DNA from: Dehalococcoidia bacterium
GTDB taxonomy: Bacteria; Chloroflexota; Dehalococcoidia; Lucifugimonadales; QGNO01
Direction of reading: 5' to 3'
Assembly: GCA_965248955.1 (NCBI GenBank)
Contig: OZ252212.1
Coordinates: 959,042 to 1,023,041, forward strand
Length of the DNA stretch: 64,000 nt
How positions within the stretch are numbered: the first letter of the stretch is position 1; each line of letters begins with the position of its first letter. Shown here in pieces: positions 1 through 64,000 of this stretch. Both the position numbers and the translations under genes were made by a program. The notes below the pieces were generated by a model. The model was not told the origin of the DNA and did not search any database. It saw only the letters and a list, made by a program, of their open reading frames with translations.

Positions 1-1164
1 CTATCGATATTCGGCTCTGAGTTGTTCGGCAGCTTGGACAATTGCCAGCATCTTCCTGGAGGCAATCTCATGGGTGTTGACGTTTCTTTCGGCGAAGGTG
101 CCAAATCCACAGTCGGGATTGAGGTAGATTTTGTCCGGATCGAAGTATGGCAGGAGCTCCTTTACCCTGGCGACAATCTGCTCCGGAGGTTCTATGTCGT
201 CGGTCCGGGGATTCACCACTCCAAAGCCGATTTCTTTCTCATTGCCGTATTCCTTGAAGACTTCCATCTCGCCAGCCCTAGGCGTAGCGCATTCCAGCAC
301 TAGCTGGTCAATGTTCATCTGGATAAGGTAGGGAAGCATCGGCCCGTAGTTGCCCGTGAGCAGCACCTCTTCCCGCCGGCTCCAGTTGCCGCGGCAGATG
401 TGGACCCCGGTCCTGATTCCAGTGATTCCCTCCGTGGTCTGGTTCATCAGCCGAACCGCAAACTCAAGTTCGTCGGTGGGGTCTCGGCGGTTGGGCAGGG
501 CAGCGCACATGAAGGTCTCTGTGCTTTCCTCTCCAAATACCACCTGGCTGAGGATGGGTTCGTCCAACTGAACAAAGTCGCAGCCCTGGTCCCGTAGGGC
601 GATTATCTCTTCCCGGAGGATGGCCACAACGTCGGCGGCCAAGTCTTCGGGATCAGGGTACACCCGGTCGGAGAGGCCTTCGAACCAGCTGGAGCGGGTC
701 AGCATATAGGGGCCGGGAAGAGGGACCTTGATTTGCCGGTCAGTGTGTTCTCGCATGAAGGCCAATTCATCAAGGGCCAAGCCATGGCGTCTCCCGAGGC
801 GGTCAACCACGATGGCGCTCTTGATGGCAAAGGATGGCACGTCAAGGGCCCGCAACATCTCCTCCATCCTGGCCCGGTCCCGAGAGTGGTCCAGCAACTC
901 TGAGACCTTCATCAGTTGCATCCCGGTCAGCTTGTCCACGGTGAAGGAGTAAAAGTTGTCTCGGCGCTGCTCTCCGTCGCTTATGATATCCACTCCTACC
1001 TCTTCCTGCGCACGGATGCAGGCCAACACTTCGCCGTTGGCCACGGAGTTGAAATCATCCAGTGTGATTTCGCCAGCTTGCCTTCGGCGGAGGGCTCGGA
1101 CTAACTCAGTGGAACGGGGCCAACTTCCAACGACCGTTACTGGGAACAATGGAGCGTATGCCAT
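1..1164 (-). CDS. Cobalamin-independent methionine synthase-like methyltransferase (MetE C-terminal-domain family, short form)
   Basis: Complete 387-aa ORF with its TAG stop at positions 1-3. The N-terminus PVTVVGSWPRS...ISDGEQRR and the C-terminal NPDCGF match the short MetE-type family. Confidence 0.8.
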   Translation of the reverse strand: MAYAPLFPVTVVGSWPRSTELVRALRRRQAGEITLDDFNSVANGEVLACIRAQEEVGVDIISDGEQRRDNFYSFTVDKLTGMQLMKVSELLDHSRDRARMEEMLRALDVPSFAIKSAIVVDRLGRRHGLALDELAFMREHTDRQIKVPLPGPYMLTRSSWFEGLSDRVYPDPEDLAADVVAILREEIIALRDQGCDFVQLDEPILSQVVFGEESTETFMCAALPNRRDPTDELEFAVRLMNQTTEGITGIRTGVHICRGNWSRREEVLLTGNYGPMLPYLIQMNIDQLVLECATPRAGEMEVFKEYGNEKEIGFGVVNPRTDDIEPPEQIVARVKELLPYFDPDKIYLNPDCGFGTFAERNVNTHEIASRKMLAIVQAAEQLRAEYR

Positions 1165-1428
1165 TCGGGTTCCTCCCGGATTCGGGCGCTAAGAAAGTTT
1201 TAGGCCTACCGTAGTGTATCCCAATTTGGAATCCAGGACAAATTGGTAAATCTGCGGGTTCGAGAAGGCAGTGATTGAGAGCGGATGCAGTTCTGGTTCC
1301 GGCCCATCTTTGTAACAGTCCTAATGAAAGTCCCCCAATAAAATGGTGGTCCTCACGCTACAAACTCAGTCCAACTTGGATGTCAGTTTTCGGGGTGTGA
1401 CACTGAGCGATGACCGCTCTGCCTCAGC

Positions 1429-2217
1429 TTAGTCCCACCTAAAAAATCGTGCGCTGGCGGCGACGCAGACCGCCGCTAGTCCTCCCAGATAGGCAAACGA
1501 GACCCAGATAGGCGTGCCGGTAGTCGTCTCCACCTCCCAGGTCCCACCCAGCCAGAGGTAAGTGAGCAGGTCATAGGAGTGCGTCAGCGGCAGCCAGTCA
1601 CCTACGGCGCGGAGGCCAGCGGGGAACGTCTCCCTTGGACCGAATGCCCCGCTCAGCACGAACATGGGGGCGAACAGCGCAAGCCCCAGCCCCAGGGCCG
1701 TTCGAATGTTGCGGATGCGGGCTGTAATGGCCGTACCCAGGGCGGCAAACGCCATGTACGAGACCGCTATCGCCAGCGCCACCATCGACGGGTTGCCGGC
1801 GAAGCGTATCTCGAACACCTGCCATCCCACGACTAGCATGAGAGCCAGAGACGCCACTATTACCGCCGCGCCCACTGCCAGTGGCGCAGCTATGAGCATG
1901 TAGGACGGCATGGGCGTAACCCTATAGCGCCGGAACACCCCGTGTTGGCGGAACTCCACCAGCGTCTGCGGCAACGAGACGATGCCGAAGATCGCCGTCA
2001 CCCAGGCGATGTTCCCCGCGAGCAGAACGTCCCGCACATGGAATAGCTCAGCGACGCCAATGTCCCTGTCCACCTCGATCTCCACGGTGCCAACCGAGAA
2101 TCCCAAGGCCAGAAAGACCGCCAGAGGCAGTACCACCGACAAGAACATTGCGGCAGGCTCGCGCACCGCCAGGAGCAGCTCTGTGTAGATCAGCCAGCGC
2201 ATGGCAGTAGAGTTCAT
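1429..2217 (-). CDS. ABC-2 type exporter permease
   Basis: 262-aa polytopic membrane ORF. Its start overlaps the stop of the upstream ABC ATPase by 4 nt, the typical ABC-2 pair layout. Confidence 0.75.
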   Translation of the reverse strand: MNSTAMRWLIYTELLLAVREPAAMFLSVVLPLAVFLALGFSVGTVEIEVDRDIGVAELFHVRDVLLAGNIAWVTAIFGIVSLPQTLVEFRQHGVFRRYRVTPMPSYMLIAAPLAVGAAVIVASLALMLVVGWQVFEIRFAGNPSMVALAIAVSYMAFAALGTAITARIRNIRTALGLGLALFAPMFVLSGAFGPRETFPAGLRAVGDWLPLTHSYDLLTYLWLGGTWEVETTTGTPIWVSFAYLGGLAAVCVAASARFFRWD

Positions 2218-3155
2218 TCCTGTCCTCCTAGCGGGCCTTCGCTTCCAACGGAGAGAAAGTAGATGTCGTCCAGATTCACGGGCCGCGTCTCGACTACGCC
2301 AGGCGAAACCCCGATCTCGCTCAGGAAGTCAGCGACGGTACCCACAACATTGTCATCCCCATATACGTAGAAGCTCGTCTCAGCTGCGCGGACATGGGCG
2401 ACACCTGTCAATGTCGCAAGTTCGTCCGTTCCTGCGGTCCCGAGTGCCGCTCTCGGCAGGGCGACCCTTGCCGCCAGACCCGACTCAGCTATGAGGCGCT
2501 CCGGGGAGCCGGCCGCCGCGACCCTGCCGTCGTTCATCAGCAGCACCTCGTCACAGTATTCACGCGCTTCCTCCATGTAGTGCGTGGTTGCAACAACCGT
2601 CATGCCGCGGGAGTTCCGCCGCCTGAGGTACTCCCAGAACCGGAATCGGTACTCCGGGTCGAGACCGGTGGTGGGTTCGTCCAGGAACACGATCTCGGGG
2701 TCGCCCACAAGAGCGAGCGCTATGTTGACGCGCCGCTTCTGGCCACCCGATAGCGAGCCGTAGGACTTGGAGACACAGTTATCGAGCCCCAGCTCGTCGC
2801 TGAGCTCCGACAGGGAGATGGATGTCCAGTAGAGTGCGGCGAATAGGCGCAGCGCCTCCCGCACCCTCATACGCGGGGGGACTCCTATCTCCTGCAGTTG
2901 CACTCCAATCCTGTGGACGAACTTGGCGCGGTCGGCTATGGGATCCAGTCCGCCGACGAGGACCGAGCCGTCATCTGGCTGGCGCAACCCTTCAAGACAC
3001 TCGATCGTGGTGGTCTTGCCAGCGCCATTTGGACCGATCATGCAGAAGATACTCCCGCGCTCTACCGTGAAGCTCACGTCGTCCACAGCCACCACGTGTC
3101 CATACGTCTTTCGCAGTGACGCCACCTGGACCGCGAGGTCATGCGAAGTCCCCAT
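2214..3155 (-). CDS. ABC transporter ATP-binding protein
   Basis: Walker A GPNGAGKTT, signature LSGGQKRR and Walker B IVFLDEP. I placed the start at MGTSHD because GGAGG lies 9 nt upstream; the ORF track extends to 3182. Confidence 0.9.
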   Translation of the reverse strand: MGTSHDLAVQVASLRKTYGHVVAVDDVSFTVERGSIFCMIGPNGAGKTTTIECLEGLRQPDDGSVLVGGLDPIADRAKFVHRIGVQLQEIGVPPRMRVREALRLFAALYWTSISLSELSDELGLDNCVSKSYGSLSGGQKRRVNIALALVGDPEIVFLDEPTTGLDPEYRFRFWEYLRRRNSRGMTVVATTHYMEEAREYCDEVLLMNDGRVAAAGSPERLIAESGLAARVALPRAALGTAGTDELATLTGVAHVRAAETSFYVYGDDNVVGTVADFLSEIGVSPGVVETRPVNLDDIYFLSVGSEGPLGGQE

Positions 3156-3343
3156 GTTGATGTACCTCCTTACAAGTTCCAAGAGATGTTGCTGTACAAA
3201 CTACTTTGCGATACAATCATATCCTCGGGACACGGGGAGAGTCAACACGGATGACGTCGGGGCTTCAAGTCATTCAAATTGATTAGTAGAGCAAATTAAA
3301 CCGCTAGATCCCGAACCGAGCACTGGAAGGCAGGAGGTGCTGC

Positions 3344-3979
3344 ATGCAAAGATCGGACAGCGAGAATACCGCGCTCACACCACAGGAGAGCTGGCGAACG
3401 ATCCACGAGTCGATGGACAGATCCCGGAGCTCCATGTATGTCGCCGGGTCAGCGACGATATTGCTTTTATGGGCCTCTATTGTAGCGGTGGGATCCGGAT
3501 CTCAGTACGCCATCATAACGCTGGCATCCGAGTTCGCCGATCGCAACCCATGGATCTTCGGGGCACTATGGGGGGTCCTGATGGTGCCGGGCATGGTCGG
3601 GAGCGCGATCATAGGACGCCGCGCCGGCAGGAAGATCGCAGCCGGCGACGCCGCTCGCAGCGCTGGCATTCGGGTGTTCCTCTACTGGCTCGCAGTGGTT
3701 GTGGCGGTGTTCCTCATCCCGGCGGCAGCGGGAATGTGGAATGCCGAAGCCGGGGACAACATACCGGGCGTCGCCGTGGGCATAGTGTCCCTGGCATACA
3801 TCCTGTTCGGCATCATGCATCGCCCGGTGTTGGCGGCGGTGGGCGCGGGGTTCGCGGCAGCGTTCTACATTCCCAACTACCTCGTGGACGGCAACGAGGC
3901 TATGTTGGTGTCGGGGGCATTGATGCTGGTAGTGGTGGTCCTAGGTGCGTGGTGGATACGCACGAGCGGGGTCCATTGA
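3344..3979 (+). CDS. Hypothetical integral membrane protein
   Basis: 211-aa ORF with about five hydrophobic helices. It overlaps the start of the downstream wHTH regulator. Confidence 0.55.
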   Translation: MQRSDSENTALTPQESWRTIHESMDRSRSSMYVAGSATILLLWASIVAVGSGSQYAIITLASEFADRNPWIFGALWGVLMVPGMVGSAIIGRRAGRKIAAGDAARSAGIRVFLYWLAVVVAVFLIPAAAGMWNAEAGDNIPGVAVGIVSLAYILFGIMHRPVLAAVGAGFAAAFYIPNYLVDGNEAMLVSGALMLVVVVLGAWWIRTSGVH

Positions 3980-4290
3980 CCGACGAACCCATCGTCCTCG
4001 ACGAGACCATTCATCAGTCCACTCGGCTGCGAATAATGACTATGCTGGTCTCCCAGCCGGAAACGGGCCGGCTCGCCTACGGGTTCGTTCAGAAGACTCT
4101 CGACCTGACCGGGGGAAACCTGACCACCCACCTGCGCAAGCTTGAAGACGCCGGCTATCTGGTCATCACGAAAGAGTTCCAGGACTTGAAGCCGCGCACG
4201 TGGCTTAAGGCGACACCGATGGGACGCCGCGCATTCGCCGAATACCTCTCCAACCTGGAGAAGGCCCTGAGCTGGCAGCCTTGGGCATAG
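3949..4290 (+). CDS. Winged-helix transcriptional regulator (ArsR/MarR-like)
   Basis: The C-terminal ~113 aa of the 3337..4290 frame read as a wHTH: STRLRIMTMLV...LTGGNLTTHLRKLEDAGYLVITKE. A GTG start is available at 3949 or 3952. The upstream part of that frame is a shadow of the membrane protein ORF. Confidence 0.7.
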   Translation: MVDTHERGPLTDEPIVLDETIHQSTRLRIMTMLVSQPETGRLAYGFVQKTLDLTGGNLTTHLRKLEDAGYLVITKEFQDLKPRTWLKATPMGRRAFAEYLSNLEKALSWQPWA

Positions 4291-4315
4291 ACCACCCAGA
4301 ATGTACTGTGCCCAT

Positions 4316-4452
4316 GACTCCACCTGAGAAGGTTCGAACCGCTGATCAAAGCCCAGACTGCATACTAGTTGTCGATCCGCGTATACTTGGCTGCCGCATC
4401 CAAATCGACCGCCCACGAGTACCGCAGTTTTTCGTTGCGATCAATTCGTTAA
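4316..4452 (-). repeat. Dispersed repeat family, copy 1 (long form, ~135 nt)
   Basis: Plus strand reads ccacctgagaaggttcgaacc ... gtcgatccgc-loop-gcatccaaatcgac cgcccacgagtaccgcagtttttcg. A 37-nt stretch is identical to copy 2 in inverted orientation. It lies directly 3' of the agmatinase-family stop codon. Confidence 0.85.
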
Positions 4453-4469
4453 TCGTACAACAGGCGCGG

Positions 4470-5474
4470 CTACACCTTGACCGTGTCAAACAGCCAGGGA
4501 TGCAGGATCTTGAGCAGACCTGAGGCAGCAATCTTAACTGTCTGTGCAGAAGAGTCCCACTCGGGAGATACCTCGCAGAGATCAATCGCTCCCATAGCCT
4601 TGTAAAGGCTCAACATATCCATGGCCTCGAAGAACTCCGGCACGGTGATACCGCCAAACTCAGGGGCGCCGGTTCCCGGCGATTCATGGGCGTCTATCAC
4701 GTCGATATCAATGCTCACGTACACCGCGTCTACCCCGTCTGCCGCCACGTCCATGGCTTCCTTCATAACTTCGGCTATTCCTCTTTCACGGACACTCTTC
4801 GCCGTGAGCATCTTCAAGGAATGTTCCCTCTTTAGGCGGTGTTGGTCTATGGTTAACCCAGAATTGAGGCCGACCCAACTCAGGTTCTTATACGAGACTA
4901 TAGGATTCTCGCTTACGCGTCGCACCATTGTCCCGTGGTGGTATCGGCCTCCCAAAGAGTTGCCATCCTGAAAATCGGAATGCGCATCGATGTGGATGTA
5001 GCCGAGGCGTGCTCCTTCCGTTCTCTCGGCGATGCCTTTGGCGAATCCCTCAAAGGAGGGATAAGCAACGTAGTGGTCTCCTCCCATTACCACCGAAAAG
5101 CCGCCTCGTCTTACGACCTCGTACACTCCCTCCTTAACCGACTCCGTTGTCTTCATCAGGTCTGTGGGGTAGATGTTGAAATCACCAATATCCGCTATCA
5201 TGGGCAGGTTCTTGAGGTGGGTTCCAACCCCAGTATCCACATCCACTCGCGTGTTTTCCGGTGAAACGTCATAGCCTGCTCTGTTGTGCAGGGATGCCTC
5301 TCGAATGGACCTGGGGCCAAACCGGGCTCCAGGTCTTCCTGAGTATATCCCGTTGTCGATAGGCACCCCCGACACCACGGCAGTACCCTCAACGATTTCG
5401 TCGAACTCGACTTGGGGCGCTCGAAAGAAGGAGACGGGGCCCCCGTAATATGGCATGGCATCTCTCTCGTACAT
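4470..5474 (-). CDS. Agmatinase/arginase-family ureohydrolase
   Basis: 334-aa ORF with the Mn-binding motifs GGDH, IHIDAHSD and SIDIDVID. Confidence 0.85.
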   Translation of the reverse strand: MYERDAMPYYGGPVSFFRAPQVEFDEIVEGTAVVSGVPIDNGIYSGRPGARFGPRSIREASLHNRAGYDVSPENTRVDVDTGVGTHLKNLPMIADIGDFNIYPTDLMKTTESVKEGVYEVVRRGGFSVVMGGDHYVAYPSFEGFAKGIAERTEGARLGYIHIDAHSDFQDGNSLGGRYHHGTMVRRVSENPIVSYKNLSWVGLNSGLTIDQHRLKREHSLKMLTAKSVRERGIAEVMKEAMDVAADGVDAVYVSIDIDVIDAHESPGTGAPEFGGITVPEFFEAMDMLSLYKAMGAIDLCEVSPEWDSSAQTVKIAASGLLKILHPWLFDTVKV

Positions 5475-5800
5475 AAGGTCATCTCCCTTCCCTGTCCACT
5501 ATAGCGTCGAGTCCTGACATTAGCACCGGTAATTGGGCAGGGTCAACGTGGCTTGGGTCTGAAACTGCTGACATCTTGCGAGAAATAGTTCAGGTGGTGT
5601 CGTAGTTGGGCTGGCAGGACGTGAGGAAGCATCTCCCTGCATTGTGGTTAGACGCGGGGGATTGGCGCAGTTTCTGCGATGGACAGAACCATCTTCGAGA
5701 TGTGGATGGGGCTTTCAAGCCACCGACCCCCTGATTTCAATCATATTCGCATAGTTCGTACCCTAGACAGACGCAGGAAGCCGGAGGATCATCTCTCCAC

Positions 5801-7600
5801 TCAGTGGGAGAGGTGATCGGCTTCCTGCTCGCAGAAGAGCCGCCGCTCGCTTGGGTAAACGCCGTCAATCAGCACTCTGTGAACGTGGCTGTTAACGCAG
5901 TTATTCTGAGGGTAGACACCGTGCGAAAAGTGAGAGGTCTCCAGCAGATAGCCATTGCTGAGCGTGTCGGATACGAGCTCTTCGGATTCGCTGAAGGGAG
6001 TAAATGGATCGGAGTGGTTGCCGATCACCAGTATCGGCACTCCTCCACCGTCAAGAGGCACCTCCAGAGGGTCGGGGGCGAACTGGTCGTAGAACGGGCA
6101 GGGGCTGGGGAACTGGGGGTCTACTAACGCCAGTAAGGGGAACATTTCCTCTATAGTGGCGTTAATGACTACAGAGTCATCCAGCAGGGTGGTGCGGTCC
6201 AATTCCGGGTACAAGACCCAGTGATCCAGGCAATTGACGTGGGAAGTAAACCTTGCAGCCGTGGGTTCCGAGCCCAGTTGTATCCTGGCAAAATCTAGAA
6301 GAGTAGATGGGTCATCTCTCTCTTTGAGTTCAAACAGACCCCGCCACAGATCAGGCCATGTCTCTTCACTGTACAGGGTCGAGATCACCCCATAAAAGCC
6401 TGCCAGTGGATGATTATCCGCCACAGCATTGACAAGGCCCAGTTTCGCAACGGCCTGCCTGAAGTAGCCAACCGGGTCTCCGTCGTTGTATATGGGGCAC
6501 AGCGGATCAGTGCAAGCGATGAGCGCTTGTTCGAGAGAGTCTTCAATGGGTACGACCTCCTCGATTACCTCGTCAATCCGTTCCTGCTGAGTAGTGGCGG
6601 GGTCGACCGAGTTGTCGGCGCCGTCAACAACCATTGCCCTAACTGACTCGGGGAAGAGGGTTGCGTACCAGACCCCCAACGCCGATCCATAGGAGAATCC
6701 CAGGTAGGAGATCTGATCAGCACCCAGAGCCTTGCGTATTTCATCCATGTCTTTGGCGACGTATTGGCTGTGTAGCAGGCCGCCGATCGGCCCCATTGAT
6801 TGAATGCACAGGTTGGCCGCCGCTTCGCCGGCCGCTATCTCGTGGGGAGTATCTATGTTCCCGTCAATCGCGGCAAGCAGCCCTATCTGCTGACCGGGGT
6901 CGCCGCAGGCGAATGCAGGCTCGGACTCCCCTACCCCGCGTGGGTCGAAGCCGACGATGTCGAAGTGGGTGACGATTTCATCCGTGAACAGTCCGAATGG
7001 GAGATGGTGGACCAACTCTACACCGCTCGTGCCCGGACCGCCGGGATTAACGAACAGATAGCCTATCCGTTCGCGCGGCGACGTGGCTCGGTGCACGTTG
7101 ACCGCTATTCTGATGCTGCCTGCCTCTGGGTCCCTGTAGTCTGTGGGGACTTTTACAAATCCGCACTCGAGCTCGAATAATCCGCACCGGATCCAGTTTA
7201 TCCGCTCTCCTGCTGGGGTAGACTCAGGTTCGACTGCCGAGGTAGGAGCAGCTGGGAGAAGGGGTAGCCGAGTTGGCATTGGAGTAGCAGTTGGGTTGGA
7301 CGTGGGCATTGGAGTCGAAGCAGGTGTCGCCGTCGGCACCGCCGTAACCTCAGGCACTGGCGTGGGTGGCTGAGTTGGTGTTGGAGCAATGGACGGGACA
7401 GGCGAGGGCGTTTGGGTCAAAGCAAGTGTCGCCGTCTGCTCCGTGGTTAACTCCGGTATTGGTGTTTGAGATGGCTTGGGCATAGAGTCGCGACAGGCTA
7501 GATTAGCCGTTATAACCAGAGCCAAGATGCCGACGACGAAATACTTCTTCAATTCCTTACCCACAGCCTTCAGTGTCTCCTCTTCTTTGCAGCCCCGCAA
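5801..7600 (-). CDS. Secreted alpha/beta hydrolase (tripeptidyl-aminopeptidase-like) lipoprotein with Thr/Pro linker
   Basis: Signal peptide with lipobox ITANLAC, about 90 aa of TP-rich linker, and the nucleophile elbow GFSYGS. Confidence 0.75.
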   Translation of the reverse strand: MRGCKEEETLKAVGKELKKYFVVGILALVITANLACRDSMPKPSQTPIPELTTEQTATLALTQTPSPVPSIAPTPTQPPTPVPEVTAVPTATPASTPMPTSNPTATPMPTRLPLLPAAPTSAVEPESTPAGERINWIRCGLFELECGFVKVPTDYRDPEAGSIRIAVNVHRATSPRERIGYLFVNPGGPGTSGVELVHHLPFGLFTDEIVTHFDIVGFDPRGVGESEPAFACGDPGQQIGLLAAIDGNIDTPHEIAAGEAAANLCIQSMGPIGGLLHSQYVAKDMDEIRKALGADQISYLGFSYGSALGVWYATLFPESVRAMVVDGADNSVDPATTQQERIDEVIEEVVPIEDSLEQALIACTDPLCPIYNDGDPVGYFRQAVAKLGLVNAVADNHPLAGFYGVISTLYSEETWPDLWRGLFELKERDDPSTLLDFARIQLGSEPTAARFTSHVNCLDHWVLYPELDRTTLLDDSVVINATIEEMFPLLALVDPQFPSPCPFYDQFAPDPLEVPLDGGGVPILVIGNHSDPFTPFSESEELVSDTLSNGYLLETSHFSHGVYPQNNCVNSHVHRVLIDGVYPSERRLFCEQEADHLSH

Positions 7601-7883
7601 CCCTGCCTGATGTACGGTACACTCTGGCCCACCAGTTTATGCCTAAAGCCATAAAGCACTCGAACTCGTCCGCTGCGTTCACTCCAGCTTTCGCATTTCG
7701 CAGCTGGCATACTATTCGCGGAAGCCGCCGTCATTCGAGTTCTTCTCTGTATTCACACGGCGTAAACCGACTATCCGGCTGGCCTACTACGAGGAGTAGG
7801 GCGGCCCCGTCTACTGACTGTCGATCAGCGCCTCAATCCGCTCCAGTATGTCGGTCATTCGGGCAACTCCGTGTCGGATGTAC

Positions 7884-8573
7884 CTATACGGACCACTCTT
7901 CCATCCTGTACGCGGCGTCCCAGAACATGTACTCGTACTTGCTGTTCGAGACAAAAATCTGTGCCAGATGCTCCCGCTGCTCCTCGCCGAGGCCCTGCGC
8001 AGTGCGATCCATGAACGAACGAAGCCACTCGGCCAGTTCGCCGAATTCGGGCGAGCTGTACATCTCGATCCACCGGCAGTAGAGGGGATGATCCGCAGGC
8101 TTGCCCCGCGCCTCCAGGGCCTGCCCTATCTCCGCGTATCCCCAGGAGCATGGCAAGAGAGTAGCCGCAATCTCACCGATCGTGCCCGAGTGCGCATTGG
8201 AGAGCATGTGATTAGTGTACGCGAGGGTCGTGGGCGATAGTTGGGTTGCCAGGAGCTCAGATTCTGATATGCCAAAGTCCTGACAGAAGCTAACGTGTAG
8301 GGCCATCTCTGTGTTCAGCGTCTCGTGGAGCAGTCTCGCGAACCAGCCCATGTCGTCGAGAGAGTCTGCCTTGGCGGCGGCCATGGCAATAACGCGGCAG
8401 AAGTCGATCAGGAACAGGTAGTCCTGTCTCATATACCATTGGAATTTCTCCAGAGGAAGCGTACCATCTCCGAGCTCAACTACGAACGGGTGCCGATGCT
8501 CCATCTTCCAGATGCCCGAAGCGCGGTCTCTCAGAATGTCGCTGAACTTGGTCACTCGCAGATTGTTCCTCAT
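7884..8573 (-). CDS. tenA: TenA-family thiaminase II / aminopyrimidine aminohydrolase
   Basis: 229-aa ORF. HPFVVELGDGTLPLEKFQWYMRQDYLFL is typical of the TenA/PqqC-like fold. Confidence 0.85.
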   Translation of the reverse strand: MRNNLRVTKFSDILRDRASGIWKMEHRHPFVVELGDGTLPLEKFQWYMRQDYLFLIDFCRVIAMAAAKADSLDDMGWFARLLHETLNTEMALHVSFCQDFGISESELLATQLSPTTLAYTNHMLSNAHSGTIGEIAATLLPCSWGYAEIGQALEARGKPADHPLYCRWIEMYSSPEFGELAEWLRSFMDRTAQGLGEEQREHLAQIFVSNSKYEYMFWDAAYRMEEWSV

Positions 8574-8595
8574 CGGGGATTGCGGGGACGTCTAA

Positions 8596-8853
8596 TTATT
8601 CACCGATTCTGCTCGCATTGCAACGGGCCCGCAGGTCATCAATGGCGAAACGTACATCGATCCCTAGACCCCTACTCCATGCCGCCTCAGCTGCCCCCAG
8701 CGACATGGCACTACATCCACAGAACAAATATACTACTCCCAACTGAGGCCGAAGTTTCTCGAAAGGAGGACGTTCGGAGCGAAGCCAGGGATCTCTGTCT
8801 TGGGTTGTGCCTACATCTTTAGAGCTGGGCGGTAGGGCAGCGCTTCTAGTCAT
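8596..8853 (-). pseudogene. N-terminal fragment of a C5 DNA methyltransferase-like gene
   Basis: VVYLFCGCSAMSLGAAEA...RFAIDDLRARCNA resembles motif I and the start of Dcm-type MTases. Only about 50 aa are present, and the ORF runs into the tenA upstream region. Confidence 0.35.
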
Positions 8854-8897
8854 CTCGGGCTCTTCCTGTCTATGCTACTTCGGTCGAGCAAGCATAT

Positions 8898-9062
8898 ATG
8901 TTCGCGGAACGTGGGTGGACGCGATCCAGAGCATGTGACAGACTTACAGAGCCAAGCCCCGCCGAGCTGTGCGACGCCTTCTGTGCGGGACGGCGAGACT
9001 TCGAATTCTACCTGCCGATGGTGATGTCGGCCAACAGCGTACTCGACGTCGGCTGCGGGACC
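8898..9062 (+). pseudogene. N-terminal fragment of a class I SAM-dependent methyltransferase
   Basis: The sequence ends at the SAM-binding motif VLDVGCGT. Similarity stops abruptly at about 9062. Confidence 0.4.
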
Positions 9063-9076
9063 TCAGAAAAGAGGAT

Positions 9077-9193
9077 ATGGCCAAGCCTAATCCAGAATAT
9101 CAGCGGGGAGTCGTATGGACATCCGATCAGCAGATGAAGCTGATTGATTCAGTGATGCGAGGATATCAGCTGCCGATCATATACATGCACTGG
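9077..9193 (+). pseudogene. N-terminal fragment of a DUF262 (GmrSD/ParB-like nuclease) gene
   Basis: PEYQRGVVWTSDQQMKLIDSVMRGYQLPIIY matches the DUF262 signature. Only about 39 aa are present before the frame becomes a different protein. Confidence 0.5.
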
Positions 9194-9355
9194 GCCTTCA
9201 GCGAGCAGGACATGGCTGCGATGAAGCGGCTGCGGGCGGCCTTCTGCCCCGATGCAGGCTTCAACCCCGGCAATATTTTCCCTGACGAGGCTCAGCCGCA
9301 CCGGGAGTCGGAATTACATAAGCCCGTGCCCCAGGCCTCTGGGATGTATGTCTAG
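9194..9355 (+). pseudogene. C-terminal fragment of an FAD-linked oxidase (GlcD-like) gene
   Basis: MKRLRAAFCPDAGFNPGNIFP is the typical C-terminal tail of FAD-binding oxidases. It is fused in frame to the DUF262 fragment. Confidence 0.45.
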
Positions 9356-9399
9356 CGCCCGGATGGAACGGCAATTTCGGATTTCACCAGGAGAGAAAC

Positions 9400-10314
9400 A
9401 TGAGCAACTTTGAGAAATTGCAGGACCGCCTGGCAGCGGGGGAGACGATCTTGATGGACGGGGGTATGGGCTCGGAGTTCGAGAGGCGGGGGCTGGCAAG
9501 CCCCACCACGTGGTCGGGCGGTCCGATGCTCACCTATCCCGAGTTGGTGAGGGATATTCATCAGGAATACATAGAAGCGGGCGCCGAGATTATCATCACA
9601 AACACCTTTGGCACAGGGCGTGACATGCTGGAAGAGGGCGGCCTCGAGCACAAGGTAGCCGAGGCCAACAAGCTGGGAATCGAAGCGGCGGTACAGGCAA
9701 GGAGAAACGCCGGGACAGAGGACTCGGTGGTCATTGCGGCCTCCGTATCTACGATGGCTCCCAAGGAACACGCGGAAGTTCCGGTGCCCTATGAGAGAGC
9801 TCTAGAGACCTACCGGGAGCAGCTGGGAGAGCTGGCCAAAGGCGGCCCAGACGTGGCGGTGGGCGAGATGTTGGTCCGGATATCAGACGCGCTTGCGGTG
9901 ATAGAAGCGGCAGCGGAGTTGGGTCTCCCGGTGTGGGTCGGGCTCTCCCTGATCCGGGATGGAGACGGGCTTTACCTGGGCATCCAAGACAGGCATGGAA
10001 GCGAGACCCTTCAAGACGCCATGGACGCCATCAAGGACAAGGACATCGCATCGGTATTCATAATGCACACGCCGGTGGACGACACGGGGCCCGGGCTGGA
10101 GATAGTCAAGAAGAATTGGGCGGGAACCTTCGGCGCCTACGCCCATTTCCCCGGCCACGGCGGCCCAACCCCCAAGGCAAATGCCCTGGACCCACAGCAG
10201 TACCTGGAATACGCCAAGGGGTGGAGTGAGCAGGGGGCGCGAATAATTGGAGGGTGCTGCGGCACGAGACCCGACCACATCCGGGCACTCAGGGAGTGGT
10301 TGTCCGGCTCTTAG
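9400..10314 (+). CDS. mmuM: Homocysteine S-methyltransferase
   Basis: 304-aa ORF with LMDGGMGSE near the N-terminus and the zinc-binding GGCCGT near the C-terminus. Confidence 0.85.
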   Translation: MSNFEKLQDRLAAGETILMDGGMGSEFERRGLASPTTWSGGPMLTYPELVRDIHQEYIEAGAEIIITNTFGTGRDMLEEGGLEHKVAEANKLGIEAAVQARRNAGTEDSVVIAASVSTMAPKEHAEVPVPYERALETYREQLGELAKGGPDVAVGEMLVRISDALAVIEAAAELGLPVWVGLSLIRDGDGLYLGIQDRHGSETLQDAMDAIKDKDIASVFIMHTPVDDTGPGLEIVKKNWAGTFGAYAHFPGHGGPTPKANALDPQQYLEYAKGWSEQGARIIGGCCGTRPDHIRALREWLSGS

Positions 10315-10345
10315 CCCGGAGTCCGCCAACCTTCCGTATAACATC

Positions 10346-10492
10346 ATGGCCATCCCTCACTCCCTGCAATGGGAGATCGGTCGGGTCCCTCGCAACCGTA
10401 AGATTACTCACGGGCCGGGCCTCAGTGGGTTTGCCGTCGACGGCATCGAACCCGGGGCCGCGGTCTTCCCAAACACCATCGAGGAAGTGAGC
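10346..10492 (+). pseudogene. N-terminal fragment of an FAD-linked oxidase (GlcD-like) gene
   Basis: ITHGPGLSGFAVDGIEPGAAVFPNTIEEV resembles the ...y..D......P.aVv.P.s.eEV start of this family. Similarity ends at about 10492. Confidence 0.35.
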
Positions 10493-10704
10493 CTGCGATT
10501 ATCCCACCCGGGCTTCCCAAGCTCGGGCCTGACCTCAAATGGGACCGGCGCAATGCCCTCAACGGGTATTGGTTCACGTGGATTCCTGCTGCGACCTGGC
10601 CACTCCTCGTTGCTACAATGGCATTGCAAGCTATAAAGTGGTTCTGTCTACCGTCAAAATAGGCCCACCCAACTGGACAAAATCAAGAACCTTCATCCGT
10701 CAGG

Positions 10705-10835
10705 CACAATCGACACAAAAAACTGCGGTACTCGTGGGCGGTCGATTTGGATGCAATCAGGTAATGTTAGGGGATCGACGAATGGTTGTGACACCTCGGC
10801 CCTAATCACCCGTTCGAGCCTTCTCCAGTGGGTTG
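10705..10835 (+). repeat. Dispersed repeat family, copy 2 (long form, inverted relative to copy 1)
   Basis: cacaatcgacacaaaaaactgcggtactcgtgggcggtcgatttggatgc-loop-ggatcgac...cccgttcgagccttctccagtgg. It has the same architecture as copy 1, with a different hairpin loop. Confidence 0.85.
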
Positions 10836-10916
10836 GCCTGGGACGGCCTTCTCCGAGCAGGTGAGCCCCTGCTCAGAGAAGAGATCGAAAGCTGATCAGA
10901 GCGTCCTCATCCCCCA

Positions 10917-11161
10917 TCAGTGAGTAACCGTCATCGCGCCTCCAAGGGTCTCGCCACGATGCTCCGGACGATAGTACGAATAGACCTGGGAGACGACCTC
11001 TTTGGCCCGGACCGGGTACTTGGCCCGCGCCTGGAACCCGAATGAGACCGTCTCGCCCGGCATCATGTCCTCGATGTAGAGGATCACCTTCCGACCCGCG
11101 ATTTCGAATCGCTTGAGGCTCGCGGCCGTCATCGACAGAGCGCGCACTATCGCCCCAGACG
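10917..11161 (-). pseudogene. C-terminal fragment of a bacterial alpha-2-macroglobulin-family gene
   Basis: LKRFEIAGRKVILYIEDMMPGETVSFGFQARAKYPVRAKEVVSQVYSYYRPEHRGE matches the receptor-binding-type C-terminal domain. No upstream domains are present. Confidence 0.55.
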
Positions 11162-11585
11162 CCCGCAGCTTCGCAGTTCGAGTGACAAGGGTTCGGTGAC
11201 GGCACGGCTGGCAATTGCAATGTCGTATGCCAGACGAATCCCGCCAAGCCGGAAAGACCGATATGTGTGCTCCGGTCAGCAGGAAGGTTGTCAGGTAAGT
11301 CCGGTCACGATCTGTCCCGACACCACCCTCGCACACCTGTGAGGGAACGTTTTCTTGGCTCGAAACGTATTATCAAGTATGGGCTCGTTCGAAGGTGTCA
11401 AGAAGTCGCCGCAGTGGGTGCAGAGGAACATCGCGATGGGCTTCGTTGCTATCGGGGAACTTTTCCCTGTTCCGGTGCGTCTTACTCGTTGCAGGCTCAC
11501 ATTTTGGGCGGGACAATAAATGACGCACCAGGACGAGGCCATCCAGAGGCATTGCGATTCCAGATAGAGGAAGACGGTTTACACG

Positions 11586-12563
11586 ATGAGGCTTCACAGC
11601 AGAGCTTTAGGATTGAGAGGGCGCTTGGGGGTTCTAAAGCTTGGCATCGCTGGAGGACTACTGGTCCTCTTGATGGTAGTCACAGTCGGGTGCGACGACT
11701 CCCAGCCTGAGACGGCGAATCAACCCACCATTTCGTCACCTGGATCAACAGGTGATCCTGTGGGCAAGCCACCCCTCCCTGACCTCGACAAGCTCGTCAT
11801 GTCCTCCGACATCTCCATCATCGGCCGGGTCAAGGTCGTATCCGAACTCCAGACAGTCTCCCGTCGCGACCGTCCCGTGGACCGGGTGACCTACTACGAT
11901 GCCACCGTAGGGGTTGACCACATGCTGTTCGGTCGAGGACCCAACGAAGTCGATATCCGGGTTCCCGTCCGATATCTGACGGACGACGATCGGCATACTC
12001 CGGTACAGGCCCCGTCGCTGGAGGTGGGTGAGACGGTCCTGCTGTTCCTGACCCAGGACGATTCCTCTTTCGACCTAAGGGGCAACAGCTTCGTGATCGC
12101 CGGGGGCGGCGAAGCATGGGGGAAGCTCTTCGTTAGGGACGGACGCGTGACGACGCTGGATCCAGCAGTGGAGTCGAAGCCACTGGATGAGGTGACAGAG
12201 TGGGTCGACGCGTCCCGCCTCTCACTGGCCAAGCCCGGCCTACTGGCCGGAGAGACGTCCGGCCTCGATGGTGGAGACCGCGCAACCGTCCGTCTGCTCT
12301 ACCTTGGCAGCAGCCTCCGGGAGGAGGACGGCGTCCCGGTGGACGAGTGGACGGTGGGAAACGGACCATGGGAGCGACGTGGTCTGCGACTCTCGGAAGG
12401 GACCTACCACCTGGTCGCCGAGGCCGAGGGCTACCTTCCTGCCGGCAGTCTGATGTTCCAGGTGCCCGCCGAGGGGATGGACTGGAGAGAGAGGAACCTG
12501 GGTATTGGCCTCTTCCGACCCAGAGATGCGGACGACAAGCCCCGCGCCACCGGTATAGGCTGA
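11586..12563 (+). CDS. Hypothetical lipoprotein
   Basis: 325-aa ORF with a signal peptide and lipobox VTVGC. I recognised no domain. Confidence 0.55.
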   Translation: MRLHSRALGLRGRLGVLKLGIAGGLLVLLMVVTVGCDDSQPETANQPTISSPGSTGDPVGKPPLPDLDKLVMSSDISIIGRVKVVSELQTVSRRDRPVDRVTYYDATVGVDHMLFGRGPNEVDIRVPVRYLTDDDRHTPVQAPSLEVGETVLLFLTQDDSSFDLRGNSFVIAGGGEAWGKLFVRDGRVTTLDPAVESKPLDEVTEWVDASRLSLAKPGLLAGETSGLDGGDRATVRLLYLGSSLREEDGVPVDEWTVGNGPWERRGLRLSEGTYHLVAEAEGYLPAGSLMFQVPAEGMDWRERNLGIGLFRPRDADDKPRATGIG

Positions 12564-12668
12564 CGTCCTGAGCGGAGCGTCCGGGGACGGATCGTCGGCA
12601 TACCGGATGGGGTTGATGCCCGAGTCCGGATCCAACGCCTGCCGCCGGCGCCAAACGAGGTTTATGCC

Positions 12669-13844
12669 ATGGGTCCAACTCTGCCGAAGGATACTCAGTT
12701 CTATTTCCCTCCCGAGCTCACCTGCCTGGAGGGGATAGGCCATCTGGAGCCTGAAGAAACGGTGGCAGCGGTGGAGGTACATAACGGACGGTGGGGGTTG
12801 TCCGGCCACTCTCTGCAGGGTAACCGTTACCTCATCACCATTGAGGCGCCCGGTCTCCGTCTCGAGCCTGCGGGCTACGTGGCCGTGGTCTTCTCGAGCA
12901 AGACCCGCCATCGAGTGCGGGGCGTCGACTTCTATATTGGCGACGCGGAGGCGCCAGACTGCGATACTAGCCCAGGGGTTGTGGAACCTGCCGCCCGCGA
13001 GGCGCTGAGGAACATGGCCAAGGACCCCATGGCCCGTATTGCGGAGCAAGTCCCCGGATTTGGCGGGGCCTTTCGGGATTCGGACCAGAAGGTCGTGTAC
13101 ATCTACCTTCAGGATGCCTCCCTGAAAGAGGAGGCGGAGCGCGCTCTAGAGGAGGAGTTTGGCTCCGATTTCCTCGCGGGCCGCGAGGTCCAGGTCCTGA
13201 AGGGCGACTACAGCATGGACCACCTGAATGCTTGGTATAGGGCTCTGAGTGGTGCCATATCTCAGGTCCCAGGCATCGTGTACACCGACCTGGACGAGGG
13301 GAAGAACCGCATCGAGATCGTCATGTACCCACGGCGCGGGGGGCGCGAGGAGATGGAGGCTGCCATAGCGACGGTGGACGTCCCAAGGGGAGCCATCCTC
13401 ATCGAGGTCGGATGTGAGGGCAAATGGCCCCGTGACCTTGGGGAGCCTCCGGAGGAGGCGTTCCTCCAGGCCATCGAATACTCGCTGGAGGTGGTGTCCC
13501 AGGCCCCTTACGGAGAGACGGTGGAGATGAAGCTAACCTTGCGGAACGTCAGTGATGGGCCGGTGAGCTTTTATCTCGGGGGGTCGCCCGCCTATGACTT
13601 CGTGGTCTCGACGGCTGACGAAGAGTTGGTATGGCACTGGAAGTGCGCCAAGTTGACCCTCTTGATGCTGGGTATCAAGACCCTGGAACCTGGTGAAGAG
13701 TTGGGATTCGTTGGTGAGTGGGAACAGATAGACAACCGGGGGGAGCCCGTTCCCCCTGGCACATACCTGTTGCGTGCTGTGTTGAATTTGGAATCGCCGG
13801 AGAAGCTCGTAACCGAGGTCCAGAAGGTGGAGGTGGTCCAGTGA
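12669..13844 (+). CDS. Hypothetical protein with C-terminal BsuPI-like (protease-inhibitor fold) domain
   Basis: The C-terminal ~100 aa (LTLRNVSDGPVSFYLGGSPAYDFVV...LEPGEE...PPGTYLL) fit the BsuPI pattern. The N-terminal start is uncertain. Confidence 0.55.
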   Translation: MGPTLPKDTQFYFPPELTCLEGIGHLEPEETVAAVEVHNGRWGLSGHSLQGNRYLITIEAPGLRLEPAGYVAVVFSSKTRHRVRGVDFYIGDAEAPDCDTSPGVVEPAAREALRNMAKDPMARIAEQVPGFGGAFRDSDQKVVYIYLQDASLKEEAERALEEEFGSDFLAGREVQVLKGDYSMDHLNAWYRALSGAISQVPGIVYTDLDEGKNRIEIVMYPRRGGREEMEAAIATVDVPRGAILIEVGCEGKWPRDLGEPPEEAFLQAIEYSLEVVSQAPYGETVEMKLTLRNVSDGPVSFYLGGSPAYDFVVSTADEELVWHWKCAKLTLLMLGIKTLEPGEELGFVGEWEQIDNRGEPVPPGTYLLRAVLNLESPEKLVTEVQKVEVVQ

Positions 13845-14029
13845 GATGCATCGTCCTCATTGGGCCGCTGGCCATTCTCCTGTTCCTCGTGGCTGCCTGC
13901 TCCAATGGGACGCCATCGGCTCCTGATGCACCGCCGCCTTCGGAAGAGGCCACGCCAACGGTCGCGCCGACCTCGACGGTCATCTCAGGTCCACCAGACT
14001 GGATTCGAACCGTGGCTTCGACTGGTTAG
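13841..14029 (+). pseudogene. Truncated lipoprotein gene (signal peptide plus ~40 aa only)
   Basis: The GTG start overlaps the upstream stop (GTGA). Signal peptide with lipobox LFLVAAC is followed by a short TP-rich stretch. The frame then runs straight into repeat copy 3 (ccaccagactggattcgaacc) and terminates. Confidence 0.4.
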
Positions 14030-14181
14030 GCGCGCCTGCCTTACCGCGGCCGGAGGCTGGCTCCCGTGGACTCTTAGTCAATGGTGCCGTCCGCCGGGGG
14101 GGTGCTTCCTACTACGTACTGGCGTCAGTCCCACCAACTATGAGTAGCGCAGTTTTACGTGTCTTTTGTGTATTGTGAATG
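13988..14181 (-). repeat. Dispersed repeat family, copy 3 (long, diverged, ~190 nt)
   Basis: Outer box ccaccagactggattcgaacc and inner core cccaccaactatgagtagcgcagttttacgtgtcttttgtgtattgtgaatg. The right flank matches copy 11. Confidence 0.7.
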
Positions 14182-14200
14182 TTTTAAATGTGGTGCTGGC

Positions 14201-14228
14201 TTTACTGCAGAGTTTTCGTTGCGATTAC
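14201..14228 (-). repeat. Dispersed repeat family, copy 3b (core-only fragment)
   Basis: tttactgcagagttttcgttgcgatta matches the copy 1 core and flank ccgcagtttttcgttgcgatca. Confidence 0.5.
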
Positions 14229-14239
14229 TTCTTCGCTAT

Positions 14240-14352
14240 GCAGACTCCCCCTTACATCACAAACCGACTGGCTGGGAGATTCAGCTTCATTTCTACCCGA
14301 AATCTTCAGATCGACCGTCCAAGAGTAGCTCAGTTTATTGTGTCGATTGAGA
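14240..14352 (-). repeat. Dispersed repeat family, copy 4
   Basis: aaccgactggct...atcttcagatcgaccgtccaagagtagctcagtttattgtgtcgattgagaaatgggg. The right flank gtcgattgagaaatggggatggtgtat is shared with copies 7 and 10, next to a recombinase 3' remnant. Confidence 0.7.
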
Positions 14353-14629
14353 AATGGGGATGGTGTATCTTGGCCTCTTCATCCACTGGTGAAAGTAGGC
14401 TTTTTCAGCCACCTGCTGATGGCCGTGTGATTGGCCAGCCTCTTATTCACATCATACGTGCTTGGCCCCGATTCTGGCGAGTGAGATAGGAACGCCAAAC
14501 CGATAGGGAAGGGACCGACGTGTCGGCGACTCGATGGTCCCCTATGAGGGGGTGCTTCTATAGTCTGCAATACGGTACGTGTAGGCACAAACCCCCGCCA
14601 GTATCTTGCACTCTCATCCTGCAGATAAG

Positions 14630-16633
14630 ATGATAGTTCCGGCAGAACGTATGATATTTGCATCCGACATCAGCAAAGGCTACTCAACCAGGACACTGTT
14701 CAGTGGGCTCACATTGAGCTTATCCACTGGGGACCGTATTGCGCTGGTAGGCCCAAACGGCTCCGGGAAGACCACCCTCCTGGACGTTCTGGCAGGCGAT
14801 ATCGCCCCCGACACAGGGAAGGTATCCAAACAGCGAAACGTAACTATTGGCTATCTTAAGCAGGAACCCGGTCTTTTTGCCGGTAAGTCTCTGCTCCAGG
14901 AAGTATTGGACGCCGCCTCCGAAGTGAATGCACTGGTGGACGAGATTATCGCTGCACAGGAGGCTCTGTCAGCGGAATCCGACCCTGCCCAACAGGGCCA
15001 TCTGATGGGTCGACTCAGCAGGCTTGACATGGCGTTGGAGGCCGCTGGCGGAGCGGATCGCGAGCACGAGGCCAAGGCGATCCTCTCAGGCCTCGGTTTC
15101 AAGCAGAGGGACTTTCTCCGGCCCATGAGCGAGTTCAGCGGTGGCTGGGTCATGCGGGCAAGCCTTGCCAGGATTCTGTTCAGGAAGCCCAACCTGTTGC
15201 TCCTTGACGAGCCAACTAACCACCTTGACCTTGATGCAAACCTGTGGTTTGAGAAGTACCTGGCCTCCTTTCAGGGCGGTGTGCTAGTCACATCTCACGA
15301 CCGCACTTTTCTGAACCAGACCGCAACCAGGGTTCTTGCCATTGAACCGGACGAGGTGGTGCTTCACAGGGGCAACTATGACGATTACCTGGTTGCACGC
15401 GAGCGCGCACTTCAGGTCAAGCAGGCTGCCTCCGCCAGGCAGGAGCGCGAGATCCAAAAGCAAATGCAATTCATAGATCGTTTTCGCTCTAAGGCTAGAA
15501 AAGCCAGCCAGGTGCAAAGCCGTTTGAAGCAACTTAAGAAGATGGAGATCATCAGGTTGCCAAGGGCCACCAAGAAGGTTCGCTACTCGTTCCCGAAACC
15601 CCCGCGCAGCGGTTCCGATGTCATATCGCTGATCAACGTAAGCAAGTCCTACGGAGATAACGTGGTGTACCGTGGAATGAATCTCACGCTTTCACGCGGA
15701 GACCGTGTTGCGTTGGTAGGGCCGAACGGCGCCGGCAAGTCCACGCTACTGAAGATACTCGCAGGCGTCATTCCAATTGATAAGGGCGAAAGAAAGACCG
15801 GTCACAACGTGATCACGACCTATTACGCGCAGCACGTGCTTGAACTCCTCAACCCGAACAATACAATCATTGAGGAGTTGCAACAGTCGGCGCCAATGGA
15901 ATCGGAGCAGAATCTGCGCACTACTCTCGGTGGCTTCCTGTTCAGCGACGATGATGTAAATAAGCCTATTGCCGTGCTGTCCGGCGGTGAAAAGGCCCGG
16001 GTGGCCTTGGCCAAACTGCTACTCCAGCCTAGCAACCTGCTCCTCATGGATGAACCTACCAACCACCTTGATATCGCTTCCAGGGAGATCCTCTCGGACG
16101 CCCTCGGCGATTATCAGGGGACTATATGTTTCATAACCCACGATCGGACTTTAATAAGCCAGGTTGCAAACAAGATTGTAGAGATAGATGGCGGTCGACC
16201 GACTGTTTTCCCTGGGAGCTACGACAGTTATCTCTACCAAAAGCAAACTGAGACCAATAAGAGAGACACCAATTCAACGGCCAACGGCGGCCCCGCCGAC
16301 GTTTTGGAACAAGCTCCGGCTACGAGCCGTAACGGCAATTCAGTCAGCCCCAAGGAACAGCAGCGCCGGTCGCTTAGCAAAGAGGCCCGCAAACTCGCGG
16401 TCCGGATAGAGAATATATACGTTTCCCTCACTGACTATGAGAACCGGATAGCAAAGTTGGAGACCATGTTCTCCAACCCAGGCCAGTTTAATGAGCCGGC
16501 TCAGATTGCTGCCTCAGGAGAGCAATATCGTGTGCTCAAAGAGGAGGCGGAATCGCTCTGGGAAGAGTGGGAGAGATTGTCGTTGGAAGCAGAAACCATC
16601 GGCGTCAAGCTGACAGAATTGAAAGCCGGCTAG
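14630..16633 (+). CDS. ABC-F family ATPase (two ABC domains, no transmembrane domain)
   Basis: Two Walker A sites ([18 protein letters not shown]), two signature motifs (FSGGW, LSGGEK) and a C-terminal coiled coil. The start is ambiguous between ATG 14630 and ATG 14651; the ORF track uses TTG 14606. Confidence 0.9.
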
Positions 16634-16654
16634 CCCCGTGCCGACGGTGTCGCT

Positions 16655-17027
16655 TAGCAGCCCTCAACAATCAAGTCAAGAGCGAGGCCAACATCGCCGC
16701 TGAACATGGCCTCTCGCCGGTCTTCTTTGCTATCTATGAGCTAATCGAAGGCCGCCTAGAGGAGGTGCCGCCATGTCCGTAAGTGAAGAGAGAGTGACCT
16801 ACAGAACCACGTTCGACGAGGATACCAAGTGCGTTGTGCGGCAGGTGGAGTCGGTGGTCGTCCGCCACAGCGGGGTCGTCGACTGGCAGTCCAATGAAGA
16901 AGTCAAGCGGCTGATGCGTCTAGACATCAAGCGCGAGCTCAGACAGACCGACGATTACACGGAAGACCAACTGAAGGAGCTAGCGAGTCGGGTCGTAGAG
17001 CTGGCGCAGCGGAGGAACGGGCGGTGA
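16655..17027 (+). pseudogene. C-terminal remnant of a type I restriction enzyme R subunit (HsdR), frameshifted
   Basis: AAEHGLSPVFFAIYELI in one frame is followed by VVDWQSNEEVKRLMRLDIKRELRQTDDYTEDQLKELASRVVELAQ in the next. This resembles the HsdR C-terminal domain. No helicase or nuclease part is present. Confidence 0.55.
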
Positions 17028-17752
17028 CCCTGGTGGACAGCGTCCGCTACGGCGACACGACTATCGACTACGAGGTGCGCCGCAGCGCACGGCGCAGGAA
17101 GACGGTGCAGATAACCGTGGACGGCGGGGCCGTGCGGGTTGCGGCGCCCATGGCAACGCCCGCCAGTGAGTTGCAGGCCATCGTGCGGAAGCGGGCTCCC
17201 TGGATACTGAGCCACGCTTCCCAATCGACGTTGGAGGCCGCACCTAAGCGTTTCGTGAGCGGCGAGACGTTGCCCTACCTGGGCCGCAACGTCCACATAC
17301 TCGTCGAAACCGCTAACGTGGGCCGCCCAATCGTCCGTTTCGACCACTGGCGCTTCAGGGTTGCTGTACCGGAGACCCTGAGTGGTGAGGACCGCTACCA
17401 ATCGATTCGCAGGGCCGTTGTCCGGTGGTATCGGGACCGCGCCGCAGAGCGGCTGGTGGAGACTGTGGAACGCTGGTGGCCTCGGTTAGGCCGTGGAGAG
17501 ATGTCACGTGTGCTCATTCGTGACCAGCACCAGAGCTGGGGGAGCTGCGCACCCGATGGCACTCTGCGTTTCAACTGGCGTGCCGTCATGCTGAAGCCGG
17601 CCCTCATTGAGTACGTGGTCATACACGAGTTGGCGCATCTGACTCACCGCAACCACTCGACGGACTTCTGGGACTTGGTGTCCAAGGCGATGCCGGACGC
17701 TAAGCAGCGACGCCTGTGCTTGCGGGAGGAAGGCCGTAGGCTTCCCTTGTAA
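17024..17752 (+). CDS. DUF45/YgjP-like zinc metallohydrolase (M48 superfamily)
   Basis: 242-aa ORF with IDYEVRRSARRRKTVQITV at the N-terminus and HELAHLTHRNHSTDFW (HExxH) near the C-terminus. The GTG start overlaps the stop of the HsdR remnant (GTGA). Confidence 0.85.
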   Translation: MTLVDSVRYGDTTIDYEVRRSARRRKTVQITVDGGAVRVAAPMATPASELQAIVRKRAPWILSHASQSTLEAAPKRFVSGETLPYLGRNVHILVETANVGRPIVRFDHWRFRVAVPETLSGEDRYQSIRRAVVRWYRDRAAERLVETVERWWPRLGRGEMSRVLIRDQHQSWGSCAPDGTLRFNWRAVMLKPALIEYVVIHELAHLTHRNHSTDFWDLVSKAMPDAKQRRLCLREEGRRLPL

Positions 17753-17782
17753 TCCCCTGGCCGTGTACGTTCTTACGCTCCC

Positions 17783-18415
17783 TCATTTGATCCGAGGTAA
17801 TGGGGCGGTGTACTGCCCGATGCACCGTTGACTTCCTTCCCTGCGGGCGTGCCTCATCCGCACCTCGTCGGGCGCGAGGATGAGGACGGCGCTGGGGCGG
17901 GGCACATCCTCCCTGAGCCTCCAGAGCCGCTTGGAGAAGCTCGTCCTGTCGGAGGTGAGTCCCTGCCTGACGACGGCGACGGTTCGCCCGTCGGCCAGGA
18001 CGATAGCGGCGTCCATAGGCATGGCCCGGTACCAGCGGAACCGGATGGGGTGGGCGATGTTGGAGATAGTGGCAGCGAGCCGGTAGATGACTGCGGCGGC
18101 ATCCAGCCGCTCCAGCAGGACGCGCTGCCACCGGGCCGAGACGGGATAAAGTCTTAGGAGCTCGTCCACGGTCATGCCCTCGTCCCCGGCCAGCCGGTGC
18201 AGCCCAGATGGGGTGAGATAGAAGCGGCGCGTTGGCGGCGTGACGTCCGTGGCGTGGGGGACGGAGGCGGCGAGGCCCTCGACCTCAAATTTCTCGACGC
18301 TCTCGTAGACCGAGCCCCGAGACCAGCCGGAGACGGCGACCAGCTCCAGCCGGTCGAGAAAGGGCATGGCTGCCAGATGTCCCAGTAGCTCTTCCTGGCA
18401 CTCGGTGAGGGTCAT
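17783..18415 (-). CDS. Hypothetical wHTH protein (replication-relaxation-like, mobile-element type)
   Basis: 210-aa ORF. The N-terminal LLGHLAAMPFLDRLELVAVSGWSRGSVYESVEKFEVEGL...RRFYLTPSGLHRLA resembles MarR-like replication-relaxation proteins. The family assignment is tentative. Confidence 0.45.
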   Translation of the reverse strand: MTLTECQEELLGHLAAMPFLDRLELVAVSGWSRGSVYESVEKFEVEGLAASVPHATDVTPPTRRFYLTPSGLHRLAGDEGMTVDELLRLYPVSARWQRVLLERLDAAAVIYRLAATISNIAHPIRFRWYRAMPMDAAIVLADGRTVAVVRQGLTSDRTSFSKRLWRLREDVPRPSAVLILAPDEVRMRHARREGSQRCIGQYTAPLPRIK

Positions 18416-18633
18416 GCGCCCTGCTCCTCTTCAGGAGCGTCTTGCTCCTTCTTCGTCTCGGTTGCGCCAGCCGCCTTGTCCCGCTTGGTTCGCTGATTGC
18501 GCCGCTTGGAGGGCTTGTCCCGTTTCTTGGGAGCCGCGCCATTGCTGGGCGGGGTCTTATTGCCCCTCTCCAGGGCCGCAATCGCCGCCCGGTACTGCTC
18601 CAACAGCCGCTCCGTGCCCCAGGCGGCGTCCAT
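18412..18633 (-). CDS. Small basic/acidic-tailed hypothetical protein
   Basis: The stop overlaps the next gene's start (ATGA). I placed the start at the internal Met (MDAAWG) because the longer ORF, which runs to 18747, overlaps a better-supported HTH on the other strand. Confidence 0.3.
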   Translation of the reverse strand: MDAAWGTERLLEQYRAAIAALERGNKTPPSNGAAPKKRDKPSKRRNQRTKRDKAAGATETKKEQDAPEEEQGA

Positions 18634-18787
18634 TCTCAATGTGAGTGAGGAGACCGTTCGCCGGAACATCAGGTCGAAGCGCCTGGTGGCTTTGCGACGG
18701 GGAACCCAATGGTTTGTCCAGCACGCAGTCCTTGTGCGCTTCGCCAAAAACTATGATCCCAAGACGGGCAATATAAAGGAGGAGTGA
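18614..18787 (+). CDS. Excisionase-family helix-turn-helix DNA-binding protein
   Basis: 57 aa from a GTG start. PQAASILNVSEETVRRNIRSKRLVALRRGTQWFV fits the MerR-like excisionase HTH pattern. Confidence 0.5.
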   Translation: MPQAASILNVSEETVRRNIRSKRLVALRRGTQWFVQHAVLVRFAKNYDPKTGNIKEE

Positions 18788-18959
18788 TAGGGACCTGGGT
18801 GACGATGTGCTTACGATTCTCTCTAGGACTCCGAGCCTCACAGTTTGTCGGGCTCGTCGAAATGAGGCCGCTCAAGCTCGATGCGGACTTGTGGAGGCTG
18901 CTGAAAGAGGTTCTGGAGCAGACGCTCCAGAACTGTGTTCGGCTTAGGTCCCTCGCGCC

Positions 18960-20354
18960 ATGAGCAGCCACCGGACTGTGCCGATGCGCGATGATGCCTG
19001 GCGGGCCGGTGGTGACAACCTTGCGCCGACCCCCGTGACTGACTGGCCCCAACCCTGGTTGGGACGCCTGCTGCTCGTCTCCCTGCTGGTGATGCTGAAC
19101 CTGCCGATGACCTTCACCTTGATTACCCGAACAGACCCATACGGGTTCTTCGCACTGAAGTCCGTATCGGCCTATCCTCTGCCGCTGGTTCTGTCTACCG
19201 GACTGAGTTCGGCTCTTGCCTTGGTGGGGTACGTTTGCTATCGCTGGCTCCGGGGGCGACAGTGGTGGTTCACGGGAGGTCATTGGAGTCCGCTGACCAG
19301 GGGCGTGGTTTTGTGTGTTCCGCCTGTGCTTCTCGCATACCTACCGATCATCGTCCTATCGAGCCACGGGTGGAAGGGAACGCATCTGGCGTTGGGAGCG
19401 GTGATTGCCGGAGCGCTGTGCGTCATCCACGCCCTCAGAGACCCGGAGATGAGCCTTGATCCGGCTCAGGCTCGGTACTGGTTCATCTGTGCCCTGGGCT
19501 CGATCCTTGTGTTCCTCGTCCTCTGCATCGGCGCGATGGTCGTGCTGTACAAGGTCGAGCAGTTCCCCGCGTCCGGCAATATGCTGTGGACATGGGAATA
19601 CCGCTGGCCGGAACTGGGATATCCCCCCGAAGAGTATGACACCTGGCACCGCGACGGCCTCCTGGCCTTTACGGCGATAGGAGTGGCTTTCATGATCGCG
19701 GCGCTGGGTGGAAGCATGTTGGGGTCGATTCTAAGGTGGACGCGGTCGGCGGAGGGCGGCGGCATTGCCCGTCGTACACCGGCCACCAGGCAGCAGAATC
19801 CGGACGCACCTCCTTGGGTCGCCCGAATCGCTCGGCAGATTGAGTCCCTGAGCCCATCCACTGGGAATGAAGCGGAGTATGTCGCCGTGTTCAATGGGTA
19901 CGAGATTGAAATCACGGGCGGCCAATATCAGGGTTTGGTCGGTGCCAAGTTCGATTTGCTCCATGACGTTGACCTGCTTGTAGACAAGGCTGCTGGCAAC
20001 GTGTTCCTTCATACTGATGGGACGTGGGCCAAGCTCGACTTTCGCGTTCGCGACAAAGCCTCGGCCATCCGCAGCGGTCCCTTCTCCCTGTTGTGCATCT
20101 ACGCCCGCAGTCCCGGTAGGCGTTTCGCCAACGGCGAGTTGAGGACCCTTCTGGATAGGGAGTTAGGCAATCACGTGGAGCTCAATGTACGAGACTTCGT
20201 ATTTCAGCTTCAGAGGAGAACTCCCCGGCTGCCCGTAGGACGTGATGCAACGGGGTCTTTCTTGGACGCAGGGGCGAACGTGTGCTTCCTGGACCTGCAG
20301 CGATCGCCAACGGACAACGGCGGCGCTCAGGCCAACGGGCCGCAGCTCCTCTGA
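18960..20354 (+). CDS. Polytopic membrane protein with C-terminal OmpR/PhoB-type winged-helix domain
   Basis: About 270 aa with 6-7 hydrophobic helices. A cytoplasmic domain follows, ending in FSLLCIYARSPGRRFANGELRTLLD...NVRDFVFQLQRR (Trans_reg_C-like pattern). Confidence 0.55.
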   Translation: MSSHRTVPMRDDAWRAGGDNLAPTPVTDWPQPWLGRLLLVSLLVMLNLPMTFTLITRTDPYGFFALKSVSAYPLPLVLSTGLSSALALVGYVCYRWLRGRQWWFTGGHWSPLTRGVVLCVPPVLLAYLPIIVLSSHGWKGTHLALGAVIAGALCVIHALRDPEMSLDPAQARYWFICALGSILVFLVLCIGAMVVLYKVEQFPASGNMLWTWEYRWPELGYPPEEYDTWHRDGLLAFTAIGVAFMIAALGGSMLGSILRWTRSAEGGGIARRTPATRQQNPDAPPWVARIARQIESLSPSTGNEAEYVAVFNGYEIEITGGQYQGLVGAKFDLLHDVDLLVDKAAGNVFLHTDGTWAKLDFRVRDKASAIRSGPFSLLCIYARSPGRRFANGELRTLLDRELGNHVELNVRDFVFQLQRRTPRLPVGRDATGSFLDAGANVCFLDLQRSPTDNGGAQANGPQLL

Positions 20355-20697
20355 ATGCTGCTGTGCCATCGCTGGCAGCCGGGGCTAGTCGACGGGGTAG
20401 ACCCTCCGATGGAGATTTACCCCTCTGAACGCCTGCAGTTCTACGTTTTGCGACGTACACGCTCACTATCCGACGCCTACTCCACTAGGCAACTAGAGGA
20501 TCGCGCGAGAGAATGTAGTGTCGGGCGAGCGCAATTCGGAGAACCGGTCTGAAGGCCCGGCATGCGGGGTTAGGTCGCGGCCTCGCCCGCACCCATGTGC
20601 GGCCGCGGTAGACTTCGCCGGAGACGGCGGTCAGTTCCGGCCGGTACAGGAAGGGCACTAACGCAGGGTGCAGTAGAAGCTGGATGGAGGTAGGCGC

Positions 20698-21093
20698 TTG
20701 GCAAGTTGGCGAAGCTCTCTTGTGATGGCGGGGTTGACTGCGGCGGGCTGTAGCCTATTTGAACAGGACCGGGAGCCTTCTCCGGCTCCGACGGATGTAC
20801 CTACGCCACAGCTCACAGCTGATGTGCAGGGAGAGACCACACCCGAATCTGCGGAGGGGCTGGCTCTTCCTCGTGCAGCTCAGTATCAGTTCGTGGCCTT
20901 AGTGCCCGTCAGCGTTGGAGGAGCGCGCAAAACGTACCGAGACTTAGGGTGCACGCGATGCTCCAATGTGCTAGCAGATAGCCCATACCAAGAGTTTGTG
21001 CTAATTGGCGACCGCCTCTATGACGAGAGAAAGCCGCATGCCGAACGTGAGTTGGGAATATGGAGGGCAATTTGTATAAGGCGGCGCACATGA
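20698..21093 (+). CDS. Small hypothetical lipoprotein
   Basis: Lipobox LTAAGC. Its stop overlaps the ATG of the downstream giant gene (ATGA at 21090-21093), which suggests translational coupling. Confidence 0.5.
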   Translation: MASWRSSLVMAGLTAAGCSLFEQDREPSPAPTDVPTPQLTADVQGETTPESAEGLALPRAAQYQFVALVPVSVGGARKTYRDLGCTRCSNVLADSPYQEFVLIGDRLYDERKPHAERELGIWRAICIRRRT

Positions 21094-24000
21094 CACGATG
21101 GTTGGCTTACGGGATATTGACCGTTGCGCTCGCATGTCTTCTTGGGGGCTGCAACGGGGACTCAGGCGCACCTGAGCCAACCCCTACCGGAGCTGAGTCG
21201 AGGGGGCTCACGGCCACGACGGAACCGAGCTCCACACTGACGCCAGAACCAACCCCCACGGTGGAACCAACTCCCACACCGACGCCAGAACCAACCCCCA
21301 CGGTGGAACCAACTCCCACACCGACGCCAGAACCAACCCCCACGCCTACTCCAGAGCCTACGCTCAAACCCATCGATCCGAATCTATCCATCCTGGACCA
21401 GTTCCCAGCGATAGAGCGTAGCTGTCTGTTACTCGATATGGAAGAGAACCGCTTGTACCGGATCTTCAACCAGGAATCCAGTGCGACGGCCGAAGAATTC
21501 GAGGCCATAGCAGGTTGCATAAGCAGGGACACCGTGACCGCCATGTATATCGGTGCGCTTGCGGAGGGGTTGAGTGTGAGCGGCGAGACGTCGGCCTGTG
21601 CGGTGGGCCGACTGGAGAAGATGGACAAGGACCTCCTAATGCTAGCGTCGATAAACTCCGAGCATGAAACCGCGGTTTACCTTGGCCTTGGTTATGACGA
21701 TGAGGCGCTGCAAGACTTGGGGGCGTCTATTTCGTTGTCTGTGCTCCTCTGCATGGACAAGGAAGAGTGGACGGCCCTCAGCCCATGGGGTCTCAATGTC
21801 GATGATGTGAGCATAGATGCACTCAGATGCTTCCTGAACGAATTGGGGCCGCGGGGCCTCTACGAGTTGGATGCTGCTACCGAGGGCGCAACGCCATCGC
21901 TTGAGCTGTTCTCAGCGGCGGGGAGTTGCGGGATAGACCTGGAGTCGTTGCTGTCAAAACAAACGAGGCCAGAACCCGCACCGACGGTGAGGCCAGCAGT
22001 TCCCGTGCCAACCGCAACCCCCGTGCCGACGGCTGCACCACAGAGGGAACCCGAGGCGACTCCCACCGCAGCGCCAGCGGCTACGGCAGTACCAGAGCCC
22101 ACAGCTGCTCCGACCGCCACTCCAACGGACACGCCCGAGCCGACTCCTACGGACACGCCTACGCCCGCCGCAGTTGATAGGGCCGCGCTGGTGGCGCTCT
22201 ACGAAGCGACGGACGGAGCTAACTGGACGAGCAACCACAACTGGCTGAGCGACAGGCCAATCGGAGAATGGCGCGGCGTAATCGCTGACCTCAGCGGGCG
22301 CGTCACCGAGCTGCTCCTCTCTGAGAACCAGTTGAGCGGCGAGATACCGGCCGAGTTGGGCAACCTCGCCAACCTTCAATACCTGTTCCTCTCTAAGAAC
22401 CAGTTGAGCGGCGAGATACCGGCCGAGCTGGGCAACCTCGCCAACCTTCAATACCTGTTCCTCTCTAAGAACCAGTTGAGCGGCGAGATACCGGCCGAGC
22501 TGGGCAACCTCGCCAACCTTCAATACCTGTTCCTCTCTAAGAACCAGTTGAGCGGCGAGATACCGGCCGAGCTGGGCAACCTCGCCAACCTTCATTCCCT
22601 GCTCCTCTCTGAGAACCAGTTGACCAGGTGCCTACCCGAAGGGTTGCGAGAGATACAGGAAAGTGATTTCAACATCATGTCCATTCGTCCGCCCTTGTGC
22701 GGAACAACCCCGGCGAGCATGATCGCGGCGGGCGGCACAATCGCAGTCCTCCAGTCTCTTGAGTCACTGTCGGGCGCTCATCGGAGAGATGGCACAGAGT
22801 TTGAGTGGTCGCAGGTGTCGGGTCCGCCCGTTGAACTCCTCAATGCGAATGCTGAGTATGCTCGGTTCACGGCCCCGGTGGTCGTTGAAGACACCATCTT
22901 GGTGTTTGTGCTGAAAGCCGAATATCAGAACGACGTCACGGTGATCGATACTGTGCCGATACGCGTCGTTCCCATGAGAACGGAGAGGGTGTTGGCTGCT
23001 TTGGTGGACTTTCTTGACGTGGACCCCAGAGAAAGACCCTTCACCAGAGAAGATATCGTCAAGCTCCTTGAGGCTAATGACGATTCATTGAGCAATTTCA
23101 TTGCTCAGACCTCGCGCAATTTGGTGAGCGTTGACTTTGACGTCCTGGACTGGATCACTGTCGACAAGAACAGGACGGACTACCCGTTAGGTGGTGGCAC
23201 CGTGGTGAAGGACGTCGTCAGCAGGATGTCCGACTTTGCCGACTTGAGTCAGTATGACAAGGTGATGCCGTTAATCTTTCCTCTCGAAAAAGGATATCCC
23301 GGATGCCAGGCTTACCTGTATAAGGACCACTGGAACACGCCAAACGGCCGCTTCCGATTGGGTGCCTTGTGGCTGAGCGGCTATGACATGGGTTGTGTAC
23401 GAAAAGGTAGGATTGCACACGAGTTTGGACACACATTCGCGTTCGTACACTCATATGTGATTCTCTGCCACAGAGAGCCGCCCTTGCCGGCGAGCATGAC
23501 TGACCCCACTGACAAGAACAGCTCCTGCTATACCGTATATGCCGGGGAGAAAGAGGAAGCTAGCATTATCGCCAACCAAGACTTTGACATGCTGGGCGGC
23601 GACCATCGATACGAGAGCTTCTTTCCGGTTCACTTCCACGCAACATGGCAGGATCGAGCCGGATGGTTGGCCGAGGCCCAGGTCGTTGCTGCGAACAGCG
23701 CCGGCGAGTACTGGCTCACCGCTTTGGAATCCCTTACTCCCACACCGAAGGCTGTGAGGATATTCTTGGGAACCGATCACGAGGGAAACTCCCTATACTA
23801 TCTGATCCAACATCGTGAGTTCAGCCCGTGGTCCATGGGTAGCCAGGCGGGGTCTTCGTGCCAAGCCGATGTGAGGCTTGAAGCCTCCAACATATTTAAG
23901 CGTGGGCAATTCAATACTTACTTTTTCAATGGGTATATCGATGGCGTGAGAGTGGATTCCATATCACGCCCGGGTAAGCCGTTATGGGACCCTTACCGTG

Positions 24001-24425
24001 GCATTCGTATCGAAATACTTGACTGCATAGATACTCCAATAGGTGAGGTTGTCAGGATGCAAGTCAACTTTTCCAAACTGGATATTGACCCGCGGGTAGT
24101 CGCCATTTTCGATACTGCCGGAAAAGCGACGATAAAGATGACAAACAACGGCAGCGTACCGATTGACGTTGGCTCTGCCTCGATCGGGGGCAGACATCCG
24201 ACCGCATTTGTCGTTGATTCTGACGAATGCAGTGATTCCACACTGAAATCGAAAGCATCGTGCGAGATCATCCTGTCGCATGTCCCAACCGACACTGAGG
24301 ACGATGAACCCAGCAATCACGGTGTGTTGAAGATCCCGAACAATGACGCATTGGCACCCGAGATGACGGTGAGTCTATTTGCGGCGAATGCAAACCGATC
24401 ACAGCTTCCGCCGACCCGGAAGTGA
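21090..24425 (+). CDS. Large surface lipoprotein: Thr/Pro repeats, leucine-rich repeats, C-terminal HExxH metalloprotease-like domain
   Basis: Signal peptide with lipobox LLGGC and EPTPTVEPTPTPTP tandem repeats. NQLSGEIPAELGNLANLQYLFLSK occurs four times (plant-type LRR). IAHEFGHTFAF lies in the C-terminal region. I placed the start at ATG 21090; the ORF track uses 21060. Confidence 0.85.
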   Translation: MTRWLAYGILTVALACLLGGCNGDSGAPEPTPTGAESRGLTATTEPSSTLTPEPTPTVEPTPTPTPEPTPTVEPTPTPTPEPTPTPTPEPTLKPIDPNLSILDQFPAIERSCLLLDMEENRLYRIFNQESSATAEEFEAIAGCISRDTVTAMYIGALAEGLSVSGETSACAVGRLEKMDKDLLMLASINSEHETAVYLGLGYDDEALQDLGASISLSVLLCMDKEEWTALSPWGLNVDDVSIDALRCFLNELGPRGLYELDAATEGATPSLELFSAAGSCGIDLESLLSKQTRPEPAPTVRPAVPVPTATPVPTAAPQREPEATPTAAPAATAVPEPTAAPTATPTDTPEPTPTDTPTPAAVDRAALVALYEATDGANWTSNHNWLSDRPIGEWRGVIADLSGRVTELLLSENQLSGEIPAELGNLANLQYLFLSKNQLSGEIPAELGNLANLQYLFLSKNQLSGEIPAELGNLANLQYLFLSKNQLSGEIPAELGNLANLHSLLLSENQLTRCLPEGLREIQESDFNIMSIRPPLCGTTPASMIAAGGTIAVLQSLESLSGAHRRDGTEFEWSQVSGPPVELLNANAEYARFTAPVVVEDTILVFVLKAEYQNDVTVIDTVPIRVVPMRTERVLAALVDFLDVDPRERPFTREDIVKLLEANDDSLSNFIAQTSRNLVSVDFDVLDWITVDKNRTDYPLGGGTVVKDVVSRMSDFADLSQYDKVMPLIFPLEKGYPGCQAYLYKDHWNTPNGRFRLGALWLSGYDMGCVRKGRIAHEFGHTFAFVHSYVILCHREPPLPASMTDPTDKNSSCYTVYAGEKEEASIIANQDFDMLGGDHRYESFFPVHFHATWQDRAGWLAEAQVVAANSAGEYWLTALESLTPTPKAVRIFLGTDHEGNSLYYLIQHREFSPWSMGSQAGSSCQADVRLEASNIFKRGQFNTYFFNGYIDGVRVDSISRPGKPLWDPYRGIRIEILDCIDTPIGEVVRMQVNFSKLDIDPRVVAIFDTAGKATIKMTNNGSVPIDVGSASIGGRHPTAFVVDSDECSDSTLKSKASCEIILSHVPTDTEDDEPSNHGVLKIPNNDALAPEMTVSLFAANANRSQLPPTRK
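21243..21345 (+). repeat. 42-bp tandem repeat (about 2.4 copies) encoding PEPTPTVEPTPTPT
   Basis: ccagaaccaacccccacggtggaaccaactcccacaccgacg is repeated identically at 21243 and 21285, and a partial third copy follows. Confidence 0.9.
22317..22604 (+). repeat. 72-bp tandem repeat, 4 copies (LRR units)
   Basis: Units start at 22317, 22389, 22461 and 22533. Units 2 and 3 are identical over 72/72 nt. Units 1 and 4 differ at a few positions. Confidence 0.95.
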
Positions 24426-24485
24426 AGCCGATGCTCTCGGCCCATCGGGAGTCGAAGTTCCGGTGAGGATATTATCATTTATGTC

Positions 24486-24812
24486 ATGGGAAATACCTTT
24501 AGATATAACGAGAGAGTGACTCCTAATGAATTGGGTGATGGTCGAATAGTTTTTGATCCTGAGGCTTGGGGTGTAATGTATGTAACTTCCGATGGTAGAG
24601 ATCCTGGAGGAGATTTTGCTGCGTCTGCTGACTACACTGTAGATAAAAACGGGAGGAGATTTACTTTTGGAGAGCCAAAACTCGTTTCCCTTGACGAAAT
24701 AAAGTTTCCATTTAGGGTCAGGCCGAGCGTCGAGCTCGCCTATGGACCGGCCACGACACCGCCAACGGCCAGCGACGAGACCCCGGAGCCGCAGCAGACG
24801 CTGTTCTCCTAG
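24486..24812 (+). CDS. Hypothetical small protein in a low-GC islet
   Basis: 108-aa ORF. The AT-rich segment at about 24440-24720 contrasts with its flanks. I recognised no domain. Confidence 0.3.
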   Translation: MGNTFRYNERVTPNELGDGRIVFDPEAWGVMYVTSDGRDPGGDFAASADYTVDKNGRRFTFGEPKLVSLDEIKFPFRVRPSVELAYGPATTPPTASDETPEPQQTLFS

Positions 24813-25244
24813 GCCGAGTTCATGGCCGAGGAGCCGGTGAAGCCCAAGGGCCGGAGCCGCAATGGAGGCGTCTTTGCTCGAACTCCATGTCGCTGTGGCC
24901 ACTACGAGCCCTCCAACCCTGGCGGGCTGGAGGCTCGTGGGCCAAGCCGGGTACTGTGTGACTCGCGCCTGTTTTGTTACAGCGAGACCTCCCATCGAAA
25001 AGTTCGCAGTACAGTACACGTAGGCCCGCCAAGGAAGGCTCGAACCATCATGCGGTCCGACGTTGAGGTGGATTACCGGACATCGTGAAGAATGAGATGT
25101 TCTAGGGGCTCGACTGGAATCGGGTGTTACAGAGGCATGGAGCGTAGCGAGCACTAAGACCGACGGTATTGCCCTCACAGCGGTTGTATCGCTAGCCGTG
25201 ACCTTCACTTGCCCAAGGCTCTAGCGCTACCCATCGCTAGCTAC

Positions 25245-25285
25245 GCTCACCGCCCACGAGTACCGCATTTTCTGTTTCTATTGCC
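25245..25285 (-). repeat. Dispersed repeat family, copy 5 (core; long form about 25024-25290)
   Basis: ctcaccgcccacgagtaccgcattttctgtttctattgcc. It is preceded by a long-range stem (gagcgtagc...gctacgctc) and an outer box ccaaggaaggctcgaacc at about 25030. Confidence 0.75.
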
Positions 25286-25530
25286 TCTCACCCATGAGCA
25301 GTGGAGAGTAACATACGTGCGCATTGCGGGAGGAAGGCTGTGCTGGGGCAGCAAGCTGGATGGTCATGAAGCCTCGCCCGGAGAGGATTATAAGTTCACG
25401 TCCGTCAGCAGCAGCCGCTCTCACGGGTGCGTTTTGCGGGACGATGGCGCGGTCCAGTGTTGGCGATGGCCATAAACGAGGGAGCTGGAGTCGCTCTGGT
25501 TGGACCATGACATCGACAACGGTATTCAAG

Positions 25531-25570
25531 TTCACCGCCCACGAGCACCGCAATCTTCTGTGTCGTTGCC
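25531..25570 (-). repeat. Dispersed repeat family, copy 6 (core)
   Basis: ttcaccgcccacgagcaccgcaatcttctgtgtcgttgcc. Confidence 0.7.
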
Positions 25571-25783
25571 CTCAACACCGGATACCGGGTGGGCGGCGAC
25601 ACCGAGCGGACACGATTACCAGCGCTACCCACGCCGTAGACGAACTGGTGCGCAACACGTCTTATGAGTTCCGCGTGAGCGCATACGCGGACGGCGACAC
25701 CTACAAAGACGAGTAGGGTGGCGCAGAGGTATCCGCAACGACCGGAGTCTGAAGCTAAGCCCTAGAGAAGCGACTCTGCCCAT

Positions 25784-26007
25784 TCAGGGAATTAGCCGCC
25801 AACTCCAGTTCCACCACTCCCAGCGGCATCCAAGTCCACCGCCCAAGAGTACCTCAGTTTTTGTAGTCGATTGAGAAATGGGGATGGTGTATGTCAGAAC
25901 GGCCTCTTCTCCCACCACTTCGATGCCCTCCACGAAGTTGCGGATGAGCGCCTTGTGCTCAGGGAATGTCCCTTCCTTTAGAAACTCACGGAAGTCCGCC
26001 ACGTACC
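25784..26007 (-). pseudogene. C-terminal fragment of a large serine recombinase gene (copy A)
   Basis: YVADFREFLKEGTFPEHKALIRNFVEGIEVVGEEAVLTYTIP is the typical extreme C-terminus of large serine recombinases. No catalytic or zinc-ribbon part is present. Confidence 0.55.
25826..25875 (-). repeat. Dispersed repeat family, copy 7 (core)
   Basis: gcatccaagtccaccgcccaagagtacctcagtttttgtagtcgattgag. It overlaps the 3' tail of the recombinase fragment ORF. Confidence 0.75.
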
Positions 26008-26022
26008 TATTCACTAGTGGTG

Positions 26023-26332
26023 GAGCGTCCTGAGTGTGTTGGTGAAAGGATCCAGCACCTGTGTTTGGACAAGGGGTACGACAATCCACCGGGCCATGGT
26101 GGCTCACGGGTACCTGGGACACGTCCGGCGCATAGGGGAGGAGAAACTGGACTCTCAGAGTGTGAAGCGCCATCCGGCGCGGCGGTGGGTTGTGGAGTGC
26201 ACCTTGGCCTGGTTATCCAAATGCCGGGCCATATTGGTGCGCTACGACAAGAGGGTATCCAACTACATCGGCCTGATTCAATTGGCGTGTGCCCTTTTCT
26301 GGTACCGCCGCCAGTGGCAACTGAAGTGTTGA
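26023..26332 (+). mobile_element. 3' fragment of an IS5-family DDE transposase gene, frameshifted
   Basis: HLCLDKGYDNP in one frame is followed by GYLGHVRRIGEEKL...ARRWVVECTLAWLSKCRAILVRYDKRVSNYIGLIQLACALFWYRR in the next. It starts exactly where direct repeat A ends. Confidence 0.75.
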
Positions 26333-26341
26333 GATAGTATT

Positions 26342-27376
26342 TTAGTTCGTAGCAGGACGCCCAGAGACGTCCACCTGGCCGTAGATATCCTCTAGGGCCG
26401 CAAATATCTCGGCTTGAATGCCATCTGCGCCTTCACTGTACAGGTCTTTGGGCCCGCCTATCTCGTTGTTCACCCCCAGGTAAGACTGCGACATCTCAGC
26501 AAAGAACTCCCGTCCGCCTTCCACCCTCATTCCAAATGCGTTCGGCCATAACCCGGCTTCCCGGGCCCTGCCATACAGCCCCAGCCACACTTGGCGAGTC
26601 TCATCATCGAATCCAAGGTTCTCAATGGCGTGGGCCCATTCGTGCACGGTAATATCCTCCGCCCAGAAACGGGTCTGGTCTTCAACCAAATCAAGCAGAT
26701 TTTCCTCTGAGGTCACGGTGGTGGTTTGCTCCGGAACGCCGCCTGCTCCCCGCACCCTGAACGAGTCGTACGGATTGCCGTTGAGGTCCAGCCTCCCTCG
26801 AAGGAACGCCAATTCCGGGATTTCGGTGATATAGCCGTCCTTGGGGATTATTGCCAGTGAGGCTCCCGCTTCCGCCATCCGCTGGGCGATGTCCGGCCGG
26901 TGGGACAGCATTGTGCGGACGATGTCGGCAGCGACCTCCAAGGCCTCTGGCGCCACCGCCCCGGAGGCCTTGACCCGAATGCCATCCACATCTACAACCT
27001 GTGTGTAGTACTGCCCAGGAGTAGCCGTAGGCGCGGAAGCAGGCGTGGGAGTTGGAGTGACAGTCGGAGTCGGTGTTGCCGTAGCTGTAGGGTCAGGAGT
27101 GTTGGTTGGTGTAGGTGTTGCAGTAGGCGTAGGAGTAGGAGTAACAGTTGGCGTCGGTGTTGCCGTAGCTGTAGGGTCAGGAGTGTTGGTTGGTGTAGGT
27201 GTTGCAGTAGGCGTAAGAGAAGAAGGAAGAGATGCAGGTATAGTTAGAGTTACGTCAGGTGTCGGTACAGGGACTTCAGACTCCCTACTTTGGTAACAGG
27301 CAGCCGATGCTGCTAACGCGAGCAGTGCTAGCGCAGTGTTCCTTATCCCAGCTCCGCTCAACCAGCGGGGGTTCAT
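26342..27376 (-). CDS. Secreted lipoprotein with Thr/Pro linker and HExxH zinc-metallopeptidase-like domain
   Basis: I placed the start at MNPRWLSG. Lipobox ASAAC, a duplicated TP-rich linker, and VHEWAHAIEN in the C-terminal domain. Confidence 0.7.
   Translation of the reverse strand: MNPRWLSGAGIRNTALALLALAASAACYQSRESEVPVPTPDVTLTIPASLPSSLTPTATPTPTNTPDPTATATPTPTVTPTPTPTATPTPTNTPDPTATATPTPTVTPTPTPASAPTATPGQYYTQVVDVDGIRVKASGAVAPEALEVAADIVRTMLSHRPDIAQRMAEAGASLAIIPKDGYITEIPELAFLRGRLDLNGNPYDSFRVRGAGGVPEQTTTVTSEENLLDLVEDQTRFWAEDITVHEWAHAIENLGFDDETRQVWLGLYGRAREAGLWPNAFGMRVEGGREFFAEMSQSYLGVNNEIGGPKDLYSEGADGIQAEIFAALEDIYGQVDVSGRPATN
27045..27220. repeat. 84-bp tandem duplication inside the Thr/Pro linker coding region
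   Basis: gtcggtgttgccgtagctgtagggtcaggagtgttggttggtgtaggtgttgcagtaggcgta occurs at 27069 and again at 27153. Confidence 0.85.
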
Positions 27377-27484
27377 TTTTACCTCGTATAAAACTAAGGT
27401 CACGTCCCATAGAGTGGTGTAAGAGTACGTCATCCTGTTGATATCGTCTAGGCCGCTGCCTCTGCGAGTTCAGCTCTGGGTAGA

Positions 27485-28374
27485 GGAGCGTAGCGAGCAC
27501 TAAGACCGACGGTATTGCCCTCACAGCGGTTGTATCGCTGGCCGTGACCTTCATGCCCAAGGCCCTAGCGCTACCCATCGCTAGCTACGCTCACCACCCA
27601 CGAGTACCGCATTTTCTGTTTCTATTGCCTCTCACCCATGAGCAGTGGAGAGTACCATACGTGCGCATTGCGGGAGGAAGGCACTGTGCTGTGCTAGGGC
27701 AGCAAGCTGGATGGTCATCAAGCCTCGCCCGGAGAGGATTATAAGTTCACGTCCGTCAGCAGCGGCCGCTCTCACGGGTGCGTTTTGCGGGACGATGACG
27801 CGGTCCAGTGTTGGCGATGGCCATAAACGAGGGAGCAGGAGTCGCTCTGGTTGGACCATGACATCGACAACGGTATTCAAGTTCACCGCCCACGAGCACC
27901 GCAATCTTCTGTGTCGTTGCCCTCAACACCGGATACCGGGTGGGCGGCGACACCGAGCGGACACGATTACCAGCGCTACCCACGCCGTAGACGAACTGGT
28001 GTGCAACACGTCTTATGAGTTCCGCGTGAGCGCATACGCGGACGGCAACACCTACAAAGACGAGTAGGGTGGCGCAGAGGTATCCGCAACGACCGGAGTC
28101 TGAAGCTAAGCCCTAGAGAAGCGACTCTGCCCATTCAGGGGATTAGCCGCCAACTTCAGTTCCACCACTCCCAGCGGCATCCAAGTCCACCGCCCAAGAG
28201 TACCTCAGTTTTTGTAGTCGATTGAGAAATGGGTATGGTGTATGTCAGAACGGCCTCTTCTCCCACCACTTCGATGCCCTCCACGAAGTTGCGGATGAGC
28301 GCCTTGTGCTCAGGGAACGTCCCTTCCTGTAGAAACTCACGGAAGTCCGCCACTTACCTATGCACTAGTAGGTG
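27485..28374. repeat. Direct repeat B (~890 bp), partner of 25139-26022
   Basis: See repeat A. It contains family copies 8-10 (cores at 27590-27629, 27882-27921 and 28177-28226). Confidence 0.9.
28156..28353 (-). pseudogene. C-terminal fragment of a large serine recombinase gene (copy B)
   Basis: MADFREFLQEGTFPEHKALIRNFVEGIEVVGEEAVLTYTIP. A stop codon immediately upstream replaces the Tyr codon seen in copy A. Confidence 0.55.
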
Positions 28375-28499
28375 TCGGTAGTATCGCAGGCGCTGAGATA
28401 GCGGCTTTCACGCAAAGAACGAGAATCTCGCGGCCATGAATGCAACCTGCAGCTGCAGGCCGCCTAACACTGTGGCGATACCGCCGAAAGGAAGAAGCG

Positions 28500-28851
28500 G
28501 GGGGTCGGCGCGCACGCTCTTTCCCATGCCCAATGCCGAGCATGCCGCAATGACGATGGTCAGCAACGTTCGGGTCGGCTGCTATATTCAAGTACCACGC
28601 TGGATGGTAGTCCTAGCCGTAGTTCGAAGCAACGATAATTGGTCGCCTGACTCTTCAAACTGGAAGTACATCAAGGGCGACGACCGCGGCTTGCCGCTCC
28701 TGCGTCCCTTAGTCACCAGGATAAGGATTCTGTGCCCTTCCAAGCGGCTCAGAAGGCGTCCGTTGGAGAGGCGAAACAAGAGCCGATGCACCGGGACGAA
28801 GAACCATGTGATGATGAGGCGTCTATAGGTCAGTACGGCGGGCTCATTCAC
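28500..28851 (-). pseudogene. DUF385 / deazaflavin-dependent nitroreductase-family gene, disrupted
   Basis: ILILVTKGRRSGKPRSSPLMYF is followed, after a frameshift, by IIVASNYG-stop-DYHPAWYLNIAADPNV. There is one frameshift plus an in-frame TAG. Confidence 0.5.
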
Positions 28852-29112
28852 GGGATTACAACTATGTCAGCATTGTTGCAGGACACTGTCAAGGTGACCG
28901 GTCGCCGCATGATTACCGTTTGAGGTGGTGTCGCTGTGAGGATCGTCCCGGTCAGCCCTCTACAATAGCTACGGTGTGGTGCATGACGATGCCCACACCG
29001 TGGGATACGATAGTCGAGGCGTTGGGCAGGGCGACGCTGAGGCCATCTCTATTCTAGACCAGGGGGTAGGCGACCTCAGCGGTGAACACTGCTAGACGGA
29101 AGGCAGGGGTAC

Positions 29113-30276
29113 CTACTTGCACAGGCAGGAGGCAGCGTCTAGGTCGAAACGGCTAAGGCGGAGGAACGAGATGTCATGGCCCGTCTCGCCCCGTGTGGCC
29201 AAATCGGCCATGATCTCGCCCACAACGCTACAGAACTTGAAACCGTGGCCAGAGAACCCTGCTGCAAAGAAGACATTCGGAGATCCAGGTAAAGCATCAA
29301 TTATAAAGTGCCCGTCGGGTGTATTCGTGAACATGCAGGGCTTCAGGGATACCGTCGGCCCGTTTGCATCAGGAAAGTAGCGGACCAAAGCCTTCCGCAA
29401 CACTGCCTCGTCCTCATCCCGGCAGTCTCTCTCCAGGCCATCGGCGGTCGTCACCTCATTCAAGTGGTGGAACCTGCCGATCTTGAACCCCGGGATGCCG
29501 AATACAGGGAAGGAATAGTATTGCCCTTCCTCGAACTCGCCGATCACCACCGGGCAGTTTCCAAGCGCAAAGAGATGCGGGCGTAGCGGCTGGAACCAGC
29601 CGAGGACCTGACGTTCAGGTACCAGCAGGTGGCTCAACGACGGCAATAGCGGCCCCGCCCAGGCGCCGGCCGTAATGACCAGCGCCCCTGCCTCGTATAG
29701 TCCGCGGTTAGTCTCTACTCTCACGGCGCCCCCAGCGCTGCTCCATTCCCGCACCGCCTCATGGGCCCTCACTTCGCCGCCGCGCTCTAGTGCAGCGAAG
29801 ACGTGGTTGACTATGCACCGCTCCGACAGCACGAACCCGCCGTCAGGCTGGTATATCCCCATCCAGTTCTCCGGGAACCGGAATCCCGGGAAGCGCCGAG
29901 TCAGCTCGGCACTGGTGAGCGCCTCGTGCGGCAGGTCATGCTCGCGGCAGGACCGCAGGGATCCGGTAAAGACCCTGCCTTCCTCATGACTGGTGTCCAC
30001 CGAGCCGGTGATGTACAACAGCTTCTCGCCGCTCGCCTCCTCCAGCTCGCGCCACCGCTCGTACGAGCGCCGCAGGAGCGGCACGTAGGACGAGTCCTCG
30101 TAGTAGGCCAGCCGGATAATGCGGTTTATGCCGTGCGACGATCCGGAGTCGTTCGGTATACTGAAACGTTCAAGGCCTAGCACGCGCATGCCGCGACTTG
30201 CGAGCTCGTACACGGTGGCGGAGCCCATTCCCCCGACACCAATGACTATTACATCGTATGTACCGCTTGTCCTCAT
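29113..30276 (-). CDS. Monomeric sarcosine oxidase / N-methyl-L-tryptophan oxidase family flavoenzyme
   Basis: YDVIVIGVGGMGSA (FAD fold), CMFTNTPDGHFIID (covalent-flavin Cys context) and GFSGHGFKF. Confidence 0.85.
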   Translation of the reverse strand: MRTSGTYDVIVIGVGGMGSATVYELASRGMRVLGLERFSIPNDSGSSHGINRIIRLAYYEDSSYVPLLRRSYERWRELEEASGEKLLYITGSVDTSHEEGRVFTGSLRSCREHDLPHEALTSAELTRRFPGFRFPENWMGIYQPDGGFVLSERCIVNHVFAALERGGEVRAHEAVREWSSAGGAVRVETNRGLYEAGALVITAGAWAGPLLPSLSHLLVPERQVLGWFQPLRPHLFALGNCPVVIGEFEEGQYYSFPVFGIPGFKIGRFHHLNEVTTADGLERDCRDEDEAVLRKALVRYFPDANGPTVSLKPCMFTNTPDGHFIIDALPGSPNVFFAAGFSGHGFKFCSVVGEIMADLATRGETGHDISFLRLSRFDLDAASCLCK

Positions 30277-30352
30277 CCAGTTCCCGGCCTCGGTTCAGCA
30301 GGGCTTGCTTGCCCATCTTCTGTGACCACTACAGACGGCGTGGTCCCCTGCA

Positions 30353-31501
30353 ATGAAGGAATTATATACAATGCCGCCACGTTTCCCACAGCGAGCCGAT
30401 TCGGTGGTACTATTGCCGCGTATGTCGTGGGAAACGTTCAGTAACGCCGGGTACGTAGGCGCGGCTATTGGTGGAGCCGTCTTCGCTATGTCGCTCGCCA
30501 TAGCCGCGGCAACTGCTTTTGTGGTTCGATTTGTCGCTGCCCGCCTGGACTCGAGCACCCCTTACGGCGTCGGAGGCATCGCCCTCAGATCGATTCGAAA
30601 CTCTCTCTCGGCCTTCGTGGTCGTTGTCGGCGCATATGTCGGACTGGGCTTCGTCGAACAGTTGGACCAGTGGCACGCCGAAGTGCAACAAGGCTTCACC
30701 GTTCTCGTCATCCTGATCGGTGCCCACGCTCTCTCGGCTGTTAGCGGCGCGACGCTCAATTGGTACATGGTCAACATCGCGGCACGGACGGAGACATCTT
30801 TCGACGACCGGAGCCTACCGCTGCTGCGTCGCTTCCTGCGGGTGGCCATCTACGGCCTAGCGCTCGTCCTCATCCTCGACACCCTTGGCTACTCCGTCGG
30901 GCTGCTACTCGGTGGCCTCGGTATCACTGGGCTCGCAGTCGCACTGGCATTGCAGCCTACGCTGACAAACTACTTCGCCGGCACCTACGTTATGTCGGAT
31001 CAGGCCATCAAGTCTGGAGACTACATTGAACTCCAAGGCGGGCCGGCCGGGTACGTGGTTGAAGTGGGCTGGCGCACCACGAAAATCAGAACCTGGTTGA
31101 ACACCCTGGTTATCATCCCGAACTCGGTCATGGCCGATACGATCATTACCAACTACCAGGGGCCCGACCCAGCACTCAACATCCTCGTCTCGGGCGGCGT
31201 CAGCTATGCGAGCGACCTCCAGCAGGTCGAGGAAGTGTCGCTAGATGTGACCCGGAGCGTCATTGCCGACAACGCCGAAGCCGTGAAGAGCATGGACCCG
31301 TGGTTCGGCTTCGACTCTTTTGGCGACTCGAACGTGAATTTCTGGATATTCCTGCAGGCCACAGACCGCGTTGGTTCGTTTGTGGTGAGCAACGACCTCA
31401 TCAAGCGGCTCCACGCCAGGTTCGCCGCGGAGGGCATCGAGATCAACTACCCGGTTCGCAAGATCGTCTTCAGTGAGGAAGCCCCCAGCACATCCCCCTG
31501 A
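30353..31501 (+). CDS. Mechanosensitive ion channel (MscS family)
   Basis: Transmembrane helices followed by ALQPTLTNYFAGTYVMSDQAIKSGDYIEL...GYVVEVGWRTTKIRT. The start may lie at a downstream Met. Confidence 0.85.
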   Translation: MKELYTMPPRFPQRADSVVLLPRMSWETFSNAGYVGAAIGGAVFAMSLAIAAATAFVVRFVAARLDSSTPYGVGGIALRSIRNSLSAFVVVVGAYVGLGFVEQLDQWHAEVQQGFTVLVILIGAHALSAVSGATLNWYMVNIAARTETSFDDRSLPLLRRFLRVAIYGLALVLILDTLGYSVGLLLGGLGITGLAVALALQPTLTNYFAGTYVMSDQAIKSGDYIELQGGPAGYVVEVGWRTTKIRTWLNTLVIIPNSVMADTIITNYQGPDPALNILVSGGVSYASDLQQVEEVSLDVTRSVIADNAEAVKSMDPWFGFDSFGDSNVNFWIFLQATDRVGSFVVSNDLIKRLHARFAAEGIEINYPVRKIVFSEEAPSTSP

Positions 31502-31560
31502 GGGCACTAACCGAGATGACCTGCCTCCTGATCACCACATAAGCTGGTCCCTTGGACGCT

Positions 31561-32091
31561 TCACTTCCCTGTTTCACTGGTCGCCCGTAACGTCTGCTCA
31601 AGGCTTTCCAGTTTTTCGCGCAGTTCTGAAACGCTTTCCTCGACATGCTGTCCCGCCGTGTCTATGACGATACCGGCTTCCCAAGGTTCATACTCCCGTT
31701 CGCAGACCTCCTGCCACGTAGGTAATCGGTGTCCCGCGATGTCGGCTATCCGTGTTTCCACTCTGCGCTGGTGCTCCGCCTGGTCGGAACAGACGATCCC
31801 GATCTCGATGCACCGCTCGCCTGCTCGTTTGGCGACATCCCGCCAAGCGGCTCGGGTTGACCCCACTGGGTTCACGGAATCGGCTATCACGGTGCGGCCC
31901 AGTCTCAGATTGTCTTCGGCAATCGCATAGGCTACCACGTACCCCTCGGGCCCGGATACTGTTATGTTGGAGTTGCGCAGCGTCTGCTCGATGGAATCGA
32001 TGCGCAGATGAACAGCCTCTATGTCGCGTGCCAGTCCGGTGGCAATCGCTGTTTTCCCCACCGCCGGAAGGCCTCCGAAGATCAATAACAT
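31561..32091 (-). CDS. P-loop kinase (AAA_33-like ATP-binding protein)
   Basis: 176-aa ORF with Walker A GGLPAVGKT at the N-terminus. Confidence 0.7.
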   Translation of the reverse strand: MLLIFGGLPAVGKTAIATGLARDIEAVHLRIDSIEQTLRNSNITVSGPEGYVVAYAIAEDNLRLGRTVIADSVNPVGSTRAAWRDVAKRAGERCIEIGIVCSDQAEHQRRVETRIADIAGHRLPTWQEVCEREYEPWEAGIVIDTAGQHVEESVSELREKLESLEQTLRATSETGK

Positions 32092-32119
32092 CAGATCGTG
32101 GTTTCCAAGACTTCGTTAG

Positions 32120-32245
32120 ACAATCGACTGGCTCTCCAAGTGGCCACGCCTTCTACTACATCCATTCCAACTGCCCGCGGGTCGACTGTCCATAAACTCC
32201 TGAGTTTTTCGTGTCTATTGTGTATTGCGAACGTTCTACCAGAAC
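32120..32245 (-). repeat. Dispersed repeat family, copy 11
   Basis: caatcgactggct...gggtcgactgtccataaactcctgagtttttcgtgtctattgtgtattgcgaacg. The flank matches copy 3. It sits at the left edge of a low-GC islet. Confidence 0.7.
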
Positions 32246-32336
32246 ATCGTACATGAGAGTGTCACCCATGTTTCTTTAACATAAGACCTCTTATATTCAC
32301 TTTGACACAACATGGCAGGTGGTTTAGCATCAGTGG

Positions 32337-32948
32337 ATGCGTTGGCTTCGCACCCAATTGTCCCCAACATTGGCTGGCTTCGTTATTCTTGTTACGTCCT
32401 TGGGTTTTCTCGCTGATTTTCCTGTTGGGCGTTCCCGTCTGGAGGATAGTGTGAGTTCTATCTTCCCAATAGGTGCAGCATTGTTGCCATACATTGCTCT
32501 GGCCGGTGTTATCTTTGGTGGTGGGCAAGTGAGTCAATGGATAATCCGGAAAAGCATAGACTTATTGCATAATGGCCCAAGTGTTCGTAAATTTCGAGCT
32601 TTGGAAGGTCCTCTACGGCAGTGCAAGCATCACCTGATCGAGTACGTTGAAACGCCCTCCTCCTCCTCCTCCTCCTCCTCCTCCTCCTCCTCCTCCTCCT
32701 CCTCCTCCTCCTCCTCCTCCTCCTCCTCCTCCTTAGGTAGAGTATCCGACCGCTCTGCGCTGATAGTCGAGTTAAACTTGGTAATAAGACAACTTATAGA
32801 ACTCGACATACAAGTGCCTGACTTTGGTTACCTTATCAATCAGGAGCGGTCGCAGTCTTGGGTGGCCTACTTAGCAGCAACGGAAGAGTTAGCAAAAAGT
32901 GGCAGATTGCAAGATGCCCGAGAAGGCAATATTTACAAAGAACGTTAG
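32337..32948 (+). CDS. Hypothetical membrane protein with poly-serine tract
   Basis: 203-aa ORF in low-GC DNA. It has two N-terminal hydrophobic helices, about 25 consecutive Ser residues and a helical C-terminus. Confidence 0.45.
   Translation: MRWLRTQLSPTLAGFVILVTSLGFLADFPVGRSRLEDSVSSIFPIGAALLPYIALAGVIFGGGQVSQWIIRKSIDLLHNGPSVRKFRALEGPLRQCKHHLIEYVETPSSSSSSSSSSSSSSSSSSSSSSSSSLGRVSDRSALIVELNLVIRQLIELDIQVPDFGYLINQERSQSWVAYLAATEELAKSGRLQDAREGNIYKER
32658..32732 (+). repeat. (TCC)n trinucleotide microsatellite, about 25 uninterrupted units
   Basis: Read directly from the sequence. It lies in frame inside the 32337..32948 ORF and encodes the poly-Ser tract. Confidence 0.95.
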
Positions 32949-33118
32949 ACAATCCGCCTTTCGTAAGAAAGGTGCTTGGTCTTGACGATACGGCAAAGGT
33001 GTAAACAAAGATATGGACGTTGTCCCGATTGCTGACAGGCGGGACGATTAGCTGTCTTGCCGTTCAAGTCCTCCAGCTCTGTACTTCTTCTGAGTAACCG
33101 ACATCCTCAGCCACCCCC

Positions 33119-34084
33119 TCACCCCCTATACCCGCTTTCAGCGCGCCACTTGAAGTAATCCTTCAGGCCGCTCAGCAGATCAGTGGTCGCCTCAAAGCCG
33201 AAGTCCTCTCTCATCCGGGAGACGTCCATGTGCGGGGTGTCATCGCTGACCGGGTCCGGAGGTATGGGCTCGACAAACTCAGCGTCGGGGTAAGCCTTGC
33301 GGAACGCATCGATAACCCGGCTGGTTGGGGTGGCGGCGCCTCTAGCCAGATTGTACAGCCGGTGCGGCAAACGGGGCGCATCCAGAACGGTGGCAAGGCC
33401 GCTCGCAATATCCAGAACGTAGGTGTAATCGCCAGGCGCTTGAGGCATAATCTCTATCGGTTCGCCCCGCACCGCCTTCCCTGTCCAGTCGTGCAGGAGG
33501 GACATGTTGGCACGGTAGCCAGTAGTGCGCTCCATAGGGCCGTACGGGCCGCCGAGTCGTACGCTCACCGTGTCAAGACCATGCAGCTCCATGTATCGCT
33601 CCGCAATGCGCTCACAGGCGTATTTGGAGATGCGATAGAGGGCTTTGGGGTGGACAAATGTCTCCTCGTTCAGAGGCCTGGGCGCAGTCACTCCCTCATA
33701 GACTGCGCCGGAACTGACGAAGAGAAAGCGCCGCACGGATATCCGCCTGGCAAGGTCAAGCAGGTTGACGGTACCCATGACGTTCACCTCCACTATGCTC
33801 CGGCTGTGGTCGTTCTCCACGGGACCGCGAGACCCGGGAGTGTACGCAACGGCGTGAACGATTTTATCGATGGAGTGATCCCTGGCAAGCTCACCCAGGG
33901 CGTCGACGTCAAGAGCGTCCGCCGTGTAGAAGGTTGTGCGGTCGCGCCAGGGACTCAAGTAAGCCTTTAGCATGCCGTCAGGCTCCGATATATCGAGCGA
34001 TACCACCTGGTGGCCGCGTTCAGCGAGGACTCTCACTATGTTGGAAGCAACGAAACCGTTGCCGCCTGTGACCAAGGTGACCAT
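33119..34084 (-). CDS. NAD-dependent epimerase/dehydratase (extended SDR)
   Basis: VTGGNGFVASNIV Rossmann motif and YRISK (YxxxK). Confidence 0.85.
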   Translation of the reverse strand: MVTLVTGGNGFVASNIVRVLAERGHQVVSLDISEPDGMLKAYLSPWRDRTTFYTADALDVDALGELARDHSIDKIVHAVAYTPGSRGPVENDHSRSIVEVNVMGTVNLLDLARRISVRRFLFVSSGAVYEGVTAPRPLNEETFVHPKALYRISKYACERIAERYMELHGLDTVSVRLGGPYGPMERTTGYRANMSLLHDWTGKAVRGEPIEIMPQAPGDYTYVLDIASGLATVLDAPRLPHRLYNLARGAATPTSRVIDAFRKAYPDAEFVEPIPPDPVSDDTPHMDVSRMREDFGFEATTDLLSGLKDYFKWRAESGYRG

Positions 34085-34096
34085 GCCCTAACCTCT

Positions 34097-35443
34097 CTAC
34101 ACCTTCCACCTTGGCGCCGCGGTAAACGTGCGGACCAGAATGTATCCCACCAAGCCGGAGATGATGGATGCAGTGAGTATGCCTATCTTAGAGGTACTGA
34201 CCAGGTCGCTACCGCCGAATGCCAGTGTGGATATGAAGAGGGACATGGTGAAGCCTATACCCGCCAGCCAGCCTACGGCATAGATCTGGGGCCAGGTGAC
34301 ACCGGCAGGGAGGGCGCCCCAATCAAATCTAACGGCCAGCCAGGCGGCGAAGGTGATGCCCACCTGTTTACCTATGACGAGACCGACGATGATCCCCAGG
34401 CTTATGGGATCGAAGAGGTGAGAGGTAAAGTCAGCGCCAAGGTTAACGCCGGCGTTTGACAAGGCGAAGAGGGGTACAATCCCGAAGGCTATCCAGGGAT
34501 GAAGTGTATGCTCCAACCGATACAGGGGCATCCAAACGTGGGCGATAGCCCTTTCCATCTGCTGCAGAGCCACCTGCCGCGCTTGTCGGACAGGCACGGC
34601 GCCACCTAAATCGCCTGCTTCTTCGTATTCAGCCAGGATTACACGGCCAGTTCCAAGAAATTCGCCAACATTTATGCGCGAGCGCGCCGGGATAGTGGCA
34701 GCAAGAAGGATCCCTGCGATGGTGGCGTGAACGCCGGACTGCAGGAAAGCAAGCCAGAGAAAGACTCCCATGATTACATATGGCAATGGGTTACGTATTC
34801 CCACGCGATTGAAGACAAAGAGCAAACCGAAAATACCGAGACCAATGAGTAAGCTAACAATGGATATCTCTTCTGTGTAGAAGATGGCTATGACAAGCAC
34901 TGCGCCAATGTCATCAACGATGGCGACGGCAACGAGGAATGACTTGAGTGCGAGGGGAACACGAGAACCAAGTAGAGCAAGGATACCCAGGGCAAATGCA
35001 ATATCGGTGGCCATGGGTATGCCCCAACCAATGGAGCCCTCTGAGCTAAAGTTGAAGGCAGTATAGATAAGTGCGGGGACTGCCATGCCGCCGACGGCGG
35101 CAATCATGGGCAAGGCAGCTTGTCTGGAAGATGACAACTCACCCACTATCAATTCCCGCTTTATTTCCAGACCAACGACAAAGAAGAAAACCACCATGAC
35201 ACCATCGTTGATCCAGTGCACCAGGGCATCAGAGAGATGAAAAGCGCCCACTTGAATAGAGATTTCAGTGTGCCAGAAGTCGTTATAGGTCTCTGACCAG
35301 GGGGAATTGGCCCAAACCAGAGCAACGACAGCGGAAGCAAGCAGGACAATACCACTGGAGGCCTGTTCGTGAATAAAATCCCGCAACGGGCGCAAGAACT
35401 GCTCAAAAGGCCCTTGGCGAACTTTGGAGTAACCGTGCCGCAT
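34097..35443 (-). CDS. nhaA: Na+/H+ antiporter NhaA
   Basis: WINDGVMVVFFFVVGLEIKRE and overall NhaA architecture, 448 aa. Confidence 0.9.
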   Translation of the reverse strand: MRHGYSKVRQGPFEQFLRPLRDFIHEQASSGIVLLASAVVALVWANSPWSETYNDFWHTEISIQVGAFHLSDALVHWINDGVMVVFFFVVGLEIKRELIVGELSSSRQAALPMIAAVGGMAVPALIYTAFNFSSEGSIGWGIPMATDIAFALGILALLGSRVPLALKSFLVAVAIVDDIGAVLVIAIFYTEEISIVSLLIGLGIFGLLFVFNRVGIRNPLPYVIMGVFLWLAFLQSGVHATIAGILLAATIPARSRINVGEFLGTGRVILAEYEEAGDLGGAVPVRQARQVALQQMERAIAHVWMPLYRLEHTLHPWIAFGIVPLFALSNAGVNLGADFTSHLFDPISLGIIVGLVIGKQVGITFAAWLAVRFDWGALPAGVTWPQIYAVGWLAGIGFTMSLFISTLAFGGSDLVSTSKIGILTASIISGLVGYILVRTFTAAPRWKV

Positions 35444-35593
35444 CGGATGAATTATATCTTAAATCTCGTGGCAAAAGCGCCAGTGGCTCAGTCCACAATA
35501 CTCCACGGCAAGAAGAAAACGGTCCAACACGCCTTCATCACCTACGCATTTTTTGGGGATTATTTTTGCAGCTGAGTGGACGGGTAATGGGGT

Positions 35594-36289
35594 TCAATCC
35601 AGCCCGGACCGTTTCAGCAGTTCAGGCAGAGAAAACTCTTTGCTCTGAAGGAAGGAGATCTGGCCGGCTTCACGCTGATGAAGCTCTTCCACCTTGGATG
35701 GGAGGTCCTCAACCACTTCGTGCGGAATGGTTATTACGCCTATTTTGTCGGCGAACACCAGATCCCCGGGGCGGATGAGCTGATCGCTGATGGTGACGGG
35801 GTTGCCGGTGTCCACCATGTTGACGAATGCGCCGGTGCCGTGGGCAGAGACCGTGCCCGGCGCAAACATGTGAAACCCAATCTCGTAGACGTCATCCGGG
35901 TCGCGGACGCCGCCGTCGGTGACGAGCCCGATTGCACCCAGAGACCGGGCGGTGTTGGCCATAATGCCGCCAAAGACCAGGCTGCGGACTCTGTTGTGGC
36001 CCCCCGCCTTTATCACGATCACGGCGGGTTTGGGCGAGGCCTCTATGGATTCAAGGTAGCGGCGCTGCACGTCAGGGCGCGCGGGCCGGTCCGGGGTGAG
36101 GTTGTCCAGAATAGCTGTGACCGCAAAGCCGACCATGGGCCCCAGGTCGGGGAAGAGGCAACGGATGTCATAGCCCAGGTAGCCCTCAGTAGCGGGACGG
36201 ACGCCCATCATGCGAATGGTATCCGATATTTCAGGGGAGGTGTACTTCTTGAGGGCGTCTAGTTGAGCTTGGCTGACCTGCTCAGGCAT
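35594..36289 (-). CDS. RraA-family protein (HMG/oxaloacetate aldolase-like)
   Basis: FGGIMANTARSLGAIGLVTDGGVRD is the RraA/DlpA-family core. Confidence 0.8.
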   Translation of the reverse strand: MPEQVSQAQLDALKKYTSPEISDTIRMMGVRPATEGYLGYDIRCLFPDLGPMVGFAVTAILDNLTPDRPARPDVQRRYLESIEASPKPAVIVIKAGGHNRVRSLVFGGIMANTARSLGAIGLVTDGGVRDPDDVYEIGFHMFAPGTVSAHGTGAFVNMVDTGNPVTISDQLIRPGDLVFADKIGVITIPHEVVEDLPSKVEELHQREAGQISFLQSKEFSLPELLKRSGLD

Positions 36290-36480
36290 GTTGTGCTCCT
36301 TTCAAGGTGGCTACAGATGGTCCCGTTCCTTGTTTTACATGGTAGCGGTTGCCGGTGTCTAGGCCAACCGGGGATACCAAACGTCTTTGAGTAAGCACTT
36401 TTGAATCCCTCCTGTAAACGCTGTAATCCACGTTCGTTAGCCTTTATGATACCCCAAAGCCATAAACCAGCAGGGGGAAA

Positions 36481-37047
36481 GTGCCTATTCAGCCTGAAAT
36501 AGAGACGGAGAGACTGGTCCTTCGACCGTTTACCCAGGCAGACGCGCCGGCAGTTCAGCGGATGGCAAGCTCGGTGGAGATTGCGAGTACTACACGCTTG
36601 ATACCACATCCTTACAAAGATGGGATGGCGGGAGATTGGATCAGCAGCCATTCGAGTGATTTTGCCAGCCAAAAAGCCGTCCATTACGCCATAGTGGTTA
36701 AAGAACGTGATGTGCTGTGCTGCGCAATCTCCGTGACGCTACATATGGAGCATAAGCGCGGTGATCTGGGGTACTGGATAGGCGAGGAACACTGGAACCG
36801 TGGTTACGCCACTGAGGCTACTGAAAGTATAATCGAATTCTGTTTTGCTCACCTGAATCTGAACAAGATATTTGCTCAATACATGAAGCATAACCTAGCC
36901 TCAGAACGAGTGCTGGAGAAGTGTGGCATGAAGTACGAAGGCATACTGCGGCAGCACTACGTCAAGTGGGGTCAGTACGTCGATATGGGCGCGTTCGGGT
37001 TGCTTGCTGAGGAATGGCGTCAATCCAAAGCACGTGAGCAGCCATGA
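36481..37047 (+). CDS. GNAT family N-acetyltransferase (RimJ/RimL-like)
   Basis: IETERLVLRPFTQADA start and YWIGEEHWNRGYATEA core. The stop overlaps the chrA start. Confidence 0.85.
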   Translation: MPIQPEIETERLVLRPFTQADAPAVQRMASSVEIASTTRLIPHPYKDGMAGDWISSHSSDFASQKAVHYAIVVKERDVLCCAISVTLHMEHKRGDLGYWIGEEHWNRGYATEATESIIEFCFAHLNLNKIFAQYMKHNLASERVLEKCGMKYEGILRQHYVKWGQYVDMGAFGLLAEEWRQSKAREQP

Positions 37048-38249
37048 CGACTGACACACCAAAAGGCTGGCTCCCGCGCATGTGGGAAGTGCTTTTCGTA
37101 ACGACGCGGCTGGGGCTGACCTCGTTCGGCGGGCCCGTGGCTCACCTGGGTTACTTTCGAGAAGAGTACGTGCAGCGTCGGAAGTGGCTGGACGAACATG
37201 CCTACGCCGACATAGTCGCCCTCTGCCAGTTCCTGCCGGGTCCCGCAAGCAGCCAGGTGGGCATCGCGGTGGGCATGATGCGCGCCGGGCTGCTGGGCGG
37301 TTTCGTTGCCTGGCTTGGTTTTACACTGCCCTCCGCCGCTGCGCTCATCCTATTCGCCTACGGGGTCACCTCGTTTGATATAGCCGATGCGGGTTGGCTG
37401 CACGGCCTGAAGGTTGTGGCGGTTGCGGTGGTTGCCCTGGCGGTTTGGGGAATGGCGAGAAATCTCTGCCCGGACAGGCCCCGTGTTACCCTTGCCGTTC
37501 TGGCGGCCATAGCTATACTGGCTGCACCCAATGCCTTGCTCCAGGTGGCGGTTATCGCGGCGGGCGGGATGCTGGGATGGCTGTTTCTCCGCGGCGAACA
37601 ATCCGAGACGGCGACGGGAAGCAGACCCCCCATTGCTCGCGGCCTGGCCATCGCCTCGCTGGCGGTTTTCACCGTCTTGCTGATCGGCCTTCCCCTGCTT
37701 CGACAGGTGATATCGTACGAAGCTCTGGAGATTTTCGACAGCTTCTTCCGCGCCGGGTCGCTGGTGTTCGGCGGCGGGCACGTGGTCCTGCCGCTGCTCC
37801 AGGCAGAGGTGGTGCCGCCGGGCTGGATCAGCAACGACGCATTCATTGCGGGATACGGCGCGGCGCAGGCGGTGCCGGGGCCTCTGTTCACCTTTGCCGC
37901 CTACCTGGGAACGGTCATGGAGGATACGCCTGCCCGCTGGATGGGGGGCGTCTTTACCCTGGCCGCCATCTTCCTGCCATCGTTCTTTCTAGTCACGGCG
38001 GTTTTGCCCTTCTGGGACAGGCTGCGGAGCATGGGCAATTTCCGGAGGGCGCTGATGGGCATCAACGCCGCCGTGGTGGGTCTGTTGCTAGCTGCGCTGT
38101 ACGACCCTGTGTGGACGAGCGCCATCCTTGGACCCGCCGACTTTGCACTGGGCCTGGCCTCCTTCTTGCTGCTTGCCTTCTGGAAGTTCCCGCCGTGGCT
38201 GGTGGTGATACTCGCCGCCCTGGGGGGTCAGCTGATCAGCCTTCTGTAG
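37044..38249 (+). CDS. chrA: Chromate transporter ChrA (two CHR domains)
   Basis: SFGGPVAHLGYFREE...FLPGPASSQ, and a second half with FGGGHVVLPLL...AVPGPLFTFAAYLG. Confidence 0.85.
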   Translation: MTTDTPKGWLPRMWEVLFVTTRLGLTSFGGPVAHLGYFREEYVQRRKWLDEHAYADIVALCQFLPGPASSQVGIAVGMMRAGLLGGFVAWLGFTLPSAAALILFAYGVTSFDIADAGWLHGLKVVAVAVVALAVWGMARNLCPDRPRVTLAVLAAIAILAAPNALLQVAVIAAGGMLGWLFLRGEQSETATGSRPPIARGLAIASLAVFTVLLIGLPLLRQVISYEALEIFDSFFRAGSLVFGGGHVVLPLLQAEVVPPGWISNDAFIAGYGAAQAVPGPLFTFAAYLGTVMEDTPARWMGGVFTLAAIFLPSFFLVTAVLPFWDRLRSMGNFRRALMGINAAVVGLLLAALYDPVWTSAILGPADFALGLASFLLLAFWKFPPWLVVILAALGGQLISLL

Positions 38250-38472
38250 CAGTGCCCGCCCGCAGAATGAATAGGAGCCTAATAACCCATTGACCTGCCA
38301 CTCACACCTCTAGCCTTGAAAGAAACATAACGTTGGAAACAAATCCCTTATCACCAAAAATTTCCTTCTCTATAACATCCAAGCAAGGGGGCTGGTCTGG
38401 CCATATACATCAGGACAAGAGAAGACGTATACTCACTGGCTGAAATGACTTCTAGCAACTAGGAGAACCTAT

Positions 38473-39060
38473 ATGCAGAGCGGTACCAGGCACATGACTC
38501 TAGTAGATGCACTAATTCCACGGAGCACGCCCTGGCTAGACTACTCAATCGACGTTTTACTGGTTGTAGGGTACGCGGCCTTGACAGGGCTTTCCGCCCA
38601 AGTAGCGTACTATATCAATCCGGCGGTACCAATCACGGGACAAACGTTCGCTGTGCTGCTTTCCGGGGCGGCGCTGGGCAGTAGGCGTGGCATGGCCAGT
38701 ATGTTGGTCTACTTAGGAGCGGGCATAGCTGGCCTGCCGGTATTCGCTCCAAGCGGGGCGATTCCAGATGCCAGTCGGGGGTACTTGATTGGCTTCGTAC
38801 TGGCGGCGGCAATAGTAGGTTACCTCGTGGAACGTGGCTGGGGGCGCAACCCGCTAAAATTGCTGGGCGCCATGTTTCTAGGCGAAGTGGCCATATACGC
38901 AGCGGGGCTGCCCTGGCTTGCGTTTTACGTGCCGGGTGACAAGGTCCTTGAGTGGGGACTGACCCCGTTTATTCCAGGGGACGCCATAAAAATGGTGATG
39001 GCGGCGTTGGCAGTACCAACGGCGTGGATAGCGATACGCAAGATCAAGGGAGGGGGTTGA
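38473..39060 (+). CDS. bioY: Biotin transporter BioY
   Basis: VPITGQTFAVLLSGAALGSRRG...GLPVFA and FIPGDAIK motifs. Confidence 0.85.
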   Translation: MQSGTRHMTLVDALIPRSTPWLDYSIDVLLVVGYAALTGLSAQVAYYINPAVPITGQTFAVLLSGAALGSRRGMASMLVYLGAGIAGLPVFAPSGAIPDASRGYLIGFVLAAAIVGYLVERGWGRNPLKLLGAMFLGEVAIYAAGLPWLAFYVPGDKVLEWGLTPFIPGDAIKMVMAALAVPTAWIAIRKIKGGG

Positions 39061-39216
39061 CACAATGGTCTACACCAGCAGGGGGCCAATAGAGACATAG
39101 TCCTTGTCCCTACAGCCAGGGGAAAGTCCTTAACAGGCGTTCGCAATAAATTAAGAACAACAGCTCTGCAGCAATGAGAGCTTGTGCAGGGCTGTCCTCG
39201 TCTAGCCCAGATAACT

Positions 39217-40317
39217 TCAGGAAGACCCCTGTTGCTGCGGTCTGAAAGCGCCGCGCCAGTCTCGCGATGAGTCCAACTGAGGAATCTCCGGTTTGGGAAC
39301 GGAACTCTCCACAGTACCCGCCCACTCCTTGGCGGAGGCAATCAGTTGGTCCTCTATATCGTAGGCAAGGGGGTCCGCCATGAGAACCTGCATCTGTTCA
39401 TGGTCAAGGCTGGACCAGCTGTCCACCATCCACCTGGCCGAGCGCCGCATACCTTCATCTGGCGGGACAAGGTCCGTGTAGCCCAGCAGCTTCTTCATGC
39501 TGTAGACGCTGAGCTGACCGGTGCGCCGCGTAGAATAGCCGCCGGCTAGATCATACGCCATGGGATGACTTATCTCTATCATCTCGAACTCATGATCAAG
39601 CGCCTCAGCAACAATGCGAACCGTGTCCCTGACGGTATATCCCACTTCGTCGACGGAGTTGAAGATATGGCCGTCGCCTTCCGATTTGTCGCAGCCAAGG
39701 AGAACCATGTGGGCGGCGTTCTCGGCATAGCAGGTGAGGCGGAGCTGGCTTCCATCGCCGGGGATTATGATACGCTTGCGCCCGTCCAGTACGCGCTTGA
39801 CAATTGACCACATCCACTGTCGGGGTGCCCTTGGCCCGTACACCGAAGTATAACGGAACATAACGGCGGCAAAATCGCCGTTGCGGTGGTGATCCATTAC
39901 CTGCCGCTCGGTGTGCGCAATAGCGAAACCATATGGGTTGAGGTCGCGCTCCGTGTAGGTGGGGAACTCCTCAGGAAGGGGTAGCTCCAACCCCTGGGGG
40001 AAGGTCAAATGCTCCGGGCGGATGAAGCTGGGACCGCCTGCGCCAACCAGTTTGTGAGTACGGCCCGCAACCACGTCGGCGATATGGCGAAGGCGGCCAT
40101 ACATCGATACGACTATGTCCCAGGCCTGGCCTTCTACGTCTCTTTCAAAGGTCTCCTTGGTGAAGGGGTCGCCGTGCACGTGGCTATGGACTTGGGGAAG
40201 GTCGTCAGGCTCATGGAAGCCGCGATGATACATGGTGACCTCATAGCCACGATCCAGGAGCCCCTGAACGATCAATGGCCCGGTGGGGCCCGTGCCGCCC
40301 ACAACTAAAGCCTTCAT
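39217..40317 (-). CDS. NAD(P)-binding epimerase/dehydratase-family protein
   Basis: I placed the start at MKALVVGGTGPTG because GGAGG lies 8 nt upstream; the ORF track extends to 40419. Confidence 0.8.
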   Translation of the reverse strand: MKALVVGGTGPTGPLIVQGLLDRGYEVTMYHRGFHEPDDLPQVHSHVHGDPFTKETFERDVEGQAWDIVVSMYGRLRHIADVVAGRTHKLVGAGGPSFIRPEHLTFPQGLELPLPEEFPTYTERDLNPYGFAIAHTERQVMDHHRNGDFAAVMFRYTSVYGPRAPRQWMWSIVKRVLDGRKRIIIPGDGSQLRLTCYAENAAHMVLLGCDKSEGDGHIFNSVDEVGYTVRDTVRIVAEALDHEFEMIEISHPMAYDLAGGYSTRRTGQLSVYSMKKLLGYTDLVPPDEGMRRSARWMVDSWSSLDHEQMQVLMADPLAYDIEDQLIASAKEWAGTVESSVPKPEIPQLDSSRDWRGAFRPQQQGSS

Positions 40318-40589
40318 CTTGCCACCTCCTTCAATACTCTGGGACATCGAGAGTGACATAGGCATAACACCGCCACGGAACACTGTCAAGGAGCGAGTTG
40401 AGAGGTGGCTCATGGTCATTCTTGCAAATTCCGGAACGGAGCGGGACCCCGTTTCCGTTCATGGCGTGGGTGAGGAGAGGAATTGTTTCTAACGTTATGC
40501 CTACTCCAAAGCTAGGAAATGAGTTTTTTTGAGAAATATGGGAAACAAATCCGACATTCGACGTTTGATGGCATGATTTCGCAACGTTT

Positions 40590-40886
40590 CTAGCGGCGGA
40601 TGTTATTGATAATCTCATTGATCTCCATTGTGCGGACGAGAGTGTTGATGGCCCGGAACAGCAGGTCCGGGGGAGCATCGGGATTGGAGACAAGGCGGCG
40701 GATCTTGAGCCGGAGCAAGGCTATCTCACCCTGGAGGTCTTTGAGATAGACGGCGTTCTGAAGGGGCTCCCGCTCTTTCTCCCTGAGGGAGGATGAGTAG
40801 AAGCCGTGGGTGCGGGCGTTCTGGTTGCCGAGCGGCGCGCCACGCCGACGTTGTACGGGCTGCTCAGTGCTTTTCTGCAAGTCCAT
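40590..40886 (-). CDS. Hypothetical small protein with GNQNARTHG motif
   Basis: 98-aa ORF. The APLGNQNARTHGFY motif recurs in small phage- or mobile-element-associated proteins. Function is unknown. Confidence 0.4.
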   Translation of the reverse strand: MDLQKSTEQPVQRRRGAPLGNQNARTHGFYSSSLREKEREPLQNAVYLKDLQGEIALLRLKIRRLVSNPDAPPDLLFRAINTLVRTMEINEIINNIRR

Positions 40887-41008
40887 AAGCTAACGGTATA
40901 GGGTGCAGAGGGGTGTGGGGAAGGAGGAGGTGTCAGGGGTCTCCGGAGGCTCCGTCACCGGGGGCTCAAATGGGGCTGAAGAGGCCAGAGGTTAAGGAAC
41001 TAGACGAG

Positions 41009-41242
41009 CTACCTGCGCTGAATTAGCTTTACAAGCCCATCTCTGCCAAGAGCGGTTTGTTTGGGGCCTAGAATGGATTGGAGTGTACCCATAGGGAGGC
41101 TAGCGCTGGTGTCCTTAACTACAGTCGTTCTAGCCTCCTTTTGTAGAAAGACACCGTGATTGCTACGTCGGACTATCTCCCAGCCATCTGCTAACAATAG
41201 CTTGATAAGCTCTCTGCCAGAGATAGCCGAGAGAGATGGCAT
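41009..41242 (-). CDS. hicA: HicA-family toxin (YcfA-like mRNA interferase)
   Basis: 77 aa. SGRELIKLLLADGWEIVRRSNHGVFL fits the HicA pattern. It lies 3 nt downstream of the HicB-like gene. Confidence 0.65.
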   Translation of the reverse strand: MPSLSAISGRELIKLLLADGWEIVRRSNHGVFLQKEARTTVVKDTSASLPMGTLQSILGPKQTALGRDGLVKLIQRR

Positions 41243-41245
41243 TTT

Positions 41246-41635
41246 TCAAACGCCTAGGAGAGCTTGTTCCCCTTCGGCCCGGTCGATTGGAAAGCCACGT
41301 GGCTGGAGTAGCAAGTCATGGTCAGGCTCGATGATTCCTCTAATCAAGTCATCCCAAGTAGGATCGCCGTCACTGCGAAGCACAATCTCCTTTGGAGAGG
41401 TATTAGCGGGATGGAGCTTGATGCCCCACTCATTGAAAAAGCGCTCTCGTTGTCCAGTCTCATCCAGCACATTGAGATGCTCTGTCACCAACTCGGTTAA
41501 TTCCTGCTGGCATTGCTCCAGTGTGTCAGCAAATGTACTGGTGCTTAACTCCAGACAGACGCCGACCCAGTTGGCGCCCTCACGAGAGTATTGCAAAGTG
41601 AGGATAACGTGACCCGCTACTGTGCCTGGCTCCAT
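41246..41635 (-). CDS. hicB: HicB-like antitoxin (N-terminal HicB fold, unassigned C-terminus)
   Basis: NWVGVCLELSTSTFADTLEQCQQELTELVTEHL fits the HicB/UPF0150 fold. I recognised no RHH or HTH in the C-terminal ~60 aa. Confidence 0.55.
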   Translation of the reverse strand: MEPGTVAGHVILTLQYSREGANWVGVCLELSTSTFADTLEQCQQELTELVTEHLNVLDETGQRERFFNEWGIKLHPANTSPKEIVLRSDGDPTWDDLIRGIIEPDHDLLLQPRGFPIDRAEGEQALLGV

Positions 41636-41734
41636 AGCACCCTCCTAGTCTCAACTAATGCGTTCTATAGGCATTTTGTGCTCTTTTGGCCTATTGTACA
41701 AGGCCTAGACCCCCGCTGCTGGTTTGCGTCGGTT

Positions 41735-41895
41735 CCTCGCAATGACGTAGGGGGTGTGCTCCTCAGAATGATGACGCCCACAGCCAGATTGCTTCGCCAT
41801 GTGATTGGCTCGCAATGACGAAGGGGGTGCTTCTCAGAATGACGGAGGGGCGATGGATTCCCGTGTCGAGCACGGGAATGACGGTGTGGGGAACG
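41735..41895. repeat. Five copies of AATGA(TGA)CG-N(1-4)-GGGG in the hicBA/pepN divergent intergenic region
   Basis: Motifs lie at about 41741, 41766, 41814, 41838 and 41877. A ~40-nt unit ctcgcaatgacgNagggggtg..ctcagaatga..cg is duplicated at 41737 and 41809. Confidence 0.7.
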
Positions 41896-41905
41896 TACGG
41901 GGTGA

Positions 41906-41939
41906 GCGGGGCATCCCCCGCCTGCGGGGGATGCCCCGC
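41906..41939. other. Perfect GC-rich inverted repeat (16-bp arms)
   Basis: gcggggcatcccccgc-ct-gcgggggatgccccgc. No T-tract follows on either strand, so it is not an obvious intrinsic terminator. Confidence 0.8.
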
Positions 41940-42013
41940 GTCTGTCCTCAACTATGGCATTGTGTTACCTTAACTCCTGCCCTAAACGACTTAGCGAGAC
42001 GAGGTAGAACCCC

Positions 42014-44602
42014 ATGGCAAATACGCAAGACCGTGTGATACTGCCCCAGCATTCACATCCCTTGAAATATGACATCACACTGTCTCCCGACCTGGAGAAA
42101 TTCACTTTCACCGGCAATGAGGCCATAGACGTTGAAATTACAGAGCCCACCGCCACTTTGTCCCTAAACGCAGCCGATTTAGAGGTGCAATCGGCGTCCG
42201 TTACGCCGGCCGACGGCGGAATGAAGCAGGCAAGCGGCATAAGCTACAACGAAGAAGCTCAGACGGTTACCTTCAATTTTAGAGAGGAACTGCCCACCGG
42301 CCGCGCCAAACTCGAACTGAGCTTCAGCGGAGAGCTGAACGATAGGCTGCACGGCTTCTACCGCAGCACATACCAGCCGGCAAATGGCGAAACGCGGGTC
42401 CTGGCGGCCACACAGTTTGAGCCGACAGACGCAAGGCGGGCCTTCCCCTGCTGGGATGAGCCCAACAAGAAAGCCACCTTCAACATAACGCTGGTCATTC
42501 CGTCGCACCTCACCGCCGTGTGCAATACGTCGATATCCAGCGAGTCGGCGGAAGGCAACGACAAGAAGCGAGTTCAGTTTGCCGAAACGCCGCCGATGTC
42601 CACATACCTGCTGGCCTTTGTGGTTGGCGAATTGGAATCTATAGAGGACACGGCGGACAGCGGGACGCTGTTGAGGATATGGACGACACCGGGGAAATCG
42701 GAACAGGGGCGTTTTGCACTGGAGGCGGCTAAACGGTTGCTGGCCTACTATAACGACTACTTCGGGATCCCGTATCCACTGGAGAAGCTGGATCAACTGG
42801 CGATACCGGACTTCGCGGCAGGGGCAATGGAGAACTGGGGCGCCATCACATACCGGGAGGTGGCCCTGCTGTTCGACGCAGAGAACTCCTCCCCAAGGGC
42901 GCGCCAGCTCATTGCGGAGGTGGTTGCTCACGAAATGGCGCACATGTGGTTCGGCGACCTGGTAACCATGGACTGGTGGAACGATCTATGGCTCAACGAA
43001 AGCTTTGCTTCATGGATGGCAACCAAGGCGGTAGACCATCTCTACCCGGAATGGGACCTGTGGACGCAATTTGTATCGTCGGACGTGAATGCGGGGTTGG
43101 GACTAGACGGCCTGGAGAGTTCACACCCCATAGAGCAAGAGGTAAAGGACCCCGCCGAAATCAACCAGCTCTTTGACGCCATCAGCTACCAGAAAGGAGC
43201 CTCCATCCTACGGATGCTGGAACAGTTCCTTGGCCCGGAGCAGTTCAGAAAAGGGCTGCGCCGGTACATCTCAGAGCATATCTACAAAAACGCCACGGGT
43301 ACGGACCTCTGGTCGGCAATGCAAGAAGAAACGGGACAGCCGGTGGTGGCAATGATGGAAAGCTGGATCAACCAGGTGGGATACCCCGTCCTCAACGTGG
43401 ACGTAAACCGCGCAGATACGGCGTCCATAGGGCTGACCCAGCAACGCTTCCTCTACTCCGGGCCAAACCAGGACCCCACACTATGGCAGATCCCGGTAAG
43501 AGCAACCGTTCAAGGCATGACGGAGCCGGTGTCCATGGTGATGAGCAACAGGGAAGCTGCCTTGGAAGCCCAGCCGCCACACGGAATCAGCGATTTTTGG
43601 GTGAAGGTCAATTCCGAACAGACCGGCTTCTACAGAGTCCAGTACAAGCAGGAAGACCTGGACATGCTGATACCGGCGGTGGAGTCTCTGGAGCTGCCCA
43701 GCGCCGACCGGCTGGGGTTGCAGGCGGACGCCTACGCACTGGCAAGGGCGGGGCTGATCCCGGCGACACGGTTCTTGGACCTAGTCAGTGCCTATGGACA
43801 GGAGACCGAGTACCCAGTATGGGCCGATCTCACGGCCAATCTACGCGGCCTGGCATCGCTCATTGCCCAAGAGCCCTACTACCAGCGATACCAGGAGTTC
43901 GGCAGAGGCCTGCTCAGCGACATAGCTCACAAAGTGGGCTGGGAGAAAGAAGTGGAAGAAGGGCATCTGCGAACCCTGCTGCGCAGCACCGTCCTAGGGC
44001 AGATGGGAGCATTCGGTGACATGGAGGCACTGGAAGAGGCACAACAACGGTTCCACCGCTACCTGGAGGACCCATCTTCGCTGTCACCGGACATGCGCGG
44101 TGCAGTGTACAACCTGGCGGCATACGGGGGAGACGGCAATACGTACACGTCCCTGGAGCGCCTCCACGACGAGGCGGACTTACAGGAAGAGAAGGTGCGC
44201 CTGCTGATGGCCCTGTCCAGCTTCCAAGACCAGGAACTGCTGCAAAAAACCATCGAGATGTCGCTGTCGGAAAAGGTGCGATCGCAGGACAGCGTAGCCC
44301 TGGTCAATTTCGTGGCCAGCAACCCCAAAAACGGCAGAGAGACCGCCTGGGACTATGCCAAAAGGAACTGGCAAGAGCTCGACAGACGGTACGGGGCGGG
44401 TGGCTTCGCCATGATGCGACTCGTGCAGATCACGGGCGGTTTCACCACGCCTGAGGCGCGCCAAGACGTGGAGGATTTCTTCCAACAGCACCCCACGCCC
44501 TCGGCAAGCCGCACGATTCAGCAGTCTCTGGAGCGGATAGGGCTGAATATACGCTGGCTGGAGCAGAACAAGGCGGGCCTGGCGGAGTGGTCTGGGATGT
44601 GA
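42014..44602 (+). CDS. pepN: Aminopeptidase N (M1 family)
   Basis: GAMENWG exopeptidase motif and HEMAHMWFGDLVTMDWWNDLWLNESFA zinc site, 862 aa. Confidence 0.95.
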   Translation: MANTQDRVILPQHSHPLKYDITLSPDLEKFTFTGNEAIDVEITEPTATLSLNAADLEVQSASVTPADGGMKQASGISYNEEAQTVTFNFREELPTGRAKLELSFSGELNDRLHGFYRSTYQPANGETRVLAATQFEPTDARRAFPCWDEPNKKATFNITLVIPSHLTAVCNTSISSESAEGNDKKRVQFAETPPMSTYLLAFVVGELESIEDTADSGTLLRIWTTPGKSEQGRFALEAAKRLLAYYNDYFGIPYPLEKLDQLAIPDFAAGAMENWGAITYREVALLFDAENSSPRARQLIAEVVAHEMAHMWFGDLVTMDWWNDLWLNESFASWMATKAVDHLYPEWDLWTQFVSSDVNAGLGLDGLESSHPIEQEVKDPAEINQLFDAISYQKGASILRMLEQFLGPEQFRKGLRRYISEHIYKNATGTDLWSAMQEETGQPVVAMMESWINQVGYPVLNVDVNRADTASIGLTQQRFLYSGPNQDPTLWQIPVRATVQGMTEPVSMVMSNREAALEAQPPHGISDFWVKVNSEQTGFYRVQYKQEDLDMLIPAVESLELPSADRLGLQADAYALARAGLIPATRFLDLVSAYGQETEYPVWADLTANLRGLASLIAQEPYYQRYQEFGRGLLSDIAHKVGWEKEVEEGHLRTLLRSTVLGQMGAFGDMEALEEAQQRFHRYLEDPSSLSPDMRGAVYNLAAYGGDGNTYTSLERLHDEADLQEEKVRLLMALSSFQDQELLQKTIEMSLSEKVRSQDSVALVNFVASNPKNGRETAWDYAKRNWQELDRRYGAGGFAMMRLVQITGGFTTPEARQDVEDFFQQHPTPSASRTIQQSLERIGLNIRWLEQNKAGLAEWSGM

Positions 44603-44661
44603 CGGGCTGCACAGGTCATGTCACATCGACCAGCACGGTTCAAGCGGACGTTAGCCCGGCC

Positions 44662-44952
44662 TCACACAGAAGCAATAATACTCTGGTACTCGTCTTCCGT
44701 GAATGCCTTCAAGGTGGTGGTTCGGATATTGCCCTGGGCGCCCAGCTTGAGCAATATTGCTGCCGCGGCTTCATCGCTGGGGAGTTCCACCAAGCACGCG
44801 AAGTCGTATTGCCCCATGGTTAGGTAGAAGAAGATCACACTGCCCCCCGCATCCTTCACAGCTTGATCAGCTGCCTGAAGACGGTTGGGAGAATCCTTGA
44901 TGTTCCGTATCCCCTGGTCCGTATAGTTGCCCAACACCAGATAGCTTGCCAT
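44662..44952 (-). CDS. GYD domain-containing protein
   Basis: 96 aa. YLVLGNYTDQG...TMGQYDFACLVELPSDEAA is typical of the GYD family. Confidence 0.8.
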   Translation of the reverse strand: MASYLVLGNYTDQGIRNIKDSPNRLQAADQAVKDAGGSVIFFYLTMGQYDFACLVELPSDEAAAAILLKLGAQGNIRTTTLKAFTEDEYQSIIASV

Positions 44953-45028
44953 AGCCCACCCCTATTCTAATTTCGAGACAGACTGAGAATATCTCCGGCC
45001 CATTGATGTGTCAATTTCCCGCGTTGCT

Positions 45029-45322
45029 TCAGACGCTCCAGCGCAGATCGCAAGAGCTGCACCGGTAACCGCGAACGCTCCTGTAGATGAGAACGGCAGC
45101 AATCACGGTTATGACTACATAAACAGCAATGGCGCCCAGCCAGAGAATGCCCCCATGCAACAGTCCTACTATGAGCCACAATATAGAGGTCAGCCAGAGC
45201 AAAGTCAGCCACAGCCCTGCCCGCCTGCGCCAAGCCACCGCCTGGGGACGCCAGGGTACATACACAGCAGGACTATGGCAACGTGGACATTCGGCAAACC
45301 GCTTTGGACTGGATGGCTGCAT
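45029..45322 (-). CDS. Small membrane protein with split CxxC...CxxC zinc-ribbon
   Basis: 97 aa. CPRC at the N-terminus, two hydrophobic helices, and CSSC at the C-terminus. Confidence 0.4.
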   Translation of the reverse strand: MQPSSPKRFAECPRCHSPAVYVPWRPQAVAWRRRAGLWLTLLWLTSILWLIVGLLHGGILWLGAIAVYVVITVIAAVLIYRSVRGYRCSSCDLRWSV

Positions 45323-45337
45323 GCCTTGATTGTACAG

Positions 45338-46624
45338 CTACAGGCCCTGAACGGGACGTCCGCGGAACGCGCCAGCAACGTGAGTTGCCAGATCTCTAAT
45401 ACCGTCTCTGCGCCGTCCGTCGACAATCAACAGGAGCAAAGCCAGAGATAGGAGTAGCGCTGATACGGCTAACCGTTGCTCGGTACCGGAGAAGACAAGC
45501 TGGGTAATGAATAAAGCCAGCAGTAGGCCCATACCCCTCCAGGAAGCATACAAGCGAAGCACCAGAACAACAGCAAAAACGGTTTGAGCCATGGTCAGAA
45601 TAAGCTCCACCTGCTGCCTGTGGCCTGAGACTCCAAGAAGAGTGATCGATTCGCCGGTCGTCAAGGGGAGTGCGGCAACGCCTCCAAAACCAAGGCTGTA
45701 GGCAATGGGCAAACTGCCTAGCAAGAGGGTCCACTGGTTAACCGTGGCCGACACCAGCATGATCAACGCCGCACCGGGCGCCCCTCTCAGCGCAAAGTAG
45801 CTGGCAATAAGCATTTCAGGCGCCTCGGAAGCAAGCGGGGCCAGCCACTGGATGAGGACGAATTCATCTATTCCAAACTGGGTGCCGGTATCTATCAGTC
45901 CTTCGGCGAATAGCTCCGTGGAAAAGATGATCACTCCTATGGCATATAGGAATATGAGAACAATGGCTACCCTGCGTCCGGTCACCCCGAAAGAGGCTAT
46001 GGCGCGTGAAGGGCCAATGAGGTCCGGCTCGGAGTGATCGCCTCGGCCACTGAGCCAGATGTATACGCCGAAAAGGGGAAGGAGAACGGCAGTGTCCCAC
46101 AAAGAGATCTCGCCCTTCATCACAATGAACATTGCATACAGGGCGCCGACGACAAGGAAGGCAATCTCTGGCGATACGCCAGTGGTCAGGGACACGTTTT
46201 GCTTGCGCTTGAACCAGAAGAGCAAAACAACCAGGGGCCAGCCCAATCCCACGATGAGCCTGTTTCCTCCCGTCATGTTGGCGGTGGCGTACGAAGAGTA
46301 GAGGGATGACGGATCATTACCGGCCTGCCAGGCAAGGAATAAGTCCACCGCTAATTCGGGGAGCACGGCCACCAGGGCAACAATGGCCAGGGCCAGCCCT
46401 TGGGATATGTCGATCTCGGCGACTTCCGAAGCCCAGGCAAGCAAAGCGGCGGCTCCTACTATGCCGACCCCGAAAACGATGCTACCTATCCATGGAAGGA
46501 GGTCCGGCTTCCCTGTAAGAATGACCAGCCAGCTGATGACAACCGCGGGGATACCCATACCAATGGCAACAGCAAGCAATGCCCAGTTGTGCATGCCGGT
46601 CCCGGTCGAGGAGCTTTCTTCCAC
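45338..46624 (-). CDS. Cation/proton (Ca2+/Na+) antiporter, CaCA-like
   Basis: Polytopic, 428 aa. Two alpha-repeat-like segments (AVLPELAVDL and LASEAPEMLIA). Confidence 0.65.
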   Translation of the reverse strand: MEESSSTGTGMHNWALLAVAIGMGIPAVVISWLVILTGKPDLLPWIGSIVFGVGIVGAAALLAWASEVAEIDISQGLALAIVALVAVLPELAVDLFLAWQAGNDPSSLYSSYATANMTGGNRLIVGLGWPLVVLLFWFKRKQNVSLTTGVSPEIAFLVVGALYAMFIVMKGEISLWDTAVLLPLFGVYIWLSGRGDHSEPDLIGPSRAIASFGVTGRRVAIVLIFLYAIGVIIFSTELFAEGLIDTGTQFGIDEFVLIQWLAPLASEAPEMLIASYFALRGAPGAALIMLVSATVNQWTLLLGSLPIAYSLGFGGVAALPLTTGESITLLGVSGHRQQVELILTMAQTVFAVVLVLRLYASWRGMGLLLALFITQLVFSGTEQRLAVSALLLSLALLLLIVDGRRRDGIRDLATHVAGAFRGRPVQGL

Positions 46625-46640
46625 TGACCCTACCTCACAA

Positions 46641-46665
46641 GAAAAAGCCCGCTCTACGGGCTTCT
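46641..46665 (-). terminator. Rho-independent terminator downstream of the greA-like gene
   Basis: On the minus strand the hairpin gaagcccg-tagag-cgggcttc is followed by TTTTTCTTG. Confidence 0.75.
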
Positions 46666-46691
46666 TATTTATAAACGTAGGGTCTGAGTAA

Positions 46692-47516
46692 TCAGCCCAC
46701 CCGTGTCACTTTATAGGTCACCGCGCCCTTGGGGGTGACCACCTCTACCTGGTCTCCTTCAGAGCGGTACAACACAGCCTGACCTACAGGAGAGGCGGTA
46801 GAAAGCTTGCCGGAAGAGGGGTCAGCCTCACTGGGCTCAACTAGAAGATAGCTAATCTCTTTCCCGGTCTGAAGGTGTTGCAAAACTACGCGTGAGCCAA
46901 CGCCAATGGAAGCGCCTCCGATTCCATTGGAAGCGCCATCCATAATCACCACATTCTTCAGAATGCTTTCCAACTCTCTGATCCGCGCTTCCGTCTGGCC
47001 TTGATGCTCTCTAGCCGCATCCAGGGGCGAGTTCTCGCTGAAGTCCCCGGTTGAAGCAGCCTGGCGGATCTCATCTGCTATCTTGCCCCTTTCCGCCTTC
47101 AAGGAATCGAGTTCCTCCAGAAGTTTCTTGTGACCCTCCGGTGTTATCTTCTTGGGTGCCTCCAATGCAACCCTGTTAGCCTGCGCCACACCCCTTCTCT
47201 TGCCGTTGCGTCTAATCCTAGCGAACGACGCAAGCTTGGTCTCGGTCATGCCATGGTTGCGGAGGAAATTAAGGAACCGCTTGGTTATAGCCAGTCTGAC
47301 ATTGCCGCTGTCCCCGGAGTACTCCAAGGTGGCGCTGTACTCCTCAACCTGAATGGGTAGAATTGCATTGACCTGGCGGTCCCGTCCGCACCATTGGACA
47401 AAGCGAGAGAGTTCCCTTTGAGCCGCATGCGCATCCTTCTCTTTCTGCGTTTCCAGGTACTGCGCAACAGCGTCTGAAAGGGTGGTTGGTTGCACCAATC
47501 CTTCCTTAGCTATCAT
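46692..47516 (-). CDS. GreA/GreB-family transcript cleavage factor with ~120-aa N-terminal extension
   Basis: The C-terminal ~150 aa read as GreA: ITPEGHKKLLEELDSLK, SENSPLDAAREHQG and GKLSTASPVGQAV. The N-terminal extension resembles an integrase SAM-like core-binding domain. Confidence 0.8.
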   Translation of the reverse strand: MIAKEGLVQPTTLSDAVAQYLETQKEKDAHAAQRELSRFVQWCGRDRQVNAILPIQVEEYSATLEYSGDSGNVRLAITKRFLNFLRNHGMTETKLASFARIRRNGKRRGVAQANRVALEAPKKITPEGHKKLLEELDSLKAERGKIADEIRQAASTGDFSENSPLDAAREHQGQTEARIRELESILKNVVIMDGASNGIGGASIGVGSRVVLQHLQTGKEISYLLVEPSEADPSSGKLSTASPVGQAVLYRSEGDQVEVVTPKGAVTYKVTRVG

Positions 47517-47664
47517 CTGACACTGATTTTAGGTGTGAAGTACGGGAGTGTCAACATTCAATCCACCATGCACATCAAGACCGTACTTCCTTTGAAATGG
47601 CACTTCAGGTACAATGAAAGTACAGCTTCAATATTCAGTGGCAGATAAACCATTGGAGAAGTTT

Positions 47665-49518
47665 ATGGGATCCCACTGGCTGCGCAATACAATAATTTAT
47701 GCTGTGGTGGCTATTGCCATCATCTTGGTCTTCTACAACTTCACTTCCGGCGCTCGCGGGGAGCAGAAAGATATAGCGAGTGTTGTCCAAATGGCCCGGG
47801 AGAACCGTCTGAGGTCCATTGTGGTAGACGGAGACAACCTCACCGTTAGCCCGCGTGAAGGAGCGGATTTCAATTCTCGCAAGGAGCCCGGCACCAGCAT
47901 CCTTGAGGTGCTCACCCAGGCTGGAGTGGAGACGGGTGAAGGCGGCGTCCAACTCACCGTCAAGGGCTCCAGCGGTCTGTCCAACATATTCGGGTTGCTG
48001 TTCAATTTCCTACCGCTGCTGTTCTTTGGCGCTATTCTGCTGTTCATGATGCGCCAGGCTCAGGGCAGCAACAATCAAACCCTGAGCTTTGGCCGCAGTA
48101 GGGCCAGAATGCTGGTTGGCAACAAACCCAGCGTTACTTTTTCCGACGTGGCCGGTGTGGAAGAGTCCAAAGCCGAGTTGCAGGAAATCGTGGAGTTCCT
48201 CACGTACCCGGAGCGGTTTGTGTCGCTGGGGGCGCGCATACCCAAGGGAGTGCTTCTGGTAGGGCCTCCCGGCACAGGCAAGACCCTGCTGGCAAAAGCA
48301 GTGGCAGGCGAAGCGGGTGTGCCATTCTTCTCGATAAGCGGCAGCGAGTTCGTTGAGATGTTCGTGGGCGTAGGAGCAGCAAGAGTGCGCGACCTGTTTG
48401 ACCAGGCAAAGCGCAACGCACCCTGCATTATCTTTGTCGATGAGATAGACGCCGTTGGCAGACACCGCGGCGCCGGCCTTGGCGGCGGTCATGACGAGCG
48501 CGAACAAACGCTAAACCAGATTCTTGTGGAGATAGACGGGTTTGATTCCAGTACCAACGTAATTGTGGTGGCGGCTACCAACCGCCCGGACATACTGGAC
48601 CCGGCCCTGCTCCGTCCCGGCCGGTTCGATAGGCGGGTGGTACTCGATTTGCCGGACATCGCAGGGCGAGAGGCCATCCTAAGCGTTCACACCAAAGGGA
48701 AGCCCATAGACGCGGACGTAAATCTGGAAGTGGTAGCAAAAGAGACCCCGGGGTTCAGCGGGGCGGATCTGGCGAATCTGGTTAACGAAGCGGCTATTCT
48801 GGCGGCGCGGCGCAGCAAGAAGACCGTCATGTTCGATGAGTTCGGTGAGGCAATAGACAGGGTGATCGCAGGGCCGGAGCGGAAAAGCCGAGTGATCAGC
48901 CACAAGGAGAAGGAGATCACCGCCTACCACGAAGGTGGCCACGCCCTGGTGGGCCATAAGCTTACTCATGCCGACCCTGTACAGAAGGTGTCCATAGTGG
49001 CGCGCGGAGGTATGGGCGGGTATACCCGGTTCTTGCCTGAAGAAGACAGGCACCTGTTCAGCAAAGCACAGTTCAAAGATATGCTGGCCGCGGCGCTGGG
49101 AGGACGTGTTGCGGAGGAGCAGATATTCGGAGAGGTCACTACGGGAGCCAGCAACGACCTAGAGAGCGCAACACAGATAGCCCGCAACATGGTGACCCGC
49201 TACGGCATGAGCGAGAAGCTGGGACCGCGCACCTTTGGAAAGCGTGAGGAGCTTGTCTTCCTGGGCAGAGAGATATCTGAGCAGAGTGACTACAGCGACA
49301 GTACGGCACAGCAAATCGACGAAGAGGTGCACCGCCTTATCCAGGAGGCCCACGACAGGGCCGAAGAGATACTGGAAACAAATAAGGCAAAGCTGGTGCA
49401 ACTGGCGCGCCACCTGATAACAAACGAAACTATTGAAGGCGACGCGCTTAACAAGCTCCTGGAATCGGAGGCGCCTCCACTGGTGGTCGAGCCCCTAGCG
49501 GCACCAACCACGGACTAG
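47665..49518 (+). CDS. ftsH: ATP-dependent zinc metalloprotease FtsH
   Basis: [13 protein letters not shown], the second region of homology, and HEGGHAL. I placed the start at MGSHW because GGAG lies 8 nt upstream; the ORF track start is 47614. Confidence 0.95.
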
Positions 49519-49538
49519 TCCACGTGGATTGACGATAT

Positions 49539-49579
49539 AAGAGAAGGCGGCCCCATCATTAATGGGGCCGCCTTCTCTT
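49539..49579. terminator. Bidirectional hairpin between convergent ftsH and the 49578..49841 ORF
   Basis: A 17-bp perfect stem aagagaaggcggcccca / tggggccgccttctctt with a 7-nt loop. The T-tracts are weak. The 3' arm overlaps the stop codon of the minus-strand ORF. Confidence 0.55.
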
Positions 49580-49841
49580 ATGGGGACTCGCCATCCTCAC
49601 TGTCAAGGGGCCGTTCCCTGAAATAGAGGCCCCACTTCTGCATAAGCCCCTTAATGCGGGGCTCTCCCAAGCCCGTCAACTCCTTGAAGAACCCTGCTAG
49701 GGCGTGGGCGTGTATGTGCTCTTCAGAGCATACCCAGCTTGCCTCGCTGGGCACCACGTAGACCACGCCGTTCTGGTGTGCGCACTGCACTTCCAGGCGC
49801 TTGCCGGAACGGTCGTGCTTTATAGTCAGGCCGTACGGCAT
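49578..49841 (-). CDS. Hypothetical small protein downstream of fumC
   Basis: 87 aa from ATG (MPYGLTIKHD). It lies immediately after the fumC stop. I recognised no domain. Confidence 0.4.
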   Translation of the reverse strand: MPYGLTIKHDRSGKRLEVQCAHQNGVVYVVPSEASWVCSEEHIHAHALAGFFKELTGLGEPRIKGLMQKWGLYFRERPLDSEDGESP

Positions 49842-49852
49842 ATTGAACGTCC

Positions 49853-51265
49853 TCAACCGCCGGCAGCTATTTTTGCTGTCGGTTCAGTCATAGCTTCGGC
49901 ATCCAAAAGCTCGTCAAGCTGGGCTTCGCTTAGATCGGTGCTCTCGCGGGCTACCTCACGTACTGTTTTACCAGTACGCTGGGCTTCCTGAGCTATCTTG
50001 GCCGCCGCATCGTAGCCTATGGCAGGAACTAGGCCGGTACAGATAGCGAGGCCCTGTTCGACCATTGCAGGACCCTTGCTGGTGGCGTTGATGCCGTCAA
50101 TGCACTGCTCCACGAAGTTCTTGGTCACGGAGGCCAGAAGCTCAATGGATTGAACCAAATTATAAGCGGCGACAGGCATCATGACGTTGATCTCGAAGTT
50201 GCCCGACTGGCCGGACACCGTAACTGCGACGTGGTTGCCCATCACCTGGGCACAGACCTGGCAGACCGACTCCGGAATAACTGGGTTGACCTTGCCAGGC
50301 ATGATGGAGCTGCCAGGTTGCACCTCCGGCAGTTCTATCTCACCTATGCCGGCGCGTGGGCCGGAGCCCAGCCATCGAAGATCGTTGGCAATCTTCATCA
50401 GGCTGACGGCGATGGTATTCGTGGCGCCGCTGGCCGCTACGATGTTGTCCAGGGTGCTCTGCGCCTGGAAATGGTTGCTGGTCTCGCGGAGCTTGAGGCC
50501 GGTAAGCTGGCTAAGCTTCTCTATGACCTTGGGAGCGAACTGCTGGTTGGTGCCGACGCCGGTGCCCACAGCCGTACCGCCCAAGGCGACTTCAGCGAGC
50601 TCGTCAAGGGCTTCTCGGGCGCGCTCTATGGAACGCTCGGCCTGTCCCACAAAGCCAAGGAACTGCTGTCCAAGCCGGATGGGCGTGGCGTCCTGCAGGT
50701 GGGTACGTCCCGTCTTGATGATGCCCCAATACTCGTCGGTCTTCTTCTGCATGGAGTCGCGCAGCATCTCCAGGGCGGGGATGAGCTCGTTCTGGATGGC
50801 CTGCGCAGCGGTGACGTGGATGGCGGTGGGTATAACGTCGTTGGAGGACTGGCCCTTGTTTACGTGGTCGTTGGGGTGAACGGGACCACGGGTTCCTTTG
50901 GGATTGCCAAGAAGCTCCGCGGCGCGGTTGGCAATGACCTCGTTGGCGTTCATGTTGGTGGAGGTGCCAGAGCCGGTCTGGAAGATGTCGACAACGAAGT
51001 GGTCTTCCAGCTTGCCGTCGATGACGTCCTGTGCGGCCTTGACGATTATGTCGCCGGTGTCTTTGTCGAGCAGGCCAAGCTCCATGTTGACCTGTGCCGC
51101 CGCCTGCTTGATCTGGGCCAGGCCCCTGTTGAAGTTGCGGGAGAATCGCAGGTTGGAGATGGGGAAGTTGAGGACGGCGCGCTGCGTGGAAGCGCCGTAG
51201 TAAGCGTCTTCAGGGACCTCCATCTCTCCCATGGAGTCCCGTTCAATGCGAGTCTTGCCTGTCAT
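49853..51265 (-). CDS. fumC: Class II fumarate hydratase
   Basis: GSSIMPGKVNP signature and FQTGSGTSTNMNANEV, 470 aa. Aspartase is the alternative call, but QTGSGT favours FumC. Confidence 0.85.
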   Translation of the reverse strand: MTGKTRIERDSMGEMEVPEDAYYGASTQRAVLNFPISNLRFSRNFNRGLAQIKQAAAQVNMELGLLDKDTGDIIVKAAQDVIDGKLEDHFVVDIFQTGSGTSTNMNANEVIANRAAELLGNPKGTRGPVHPNDHVNKGQSSNDVIPTAIHVTAAQAIQNELIPALEMLRDSMQKKTDEYWGIIKTGRTHLQDATPIRLGQQFLGFVGQAERSIERAREALDELAEVALGGTAVGTGVGTNQQFAPKVIEKLSQLTGLKLRETSNHFQAQSTLDNIVAASGATNTIAVSLMKIANDLRWLGSGPRAGIGEIELPEVQPGSSIMPGKVNPVIPESVCQVCAQVMGNHVAVTVSGQSGNFEINVMMPVAAYNLVQSIELLASVTKNFVEQCIDGINATSKGPAMVEQGLAICTGLVPAIGYDAAAKIAQEAQRTGKTVREVARESTDLSEAQLDELLDAEAMTEPTAKIAAGG

Positions 51266-51408
51266 GTGTACCTCCTGAGCACTGAGTATACAGGGGACTT
51301 ATCCGGGGCACAGTTTATCACGGTTGCGCCAAGATGGGGATGGTGGGGTCAAGTAGACCGCAAATCCATTTGGGCCGTATTTGAAGGCTTCAGGCTTCCA
51401 CACCACCC

Positions 51409-53979
51409 TCAATCAGCAGGCGCTCTGGCCTGTGCCAGCGAAGCCGCGCCGCCGGGCTGGCGACGGTCGCGGCGGAGGAAACTGTAGACCACGGGAATTA
51501 CCAAGAGGGTGAGGAACGTAGAGCTGAGTAGACCGCCAATGACCACCGTGGCCAGTTCAGCGCCGATGATGGTAGCCTCCTCGGTGGCGAAAGTAAGGGG
51601 AATCAGGGCAAAGATGGTAGTCAAAGCCGTCATTAGGATGGGCCGCACCCGGATGCGCCCGCCTTGGACCAGTGCCTCGTAGACGCGGTAGCCCCTGCTG
51701 CGCAGTTGTTCTACAAAGGAGATGAGCACAATAGCGTTGGTGACAACCAGTCCAATGAGCATGAGTGTGCCTATAAGGGCGGGTAGTCCAAGGGTGCGCT
51801 GGGTGATGAAAAGCGCGACCAAAGCACCGATGGAGGCAAGTGGCAGGCTGAAGATGATGACCAACGGGTTGATGAATGAGCGCATGGTTAGAACCATTAC
51901 CACGCCAACCAGCACTATGCCGGCAATCATGGCGATGCCCATACGGACGAACGCCTCTTGGATATCGGCGAAGACACCGCTCGTCTTTAACTCCACACCT
52001 TCAGGTAAGCCCAGCTCCTGTACTTTCTGGTCCACGGCAAGATTCACGCTCTGTGTGTTCTGGTCGATGATGGCGCCGGTGATACGCACCGACTGCCGGC
52101 GGTCAAAGCGGTATATCCTCTCGAGGCCTGCGCCGGTGCTGTCGGCGATGCCACTCCTGACGTTGACCAATCCGTCGATATCCTGCAAGGCCGTTGCGAT
52201 GGCGTCGGCAGACTCGGCGACCTTGGCGTAGTCCTCTCCGCTGAGGATCAGTTCCATATCGTTGGCGGACGGGCCGTTGGTCTGCACCGTTTCGACGAAA
52301 ACGGTGCGCCCTTCACCGGCAAAATCACGTCGGAGCATATCGGCGATTTCCTGGGCATCCGTATCTTCGGTAAGACTGAGGAACACGCTTATGATGTCGC
52401 CCCCGCCGGTGTTGAACCCGCTCAAAGCATCGTCGCCGCCGCCAGCGGTGACACGGAACAAATCAACCTTCCCATCTTCACTCAAGCCGCCAAGCACGTC
52501 TTCTATCTGCTCTACGTAACCATTTGGGGCAAGCATCTGGTCCAGGGTGGTGGGCTGGTCCAGAGACACCTCGGCGGAAAGGAGGTTCTCAGAACCTCCG
52601 GGAAGGAAGGTCTGGGGAATACGCGTGAGCAGGCCAAGGCTGGCTACAAAGAGAAAAGAGGCCAGAGCTATGGCGATTATCCTATGCGCAAGGGCCCACC
52701 TCAGAGCCGGCCAGTACAGGCGTTGGATCCACCTCTCCAGCACCTCAGAGGGTGCGCCGGACGTGACGAGAAAGCTGCCGAGGACGGGCACTATGGTCAG
52801 CGAGACGACTAGGGAGGCAAGCAAGGCGAAGGTGACGGTGAGTGCAAAGGGGAGGAAAAAAGCGCCGATGACGCCCCCAATGAAGGCCAGCGGCACAAAG
52901 ACGGCAACCGTAGTCAGGGTGGAAGATATGATAGCACGCGAGACCTCTTTGGTTGCGGTCAACGCTGCGACAATCCTGTTTCCATTGAAGTCCCCCATCT
53001 TGACGTGCCGGTAGATGTTTTCCAAGACAACTATGCTATCGTCAACCACGCGTCCTACGGCAATTGCCAGGCCGCCAAGGGTCATTACGTTGAGGCTCAT
53101 GTCCTGCCAGTTCATCAGGATGAACCCAACCAGGATGCTCAGGGGAATGGATACGGCGGCCACCAGTGTAGACCGGATGCTTATCAGAAAGAGGAAGATC
53201 ATGCCCATGGCAAACAGGCCGCCGAGTGCAGCTTCCCTCTGCAGGCTCCGGATGGATGTCTCTATTTCAGGCGCCTGGTTGGATACGATGACCCTTTCCA
53301 TATCGCTTGGCAGGTCAGGACTAATGGTCTCCAGCCGTTCCAACACGGCATTCACCACTTCCACGGTGTTCGCGTCGGGATCTTTGAGCACATTGATTGG
53401 TAGACTAGGTTCACCATTGGTACGGGTAATAGATGTTCCTGCCAAAGCAGTGATGGGGAGTTCAGCGCTGTCTACGCCTTCAACTCCGTTCAAGGCGGGA
53501 ACTATCTGCTCCTGCACTATTGGTATGAGGGTTTGTAATTCGCCGGGCCTGAGGATGCTGAGTTGCAAGACAGGGATTTCGTCCGGGCTGATACGGCTGA
53601 CCCTCGGAGGCGGGACGGCTCCGGGAAAGTCAAGGTTAGCAATTCTGCCGGAAAGCTGGCTTTCCACCTCCTCCATATCGGCGCCAAACTCGAACTCAGC
53701 TATGATCAAAGAGATGCTCTGGGAAGAGGTGGACTGCATGGTGCGCAGCCCACCGAAGTCAGCGATGGTCTTCTCTATGGGATCGGTAACGTCCTGCAGT
53801 ACTTGTTCGGAGGGAGCGCCCGGATAGATGGTAGCAACCGTGACCAGTGGAAAATCTATGTCGGGCAGAAGCTCAATCTGGAGACGTGTCAAGGAGTATA
53901 CGCCACCCGCAACAACGAGCAACGCAATGGCAATGGTGGCCCATCGCCAGCGAAGGGAAAGGCTAGTCAACAATGTCAA
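51409..53979 (-). CDS. RND-superfamily efflux transporter permease (short form, 856 aa)
   Basis: LPDIDFPLVTVATIYPGAPSEQV start, two transmembrane bundles, and VVDDSIVVLENIYRH. Confidence 0.85.
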   Translation of the reverse strand: MTLLTSLSLRWRWATIAIALLVVAGGVYSLTRLQIELLPDIDFPLVTVATIYPGAPSEQVLQDVTDPIEKTIADFGGLRTMQSTSSQSISLIIAEFEFGADMEEVESQLSGRIANLDFPGAVPPPRVSRISPDEIPVLQLSILRPGELQTLIPIVQEQIVPALNGVEGVDSAELPITALAGTSITRTNGEPSLPINVLKDPDANTVEVVNAVLERLETISPDLPSDMERVIVSNQAPEIETSIRSLQREAALGGLFAMGMIFLFLISIRSTLVAAVSIPLSILVGFILMNWQDMSLNVMTLGGLAIAVGRVVDDSIVVLENIYRHVKMGDFNGNRIVAALTATKEVSRAIISSTLTTVAVFVPLAFIGGVIGAFFLPFALTVTFALLASLVVSLTIVPVLGSFLVTSGAPSEVLERWIQRLYWPALRWALAHRIIAIALASFLFVASLGLLTRIPQTFLPGGSENLLSAEVSLDQPTTLDQMLAPNGYVEQIEDVLGGLSEDGKVDLFRVTAGGGDDALSGFNTGGGDIISVFLSLTEDTDAQEIADMLRRDFAGEGRTVFVETVQTNGPSANDMELILSGEDYAKVAESADAIATALQDIDGLVNVRSGIADSTGAGLERIYRFDRRQSVRITGAIIDQNTQSVNLAVDQKVQELGLPEGVELKTSGVFADIQEAFVRMGIAMIAGIVLVGVVMVLTMRSFINPLVIIFSLPLASIGALVALFITQRTLGLPALIGTLMLIGLVVTNAIVLISFVEQLRSRGYRVYEALVQGGRIRVRPILMTALTTIFALIPLTFATEEATIIGAELATVVIGGLLSSTFLTLLVIPVVYSFLRRDRRQPGGAASLAQARAPAD

Positions 53980-54052
53980 AGATCATCACCTTACTCGCTA
54001 TTGTAACGTTAAGAAACAGCATCTTTGTCATGCAACGCTAGCTCGGCAGTAT

Positions 54053-54826
54053 TCAAACACCCATAATATGGTAGCCGGCATCCACCGGAAGAACAGCGCC
54101 GGTAACGCCACTGGCAAGGTCGCTGCAAAGAAAAAGCGCCGCCTTGCCAACCTCGTCCCGTGTGACGTTGCGCCGCAGGGGGGCCCGTTGCTCATGGACG
54201 TGCTTCATGTCCATGAAACCACGGATACCCCTGGCGGCCAAGGTATCGATCGGGCCGGGCGACACGGCATTGACGCGAATTTTGCTTGGACCAAGCTCAG
54301 AGGCAAGCTGGCGCACCTCATTTTCCAGGGCGGCTTTGGCGGTGCCCATGACGTTGTAGCCCGGGTAGACCTTTTCCGAGGCGTGGAACGTGACGGTGAT
54401 AATGCTGCCCCCATCCCTCATCAGAGGGGCCGCATACCGGGCGATGGGCAGCAACGAGTAGGCGCTGACATCAAGGGCGATCTTGAACCCGTCACGGGAG
54501 GTCTTGGAAAAATCGCCTTCCAGGTCTTCGCGGTGAGCAAAGGCCACGCTGTGCACCACAAATGAGAGCGAGTCGTAGCGGTTGCTTAGCTCGGTGAAGA
54601 CAGCCTCTATCTGGTCGTCGTTGGTCACGTCGCATTCCCAAAGTGCAGCATCGTCCCAGCTCTCCACTAAACCGGCGACACGGCTCTTCAGTCGCTCGTT
54701 TTGGTAGGTCAACGCCAGCGTGGCTCCTGCATTGTGCAGTGTTTCCGCTATGGACCAGGCGATGCTTCGATCATTCGCCACACCGAAGACAACTCCATGC
54801 TTGCCCCTAAGATCTATTGGATACAC
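54053..54826 (-). CDS. fabI: Enoyl-ACP reductase FabI
   Basis: GVANDRSIAW, YNVMGTAKAALE (Y-x6-K) and NAVSPGPIDT. Confidence 0.9.
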   Translation of the reverse strand: MYPIDLRGKHGVVFGVANDRSIAWSIAETLHNAGATLALTYQNERLKSRVAGLVESWDDAALWECDVTNDDQIEAVFTELSNRYDSLSFVVHSVAFAHREDLEGDFSKTSRDGFKIALDVSAYSLLPIARYAAPLMRDGGSIITVTFHASEKVYPGYNVMGTAKAALENEVRQLASELGPSKIRVNAVSPGPIDTLAARGIRGFMDMKHVHEQRAPLRRNVTRDEVGKAALFLCSDLASGVTGAVLPVDAGYHIMGV

Positions 54827-54836
54827 TTGTCACACC

Positions 54837-55301
54837 TCATATTTCAATACTTCTACGGGGTTCAGCGTCGTTCTCCTCTTGTTCAGGGCTTCCATAGACA
54901 ACTCCGCTCTGTGACGCATAGTAGTCGTAAATGCGACGCATGGTCTGATAAGCCTCGCGCTCCACTTGACGATGGTGAACATGCACTCGTCTTGAAAACA
55001 GCCTGGAAACAAGATGGCGCCAGACGTAGGGAAGAAATCCCCACTGAAGCCTCTGATGGGCGTGGCAATACTGGTGTGCCAAAGGAGCCAGCCCTCTGTT
55101 ATCCGCCAACTCCCCATCCAACTGTCTGTCCAAATACTTCTTGCCAATAAGGATAACTGGCCGCACAAGAGGCAACGTTATGGTGAACCCCCCTAGATCA
55201 GGCCATGATAGAGCAAAAATGCTAGTCTTGGCCAAAGCCGTTGCGGGGACGCCATGCTTGCGCAGCCGCCTTCCGGTGACACTATCAGGAGCAAACCGCA
55301 T
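54837..55301 (-). CDS. Hypothetical protein
   Basis: 154-aa ORF located 10 nt upstream of fabI. I recognised no domain. Confidence 0.35.
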   Translation of the reverse strand: MRFAPDSVTGRRLRKHGVPATALAKTSIFALSWPDLGGFTITLPLVRPVILIGKKYLDRQLDGELADNRGLAPLAHQYCHAHQRLQWGFLPYVWRHLVSRLFSRRVHVHHRQVEREAYQTMRRIYDYYASQSGVVYGSPEQEENDAEPRRSIEI

Positions 55302-55471
55302 GGTTGAATATTAGTCGGATAGTTGAGGAAATCAGGAAAACACGTTGGTAGTATAGCACCTTGCATACGGTATTAGGCACATATGAGTGTTCCAAGATAC
55401 GCTGACCGGAGAAAGCTGTTAAACTAGACCCGCTATTGACCGGGAGATACGCGGACAAATTCCGGAGAGTC

Positions 55472-56458
55472 ATGCAAGCAGAAGATGTAGCCCGCATAGC
55501 TGAAACGGCGGCCAGGCTCCAGGAAAACATAGAAAAGGTGCTGGTTGGCAAGGGAGACGTGGTAGCGCTGGTGCTGGAAGCCGTACTTTGTGAAGGGCAC
55601 CTGCTCATCCAGGATGTTCCCGGCACCGGTAAAACCGTGCTGGCCAAGTCTATAGCACGCTCTCTGGGATGTACTTTCCGCCGCGTTCAGGGTACGCCCG
55701 ACCTGCTGCCGACCGATATCACGGGCACCTATGTCTTCAACCAGCAGACCTCTACCTTCGAGTTTCGCTCAGGGCCGATAATAGCCCAGGTTCTGCTGGT
55801 AGACGAGATAAACCGCGCCACCCCGCGTACGCAGTCCGCACTCCTGGAGGCAATGCAGGAGCGTCAAATCACAGTGGAAGGCGAAACAATGGCGCTGGCC
55901 AAGCCGTTTCTCACCATTGCCACCCAGAATCCAATAGAGTTGGAGGGCACCTTCCCCCTACCTGAGGCACAGCTGGACAGATTCCTCCTCCAGGTTAGTC
56001 TGGGTTACCCATCTCAAGAAGAGGACCTGCTTATACTCAGTCGATTCAAGGAAGACGACCCTCTTGAAAAGCTGGAGTCCGTGGTGGACAGCACTGAGCT
56101 TGTGGAACTCCAGCGGTTGGTGCGCAAAGTACACGTGGCCCTGCCGGTTGAAGAGTACCTAGTCTCTATCGTTCACGCCACCCGTTCGCATCCATGGGTA
56201 GACTTGGGGGCCAGTCCACGCGCCATGCTGGCCTTGTACAGAACATCGCAGGGGCTGGCTGCAATAAGGGGCCGCTCCTTTGTCATACCGGACGACGTTA
56301 AAGCACTGGCGCCTTACGTACTGACACATCGCATCATTCCCAAGGTACAGGGCCACGTCCGCGGCCATACGCCAGGCGACATCATACGGGAGGTGGTCAA
56401 CTCGGTGCCTGTGCCCGTAGAAGATGAGATGGGCGTTGCGGGTTTCCGGCACGTTTAG
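55472..56458 (+). CDS. MoxR-family AAA+ ATPase
   Basis: GHLLIQDVPGTGKT and LLVDEINRATPRTQSALLEAMQE. ATG at 55472; the ORF track start at 55436 is TTG. Confidence 0.9.
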   Translation: MQAEDVARIAETAARLQENIEKVLVGKGDVVALVLEAVLCEGHLLIQDVPGTGKTVLAKSIARSLGCTFRRVQGTPDLLPTDITGTYVFNQQTSTFEFRSGPIIAQVLLVDEINRATPRTQSALLEAMQERQITVEGETMALAKPFLTIATQNPIELEGTFPLPEAQLDRFLLQVSLGYPSQEEDLLILSRFKEDDPLEKLESVVDSTELVELQRLVRKVHVALPVEEYLVSIVHATRSHPWVDLGASPRAMLALYRTSQGLAAIRGRSFVIPDDVKALAPYVLTHRIIPKVQGHVRGHTPGDIIREVVNSVPVPVEDEMGVAGFRHV

Positions 56459-56463
56459 GAAAG

Positions 56464-57681
56464 ATGGGTGGGTTCTGGGTTTTTTCCGCCATAGTAATTG
56501 TGATTCTCAGCATTCTGATCAGCTCGCTCTCTTTGCTGCTGGTGGGAACGCTCCTGCTGCTCTTTGTTCTGATTTCCAGGTGGTGGGCCGACTATAGCCT
56601 TCAAGGGGTGGAGTACAAGCACCAACTGAACTCCAACCGCGTGTTCGCCGGTGAAGACGTTCAGCTAACCACGCAGACCACGAACAAGAAGTTTCTGCCC
56701 CTGCCCTGGATTCAGATCAACGACGAGCTACCAAAAGAGGTCTCACCCAGGCAGGGCCGAGTCATAGCGTCCACTGATCCCACACGGGTTGCACTGGCTA
56801 GCGTTCTCTCCATGAGCTGGTACCATCGTATTACGCGTACTTACGATATACGGTGCCCAAACAGAGGCCACTTCTTCATTGGGCCGACGCGAATTCGTTC
56901 CGGCGATCTGTTCGGCATGCATACCCGCGAGATGCGCTTGGGAAAAGACCAGACGCTTACCGTCTATCCACGAATCTTGCCCCTCAGGGTATCATCCCTG
57001 CCATCCCTGGAACCGTATGGTGACGTGCGGGTCAAGCGCAGGTTTCTAGACGACGTAACACGGCCAATGGGCAGCAGGCGATACCTCAGCGGCGATGCAC
57101 TGCGTCACATACACTGGAAAGCCACGGCACATACCGGTCTGCTCCAGACTCGCATCTTCGAGGCGTCCACAACTCCCAACTTCGCCGTGTTCTTGGGAGC
57201 GCGAACCATAGAGCCACCTCTGCAAGGCAGCCGTCCGCACCTTCTGGAACTGAGCGTGCTTACGGTAACAGCCCTGGTCAACTATGCTTTGAGCAGGCGC
57301 ATCCCGGCAGGGGTGTACGTAAACCAGACCTCTCGCGATTCCAGGCAAACCATGCAGGTGCCCCCGGCACGCCATCCGGACCAGCTGGCGCAGGTATTGG
57401 AGGTGATGGCGCACGTCCATCCCGAAGAATCCACGCCCCTAGCCAAACTGGTAGAGGAAAAGAGCCGCGGCTTGCCCTGGAGTACTACTATCCTTGTGGC
57501 CACCGCTGTGCCGGACCAAGCGACGATCAATACGCTGATGAGGCTGCGCAAAGCCGGCTGGACCACAGCCCTAATACACGTAGGCGGTGATGCCGTGGAT
57601 TACGCCAGGGAGGGAATTGCTAGGTACACGGTGGCCAATACTATTGAATGGCAAAGTCTAGAGGAGATAGTGATTCAGTGA
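56464..57681 (+). CDS. DUF58 domain protein (MoxR partner)
   Basis: N-terminal transmembrane pair, RRYLSGDALRHIHWKATAHTGLLQTRIFE. Confidence 0.85.
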   Translation: MGGFWVFSAIVIVILSILISSLSLLLVGTLLLLFVLISRWWADYSLQGVEYKHQLNSNRVFAGEDVQLTTQTTNKKFLPLPWIQINDELPKEVSPRQGRVIASTDPTRVALASVLSMSWYHRITRTYDIRCPNRGHFFIGPTRIRSGDLFGMHTREMRLGKDQTLTVYPRILPLRVSSLPSLEPYGDVRVKRRFLDDVTRPMGSRRYLSGDALRHIHWKATAHTGLLQTRIFEASTTPNFAVFLGARTIEPPLQGSRPHLLELSVLTVTALVNYALSRRIPAGVYVNQTSRDSRQTMQVPPARHPDQLAQVLEVMAHVHPEESTPLAKLVEEKSRGLPWSTTILVATAVPDQATINTLMRLRKAGWTTALIHVGGDAVDYAREGIARYTVANTIEWQSLEEIVIQ

Positions 57682-59234
57682 CCAACTTGTCACTGCCAAA
57701 GCAAGGAATGCTGACCGGAGTTCTAACCTGGGTGAGCTCGTCGAGCGCGCTGCTCTGGGCCACGTTTCTCATGGAAGCCATGTGGTTTTACCTTTGGATG
57801 ATATGGCTGGGTCAGTGGAACAGCTTTGGCATTGGCGAGATGCCTTTCACACTCTTTTCCATCCTTTTAATCCTCTGGGCAAGCTATTACGGGGTGCAGG
57901 TCATAGGGCAACAGAAATGGCACGCGGGCAGGACTCGTCTAACGGCCAGTCTCCTGGTAGTGGCGCTTCTGGGAGCGGTGGCAAGACTGGAAAACGGCGG
58001 CGGCTATGGCCTGCTGGATCCGGGCTGGTTGGGTTTCGCACGCGAGGGCCTGGCGGGGGGGTTCCCCACAGGCCTCCAGGTAACCCTTCTAGGCGGAGCT
58101 TATCTGTGGTGGAGAGGTTTCAAAATTGCCCAAGAAGGATTGGACAGAGAGCAGGTACTCTCCTCCTTCAAGGTAGGCCTGACGGCAATTGTCCTTGGTC
58201 TGCTGGTCTGGGAAACGGCGTTGCGCTCCGGTGTAGAATTCGGAGCGACGAGAACCCAGGCGATTGCCATTGCGTCTGTCTTCTTCTTGTCAGGCGTTTC
58301 CGCCCTAGCGTTAAGCCACATCATGCGAGCCAGGGCAGACCTGGCAAGGCATGAAGGCTTACAACAGAACTTCATAACTCAGTGGTCCGTGGTGCTTCTG
58401 TGTGTTGCAGGGGGAATGTTGCTGTTGGGATGGATCCTGGCAGGATTGCTGTCCCTGGACGTTTGGCAGCCCCTGTTAAACGTCTTGGCATTCGCCGCCA
58501 ACCTGATGGGGCTGCTGGTCTATGTAATACTGCTTCCAATTGCCTTTCTAGCCGCTGGCCTGGTCTTCGCCGTGCAATGGCTAGTCAGCCAGTTCGGGGG
58601 GGGAACCGTACCAAGGCTGGAGCTGCCCGACTTCAGCGCCCTTAGAAGGATACCGGAGGAGGGAGACCCAGTCACCGGTGCACCAGTATGGGTTGTGATA
58701 GTGAAGTGGGCAGTGCTTGTATTGGTGCTGGGCGCCCTGGTCTACTTGCTGGCAAGGCTGGTGCTTAGACGGCGCTCCGGTTTCACTGTTGGCGAGAGTG
58801 TACCTGAAGTCAATGAATCTATAGGGACATGGTCAAACGCGATTCGTGACCTTCTTACAGGACTTATCATGTTCGCCCTGTGGTTCAGACGCAAGGGAAG
58901 GGCTTTGCGCCGCAAGTTGCCCTTGCCCCGGACTTCTCCCGCACCCAGCTACCAAGGCGACATGGAAATTAGAAAGCTGTACAGCAGCCTTCTCTACGAA
59001 ACAAGGCAAGCCGGGTTCCCCAAGGAGGAAAGCGAGACCCCTTACGACTACCTACCTGAGTTGGAGCAGCGACTGGTTGAGGACAGAGAGGCTTTGCAGG
59101 CCATAACAAAGGACTACGTAGAGAGCCGCTACGGTGAGCGTCCTATTGCGGGCGCGGAACTGAGCATGCTGAACCGTTTATGGCGAACGCTGGTGCTGCA
59201 CATACGCAATCCGGGCAGCAAAAAAAAGAGCTAG
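57678..59234 (+). CDS. Polytopic membrane protein with C-terminal DUF4129 domain
   Basis: GTG overlaps the DUF58 stop (GTGA); an alternative ATG lies at 57648. The C-terminus ETPYDYLPELE...DYVESRYGERP fits the DUF4129 pattern. Confidence 0.7.
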   Translation: MTNLSLPKQGMLTGVLTWVSSSSALLWATFLMEAMWFYLWMIWLGQWNSFGIGEMPFTLFSILLILWASYYGVQVIGQQKWHAGRTRLTASLLVVALLGAVARLENGGGYGLLDPGWLGFAREGLAGGFPTGLQVTLLGGAYLWWRGFKIAQEGLDREQVLSSFKVGLTAIVLGLLVWETALRSGVEFGATRTQAIAIASVFFLSGVSALALSHIMRARADLARHEGLQQNFITQWSVVLLCVAGGMLLLGWILAGLLSLDVWQPLLNVLAFAANLMGLLVYVILLPIAFLAAGLVFAVQWLVSQFGGGTVPRLELPDFSALRRIPEEGDPVTGAPVWVVIVKWAVLVLVLGALVYLLARLVLRRRSGFTVGESVPEVNESIGTWSNAIRDLLTGLIMFALWFRRKGRALRRKLPLPRTSPAPSYQGDMEIRKLYSSLLYETRQAGFPKEESETPYDYLPELEQRLVEDREALQAITKDYVESRYGERPIAGAELSMLNRLWRTLVLHIRNPGSKKKS

Positions 59235-59291
59235 CCGCTGCGCTTCCGTTGTGCTGGAAAGCTGCGTGGCAGGCTTTAACTCTATGTGAAA

Positions 59292-59323
59292 GGGAGAGCC
59301 CATCCTCACGGGTGGGCTCTCCC
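59292..59323 (-). terminator. Hairpin terminator between convergent DUF4129 gene and rpoC
   Basis: An 11-bp stem gggagagccca / tgggctctccc with a 9-nt loop. On the minus strand it is followed by TTTCAC. Confidence 0.6.
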
Positions 59324-59345
59324 TTCAGGCGCCGACACCTATTTC

Positions 59346-63353
<4,008 letters not shown>

Positions 63354-63446
63354 GCTTTCCAGTTCTCCTTGATGTAATGGGCTCTAAGGCTTTCTAACCC
63401 CCTAAATCCTCCAGACCCTGTCCTTGGGCATATCCCAGGGTCTTCT

Positions 63447-64000
<554 letters not shown>

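Follow-up and report, generated by a model that had tools for sequence, protein, structure and literature searches.

The 64,000-nt stretch of DNA analysed here (the window) holds short, similar sequences lying beside pieces of genes, and the question is what this repeat is and how its copies came to be scattered. A preliminary description had counted at least 12 dispersed copies and had proposed either the site-bearing end of a serine-recombinase element or a structured, possibly non-coding RNA unit marking cassette boundaries. This interpretation is partly supported by the results below.

Copies of the repeat in the window

The dispersed repeat family is real. Copies were recovered by repeat finding, by blastn and with a profile made from the copies, and the core CCGCCCACGAGTACCGCAGTTTTT has six matches with three or fewer mismatches in the window, where none is expected by chance. 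The earlier count largely stands, with 11 copies detectable by the profile HMM (Table 1), but copy 4 is only partial and copies 9-11 are not independent of copies 6-8, because 25139-26022 and 27485-28374 form a 0.9-kb segmental duplication (96.9%). The 37-nt block reported for copies 1 and 2 is common to both, and so is the second box, GAGAAGGYTCGAAC, at 4326 and 10825, about 70-90 nt upstream.

Table 1 Repeat copies and associated recombinase features in the window
Feature	Positions	Strand	CCGCCCA start	Evidence	Parts and context
Copy 1, long form	4320-4443	+	4409 (+)	profile E=6e-16	Box 1 (CCACCTGAGAAGGTTCGAACC) 4320-4345; universal core 4396-4443; stop codon of HTH_34 gene (3337-4290) 30 nt upstream
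Copy 2, long form	10694-10832	-	10741 (-)	profile E=8e-18	Box 1 10832-10807; core 10754-10707; fixed ATG 10696-10694; downstream of ORF for A2M receptor-domain tail (10917-11336, minus strand)
Palindromic recombinase att-like site, complete	10640-10692	none			GGTTCTTGATTTTGTCCAG / TTGGGTGGGCC / ..GACGGTAGACAGAACC; directly after copy 2
Copy 3, degenerate long form	13991-14181	+	14134	profile E=5e-5	Box-1-like stretch 13991-14013; core 14121-14168; fixed ATG 14179-14181; downstream of gene with BsuPI domain (12669-13844)
Copy 4, right-hand piece only, partial	14201-14231	+		blastn E=0.1, weak	CTGCAGAGTTTTCGTTGCGAT
Copy 5, class A	14302-14370	+	14315	profile E=1.5e-10
Class D (right-part) module, inverted	24965-25022	-			..GTGTACTGTACTGCGAACTTTTCGATGGGAGG; abuts copy 6 Box 1
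Copy 6, long form	25023-25296	+	25250		Box 1 (CCGCCAAGGAAGGCTCGAACC) 25023-25047 = end of recombinase tail remnant; core 25237-25283; fixed ATG 25294-25296; then RCC1-like fragment
Copy 7	25522-25581	+	25535	profile	fixed triplet 25579-25581
Copy 8, class A	25826-25886	+	25839	profile E=3e-19	fixed ATG 25884-25886
Large serine recombinase remnant	25853-26014	-		tblastn 72% identity, E=5e-18	aa 461-514 of L025 reference
Copy 9, duplicate of copy 6	27581-27640	+	27594	profile
Copy 10, duplicate of copy 7	27873-27932	+	27886	profile
Copy 11, duplicate of copy 8	28177-28237	+	28190	profile
Second recombinase remnant	28204-28353	-		tblastn 78% identity, E=1e-17	aa 465-514
Copy 12	32173-32233	+	32186, weak	profile E=0.085	left part weak, diverged; right part intact (GAGTTTTTCGTGTCTATTG-N10-ACG)

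Copies in the window mark boundaries between gene fragments. Among the neighbours named earlier, the A2M tail and the RCC1-like and fn3-like pieces were confirmed, but the FAD oxidase (29113-30276) is no stub; it is full length, spanning Pfam positions 1-353 of 353. The remnants of large serine recombinases (LSRs) proved to be real, and the first of them reads into the reverse complement of copy 8. Copy 5 is an eroded recombinase junction: its core leads into ATGGGGATGGTGTA, which on the opposite strand gives the recombinase codons for (R)YTIP. The core of copy 7 is followed by the 3' end of an fn3-like gene (fn3 E=0.006), in frame with the fixed triplet. In the att-like site at copy 2, each of the two recombinase subfamilies is represented by its 3'-terminal coding arm (compare loci L009, L037, L008 and L045), and the class D module is found elsewhere after recombinase tails (L046, L049) and after reverse-complemented Box 1 (L002, L013).

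Anatomy and distribution of the module

The conserved unit is an att centre plus one arm, and the long forms carry two such modules. The universal core opens with CCGCCCAC, which is the acceptor sequence at the 3' end of tRNA-Lys, and this centre is followed by a conserved arm of about 40 nt, terminating at a fixed ATG. Box 1 starts with (G)CCCAC and has TCGAACC 15 nt further on. Copies have unrelated flanks, on the left side of the centre as well as past the ATG. Relative to CCGCCCA, pairwise homology between copies begins anywhere from about -13 to 0, most often at -13 and next most often at -1, and ends at +33/34 and +47-50. The long forms of L002, L005, L013 and L038 share CCCACTTGAG as a sharp left edge, and their flanks are unrelated; L019 (6640-7700) carries an array in which the unit arm-centre-Box 1-core occurs three times.

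The 22-nt core motif was found at 37 loci in about 25 Dehalococcoidia MAGs; the window's own genome is absent from the set of fetched genomes. On scanning 185,579 species genomes, 38 loci were obtained, 37 of them in Dehalococcoidia MAGs, while a metagenome scan gave only two chance matches, in a coding region, and a viral scan gave none. The left part of the core served to select these 37 loci, and it never occurs there without the right part; hence, the core itself has never been seen split.

Recombinase genes and tRNA-Lys junctions

LSR genes or homologues are present in 17 of the 37 loci, which were chosen by the motif alone, and in related genomes both full-length and truncated LSR genes abut the repeat. 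An LSR-homologous segment starts within 45 nt of the fixed triplet in 19 of 68 cores (12 co-oriented, 7 inverted). The reference LSR (L025, 4959-6593) has the domains Resolvase, Recombinase and Zn_ribbon_recom. The LSR is the last gene of its element and reads outward over the att site; in one LSR class, the last ~14 codons (TYTIP-ISQSTTKTEVLLGG) are encoded by the reverse-complemented core arm. The earlier statement that the repeat is noncoding applies to the forward strand, on which copies differ by indels of +/-1 nt, but not to the reverse strand, where the ...GATTGAGAAATGGGGATGG class is read as a recombinase C-terminal tail. An end in TYTIPISQST.. was found in 11 of the 60 database relatives inspected and in the LSR of L041. 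At this one related locus, the LSR closes a module that resembles a conjugative element and includes type IV secretion genes; the locus carries T4SS pilin, TraC/VirB4-like, TraG-like, Replic_Relax, HTH and RHH genes, followed by the LSR and the reverse-complemented core. LSR genes have many other breakpoints (aa 58, 88, 104-106, 121, 146 and 248), and therefore more than one process is at work.

At genuine junctions, the LSR tail (..SVLDFVQSGGP or ..SVLSTVKNGGP) continues into an intact tRNA-Lys at the 3' end of the latter; in L006 and L031, the 3' ends of LSRs overlap or abut such intact genes, and in L048 the tail is followed by a reverse-complement tRNA-like sequence, which lay outside the ARAGORN check. 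These junctions share the centre TGGTGGGC(C/G)G, whose reverse complement is CCGCCCACCA. Four kinds of sequence follow the LSR tail arms, namely tRNA-Lys, Box 1, the other LSR subfamily's arm and the class D module. Box 1 stands, with unchanged spacing, where the tRNA acceptor and T-arm lie in the tRNA junctions. The reverse-complemented core CTCGTGGGCGG and the L031 junction CTGGTGGGCGG are identical at 10 of 11 positions (z=3.1-3.6); outside the 8-11-nt centre, core arms and canonical LSR arms show no significant similarity.

With LSR genes abutting both the repeat and intact tRNA-Lys, the core corresponding to the acceptor start and Box 1 replacing the T-arm, the proposal of a site-bearing end of a serine-recombinase element is favoured. 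The term 'half-sites' of the preliminary description calls for some adjustment, the unit being an att centre plus one arm. Judged from sequence comparison, the copies are probably (at about 60%) attL/attR-type scars and mini-elements resulting from island integration, tandem accretion and erosion. Since no recombinase survives in the window, all 12 copies there would be scars. Several points speak against this reading: the dissimilarity of the core arms to canonical LSR arms, the core that was never seen split, the additional LSR breakpoints, and the 23-mer, which is far more conserved than adjacent coding DNA although a mere binding arm may not require it.

Alternative explanations

Every co-oriented truncated gene that could be identified after the core shares the frame of the fixed ATG at the core's outer edge, and this agreement is not predicted by the scar model. 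It would suit an unlikely reading of the repeat as an outward-facing module for expression and capture, in which the core gives a transcription and translation start to which the recombinase would fuse promoterless, 5'-truncated pieces in frame; the whole would be an integron-like platform run by a serine recombinase. Of 59 distinct copies, 30 have ATG as the triplet 10 nt past ATTG; the longest open frame past this triplet is most often frame 0 (28 copies), with frame 1 in 7. Co-oriented cargo that was identified without regard to ORF length always keeps the triplet's frame, namely LSR from aa 106, 146, 248 and 529, 2-Hacid_dh_C residues 96-175 of 178 (E=5e-26) and the RCC1-like and fn3-like pieces; units of a gene 3' end plus a long form recur in differing contexts at 96-99% identity. 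However, no sigma-70-like promoter was found, no purine-rich Shine-Dalgarno-like run was seen by eye within 10 nt before the ATG, and the ATG-led ORFs are mostly of 2-30 codons. The cargo consists of fragments without whole genes, about one third of the junctions are inverted, and the window has no stable platform carrying an intact recombinase. A CTG/ATG codon preference of the crossovers, if real, could explain part of the frame bias.

Still less probable is a non-autonomous transposable element (a MITE, or an IS/HUH end) inserting after genes and into recombinase or transposase genes. The ~140-nt long form is sharp at both edges with unrelated flanks, its fixed end is joined to variable points of neighbouring genes in both orientations, as in transposon-adjacent deletions and inversions, and IS3, IS256 and IS5-type genes are often close by. 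Yet terminal inverted repeats are absent (their scores match the shuffle mean), as are target-site duplications, and no transposase is consistently linked; the 5' halves of 'interrupted' genes never lie on the opposite side of the element, and its edges match recombinase att centres.

A structured non-coding RNA, or a tRNA/tmRNA-derived RNA, transcribed from the long form is very improbable: conservation at the nucleotide level over about 25 species-level MAGs, a T run past the conserved block, the T-loop-like GGTTCGAACC inside Box 1 and the tRNA-Lys acceptor sequence in the core would fit it, but Rfam gave no match at gathering score or E<=5-10 (including a 231-nt stretch at E<=10), ARAGORN found no tRNA or tmRNA, the RNAalifold consensus energy was 0 with no pairs, single-sequence folds differ from copy to copy, no terminator-like hairpin was found, and long forms show no significant similarity to tRNA-Lys beyond the 8-nt acceptor match. 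The hairpin described earlier, with a kept stem and variable loop, is not supported, as 78% of cells were paired against 75% in shuffles, 40-143 of 500 shuffles reached the same level, and covariation did not exceed that of shuffles. The repeat is most likely no RNA gene; what remains of the idea of an RNA marking cassette boundaries is the position of the copies at fragment boundaries.

Comparison with known systems

The nearest precedent for island junction scars is that of the ssrA islands of Dehalococcoides (DsiB, CcrB-like LSR), which belongs to the same bacterial class as the hosts of the repeat (McMurdie et al. 2011, PMC3146451). In both systems, an LSR of ~540 aa is the gene closest to one edge of the island and is read in the direction of that edge, a small RNA gene receives the integration at its 3' end, and repeats of the target's 3' end lie between tandem islands; in Dehalococcoides, the CcrB-like LSR lies beside attL, and integrase-less islands are interpreted as cis-mobilizable elements (PMC3146451). 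The targets here are tRNA-Lys and look-alike sites rather than ssrA, the repeated module measures 48-265 nt as against 20 bp, and copies are scattered over at least 28 kb beside unrelated genes, whereas ssrA-island repeats lie behind one RNA gene. Moreover, the recombinase ORF reads through the junction, unlike in ssrA islands, and T4SS genes are present in at least one relative, whereas ssrA islands are described as non-conjugative (PMC3146451). A small DsiA/CcrA-like partner recombinase was not called in the gene tables that were inspected; an RHH gene precedes the LSR instead.

LSR-driven insertion, as proposed here, also underlies the SCCmec composite islands (CcrAB/CcrC) and pseudo-SCC of staphylococci, which form accretion arrays of cassettes divided by repeated integration-site sequences, many without a recombinase. 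SCC elements insert at one site only, the rlmH (orfX) 3' end, and have short repeats; unlike the present family, they are not known to show dispersal or a recombinase read-through tail. The CIMEs of streptococci (ICE accretion, ICESt1/ICESt3) are likewise att-flanked remnants without recombination or conjugation genes, persisting as landing sites for new elements. ICESt1/ICESt3-type elements use tyrosine integrases and one chromosomal site, whereas a serine recombinase is involved here and remnants are as small as ~140-190 nt. The Dehalococcoides study summarises the SCC islands and cites the streptococcal systems under the terms 'cis-mobilizable elements' and 'accretion' (PMC3146451).

Integron attC sites and chromosomal repeat families such as VCRs, also first seen as an unexplained dispersed repeat, resemble the family in that a repeat of ~50-140 nt follows each gene piece and marks cassette boundaries. 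In contrast, integrons have a tyrosine IntI/attI platform, none of which was seen in the window or loci, though without a specific search; R''/R' boxes (RYYYAAC/GTTRRRY) were not seen by eye, there is no conserved folded-strand structure, and the cargo is fragments rather than whole ORFs.

Implications for the element family

On the island-scar reading, the repeat would be the non-coding att (junction) module of a family of integrative elements, some conjugative and others reduced, moved by LSRs in a clade of uncultured Dehalococcoidia. Each copy would be an attL/attR-type hybrid or a mini-element keeping only the part recognised by the recombinase. New elements would integrate beside earlier ones, and copies would multiply because every element brings its own arm. 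Islands would be eroded to their att modules through deletion and inversion, and 5'-truncated cargo genes and recombinase stubs would be the residue between the modules.

Distribution of the repeat family

The repeat most likely consists of lineage-specific junction or remnant modules of serine-recombinase islands, a kind of element that is already known. It is a genuine dispersed family; its 24-nt core gave six matches at three mismatches or fewer in the window and none in shuffled sequences. In total, 11 copies and one partial piece were recovered by repeat finding, by blastn and by a profile HMM made from the full set of copies. All of them are at the positions claimed for the twelve copies in the preliminary description, and two, at 14201 and 32186, are weak. 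Copies 1 and 2 have in common, as had been noted, a 37-nt block together with a second conserved box, GAGAAGGYTCGAAC, which is referred to here as Box 1. Copies 9-11 repeat copies 6-8 because a segment of 0.9 kb was duplicated with 96.9% identity (see table). Each of the two segments contains three repeat copies and an inverted recombinase stub, and the 1.46 kb enclosed by them hold an unannotatable ORF with 42-nt tandem repeats at 27027-27194. With rpoC, ftsH, greA and fumC as well as genes for transporters and metabolism, the window has the gene content of an ordinary chromosome; neither a recombinase nor a transposase is present in intact form.

A species-level scan with the pattern CCGCCCAMGAGYACCKCAKTTT, in which each of 185,579 species was represented by one genome, gave 38 loci, and 37 of these were located in about 25 metagenome-assembled genomes (MAGs) of Dehalococcoidia. 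The same pattern had only two chance matches in JGI metagenomes, in a GC-rich coding region, and no match in viral contigs. Hence, it was concluded that the family is restricted to this lineage and has been kept across many species-level genomes.

The window also encodes a leucine-rich-repeat (LRR) protein, the gene of which has 72-nt tandem repeats at 22239-22670 and a Pro/Thr-rich tract of 18/24-nt repeats at 21214-21368. In about seven of ten aligned MAG loci, the 3' end of a related LRR gene forms a conserved unit with a core and a truncated recombinase.

Features of the window and partners found after the recombinase arm and centre (L numbers denote related loci from other Dehalococcoidia MAGs)
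Feature	Position or locus	Strand	Remark
Alpha-2-macroglobulin (A2M) receptor-domain tail	10917-11336	-	gene fragment, not whole gene
RCC1-repeat piece	25335-25475	+	gene fragment with internal frameshift, not whole gene
fn3-like C-terminal piece	25579-25715	+	gene fragment, not whole gene
Segmental duplication	25139-26022 / 27485-28374		
ORF between the duplicated segments	26342-27433	-	363 aa
LRR protein gene	21060-24425		1121 aa
Recombinase remnants	26014-25853 and 28353-28204		
Partner (a): intact tRNA-Lys	L006, L031	opposite	
Partner (b): other subfamily's arm, inverted	window 10640-10692, L009, L037, L045		gives a palindromic site
Partner (b), variant	L003		two identical arms
Partner (c): Box 1	L025, L015, L019		
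Partner (d): class D module GTGTAAGACTGAATTGCGAACTTTTCGCTGGGAGG	L046, L049		

Linkage to large serine recombinases

Genes for large serine recombinases (LSRs) are physically linked to the repeat. The reference gene, at 4959-6593 of L025, has Resolvase, Recombinase and zinc-ribbon domains (Pfam), and the related loci encode full-length recombinases of 545 amino acids with these three domains as well as many truncated copies. LSR homologues are present in 17 of the 37 loci that were selected by the motif alone. In 19 of 68 cores, a recombinase-homologous segment begins no more than 45 nt from the fixed triplet, which is the outer edge of the core, and many further cores are accompanied by recombinase remnants below tblastn length (the ends of classes A and B, classes being groups of the sequence beyond the core). 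In the window, only remnants of the LSR are left.

The recombinase gene of L041 is the terminal one in a conjugative-element-like module with T4SS pilin, TraC/VirB4-like, TraG-like, Replic_Relax, HTH and RHH genes; its 3' end enters a reverse-complemented core, beyond which lies a BsuPI-domain gene in convergent orientation. Another gene with this domain is found upstream of window copy 3. One class of recombinase ORFs, on the opposite strand, continues from TYTIP on through the core as ISQSTTKTEVLLGG. Of 60 inspected database relatives, 11 have this type of tail, which finishes in GG at the centre (the short sequence common to the LSR-tRNA-Lys junctions and the core start), like the GGP of canonical tails. 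The idea that full-length recombinase genes have the core as their native 5' leader was rejected, since upstream of the five near-full-length relatives that were looked up there are RHH genes or other DNA and no core.

The recombinase genes show in-frame internal deletions at recurrent positions, aa 146/248, 106/248 and 58/121 (the slash marks the junction), in the proteins P0002, P0056, P0099 and P0030 (loci L041-L044 and L048). The recurrent junctions read SENL/IWG and KSM/LVWG, with a microhomology of only 3 nt (CTG/TTG). The MREAASRG start of database recombinases was considered as another junction and examined in one locus, L046, where it comes after a G7 homopolymer frameshift (at about 3070); an in-frame TAG is present at about 3945 of L045, and the assemblies are long-read ones with 3-9x coverage. 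Some of the apparent N-terminal truncations among the database recombinases may be due to artefacts or pseudogenes. Cores with their cargo often adjoin the inner part of transposase genes of the IS3, IS256 or IS5 types, in either orientation (about 1779 in L011 and 3636-3880 in L010; also L012, L017 and L027), and these regions therefore gather several kinds of mobile DNA.

Anatomy of the core and the att centre

When 70 copies were compared and positions counted from CCGCCCA, the left ends of pairwise homology lay between about -13 and 0, most often at -13 and next most often at -1, whilst the right ends gathered around +33/34 (..ATTG) and +47-50. The universal core is GCATCCAAGTCCA-CCGCCCACGAGTACCGCAGTTTTTCGTGTCTATTG, followed by ten subfamily-specific bases and the fixed triplet. 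Of 59 distinct copies, 30 have ATG as this triplet; beyond it, the copies are unrelated except for recognisable classes. The long forms consist of the core and Box 1, which lies about 90-200 nt upstream, and in four of them (L002, L005, L013 and L038) an identical left edge, starting with CCCACTTGAGAAG, adjoins four different flanks. The partner of a right-part module may be the core, an LSR tail or reverse-complemented Box 1. At the att centre, homology between the copies ends and the left and right partners are hybrid, as seen in the left ends of the core, the edge of Box 1 and the right-part modules. The 23-mer is more conserved than the adjacent coding DNA; by comparison, the majority base makes up a fraction of about 0.8 per column in the truncated-recombinase unit, the loci of which are 70-88% identical by blastn.

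The tail of the recombinase carries one of two arms, type 1 (GGTTCTTGATTTYGTCCAG, encoding SVLDFVQ) or type 2 (GGTTCTGTCTACCGTC, encoding SVLSTV). The arm is followed by the centre, TGGTGGGC(C/G), and then by one of four partners (see table), the class D module being found also after cores and after reverse-complemented Box 1. Box 1 starts with (G)CCCAC, and TCGAACC comes 15 nt later, at the spacing of a tRNA T-loop from the centre. The core start, CCGCCCAC, is the 3' acceptor strand of the tRNA-Lys of L031, and around it 10 of 11 bases are equal to the junction in that locus (z 3.1-3.6), so that the repeat and a genuine chromosomal target (attB) have sequence of the crossover region in common. 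Canonical sites are clearly palindromic, GGTTCT...AGAACC (the window site, L003, L009 and L045); beyond the centre, the inner arm of the core shows no significant similarity to these sites. From the centre match, the T-loop spacing and the GG-ending core tail, it follows that Box 1 and the core look like modules of a centre plus an element-borne arm, with the left flank as the variable partner.

Junctions of the kind left by integration at tRNA-Lys, the common centre and the boundaries are shown at the sequence level. The first hypothesis of the preliminary description, that the repeat is the recombination-site end of a serine-recombinase element, is probably right in essence in view of the LSR linkage, the tRNA-Lys junctions and the common centre.

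The att-like site of the window, in which GGTTCT...AGAACC surrounds TTGGGTGGGCC, is a complete palindrome that lies directly after copy 2 without an attached recombinase gene. At 2021-2070 of L003, two identical recombinase tail arms (GTTCTTGATTTTGTCCAG ... CTGGACAAAATCAAGAAC) form a perfect palindrome with a 14-nt spacer.

Alternative readings of the repeat

Several features do not agree with the core as an integration scar: its arm beyond the centre is not significantly like the canonical arms, it was never seen split, its 23-mer is conserved more strongly than coding DNA nearby, and its cargo shows a common reading frame. A likeness by eye between TCTACCGTCAAAAA and TAGACACGAAAAA was not significant in a controlled alignment, and the core as a complete att site divided by integration was dropped when half-cores were not found. 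All independently identified co-oriented cargo is in frame with the fixed triplet, namely recombinase from aa 106, 146, 248 and 529, the C-terminal half of a 2-hydroxyacid dehydrogenase (Pfam 5e-26) and the RCC1-like and fn3-like pieces; the chance of this is about 0.1-1% for six to eight events. The core might accordingly be regarded as a landing pad of gene capture by serine recombinases, at which chromosomal or mobile gene pieces would always be joined in frame to a conserved leader ending in a start codon. We consider such capture improbable. Crossovers at CTG/ATG codons could account for part of the in-frame bias, and the conserved in-frame ATG is the one feature left unexplained when the repeat is taken as an island remnant. 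If capture did occur, it would correspond in function to an integron that uses another recombinase family, and N-terminally truncated proteins would be made, including DNA-binding-only recombinase derivatives. Were the in-frame start codon functional, the system would offer a new route to the capture and expression of gene fragments.

A protein-coding domain was rejected on account of +/-1-nt indels between copies in the T-run region and of CTATTG variants, which place a TAG stop in the sole reverse-strand frame used by recombinase ORFs; read-through on the reverse strand is found only in CGATTG (class A) copies. The proposal of a structured element or ncRNA was not borne out either. Rfam gave nothing relevant at the gathering score, at E<=5 on 28.5 kb or at E<=10 on 231 nt, RNAalifold, run on twelve diverse long forms, found neither pairs nor a consensus structure, and single-sequence folds of the copies were inconsistent. 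The GTCGAT/ATCGAC hairpin, the stem of which had been described as kept, shows no covariation, and column shuffles do as well. ARAGORN detected no tRNA or tmRNA in the window, and an integron attC is made unlikely by the missing consensus fold, by copy ends of CCCAC... and ...ATTG-N10-ATG, and by the serine type of the recombinases linked to the repeat. A decayed pseudo-tRNA as the source of the long form was dropped, as its similarity to tRNA-Lys is not significant beyond an 8-nt acceptor match. The end of a MITE or IS (DDE transposon) was rejected because TIRs are lacking (alignment scores of 4-7 vs shuffle means of 4.9-5.7) and no duplicated flanks or TSDs were seen, and no sigma-70 promoter or intrinsic terminator consensus was found in the repeat.

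Proposed origin of the modules and relation to known islands

The nearest described system is that of the Dehalococcoides ssrA-specific islands, in which a CcrB-like DsiB beside attL, tandem islands, 20-bp repeats and islands without an integrase were reported (PMC3146451). For the repeat as an island remnant, we infer recombinase action on the core and a history of accretion. Elements would integrate at tRNA-Lys and at look-alike centres, and every element would bring its own arms and with them new landing sites, leading to an accretion of elements, as may be illustrated by L019, in which the arm-centre-Box 1-core unit stands three times in an array. Deletions and inversions would then wear the islands down to modules recognised by the recombinase. 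Blocks of the window in which a gene 3' end is followed by a long form (RCC1-like, then fn3-like) recur in five to six further MAGs (96-99% identity) with the same right edge and different neighbours, and the RCC1 and fn3 pieces are part of longer genes in L009/L030 and L022. The recurring blocks and the longer genes fit this picture of accretion and erosion.

On this reading, the picture drawn from the ssrA islands is widened to targets of the tRNA-Lys type, to elements carrying conjugation genes and to dispersed junction modules that shape local gene decay. The signature CCGCCCACGAGTACCGCAGTTTT together with Box 1 flags junctions and remnants of serine-recombinase islands in genomes of uncultured Dehalococcoidia, and it therefore delimits horizontally acquired and eroded regions that annotation pipelines leave blank.

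Follow-up and report, generated by a model that had tools for sequence, protein, structure and literature searches.

Dead fragments of four unrelated genes between intact TenA and homocysteine S-methyltransferase genes in a SAR202-type Dehalococcoidia genome

The window analysed here is a stretch of 64,000 nucleotides from a Dehalococcoidia (SAR202-type) host. Within it, a gap of 826 bp (8574-9399) separates an intact gene for TenA from an intact gene for homocysteine S-methyltransferase (HMT), and this gap holds dead fragments of four unrelated genes. The features of the gap and its flanks, in order of position, are the following.

7884-8573, minus strand: TenA/thiaminase II gene, intact, left flank (Pfam TENA_THI-4, E = 2.5e-54; homologues 90% identical)
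8595-8623, minus strand: sigma-70-like TenA promoter, TTGCAA-17-AATAAT (promoter scan)
8624-8634, no strand: junction A, 11 nt without homology to either neighbour (comparison with relatives)
8635-8853, minus strand: relic of a C5 cytosine DNA methyltransferase (C5-MTase), N-terminal 73 aa, within ORF 8596-8853 (exhaustive HMMER search)
8854-8932, no strand: spacer of 79 bp between two divergent stub starts (no similarity found)
8933-9062, plus strand: relic of a class I SAM-dependent small-molecule methyltransferase (SAM-MTase), residues 3-45 of 243 (homologue search)
9058-9062, plus strand: junction B, GGACC common to the MTase (..TGCGGGACC) and DUF262 (..GGTGGACCTCAG) sequences (parental comparison)
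9059-9184, plus strand: DUF262/GmrSD_N relic, residues 15-56 (Pfam GmrSD_N; homologues P0015-P0046)
9078-9355, plus strand: chimeric ORF of 92 aa, DUF262 residues 21-56 fused in frame to the oxidase tail (AGAGGA 5 nt before the ATG)
9179-9184, plus strand: junction C, a window-specific 121-bp deletion between ATATAC and ATGTAC (TAC exact, 5/6 overall)
9182-9355, plus strand: relic of a GlcD-like FAD-linked oxidase, last 58 aa (residues 423-480 of the L066 protein) and stop codon (Pfam, collinearity)
9400-10314, plus strand: HMT gene, intact (Pfam S-methyl_trans, E = 1.9e-48)
10346-10612, plus strand: fifth relic, N-terminal 89 aa of a second, GlcE-like FAD oxidase (tblastn, 58% identity, E = 1.8e-23)

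The original prediction had placed four gene stubs at about 8596-9355. All four are real and located as claimed, and each is supported beyond chance, with significant matches for every stub in HMMER, homologue or Pfam searches. Its description of the stubs as joined head to tail applies to the SAM-MTase, DUF262 and oxidase pieces and fails for the C5-MTase piece, which lies on the opposite strand and is therefore divergent from the SAM-MTase stub. On the left flank, the TenA start is probably the GTG at 8555, since the TenA proteins of relatives are 223 aa long. The TenA promoter block is conserved in L083-L085, left-hand homology with the relatives' TenA loci stops at 8623-8625, and the left boundary of the debris falls exactly at the conserved promoter. 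On the right, HMT is the sole gene conserved at the locus across 81 related loci, and what these loci share with the window is HMT plus or minus a few hundred bp only. Duplicated HMT copies account for some of them (L002/L031, L011/L012 and L028/L051). An Rfam search of the region gave no match, a riboswitch or leader in front of TenA or HMT was considered and rejected, and the annotated ORFs within about 8 kb of the region include no intact defence gene.

The C5-MTase stub was recovered only by an exhaustive HMMER search of 1.84 billion representatives, which gave 25 matches at E ≤ 1e-3; Pfam and PDB searches with the stub itself returned nothing. Its best match, P0198 (E = 7.8e-18), is 62% identical over aa 9-73, and residues 22-73 also match the full-length proteins P0201, P0218, P0219 and P0220, which are PF00145 C-5 DNA methylases. 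The homology stops at residue 72/73, corresponding to window position 8635, with TenA promoter sequence beyond. Motif I (AdoMet binding, F-x-G-x-G-G) is not intact, reading YLFCGCSA in the window as against DLFCGCGG in relatives, and the stub also lacks motif IV with its P-C-Q catalytic cysteine and the target-recognition domain, and falls short of the 320 aa or more expected of a PF00145 member. Its sequence marks it as a relic and not as a functional PF00145 member, and a functional Dcm-like small protein was considered and rejected.

The SAM-MTase stub is 75-82% identical over about 43 aa to the N-termini of 243-aa class I methyltransferases, with E values down to 4.8e-11 in a search of 5.8 billion proteins; when the C5-MTase and SAM-MTase stubs were joined end to end for a word-indexed homologue search, only the SAM-MTase part gave matches. 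As predicted, the stub ends inside motif I at VLDVGCGT, window position 9062. The Rossmann-fold core beyond motif I, a domain found at residues 38-130 of the full-length relative P0047, is missing. The ORF start listed at 8898 proved to be fortuitous: the native start is the ATG at 8933, now vestigial and out of frame, with residues 3-45 in another frame as a result of a 2-nt and a 3-nt deletion. Full-length relatives match only small-molecule families (Methyltransf_25/11/12/23, with UbiE/Tam-like names) and adjoin metabolic genes, namely an acetyltransferase, CoA-transferases or an MFS transporter. An identity as a restriction-modification (RM) DNA methyltransferase was rejected, the relatives lying outside the N6/N4 and C5 DNA-MTase families and having no RM context.

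The 79-bp spacer between these two divergent stubs resembles neither L086 nor the sequence preceding the MTase in L082 and L087. C5-MTase and SAM-MTase genes were not adjacent at any of the loci compared, which were L082 and L087 for the MTase, L086 for the C5-MTase stub, and 80 C5-MTase loci from metagenomes. Because no relative has the two genes as neighbours, the 437-bp fragment that carries both stubs may include an additional junction within 8854-8932. Neither junctions A and B nor the two methyltransferase stubs have a counterpart in the other assemblies searched (81 related loci, JGI metagenomes and the 80 metagenome C5-MTase loci), so the history of this part of the gap rests on one sequence.

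For the DUF262 stub, comparison with relatives is more informative. It matches Pfam GmrSD_N at profile positions 14-50 of 199 (E = 1.4e-7), and L001 and L002 have longer DUF262 stubs whose nucleotide sequences are 94-98% identical to it. Its first residues are DLRKED (9059), ahead of the start that had been claimed, and it has a 5-bp overlap with the MTase stub. The DGQQR motif, which is at residues 74-78 in P0018 (L001), is deleted in the window. The C-terminal DUF1524 (HNH-type) nuclease domain is missing in the window and was also not detected in L088, the contig of the closest homologue, so that the parent gene may have been either GmrSD proper or a DUF262-only protein. In three sister loci, L001, L002 and L014, HMT is preceded by a common stretch of about 1.25 kb that contains BrnT, BrnA, a longer DUF262 stub and the oxidase relic. 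BrnT and BrnA (Pfam E = 2e-20 and 2e-13) are the only intact islet genes there, and in L014 the DUF262 part is interrupted by a stop codon (TAT TAG). The HMT locus yielded no intact DUF262 gene, and all that is documented of the islet is BrnTA with a truncated DUF262. Because three sister genomes carry BrnT-BrnA and a longer DUF262 stub at the same place, their sequences indicate that the region upstream of HMT once received a small toxin-antitoxin/defence islet.

The oxidase piece, put at about 35 aa in the original prediction, is in fact 58 aa long. Eight relatives have, directly upstream of HMT, an intact gene of 480-484 aa with whose final 58 aa the piece is collinear, and its Pfam match is to the very end of the FAD-oxidase_C profile (positions 217-248 of 248, E = 0.002). 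The window sequence has neither the FAD_binding_4 domain nor a complete C-terminal domain; the intact L066 orthologue has both. The eight relatives are more distant loci (L066, L068, L070, L073, L075, L076, L080 and L081) in which an operon of GlcD-like (480-484 aa), HMT and GlcE-like (453 aa) genes is intact, the GlcE-like gene lying after HMT. The sequence comparison identifies the oxidase stub as a remnant of this resident metabolic operon, not of the islet. In around 17 closer loci the oxidase genes survive as remnants with frameshifts and internal deletions: the first residue kept varies between 322 and 440 for the GlcD-like protein, and the last residue kept varies between 15 and 105 for the GlcE-like one. 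About 50 loci have no detectable remnant. Farther downstream in the window, a relic of an A2M C-terminus lies at 10920-11336.

Taken by gene type, two stubs are of the defence kind (C5-MTase and DUF262/GmrSD) and the SAM-MTase and oxidase stubs are metabolic, in place of the three defence-type genes that had been proposed. The suggestion of an eroded defence islet is therefore half right: the two defence-type relics and the BrnT-BrnA/DUF262 islet of the sisters speak for it, and the two metabolic stubs do not.

The junctions offer a view of how the pieces were joined. Microhomology of 3-5 bp is present at B and C, the two junctions for which a parental sequence is available, which bears out the proposal of illegitimate recombination. 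At junction C, L001 and L002 retain the 121 bp missing from the window, and the homology of this segment to both parent genes shows the window state to be the derived one. L014 has an independent deletion ending 3 bp from the window's junction C, and both are in frame; two in-frame deletions within 3 bp are slightly unexpected under pure neutrality. The same original statement opposed recombination to slow decay, and this part did not hold: point decay is also present, in C5 motif I, at the SAM-MTase start and in the frameshifted oxidase relics of relatives. A 10-nt inverted repeat (9/10) has its arms, GGGCCCGCAG at 8625-8634 and CTGCGGGACC at 9053-9062, on junctions A and B. Among 20,000 random position pairs of the same spacing in the window, 0.5% were as good within 6 nt either side, an empirical P of about 0.005 for a test that was post hoc and concerned a G+C-rich motif. 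Simple deletions do not account for this repeat on the two junctions.

We conclude that the content of the gap is ordinary genome decay and no new system. Successive small deletions and rearrangements very probably left the four-gene debris between TenA and HMT, and we hold with considerable confidence, extending to the event order and mechanism given here, that the best explanation is a gene graveyard in a structurally unstable locus. The comparisons above show directly what each relic is, the ancestral operon, the islet of the sister genomes and the sequences of the junctions; from them we infer in what order the events took place, which enzymes acted and how far selection set the boundaries. 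In the ancestral state HMT was part of a glcD-like/HMT/glcE-like operon. Both oxidase genes would have been inactivated in the clade that includes this genome and then trimmed by lineage-specific deletions, with HMT kept by selection. A mobile islet consisting of BrnT-BrnA and a DUF262/GmrSD gene may then have entered the dying glcD-like gene, DUF262 being later cut to its 5′ part. In the lineage of the window, the 121-bp deletion (ATATAC/ATGTAC) would have joined DUF262 residue 56 in frame to the oxidase tail, and a later rearrangement would have substituted the 437-bp fragment for all sequence upstream of DUF262 codon 15. That fragment, in which a C5-DNA-methyltransferase gene and a small-molecule SAM-methyltransferase gene are represented by their divergent 5′ ends, abuts the TenA -35 box. 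The junctions probably originated by microhomology-mediated illegitimate recombination, through slippage, end-joining or template switching and with no site-specific recombinase, and point mutations and 2-3-nt indels would have produced decay in parallel. The relic pieces presumably have no function of their own, and deletions would halt where TenA or HMT expression would suffer.

Other readings of the same debris differ in how much of it they can accommodate. Since the sequence is from a MAG lineage, the junctions, especially A and B, could be metagenome misjoins; neither has a match among the 81 related loci, and a 26-mer across junction B had 0 matches in JGI metagenomes. We nevertheless judge an assembly chimera extremely unlikely. 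Three independent assemblies (L001, L002 and L014) also have DUF262, oxidase and HMT sequences in this arrangement, and junction C is a clean 121-bp deletion within otherwise 94-98% identical sequence. It is also spanned by P0001, a gene caller's 73-aa product, because P0001 is 100% identical to residues 20-92 of the chimeric ORF. Misjoins arise at long repeats, of which the region has none elsewhere in the window, and GC content is continuous across the region. Site-specific recombination, which the original prediction had offered beside the illegitimate kind, would make the stubs cassettes or scars of an integron-like recombinase, an integrative element or IS-mediated deletions. Mobile DNA does occur in the wider context: the sister locus L001 has five transposase ORFs within 8 kb, IS elements interrupt homologues elsewhere (a DDE transposase in L086, IS256-type transposases in L089-L091), and a dispersed repeat with a tRNA-Lys 3′-end-like start is found at the right-hand synteny break, 10660-10760. 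Against this, 8574-9399 has no IS ends and no repeated element or paralogue elsewhere in the window, and the junctions have no recurring boundary motif and no att-/attC-like repeats. Transposases and integrases are absent from the annotated ORFs of at least 150 aa within about 8 kb, as well as between 1.4 and 20 kb; a tRNA scan of the window found no tRNA gene, and plasmid and phage DNA collections gave no match to the region. Integron cassettes were rejected on the lack of attC/att repeats at the boundaries and of an integrase among the annotated ORFs, and IS scars inside the region on the lack of IS ends. Junctions B and C are accounted for by 3-5 bp of parental microhomology, and we consider a site-specific or transposon-driven origin very unlikely.

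Exaptation would give the debris a present use, with relics supplying a promoter, RBS or translational coupling to HMT and TenA, captured 5′ ends serving HMT transcription, or the 92-aa chimera acting as a putative new microprotein. Each stub is co-oriented with the flanking intact gene (stub 1 with TenA, stubs 2-4 with HMT), three of the four are 5′ ends, the chimera has its AGAGGA box 5 nt before the ATG, and the in-frame fusions in the window and L014 arose independently with ends so close together. The stop codon in the DUF262 part of L014 argues against such a use, as do the frameshifted or internally deleted oxidase tails of many relatives and the complete lack of a tail in about 50 of them. 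A promoter scan of 8854-9400 found no plus-strand promoter-like site, and TenA has its own conserved promoter; a role for the relics in expression, or for the chimera as a protein, seems very unlikely on this evidence. A single complex event, either an inversion between the arms of the short inverted repeat or a template switch at it, may have made junctions A and B together, and would refine the graveyard explanation. Both arms fall exactly on the two junctions with the rarity given above, and the left arm is the 11-nt "filler" that matches neither neighbour, the right arm being native SAM-MTase sequence. The post hoc nature of the test and the G+C-rich motif weaken this argument, re-inverting the segment restores no gene's continuity, and no relative preserves the pre-event state, so that we regard one event as possible but on balance doubtful.

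The gene graveyard that we favour has known parallels. Pseudogene relics under deletional bias are reportedly a feature of Rickettsia, Mycobacterium leprae and insect symbionts, as is said to have been described by Andersson and Andersson and by Mira, Ochman and Moran. The TenA-HMT gap resembles these in its short non-functional fragments between working genes, in the graded remnant lengths across relatives, in frameshifts and small indels that occur beside larger deletions, and in deletions that stop at functional neighbours. It differs in that the host is not obviously reduced, related chromosomes measuring 2-4.3 Mb, and in that several unrelated relics are packed into 760 bp, a density that we attribute to islet insertion and rearrangement having alternated with deletion. 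The likeness to defence islands lies in the two defence-type relics (a C5-MTase of the Dcm/Dcm-Vsr kind and DUF262/GmrSD_N) and in BrnTA beside DUF262 in the sisters; homologues elsewhere sit with PIN/MazE, a resolvase and IS elements. In contrast to such islands, the window has no intact defence gene and half of the stubs are metabolic. Microhomology-mediated illegitimate recombination is matched by the 3-5 bp direct microhomologies at B, C and the L014 deletion, and the possibly templated or inverted 10-mer at junction A recalls quasi-palindrome template switching.

The value of the region is mainly that of a clean negative, with a modest further use as a worked example. Across some 80 related Dehalococcoidia genomes, many of them complete chromosomes, every stage can be seen at one locus, from intact operon through graded remnants to full loss, together with a toxin-antitoxin/DUF262 islet gained and then eroded at the same place. 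From such a series one could quantify the deletion spectrum, both in size and in the use of microhomology, as well as defence-gene turnover in the lineage. It also carries a warning for annotation, as gene callers report such relics as small "hypothetical proteins", for example P0001-P0014. The lineage includes at least one sponge-metagenome SAR202 bin: related locus L048 (MPND01000021.1, bin90) is from an Aplysina aerophoba metagenome, and a study of that sponge found symbiont genomes to be enriched in restriction-modification and toxin-antitoxin genes (PMC5649159).

The four stubs occupy an 826-bp gap between two intact genes, TenA and homocysteine S-methyltransferase (HMT). A fifth relic, absent from the original prediction, lies to the right of HMT, and relics flank this gene on both sides:

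7884-8573, minus strand: TenA/thiaminase II, intact (Pfam E=2.5e-54)
8635-8853, minus strand: stub 1, C5-MTase
8933-9062, plus strand: stub 2, SAM-MTase
9059-9184, plus strand: stub 3, DUF262
9182-9355, plus strand: stub 4, oxidase tail
9400-10314, plus strand: HMT, intact (E=1.9e-48)
10346-10612, plus strand: fifth relic, GlcE-like residues 1-89 (N-terminal 89 aa; 58% identity, E=1.8e-23)
10660-10760: ~95-nt dispersed repeat, at the right-hand synteny break (10667-10674)
4320-4441 (minus strand), 14307-14349 and 25249-25283: weaker copies of this repeat

G+C content shows no break along the gap, and no copy or paralogue of the gap sequence occurs elsewhere in the window. Homology (HMMER, Pfam and collinearity with intact relatives) confirms all four predicted stubs as gene relics. 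They are homologous remnants only: none of the four passes tests of functional family membership, owing to the loss of catalytic motifs or of entire domains.

In the species-representative genome collection, HMT relatives all belong to Dehalococcoidia/Chloroflexota MAGs, many of them complete chromosomes of 2-4.3 Mb. Among them, L048 (bin90) is a SAR202 genome bin recovered from the sponge Aplysina aerophoba, and the study that yielded it found sponge symbionts to be enriched in restriction-modification and toxin-antitoxin genes (PMC5649159). At 74-81% HMT identity, eight loci (L066, L068, L070, L073, L075, L076, L080 and L081) have the order glcD-like/HMT/glcE-like, with an FAD oxidase gene on either side. 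About 17 closer loci, with HMT mostly 93-97% identical, keep only remnants: GlcD-like tails starting anywhere from residue 322 to 440, with frameshifts and internal deletions, and GlcE-like heads ending between residues 15 and 105. No oxidase remnant is detectable in about 50 loci. The window, with GlcD-like residues 423-480, falls within the remnant series. Together, the intact operons and graded remnants indicate that HMT is the surviving gene of a decayed glcD-like/HMT/glcE-like operon.

Stub 4 matches the very end of FAD-oxidase_C. It also lines up with the C-terminal 58 residues of the intact GlcD-like oxidase (480-484 aa) whose gene immediately precedes HMT in the eight relatives with the full operon; this collinearity identifies the stub more decisively than the Pfam match. 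Many assemblies list the oxidase relic as a hypothetical protein of 56-127 aa (P0001-P0014, P0017, P0021, P0027), and relics of this kind swell the counts of small hypothetical proteins in the lineage. Some single MAGs have two HMT copies (the pairs L002/L031, L011/L012 and L028/L051); L002, L011, L012, L031 and L051 still have short relics of the GlcD-like gene, the GlcE-like gene or both, and none was detected beside the L028 copy. These two-copy genomes suggest that the truncated HMT module was duplicated or moved after operon decay. In the 1.27-kb gap after HMT, an ORF at 10920-11336 (minus strand) has only a C-terminal A2M_recep domain (Pfam E=1.9e-9) and is apparently another relic, the remaining 3' end of a large bacterial alpha-2-macroglobulin gene.

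Stub 3, a GmrSD_N match at E=1.4e-7, is equivalent to residues 15-56 of P0018, the DUF262 stub protein of L001. This locus, L002 and L014 have in common ~1.25 kb upstream of HMT, in the order BrnT and BrnA (both Pfam-confirmed), DUF262 stub, oxidase tail. The common segment therefore represents a small toxin-antitoxin/DUF262 islet that entered a dying glcD-like gene in the common ancestor of the three loci and the window. In three assemblies an IS256-type transposase interrupts a DUF262 homologue.

The minus-strand ORF at 8596-8853 alone had no match in Pfam or PDB; exhaustive HMMER searching of 1.84 billion representatives gave 25 matches to stub 1 at E<=1e-3, the best (E=7.8e-18) being 62% identical across residues 9-73. 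Full-length matches are PF00145 C-5 DNA methylases, one fused to Vsr. The alignment covers the N-terminal region of the family and motif I, which is degenerate (YLFCGCSA in the window versus DLFCGCGG in relatives), and homology ends at residue 72/73, window position 8635. The closest C5-MTase homologue is likewise a stub, truncated by a DDE transposase and 126 aa long. Stub 2 shares 75-82% identity with residues 3-45 of class I SAM methyltransferases 243 aa in length; its native ATG, still recognisable at 8933, is put out of frame by a 2-nt deletion, and one further codon is missing. A restriction-modification methylase is ruled out for stub 2, since its full-length relatives match small-molecule methyltransferase families only and have metabolic genes as neighbours. 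The original interpretation is partly right: an eroded islet did exist, as predicted, but only two of the four stubs are of defence type and one is a relic of the resident operon.

The DUF262-oxidase junction (9179-9184) lacks 121 bp found in L001 and L002. The extra bases continue the DUF262 frame as well as the oxidase frame, and the window state is therefore a derived deletion, running between ATATAC and ATGTAC. A separate deletion in L014 arose independently between CAGATG and CACATG, with an endpoint 3 bp away. At the SAM-MTase-DUF262 junction (9058-9062), the two sequences (..GGCTGCGGGACC and ..GGTGGACCTCAG) overlap in GGACC. Between the TenA side and the C5-MTase lie eleven bases (8624-8634) that have no match in the C5-MTase family or in the sequence upstream of TenA; ten of these, GGGCCCGCAG, repeat CTGCGGGACC from the SAM-MTase-DUF262 junction in inverted form with 9/10 identity. 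An inverted repeat as good occurs in 0.5% of random position pairs with the same spacing in this window (a post hoc test), which suggests that these two junctions formed together, by inversion or template switch at the short inverted repeat. Neither junction recurs among the 81 related loci, and a 26-mer across the SAM-MTase-DUF262 junction has 0 hits in the JGI metagenomes. Misassembly at these two junctions is conceivable but unlikely: no repeats are present that could drive a misjoin, the deletion at the DUF262-oxidase junction is clean, and three independent assemblies show the arrangement DUF262-oxidase-HMT.

Apart from HMT and a few hundred bp on either side of it, the window has nothing in common with any of the 81 related loci, whose flanks are common only within small groups. 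At the TenA loci of relatives (L083-L085) the neighbouring genes are different again, and window homology to them stops at 8623-8625, just upstream of the conserved TenA promoter (TTGCAA-17-AATAAT). The locus is unstable throughout the lineage, and illegitimate recombination, one of the predicted processes, is the best-supported account. Successive microhomology-mediated events, comprising deletions and at least one rearrangement, would have acted on the decaying operon and its inserted toxin-antitoxin/defence islet. Source genes, ancestral and intermediate states, and junction sequences are directly observed; from them we infer the order of events and the pathway, whether template switching, slippage or end joining. 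The relic boundaries may have been set by selection acting on HMT and the TenA promoter. Site-specific recombination, also envisaged, is not indicated: no att/attC-like repeats, IS ends or tRNA genes are associated with the junctions, and no integrase or transposase occurs among annotated ORFs of 150 aa or more within ~8 kb. The region has no Rfam, plasmid or phage match. Slow decay is present too, small indels and substitutions having built up in parallel.

Retention for function, through promoter or RBS capture or as a 92-aa chimeric microprotein, is hinted at by the orientation shared with intact genes, the kept AGAGGA box and two independent in-frame fusions; against it, the L014 copy has a stop codon, many relatives have frameshifts, and most have lost the relic. 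The region shows, in textbook form, gene relics under deletional bias, together with the rapid turnover for which defence and toxin-antitoxin islets are well known.

In this lineage, IS elements are clearly among the causes of broken genes; none takes part inside this region. Transposase genes (DDE_Tnp_1_4, Transposase_20, DDE_3, IS256-type and IS1182-like) are dense around homologous loci (L001 471-5444, L089-L091 6501-7745, L086 440-1693), where IS insertions interrupt homologues of DUF262 and of the C5-MTase. The ~95-nt dispersed repeat starts with a tRNA 3'-end-like GCCCACC(A/C)AA, has no Rfam match, and also occurs in L008, L016, L020, L031, L069 and L082 (5022-5119), the last copy directly adjoining an intact tRNA-Lys(TTT); an integrative element or MITE may have its end or att site here. 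Another short dispersed similarity links window 31603-31731 to an unrelated locus, L083 12336-12464, at 84% identity.

Follow-up and report, generated by a model that had tools for sequence, protein, structure and literature searches.

The window, that is, the whole 64,000-nt stretch of DNA from a Dehalococcoidia bacterium that was analysed, carries on its plus strand (12669-13844) a gene for a 391-aa protein with a BsuPI domain (Pfam PF12690, 8.7e-12), which has orthologues in four related loci (L003-L006). It is followed on the same strand by a short ORF of 62 codons (13841-14029, ending in TAG), whose GTG start codon (13841-13843) overlaps the TGA stop codon of the BsuPI gene (13842-13844). 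The GTGA coupling proposed in an earlier, sequence-only reading of this DNA is therefore present. The translation of the ORF reads V/MRCIVLIGPLAILLFLVAAC, followed by SNGTPSAPDAPPPSEEATPTVAPTSTVISGPPDWIRTVASTG and the stop; codons 1-51 are native and codons 52-62 are foreign. The native part comprises a signal, a lipobox and a TP-rich linker, and both the lipobox-like LVAAC and the linker behind it can be read directly from the sequence, as had been stated.

Orthologues bear out the proposal that this ORF is a truncated lipoprotein gene and do not show it to be full length. In L004 and L005, the position directly 3' of the BsuPI gene is occupied by the gene of a 585-aa lipoprotein, to which the product of the window ORF is 43% identical over 37 aa (E=4e-7). 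In L003, a locus from another species, the equivalent ORF matches that of the window through ..TSTVISGP and is broken at the identical base by an insert of 176 nt, with the 8-bp direct repeat AGGTCCAC on both sides; the resulting ORF has 71 codons, and its residues past ..ISGP are unrelated to those of the window. Deletion of the 176-nt insert together with one copy of AGGTCCAC restores the L003 frame, the product of which is 55% identical to the 585-aa protein over 127 aa (E=1e-37, or E=6.5e-14 with composition correction). This comparison locates the breakpoint and shows a lipoprotein gene cut to approximately its first 50 codons, with the repeat starting exactly at the cut, since homology to L003 stops at the junction and the DNA is foreign from 13995 onwards. 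A tblastn search of the window recovered no trace of the part of the gene that is missing. The stump remains translationally coupled to the BsuPI gene, its product would be at most a 62-residue pre-lipopeptide, and in this genome a surface lipoprotein gene beside a gene with a protease-inhibitor domain has been destroyed. The 216 nt that end exactly at the junction (13779-13994) are 100% identical to L003, with the last mismatch at 13778 and ~80% identity over the preceding kilobase. Because the first 51 codons lie inside this recombination tract, their identity to L003 is not evidence of selection; the tract itself may be counted as a sign of recency.

The foreign block of repeat units (13995-14367, plus strand, 373 bp) is delimited on the left by comparison with L003, whose homology stops at 13994-13998, and on the right by comparison with five further loci (L023-L027), whose homology begins at 14368. 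The GC content is 0.52 for the whole block and 0.46 for 14100-14367, as against 0.615 for the BsuPI gene, in agreement with the lower GC that had been noticed by eye; promoter or terminator signals above shuffle expectation are absent from the block. To its right lies a native ABC-F locus (14368-16633, plus strand) composed of an upstream region (14368-14650) and the gene proper (14651-16633; Pfam ABC_tran, 4.5e-52), which is ~92% identical to L023-L027 from exactly 14368 and 95% identical to L021/22 from 14569. The ABC-F product is 100% identical to a 660-aa protein (P0085) encoded on a 2.0-Mb contig; exact-protein look-ups of the window BsuPI and ABC-F products gave no match.

The left and right flanks of the block are unlinked in L003-5 and L021-27. 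Because this holds in every relative examined, the block represents a rearrangement junction and not a simple insertion. Neither inverted ends nor a target duplication were found in 13980-14380, the 8-bp repeat AGGTCCAC being duplicated only around the L003 insert. Nested or serial insertion at one site, which had been suggested earlier, is thus not upheld, as the flanks are two unlinked loci and target duplication is lacking. The neighbourhood is a mosaic put together by recombination at small repeats.

Repeat units in the block and elsewhere in the window

The three stacked repeat copies that had been described downstream of the cut (3, 3b and 4) are all present on the plus strand, with different degrees of conservation. 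The core of unit 1 (copy 3, 14126-14165) is degenerate, with 65% identity to the reference and a weak nhmmer match (E=2e-3). The partial core 3b (14203-14231) retains the right half only, matching 24/29 positions of the right half of the copy at 4398, while the core of unit 3 (copy 4, 14305-14349) is well conserved (E=3e-11) and belongs to family D3/D5. The well-conserved repeat is a 45-nt core (..TCCACCGCCCACGAGTACCGCAGTTTTTTGTGTCGATTG), distinct from the outer box. This core is represented by 11 copies in the window (the partial copy 3b included) and by 14 further copies in the related loci scanned, and is conserved far better than its surroundings; the core pattern had no match in the JGI metagenome collection.

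Several interpretations of the core and of the unit were tried and rejected. The variable positions of the core have a period of 3, yet stops occur in 3/17 distinct copies per candidate frame, which does not fit a current coding sequence. A structured RNA finds no support in RNAalifold (-0.3 and -0.6 kcal/mol for the two strands, with an unfavourable covariation term), nor in Rfam or ARAGORN, which returned no match. Integrons and CRISPR do not fit in spacing or in the absence of palindromy. Finally, the likeness of the whole unit to a decayed, inverted recombinase 3' end, originally seen in an alignment by eye, did not stand out in Smith-Waterman comparisons with shuffled sequences (z <= 1.3; nine units, both strands).

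The outer box of unit 1 (13990-14015, plus strand), which encodes PPDWIRT, belongs only weakly to a degenerate family of terminal boxes of ~30 nt. The last 13 codons of the truncated ORF pass through CCACCAGACTGGATTCGAACC (13991-14011), and to this extent the ORF does read into the outer box of copy 3, as claimed. The box itself scores only 6.1 bits (E~1) with an nhmmer profile built without it, although it is the top non-training match in the window. As an exact repeat it was rejected, given that the 21-nt box occurs just once in the window even when three mismatches are allowed. The first 10 nt of the foreign side, CCAGACTGGA, fit the arm consensus of the att-like site described below, but the score of the box as an ungapped att arm is below the PWM threshold. 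A tRNA or tmRNA fragment was also considered, as the reverse of the box, GGTTCGAATCCAGTCTGGTGG, resembles a T-arm with an acceptor end; ARAGORN and Rfam found no match, either in the window or where sequences join in 15 related loci. The outer box shares the peptide motif PPxx[TAIV]RT with ~7 clusters of recombinase tails, in which it follows SGPP, and judged by its sequence the box appears to be of the kind that follows the SGPP att centre of recombinase genes.

At the other end, the block closes with a terminal motif, ATGGGGATGGTGTA, which is the reverse of TACACCATCCCCAT (codons YTIP) and lies on the minus strand at 14354-14367. This motif marks a second fixed junction point, O1, and the same YTIP junction is carried by 14/84 recombinase-tail clusters. 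The minus strand of 14341-14370 does translate as RYTIPISQSTQ*, in keeping with the reading that had been taken for a recombinase-tail remnant; what is present, however, is only a 14-nt motif ending the repeat, and native ABC-F upstream DNA begins at 14368. A further tail remnant in 14369-14400, suggested by the shared GAAGAGGCC, was discarded, as this sequence is native in L023-L027, which lack any recombinase.

Elsewhere in the window, an isolated unit on the plus strand (4319-4441) consists of an outer box (4319-4352) and a core (4398-4441) and lies between convergent genes. A second isolated unit, on the minus strand (10640-10836), carries an att-like palindrome (10640-10691) whose arms agree at 14/24 positions and whose centre is CCCA. 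The 172-nt unit that comes next (10665-10836) holds a core and an outer box and has 16-nt inverted repeats at its limits. A three-core array on the plus strand (25024-25892) opens at an att-like centre with an outer box (25024-25058), ends at a YTIP motif and is joined to a recombinase tail fragment on the minus strand (25876-26010). A stretch with 98% identity to 25139-25892 is found at 27485-28243, with a tail fragment of its own (28227-28358, minus strand).

A large serine recombinase family with an att-like site at its 3' end

A query with the recombinase tail matched 84 short ORFs, all of them C-terminal ends of Resolvase/Recombinase/Zn_ribbon_recom genes. Recombinase genes adjoin the same sequences in L001 (428 aa) and L018 (430 aa), a frame correction at a C4/C5 homopolymer giving ~535 aa for L018 (or L001), and pieces of such genes are found in L002, L007, L009-17, L019 and L020; HTH, TIR, ParE and BrxC/D-type genes are their neighbours. 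The recombinase genes terminate in a palindromic, att-like site of ~52 bp, which consists of two 24-bp arms and a 4-bp centre, the centre sequence GGYCCAC being located within the codons ..VLDFVQ-SGPP. Arm identity is 22/24 in L018, 20/24 in L019, 19/24 in L020, 16/24 in L001 and 14/24 in the window copy at 10640-10691, compared with a chance expectation of 6.1 +/- 2.2 and a maximum of 17 in 20,000 random trials. In L018, the core comes next after the palindrome, with the outer box behind it.

Conservation among the tails extends as far as SGPP, behind which their continuations form a few recurrent classes: ~20 are F-type, ~11 carry the mirror arm, ~7 carry the outer box and a few are unique. 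The post-SGPP sequence RKARTIMRS.. stands behind a recombinase tail in P0012 and behind a different left partner at 25014-25085 of the window (21/24 aa, E=6e-9). The native sequence of the lipoprotein gene ends in the junction core AGGTCCAC (13987-13994, plus strand; codons ..ISGP), which matches the att centre AGGCCCAC/CGGCCCAC at 7/8 positions, and the breakpoint falls at this centre. Base-exact junctions and a 52-bp palindromic site are thereby given for an uncharacterised family of large serine recombinases (LSRs), which appears to use several classes of target, a pseudo-site in a coding region among them.

Proposed history of the junction and alternative explanations

Considering the truncation, the two exact borders, the unlinked flanks, the palindromes at recombinase 3' ends and the recurring fixed junctions, all of which are observed, the block 13995-14367 is probably debris of mobile DNA that travels with one LSR family of Dehalococcoidia, joined at a pseudo-site in the lipoprotein gene and later fused to the ABC-F locus. 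According to this history, exchange at the GGYCCAC centre would give the recombinase tails different continuations in different places, and the look-alike centre AGGTCCAC in the linker codons of the lipoprotein gene would have allowed an element end, made up of terminal box, spacer and conserved 45-nt core, to be joined there. A later event between repeat copies at different loci, mediated either by the recombinase or by ordinary homologous recombination, would then have deleted the other ~530 codons of the gene and joined the stump to the ABC-F upstream region from elsewhere in the genome. That an LSR catalysed the exchange is suggested by the sequence features of the junctions; the order of the events, as well as the gathering of the three units by rearrangement rather than by serial insertion, is likewise what the arrangement points to. 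Truncation of a gene by mobile-element debris is a common kind of event; the junctions in this case are unusually well defined. More tentatively, the units (~125-190 bp) may be non-autonomous miniature elements or exchangeable end-modules that are recombined in trans by the LSR, for which the term serine-recombinase MITEs could be used. If so, such units would spread into coding regions by way of pseudo-sites, change the C-terminus of the recombinase and seed genome rearrangements in Dehalococcoidia, and the YTIP junction would be part of the same system.

Several observations speak against the proposed history. The window holds no intact recombinase gene, only two C-terminal fragments 11-14 kb away from the block, and the recombinase-tail HMM finds nothing significant in 13995-14400. 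Nor is the resemblance of the outer box to an att arm statistically established. Members of the family may be inactive, because many of the recombinase genes are split into several ORFs. The YTIP junction is devoid of dyad symmetry and is not accounted for by the chemistry of serine recombinases, and the two ends of 10665-10836 both read CCCA-arm inward, unlike the polarity expected of a simple integration product. The features of the L003 insert, with its 22-nt TIRs and 8-bp repeat, fit a transposase-driven MITE as well. The units may alternatively be viewed as MITEs moved by a DDE transposase that generates 7-8-bp target duplications, in which case GGYCCAC-like sites would be preferred or hit by chance and the recombinase tails would be mere victims. 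The 176-nt insert of L003 has TIRs that are 77% complementary (1/2000 shuffles as good), its deletion together with the repeat restores the ORF precisely, the unit 10665-10836 has 16-nt inverted ends, and transposase genes of the IS3, IS5, IS4 and IS66 types abound in the neighbourhoods. Nevertheless, this explanation is judged unlikely: the duplicated 8-mer agrees with the att centre at 7/8 positions, a match that only ~25 of the 65,536 possible 8-mers attain, the junction within the recombinase gene invariably lies in the middle of a 52-bp palindrome, and the partners found at the att centre form a few recurrent classes. Moreover, a second copy of the L003 insert was not seen in any of the loci fetched, and inverted ends and a duplication are both absent from the window block.

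A working switch, in which the recombinase inverts or swaps a segment of ~125-190 bp between inverted att-type sites and so alters both the C-terminus of the recombinase itself and the direction of the core, would make the window junction a by-product at a pseudo-site. The order of centre, mirror arm, reversed core and reversed box in L018 and at 10664 of the window, as opposed to centre, box and core at 13995, at 25024 and in L004, is what such a device would leave, both orientations occur directly behind recombinase tails (P0036/L018 versus P0012), and the core is much better conserved than its surroundings. It is nonetheless improbable, given that no locus was seen in two orientations across strains, that all nine samples of the L009-L017 locus share a single arrangement, that no recombinase gene lies near the window copies and that the core yielded neither promoter-like nor structural signals. 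That the lipoprotein stump came to lie beside the ABC-F locus through an assembly chimera at a dispersed repeat is very unlikely. The block is indeed rich in repeats and its flanks are unlinked in all relatives, but the left junction recurs in L003, another species that was assembled independently, the right border lies at the very base where the characteristic end motif of the repeat stops, the repeats are shorter than 400 bp, and the contig that encodes the identical ABC-F protein P0085 measures 2.0 Mb, a length that implies assembly from long reads. Least probable of all, to the point of being scarcely credible, is a genuine small lipoprotein of 62 codons with intergenic regulatory or REP-like sequences downstream. 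The translational coupling has been kept and the L003 ORF is short as well, but the unrelated residues of window and L003 after ..ISGP and the frame homologous to the 585-aa protein that is restored upon removal of the L003 insert contradict it, and the identity of the 51 codons is part of the 216-nt recombination tract.

Comparison with known systems

Integron arrays rely on the tyrosine recombinase IntI and on imperfectly palindromic attC sites of which only the end boxes are conserved. The arrays described here differ from them in the absence of an IntI tyrosine recombinase, in their non-palindromic 45-nt core and in the lack of inverted repeats within units. The resemblance to MITEs is closer, as the units are 120-190 bp long, of lower GC, dispersed and gene-disrupting, and have inverted ends in the L003 insert and in 10665-10836. 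They differ from MITEs in that their ends coincide with the att centre of a recombinase and in that the block of the window (13980-14380) has neither inverted ends nor a duplication; a DDE transposase with matching ends was not found.

Transposons that depend on LSRs are exemplified by Tn4451/TnpX and Tn5397/TndX. The att sites of LSRs are ~40-50 bp long and dyad-symmetric about a central dinucleotide, and their target sites resemble the joint sequence of the element itself. To our knowledge, miniature derivatives of ~125-190 bp with a conserved core have not been described for multi-targeting LSRs or for LSR transposons. Multi-targeting LSRs insert at several sites (Durrant et al. 2022, PMC10083194). 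The likeness to them would lie in insertion at several sites that resemble the recombinase's own joint sequence and in att sites with dyad symmetry; DUF4368, common in their clade, is not recorded in the present family.

The closest precedent are the ssrA islands of Dehalococcoides with the recombinase DsiB. DsiB is a serine recombinase of ~540 aa, the gene of which overlaps attP/attL at its 3' end and varies in its C-terminus (McMurdie et al. 2011, PMC3146451). The islands target the 3' end of the single tmRNA gene, in its T-loop, with an ssrA direct repeat of ~20 bp left behind, stack in tandem and are bounded by short repeats, and some are cis-mobilizable units without an integrase of their own (PMC3146451). 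Both systems belong to the same host class, Dehalococcoidia, feature an LSR of ~540 aa and have elements and remnants side by side. The 3' end of the recombinase gene overlaps the att site here too, and because of this overlap the C-terminus differs with the flank. The present family departs from the ssrA islands in several respects. None of the junctions coincides with a tRNA or tmRNA (ARAGORN on the window and 15 loci; no Rfam match), and the targets are several, namely a lipoprotein coding region, intergenic DNA and the ends of other elements. The integration module of the DsiB islands (DsiA, a RecF-like protein, ParB and Mom with an embedded tRNA) is not among the neighbours seen here. The att site of the present family is a 52-bp palindrome lying within the end of the recombinase gene, and the conserved 45-nt core and the second junction, YTIP, are further differences. 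The picture drawn in Dehalococcoides, of a recombinase gene that overlaps its own att site, is thus extended beyond the tmRNA target.

Truncation of the lipoprotein gene

The TGA (13842-13844) of a 391-aa gene with a BsuPI domain (12669-13844; Pfam, 8.7e-12) is overlapped by the GTG (13841-13843) of a 62-codon ORF on the plus strand that ends at TAG 14027-14029 and whose product, (V/M)RCIVLIGPLAILLFLVAAC-SNGTPSAPDAPPPSEEATPTVAPTSTVISGPPDWIRTVASTG, presents a lipoprotein-type signal and then a TP-rich linker, as in other lipoproteins of the window. Species-representative genomes scanned with the BsuPI protein provided four Dehalococcoidia loci. A 585-aa lipoprotein is encoded directly 3' of the BsuPI gene in L004 and L005. 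In L003, which has 86-90% nucleotide identity to the window, the short ORF is identical through ..TSTVISGP, and ~200 nt past it the locus encodes ..SAPVNACIYHAPEPTP.., a stretch that tblastn aligns to L004 residues 54-127 (72%, 2e-27). The L003 insert measures 176 nt and is flanked by the direct repeat AGGTCCAC; removal of the insert and of one repeat copy restores a single continuous frame. Over 127 aa this frame is 55% identical to its L004 counterpart (E=1e-37; 6.5e-14 composition-corrected); the window ORF alone reaches 43% over 37 aa (E=4e-7). The residues past ..ISGP are wholly different between window and L003, and no resemblance to the remaining ~530 lipoprotein codons was found anywhere in the window. 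The L004/L005 orthologue and the restored L003 frame bear out the sequence-only reading of a truncated lipoprotein gene, cut after codon 51; a full-length short ORF does not agree with the L003-L005 comparison.

The ORF is followed by a dispersed repeat, present as two copies plus a partial one, all on the plus strand, the GC of the repeat DNA being 0.46-0.52 versus 0.615 for the BsuPI gene, and the minus strand at 14341-14370 reads RYTIPISQSTQ-stop. The coupled ORF, the stacked same-strand repeats, the lower GC and the minus-strand RYTIPISQS are all present as first described. One point needs correcting: the 21-nt 'outer box' has no second occurrence in the window with up to three mismatches allowed. 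The box at the breakpoint is a weakly recognisable match to the box profile, and the recombinase-tail profile detects nothing in the foreign block. The strongly conserved repeat is instead a 45-nt core (..TCCACCGCCCACGAGTACCGCAGTTTTTTGTGTCGATTG), with 11 copies in the window, the partial one included, more in related genomes, and a conservation far above that of the surrounding DNA. Its variable positions follow a period of 3 and its synonymous fraction is 0.41-0.43 in one complementary frame pair versus 0.17-0.26 in the others, a pattern that may point to coding ancestry. Of the 17 distinct copies (window and loci), however, 3 contain stops, and each frame of the high-synonymous pair is interrupted in some copies. 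Neither conserved RNA structure nor promoter or terminator signals exceeding chance were found in the core.

Other repeats of the window include 72-nt tandem repeats at 22239-22670, which encode the leucine-rich repeats of a 1121-aa lipoprotein (gene at 21060-24425), 42-nt tandem repeats at 21214-21368 and 27027-27194 that form the TP-rich linkers of two lipoprotein genes, a perfect 20-nt hairpin (49537-49581) directly 3' of the gene at 47614-49518, and a perfect 24-nt inverted repeat (7772-7795 with 30095-30118) whose arms lie 22 kb apart.

Borders of the foreign block

On the left, the window equals L003 up to AGGTCCAC (13987-13994) and continues into unrelated DNA, which agrees with the placement of the repeat at the truncation breakpoint. 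On the right, nucleotide identity of ~92% to L023-L027, five contigs whose ABC-F gene is 90% identical, starts exactly at 14368, left of which they are unrelated (..GCGGCTCT/CTTGGCCTCTTCATCCAC.. versus ..GGATGGTGTAT/CTTGGCC.. in the window). Since the left border ends at 13994 and the right homology starts at 14368, the foreign block comprises 13995-14367, or 373 bp. In L003-L005, no ABC-F lies within 8 kb downstream of the BsuPI gene, and in L021-L027 neither a BsuPI nor a lipoprotein gene occurs in the 7 kb preceding ABC-F. The closest ABC-F relatives (L021 and L022, 95% nucleotide identity) have ABC-F tail-to-tail with an S-methyltransferase gene, 140 nt apart; in the window this S-methyltransferase gene is found at 9400-10314, beyond the BsuPI block as seen from ABC-F. 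The block thus brings together loci that lie apart in all relatives, and is a rearrangement junction. In keeping with this, a target duplication was looked for in the window and not found. Serial insertion at one site, as originally proposed, gives way to a reading of the block as element-end debris left where the rearrangement took place.

Over the 216 nt that lead up to the junction (13779-13994), the window is 100% identical to L003 9054-9269, which belongs to another species, and over the preceding kilobase ~80%, so that a presumed recent recombination or transfer tract ends exactly at the lipoprotein junction, which argues for recent activity of this site. In L021, the DNA upstream of ABC-F contains an att-like centre and an F-type arm (..ACCTACCGTCCACTCCGGCCCACC..) at 6720-6790, and for this reason the ABC-F upstream region seems to be a recurrent recombination spot.

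The S-methyltransferase (9353-10340) and ABC-F (14569-16652) regions are co-oriented and 4 kb apart in the window, each a homology island with breakpoints on both sides. At 10917-11336 on the minus strand, an ORF ending ..VVSQVYSYYRPEHRGETLGGAMTVTH resembles the C-terminal fragment of a larger gene, and L003 synteny starts at 11341, marking another breakpoint adjoining a repeat unit.

Recombinase tails and their two junctions

The longer tails beside other arrays (25876-26010 and 28227-28358, minus strand), used as protein query, match 84 clusters in Dehalococcoidia/Chloroflexi assemblies, 46-107 aa in length. Genomic context places these at the 3' ends (last ~100 codons) of genes that encode Resolvase, Recombinase and Zn_ribbon_recom domains. 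Such genes are large serine recombinases (LSRs), frequently split into several ORFs. The L001 and L018 genes are split at a C4/C5 run, which could be either a homopolymer sequencing error in long-read assemblies or a genuine frameshift that may be programmed; both otherwise intact recombinases are broken at the same place (L001 6461-6520 and L018 6993-7001, ..LEVLSAPHP.. / ..SPRILSLRHREEQL..). Recombinases of this family adjoin defence-type genes (L018 4526-5661 and 9268-12926; L009-L015 8481-13752; L002 1-734 and 6351-6881), including TIR, ThsB-TIR, BrxC/BrxD-like ATPases with a SNF2 helicase, a ParE toxin and N6-methyltransferase/type I restriction pieces.

The consensus tail is ..KALIRNFVEGIEVVGDEATLTYTIP-MPSDGVTSESASVLDFVQSGPP, and three independent tails are similar up to GTCCAGTC[AC]GGCCCACC and unrelated beyond. 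Past that point, the DNA of L018, L019 and L020 mirrors the DNA before it, with arms identical at 22/24, 20/24 and 19/24 positions around a 4-bp centre (random expectation 6.1 +/- 2.2; maximum 17 in 20,000 trials). The resulting ~52-bp site, its two arms imperfectly symmetric about a short centre, has the standard architecture of serine-recombinase att sites. In L018 the order is palindrome, reversed core, reversed box. The junction 8-mer AGGTCCAC is one position off the att centre AGGCCCAC, a match as good being found for ~25 of the 65,536 possible 8-mers. Around 41 of the 84 tails are readable through SGPP, with few continuations only: F-type (xxTVDTTIFEMWLG..; ~20), mirror-arm ([DN][LW]TKSRTF; ~11), xx[TA]RT.. 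(RKARTIM, KKTRT, ERTRT, NETRT, DWTRT; ~7) and a few unique ones. The truncated ORF end, SGPP-DWIRT, fits the xx[TA]RT class, which is also encoded by boxes at 4319 (PPEKVRT), 10832 on the minus strand (PLEKART) and 25024 (PPRKART), and RKARTIMRSGVEVDYRTS of tail cluster P0012 reappears at 25014-25085 with another partner on its left (21/24 aa, E=6e-9).

The YTIP motif (TACACCATCCCCAT) constitutes a second fixed junction, at which 14 of the 84 tails, among them cluster P0074 with only 53% identity to the query, switch into reversed core. The YTIP end is joined to unrelated DNA at L001:3765 and to native DNA at window 14367/14368, and no dyad symmetry was found at it. The sister strain locus L001 is 99.4% identical to window 25878-28242, and the homology breaks at both ends exactly at YTIP, where L001 carries an intact recombinase; this comparison shows an apparent modular exchange of the same kind at other arrays.

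Two direct copies, 98% identical with a period of 2351 bp (25139-26023 and 27485-28374), each contain a three-core array and a recombinase tail fragment. Between them lie a fragment of an IS5-type transposase (26036-26332) and, on the minus strand, a lipoprotein gene with a TP linker (26342-27433). In L001 this 2.4-kb segment recurs in other surroundings, beside an intact recombinase. Within 25209-25716, RCC1-like (..HGCVLRDDGAVQCW) and fibronectin-III-like (..YEFRVSAYADGDTYKDE) frame ends precede successive cores, giving the impression that 3' fragments of genes were picked up along with the cores.

Proposed course of events and related systems

We propose as the likeliest course that an element end of the LSR-linked family joined the lipoprotein linker at a pseudo-att centre, and that repeat copies at different loci later underwent an exchange which removed the distal gene and imported the ABC-F locus. 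For the L003 event, a transposase-driven MITE is a live alternative, given the 22-nt inverted ends of the insert. Under the LSR-linked course, the foreign block itself is taken to work like a serine-recombinase element junction. The truncation event is ordinary in kind; what adds interest is that the recombinase gene contains a well-defined att palindrome, and that miniature units and a second junction exist.

Among described systems, the Dehalococcoides ssrA-specific genomic islands come closest: in them the 3' end of the ~540-aa serine recombinase DsiB overlaps attP/attL, giving DsiB a variable C-terminus, and the islands are stacked in tandem and bounded by short direct repeats, some units having no integrase (PMC3146451). 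Recombinase/att overlap and stacking are common to both. Membership in the ssrA/DsiB group was rejected on its defining target, as neither tmRNA nor tRNA was found at the junctions in the window and related loci. Unlike those islands, the present LSR family has several target classes, a likeness to the 'multi-targeting' serine recombinases of Durrant et al. (PMC10083194).

Follow-up and report, generated by a model that had tools for sequence, protein, structure and literature searches.

What kind of protein is encoded by a large bacterial open reading frame that joins near-identical LRR repeats to an HEFGH motif, how did such a gene arise, and does the small open reading frame overlapping its start belong to the same system? 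These questions are raised by a locus within the window, a stretch of 64,000 nucleotides from a Dehalococcoidia bacterium. The favoured reading, which is given a probability of about 0.6, is that the large gene is intact and encodes a membrane-anchored, outward-facing lipoprotein combining an LRR module with a metzincin; that the gene is a recent chimera whose repeats vary in number; and that the small open reading frame is an orphan.

Organization of the large lipoprotein gene

Two related loci are referred to throughout: L005, which carries the closest allele of the large gene, and L004, the only other site of the small open reading frame. The features of the large gene are as follows.

21060..24425, + strand: large lipoprotein gene (1121 aa with the ATG 21060 start, 1111 aa with ATG 21090)
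21090..21152, + strand: signal peptide with lipobox (…ALAC16LLGGC21), PROSITE PS51257 pattern
21153..21368, + strand: TP-rich linker 1, containing 42-bp repeats; homology to L004 stops within it, at ~21228
21369..21953, + strand: all-alpha domain with six invariant Cys (Cys6), helices throughout the AlphaFold2 model (pLDDT 77)
21954..22175, + strand: P/T/A-rich linker 2; homology to canonical Dehalococcoidia LRR-protease genes starts inside it, at 22092
22176..22310, + strand: LRR N-terminal cap (DRAALVALYEATDGANW…GRVTE), the same cap as precedes every LRR module in relatives
22311..22670, + strand: five 24-residue LRR units on 72-bp repeats, from sequence reading and Pfam LRR models
22599..22703, + strand: last LRR unit and two-Cys C-terminal cap (LTRCLPEGL…PPLCG), kept in all LRR-bearing relatives
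22704..22979, + strand: PKD/Ig-like domain, Pfam K319L-like_PKD at residues 560-626 (E 8e-4, below cut-off)
22980..23657, + strand: predicted metzincin-type catalytic domain, from AlphaFold2 (pLDDT 86.8), Foldseek and profile matches
23418..23450, + strand: zinc site HEFGHTFAFVH (H777, E778, H781, H787), from an alignment of 25 family members
23580..23603, + strand: candidate Met-turn D-x-D-M834-L-G-G-D, from the family alignment
23682..24089, + strand: beta-sandwich domain after the catalytic domain, from the secondary structure of the AlphaFold2 model
24099..24386, + strand: C-terminal Ig-like domain of PapD/MSP/ASH or choice-of-anchor-D type, NCBIfam NF012200 (E 0.004)

The initial annotation of this DNA had described a lipobox, 42-bp TP-rich repeats, 72-bp LRR repeats and an HEFGH domain in one protein, and all are found in the sequence. 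The HEFGH domain had also been placed at the C-terminus; the domain is present, but ~330 residues and two beta-domains come after the HEFGH.

The start codon is ambiguous. The peptide MEGNLYKAAHM, read from ATG 21060, is also found in L004 and L005, where the gene caller chose this start. It gives a 34-nt overlap with the small open reading frame. Only with ATG 21090 does the gene overlap the TGA of the small frame as ATGA, the arrangement reported earlier. In the 1111-aa form the PS51257 lipobox matches at both C16 and C21, by pattern match alone, and L004 displays a canonical LAGC at the place equivalent to C21.

The TP repeat of 42 bp extends over 21232-21344 in 2.7 copies with 98% matches (Tandem Repeats Finder). 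Relatives of the Cys6 domain are stand-alone lipoproteins that consist of a signal peptide, a PT linker and the Cys6 domain. This domain has no match in Pfam or PHROGs and no PDB relative by Foldseek (best E 1.5). The K319L-like_PKD match is also precomputed for several relatives. The C-terminal Ig-like domain has Foldseek matches to VesB/VesC Ig, PapD and MSP domains, and ASH and HYDIN_VesB Ig matches occur in relatives.

The protease module

The protease module is predicted to be a metzincin-type zinc metalloprotease domain, on the basis of conserved motifs and a structural model. Metzincins are defined by the motif HExxHxxG/NxxH/D together with a Met-turn (PMC12237041). The extended zinc motif is present, with Ala replacing Gly: the family consensus is HE[YF]GHTFGFVH and the window protein reads HEFGHTFAFVH. 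H777, E778, H781 and H787 are invariant in all 25 family members, and the Gly of HExxHxxGxxH is found in 23 of them. Ala at this position occurs only in the window protein among the 25 aligned, and also in the L005 allele, which lies outside the alignment. The candidate Met-turn is a block 47 residues after the third His, with D831, D833 and G836 invariant and M834 in 20/25.

The AlphaFold2 model of the C-terminal module (pLDDT 86.8, pTM 0.86) has 4yu5/4yu6 (InhA2) as its four top Foldseek matches in the PDB (E 6e-9 to 5e-8, probability 1.00); TM-scores to InhA2 are low (0.35 and 0.25; 0.34-0.37 for these top matches over the multi-domain model) because the comparison spans several domains. 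Around the zinc motif the family profile matches astacin (E 0.018), adamalysin/snake-venom metalloproteinase and MMP-20, and distant family members reach the Pfam Reprolysin_4 cut-off. The invariant zinc ligands, the metzincin profile matches and InhA2 as top structural match bear out the earlier proposal that the HEFGH domain is a metalloprotease. The domain appears to be metzincin-type, and no Pfam or NCBIfam model reaches threshold on the module.

The InhA/thuringilysin proteases (MEROPS M6), with Bacillus anthracis InhA2 (PDB 4YU5/4YU6) and Vibrio PrtV, provide the closest structural match of the modelled module. They too are multi-domain secreted or surface zinc endopeptidases with beta-domains after the catalytic domain, and TIGR03296 (NCBIfam) weakly matches residues 639-787 of the window protein (E 1.2e-5). 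Vibrio PrtV also pairs its protease with PKD domains. InhA has neither a lipoprotein anchor nor an LRR module nor a Cys6 domain, all of which are found in the window protein. Thuringilysins have the zinc motif HExxHxxGxxD, with Asp as third ligand (PMC12237041), whereas the third ligand of the window family is His (HExxHxxGxxH). The agreement with M6 is one of fold, as TIGR03296 falls short (25.3 bits against a cut-off of 110.8), Pfam Peptidase_M6 does not match the window protein at E <= 0.1 and the third ligand is His787.

Likeness to the metzincins, i.e., astacins (M12A), adamalysin/reprolysin-like proteases (M12B) and matrixins (M10), lies in the HExxHxxGxxH motif of the family and in the profile matches given above; a Ser after the third His is shared with matrixins. 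The window protein differs in its Ala for the motif Gly and in matching no curated model at threshold, and its Met-turn is deduced only from the conserved DxDMLGGD block.

The small upstream open reading frame

The features upstream of the large gene are listed below.

17783-18415, − strand: 210-aa replication-relaxation-like gene, whose N-terminus the 22-codon relic resembles
18960..20354, + strand: 464-aa predicted membrane protein gene, the only neighbour common to the three loci that share the 5′ context
20520..21055, strand not assigned: 0.54-kb segment carrying the small open reading frame, in the window and L004, with ~20 bp instead in L005
20617..20682, − strand: 22-codon relic like the N-terminus of the 210-aa gene, direct repeat D7 (tblastn 14/22 identical, E 1e-4)
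20686..20690, + strand: GGAGG Shine-Dalgarno-like site, 7 nt before TTG 20698, from sequence reading
20698..21093, + strand: small open reading frame, possible orphan lipoprotein, 131 aa with a TTG start

Because GGAGG lies 7 nt before the TTG and the translated sequence has a lipobox, the small frame may be a real small lipoprotein gene. The putative product displays a lipobox at Cys18, a P/T-rich stretch and then ~85 residues with three Cys. PS51257 matches only with the TTG 20698 start; the 122-aa form, which was the gene caller's choice in L004, has no signal peptide. GGAGG is expected in such a spacing window by chance at ~1%, and many confident genes of the window have similar sites.

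There is somewhat less than an even chance, but a substantial one, that the frame is no gene and arose by accident on a rearranged scrap of mobile DNA between the 464-aa gene and the lipoprotein gene. Its codon score (~0) and GC3 (0.54-0.56) are both below those of all 16 reference genes (0.13-0.27 and 0.60-0.78), and by codon score it does not stand out from spurious open reading frames, which at 100 aa or more are common at the G+C content of the window. Among 5.8 billion proteins no homologue was found bar one identical copy. The 0.54-kb segment represents an insertion or deletion relative to L005, and what remains of a mobile-element gene is found 16 bp upstream, on the opposite strand. 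Window positions 20526-21108 show no differences from L004, leaving no substitutions from which selection on the frame could be judged; in the flanking DNA 2-14 sites per 100 bp differ. Against a chance frame are the ideal spacing of the GGAGG, the lipobox followed by a P/T-rich stretch as in other lipoproteins of the genome, the overlap of the stop codon with the next start and a score that is the best of the six frames.

A recent chimera in a mobile-element-rich island

Homology of the region to L001-L003 is limited to 22092-24465, and homology to L004 to 18612-21228; the two junctions are located within linkers. A 3′ cassette that begins in linker 2 and runs 40 bp beyond the stop codon has ~90% identity to a gene in a conserved Dehalococcoidia block, whose canonical neighbours (trypsin-PPC, PQQ propeller, and 410-aa and 176-aa lipoproteins) are absent from the window. 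The large gene is a recent chimera, in which another export signal and a Cys6 lipoprotein domain now precede the 3′ cassette, the fusion point lying in linker-coding DNA. The neighbouring 464-aa protein is 95% identical in L004 and 82% in L005, and has no match in Pfam, NCBIfam, PHROGs or PADLOC. Relatives are found in MAGs of Dehalococcoidia, Vicinamibacterales and Gammaproteobacteria.

The gene sits in an island rich in mobile-element remnants. HTH_17 excisionase-like and replication-relaxation-like genes are at 17.8-18.8 kb, immediately downstream of the large gene there are fragments of pseudogenes and a direct repeat of 0.89 kb, and IS elements adjoin or interrupt the related genes in L002-L005. 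Such surroundings, together with an L005 allele broken by IS elements and frameshifts, would suit a non-functional by-product of recombination that is becoming a pseudogene, as would the change of the zinc-motif Gly to Ala and the loss, in both the window protein and L005, of a Cys-rich loop conserved in most relatives. This explanation is nevertheless unlikely, as the frame is unbroken over 3.36 kb, its codon score (0.128) and GC3 (0.66) are gene-like, and the protein retains the four catalytic residues as well as 58 positions that do not vary in the family. In addition, L005 is a contig of 2x coverage, and some of its frameshifts may be errors. With an intact gene as the preferred reading, the Ala and the missing loop could still mean that protease activity is weakened, and since the closest allele is broken, the chimeric lineage may be decaying.

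The LRR module and variation in repeat number

The 72-bp period extends over 22311-22623 (4.3 copies, 97% matches, score 577; Tandem Repeats Finder). Units 22383-22454 and 22455-22526 are identical; the unit at 22311 differs from this pair at 3 bases and the unit at 22527 at 2 bases. As an exact self-match at an offset of 72 bases spans 166 bases, perfect periodicity extends over a tract of 238 bp. Pfam LRR_1 (57.4 bits, cut-off 20.6), LRR_8 (45.1, cut-off 27), LRR_14 (43.3, cut-off 40) and LRR_4 all exceed their cut-offs on the window protein.

Each 72-bp unit encodes LxxLxLxxNxLSGxIPxxLGxLxx, which at 24 residues we take, by consensus reading, to be the plant-specific LRR consensus; counting the cap-proximal unit, the assembly has 5 LRRs. 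The units match the plant-specific class in length and at every consensus position, and the array is likewise capped at both ends, with two Cys in the C-terminal cap. It differs in being bacterial and in an N-cap that lacks the LRRNT Cys pair; Pfam LRRNT_2 does not match the window protein. The plant-specific class is one of eight LRR classes (PMC5976695).

L005 and the window are 98.7% identical across the 1.4 kb downstream of the repeats. Besides the cap unit there is one full LSGEIPAELGNLANL unit in L005 and four in the window, a difference of exactly 3 x 72 bp; the single unit of L005 looks like a hybrid between units 1 and 4 of the window. In Dehalococcoidia relatives (86-90% identity) each gene has 1 to 4 LRR modules, and the module nearest the protease has 4, 5, 6, 6 and 10 units. 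The three near-identical 72-bp units arose recently, by unequal recombination or slippage, and therefore the number of LRRs varies between alleles. Recent expansion with variable copy number, as proposed in the initial annotation, is thus upheld by 5 units in the window against 2 in L005 and 4 to 10 in relatives; the repeat number is not invariant, since counts differ between loci.

The periodic tract exceeds typical short reads, so that the copy number of the perfect units might have been mis-estimated in assembly. An artefact of this type is improbable to a high degree: the array is in frame between intact N- and C-caps, units 1 and 4 have their own junction-specific differences, and independent contigs and complete MAG chromosomes display the same module with 2 to 10 units, with internal duplications in that of L010.

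Variation in copy number by recombination between near-identical units is also a property of internalins and Leptospira LRR proteins. NCBIfam InlA and LIC_11051 family models match the LRR region weakly, far below cut-offs and by the repeat motif only; LRR class, anchoring mode and fused enzyme all differ in the window protein.

Proposed function

The initial annotation viewed the small lipoprotein and the protease as a dedicated, translationally coupled two-component surface system (chaperone, inhibitor or anchor), and the ATGA overlap with ATG 21090, the GGAGG, the lipobox of the TTG-start form and the position of the small frame in L004, directly before a lipoprotein gene with the same signal peptide, are consistent with this; yet the idea has very little to recommend it, as the small frame, besides its lack of homologues and its spurious-like codon score, is not conserved beside homologues of the protease gene, being absent from L005 and from 15/15 other protease-family loci (L001-L003, L006-L017), is not found in JGI metagenome contigs, and in L004 precedes unrelated cargo, an AhpC/TSA-like domain with an HEHGH domain. 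The small frame is carried on a separate 0.54-kb insertion/deletion segment and, if expressed, encodes an orphan lipoprotein rather than a dedicated protease partner.

The LRR and protease modules, by contrast, are fused in the window, L001-L003, L005-L008 and L010. In L009 a gene for a 330-aa LRR lipoprotein lies directly upstream of a protease lipoprotein gene, both with the same signal peptide, and these adjacent separate genes argue that the two modules work together. The predicted order in the window protein is signal peptide and lipobox, TP-rich spacer, Cys6 helical domain, P/T/A-rich spacer, capped five-unit LRR, PKD-like domain, metzincin-type zinc endopeptidase and two beta-domains. 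The lipid anchor and long spacers would tether this large protein to the cell surface, where the LRR arc may bind a protein target, either presenting it or keeping the enzyme beside it. The HExxHxx(G/A)xxH site would cleave the bound target, probably a protein of a host or of the extracellular matrix. An association with a host or sponge is presumed here from MAG naming.

Eukaryotic-like proteins of the LRR class have been reported in sponge-associated SAR202 and Caldilineae Chloroflexi and are postulated to mediate host-microbe interaction (PMC6306507). The window protein resembles these as a tandem LRR protein of Chloroflexota, but its LRR is fused to a protease and lipid-anchored, and would represent a targeting module and not a stand-alone mimic.

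Organization of the locus

Two same-strand open reading frames (ORFs) are seen in the region in an ORF scan, one with a TTG start and a long one ending at 24425:

20698-21093, +, small ORF, 131 amino acids, TTG start
21060-24425, +, large ORF, 1121 amino acids from ATG 21060, or 1111 amino acids from ATG 21090

The start codon of the large ORF is uncertain. ATG 21090 overlaps the stop codon of the small ORF as ATGA; both related loci retain the extension MEGNLYKAAHM that begins at 21060, and a start at 21060 would make the overlap between the two ORFs 34 nt. The large protein displays a PS51257-type lipobox and the motif HEFGH at residue 777 (numbering of the 1111-amino-acid form). The initial annotation of two ORFs, a lipobox, repeats and HEFGH is accurate, but the start that it assumed is ambiguous and HEFGH is not C-terminal, two beta-domains lying beyond it.

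LRR surface proteins with variable repeat number are well known, as are modular secreted metalloproteases. The large protein combines these kinds, as a modular surface metalloprotease that is also a repeat-variable LRR protein.

The protease module

No Pfam family covers residues 630-1111. With NCBIfam, the M6 domain model TIGR03296 is reached only sub-threshold on the module (25 bits vs a cut-off of 110.8), and there is a weak choice-of-anchor-D match near the end of the protein. A PDB search with the C-terminal half as a single sequence gave only noise. Among 5.8 billion proteins 52 relatives were found; none has a Pfam match on the protease module, and all the named ones are called 'hypothetical protein'. 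The protease belongs to a family without annotation. An exhaustive profile search of 1.84 billion representatives shows, within its best 150 matches, about 40 clusters (50% identity) of full-length members, and the thousands of further profile matches listed cover Ig or PKD parts only. More distant family members reach the cut-off of Pfam Reprolysin_4.

Metzincins have in common the motif HExxHxxG/NxxH/D and a Met-turn, and Asp as third ligand is the mark of the snapalysins and thuringilysins, the InhA family (PMC12237041). In an alignment of 25 relatives H777, E778, H781 and H787 are invariant with the metzincin spacing HExxHxxGxxH, the window protein having Ala at the position of the Gly. 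A candidate for the Met-turn is a conserved DxDMLGGD block, located 47 residues after the third His. Around the motif, the family profile matches astacin, a snake-venom metalloproteinase and MMP-20, with E values of 0.018 and weaker. A confident AlphaFold2 model built from the alignment (pLDDT 86.8, pTM 0.86) has B. anthracis InhA2, of family M6, as its four top PDB matches (E 6e-9), followed by matches of PapD, MSP and VesB-Ig type for the last domain. The invariant motif and the profile and structural matches together identify the module as a metzincin, with an active site that, judged from its conserved residues, is intact. InhA2 is the nearest solved structure, but the module differs from M6 in its third zinc ligand and scores too low against the family model.

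Distribution of the protease module

The locus thus defines an unannotated metzincin family, which has members on chromosomes of at least three phyla. In a scan of one genome per species, the module was found on chromosomes of metagenome-assembled genomes.

Lineages carrying the protease module and identity to the window protein
Dehalococcoidia: 86-88%, one at 61%
Vicinamibacterales: 41-55%
Candidatus Rariloculaceae: 44%

Further copies of the module lie on short contigs assigned to Gammaproteobacteria and Acidobacteria bins. When JGI metagenome contigs were scanned with the cap, PKD-like and catalytic region, no close relative was found. Members of 541 amino acids (at loci L015, L016 and L017 and in the cluster of P0045) are at least 90% identical to each other and are filed under bins of four lineages, Acidobacteria, Rhodospirillales, Gammaproteobacteria and Vicinamibacterales. 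This filing of near-identical proteins may reflect mis-binned short contigs or very recent transfer. Judged from the closest alleles, a Dehalococcoidia genome is the most likely source of the window; the 1111- and 1121-amino-acid forms and the 464-amino-acid protein encoded upstream had no exact match on any contig searched. LRR proteins have been reported in sponge Chloroflexi (PMC6306507), and from this literature and the bin names a sponge origin is plausible; searching the literature for the bin names brought no match.

LRR repeats and copy number

Tandem Repeats Finder detects a 72-bp repeat at 22311-22623 (4.3 copies, 97% matches, score 577) and a 42-bp repeat at 21232-21344. Units 22383-22454 and 22455-22526 have the same sequence throughout; the units on either side show 3 and 2 base differences from this pair, and the exact period-72 tract extends over 238 bp. 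Each 72-bp unit encodes a 24-residue LRR that fits LxxLxLxxNxLSGxIPxxLGxLxx. There are five LRRs, including a cap-proximal unit, bounded by an N-cap and a two-Cys C-cap, and Pfam LRR models exceed their cut-offs on the large protein. Among relatives the number of LRR modules per whole gene is 1 to 4, and the number of units in the protease-proximal module varies as follows.

LRR units in the protease-proximal module of the window and of related loci
L005: 2
L003: 4
Window: 5
L006: 5
L007: 6
L008: 6
L010: 10

In L010, the LRR module contains internal two-unit duplications. The closest allele, L005, is 98.7% identical to the window across the 1.4 kb downstream of the repeats and has one 72-bp unit in place of the window's four. 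The start of this unit is like unit 1 of the window and its end like unit 4, the expected product of one unequal exchange with exactly 216 bp lost or gained. A recent expansion and a variable copy number had been proposed from the identical units, and the comparison of these close alleles bears both out. The two near-identical alleles represent a clean natural case of LRR copy-number change.

The L005 contig also displays a 730-bp stretch of the gene (the end of the Cys6 domain, linker 2 and LRR) in two copies, at 6066-6795 and 8238-8970, flanking a Transposase_mut insertion sequence (IS) that is inserted in the LRR cap unit. As the contig has 2x coverage, the doubled stretch may be real or an assembly effect.

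Chimeric origin and linker junctions

Between the lipobox and the repeats, the large gene encodes two linkers and a helical domain:

21153-21368, +, linker 1, TP-rich
21369-21953, +, Cys6 domain
21954-22175, +, linker 2, P/T/A-rich

DNA homology to the canonical Dehalococcoidia loci L001-L003 is limited to 22092-24465, that is, from inside linker 2 to 40 bp beyond the stop codon. The canonical block, seen in L001-L003, L006-L008 and L010, consists of genes for a trypsin-PPC lipoprotein, a PQQ propeller, the LRR-protease, a 410-amino-acid lipoprotein and a 176-amino-acid lipoprotein; the genes that flank the LRR-protease there are all missing from the window. Upstream, the window matches a different locus, L004, from 18612 to about 21228. 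The matching span comprises a gene for a 464-amino-acid membrane protein, followed by the small ORF and the signal peptide, and ends early in linker 1; beyond this point L004 encodes an AhpC/TSA-like and an HEHGH domain. Relatives of the Cys6 helical domain are stand-alone lipoproteins, themselves with P/T linkers, and no PDB entry is structurally related to the model of the domain.

The large gene is thus of chimeric origin. The end points of the two homologies place both junctions within linker-coding DNA, and from these positions linker-mediated recombination is inferred, with the linkers as putative recombination sites. The gene exemplifies how domains are shuffled at linkers of low complexity.

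The L004 gene, at 3401-5206 of that locus, encodes a lipoprotein of 601 amino acids whose signal peptide is shared with the window's large gene. As cargo it carries an AhpC/TSA (thioredoxin-fold) domain and a second, different HExxH domain (HEHGH), and a DDE transposase follows. The 464-amino-acid protein (18960-20354) is predicted to cross the membrane several times and to have a soluble C-terminal half, and it has no family in any library; its gene is the sole neighbour kept (82-95%) in all three loci of the same 5′ context, whatever the cargo.

The small upstream ORF

The small ORF had been suggested to form a two-component surface system with the large protein. Its distribution speaks against this: it is absent from L005, where 20520-21055 is replaced by about 20 bp, and from all 15 other loci, and in L004 it precedes a different cargo gene. 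That it encodes a dedicated protease partner is very unlikely. The ORF has no match in Pfam, NCBIfam, PHROGs or PADLOC and no homologue except one identical copy, and an exact 30-nt match was likewise absent from the JGI metagenome contigs scanned.

A further possibility is that the small ORF is not a gene at all. The codon score of about 0 and GC3 of 0.54-0.56 lie below those of 16/16 reference genes and inside the range of spurious ORFs, and the relic of a mobile-element gene adjoins it. In addition, 583 bp around the ORF are exactly the same in the window and L004 amid flanks that are 2-14% different, and the segment looks recently acquired or exchanged; as its 0.54 kb show no convincing terminal repeats at the bounds, it is not called a mobile element. 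Gene status is favoured, on the other hand, by a GGAGG 7 nt upstream of the TTG, a kind of site found at many genes of the genome, by a lipobox that is present only with the TTG start, by a P/T-rich stretch after the lipobox Cys, as in other lipoproteins here, and by a frame that scores best of the six. Expression of the small ORF seems, on balance, somewhat more probable than not.

Possible exchange of surface cargo

One 5′ module, consisting of the 464-amino-acid protein gene, an optional small-ORF segment and the signal peptide, is found with different cargo. In the window and L005 this is an LRR-metzincin, and in L004 it is a thioredoxin-fold/HEHGH protein. Together with the location of both chimera junctions in linker DNA, and with a small-ORF segment that is identical in two otherwise diverged loci and behaves as a separately moving unit, this suggests a tentative and still doubtful model. 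In these Dehalococcoidia, P/T-rich linker DNA might be a substrate for recombination, allowing surface cargo to be exchanged like cassettes while the lipoprotein export signals in front stay conserved. If so, cassette exchange and the unit-by-unit expansion of LRRs would amount to a two-level diversification of the symbiont surface proteome.

Pairing of LRR and protease modules

LRR and protease modules are fused in all Dehalococcoidia cases except L009, which has the unfused counterpart of the window's gene. There, a gene for a 330-amino-acid LRR-only lipoprotein is immediately 5′ of a protease lipoprotein gene, and the two signal peptides are near-identical (MKGELEMTGSLTGIRW…LSACG):

L009 4251-5243, LRR lipoprotein gene
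L009 about 5377-7416, protease lipoprotein gene

Such a pattern, fused in some genomes and side by side in another, is a classic sign of modules that act together. It supports the LRR as a putative targeting or substrate-binding domain of the protease. The lipid anchor and spacers would display the protein at the surface, where the LRR might guide proteolysis of an external, possibly host, protein. This tie gives at least some bacterial 'eukaryotic-like' LRR proteins a testable role, that of targeting domain of a surface protease, and would place these bacteria's 'eukaryotic-like' modules in an enzymatic context.

Mobile-element signatures and neighbouring genes

Genes for HTH_17 excisionase-like and replication-relaxation-like proteins are present at 17.8-18.8 kb, IS elements are found beside or within related genes at other loci, and pseudogene fragments are located downstream of the large gene in a 0.89-kb direct repeat:

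25139-26022 and 27485-28374, direct repeat, 0.89 kb, 96.9% identical, frame-broken RCC1_2- and fn3-like fragments
26342-27433, −, gene between the repeat copies for a 363-amino-acid protein with a HEWAH motif and a TP-rich linker on 42-bp repeats of its own

Neither Pfam nor NCBIfam has a family for the HEWAH protein. The window contains no tRNA and no Rfam family. A role in anti-phage defence was considered and dropped.

Replication-relaxation-like and HTH_17 excisionase-like genes lie a few kb from the LRR-protease gene both in the window (17783-18787) and in L001 (19946-22250), a locus otherwise unrelated; the window's replication-relaxation-like protein is 36% identical to the Replic_Relax protein of L001. 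A BsuPI domain (intracellular proteinase inhibitor) is part of a 391-amino-acid protein encoded 8 kb upstream, at 12669-13844.
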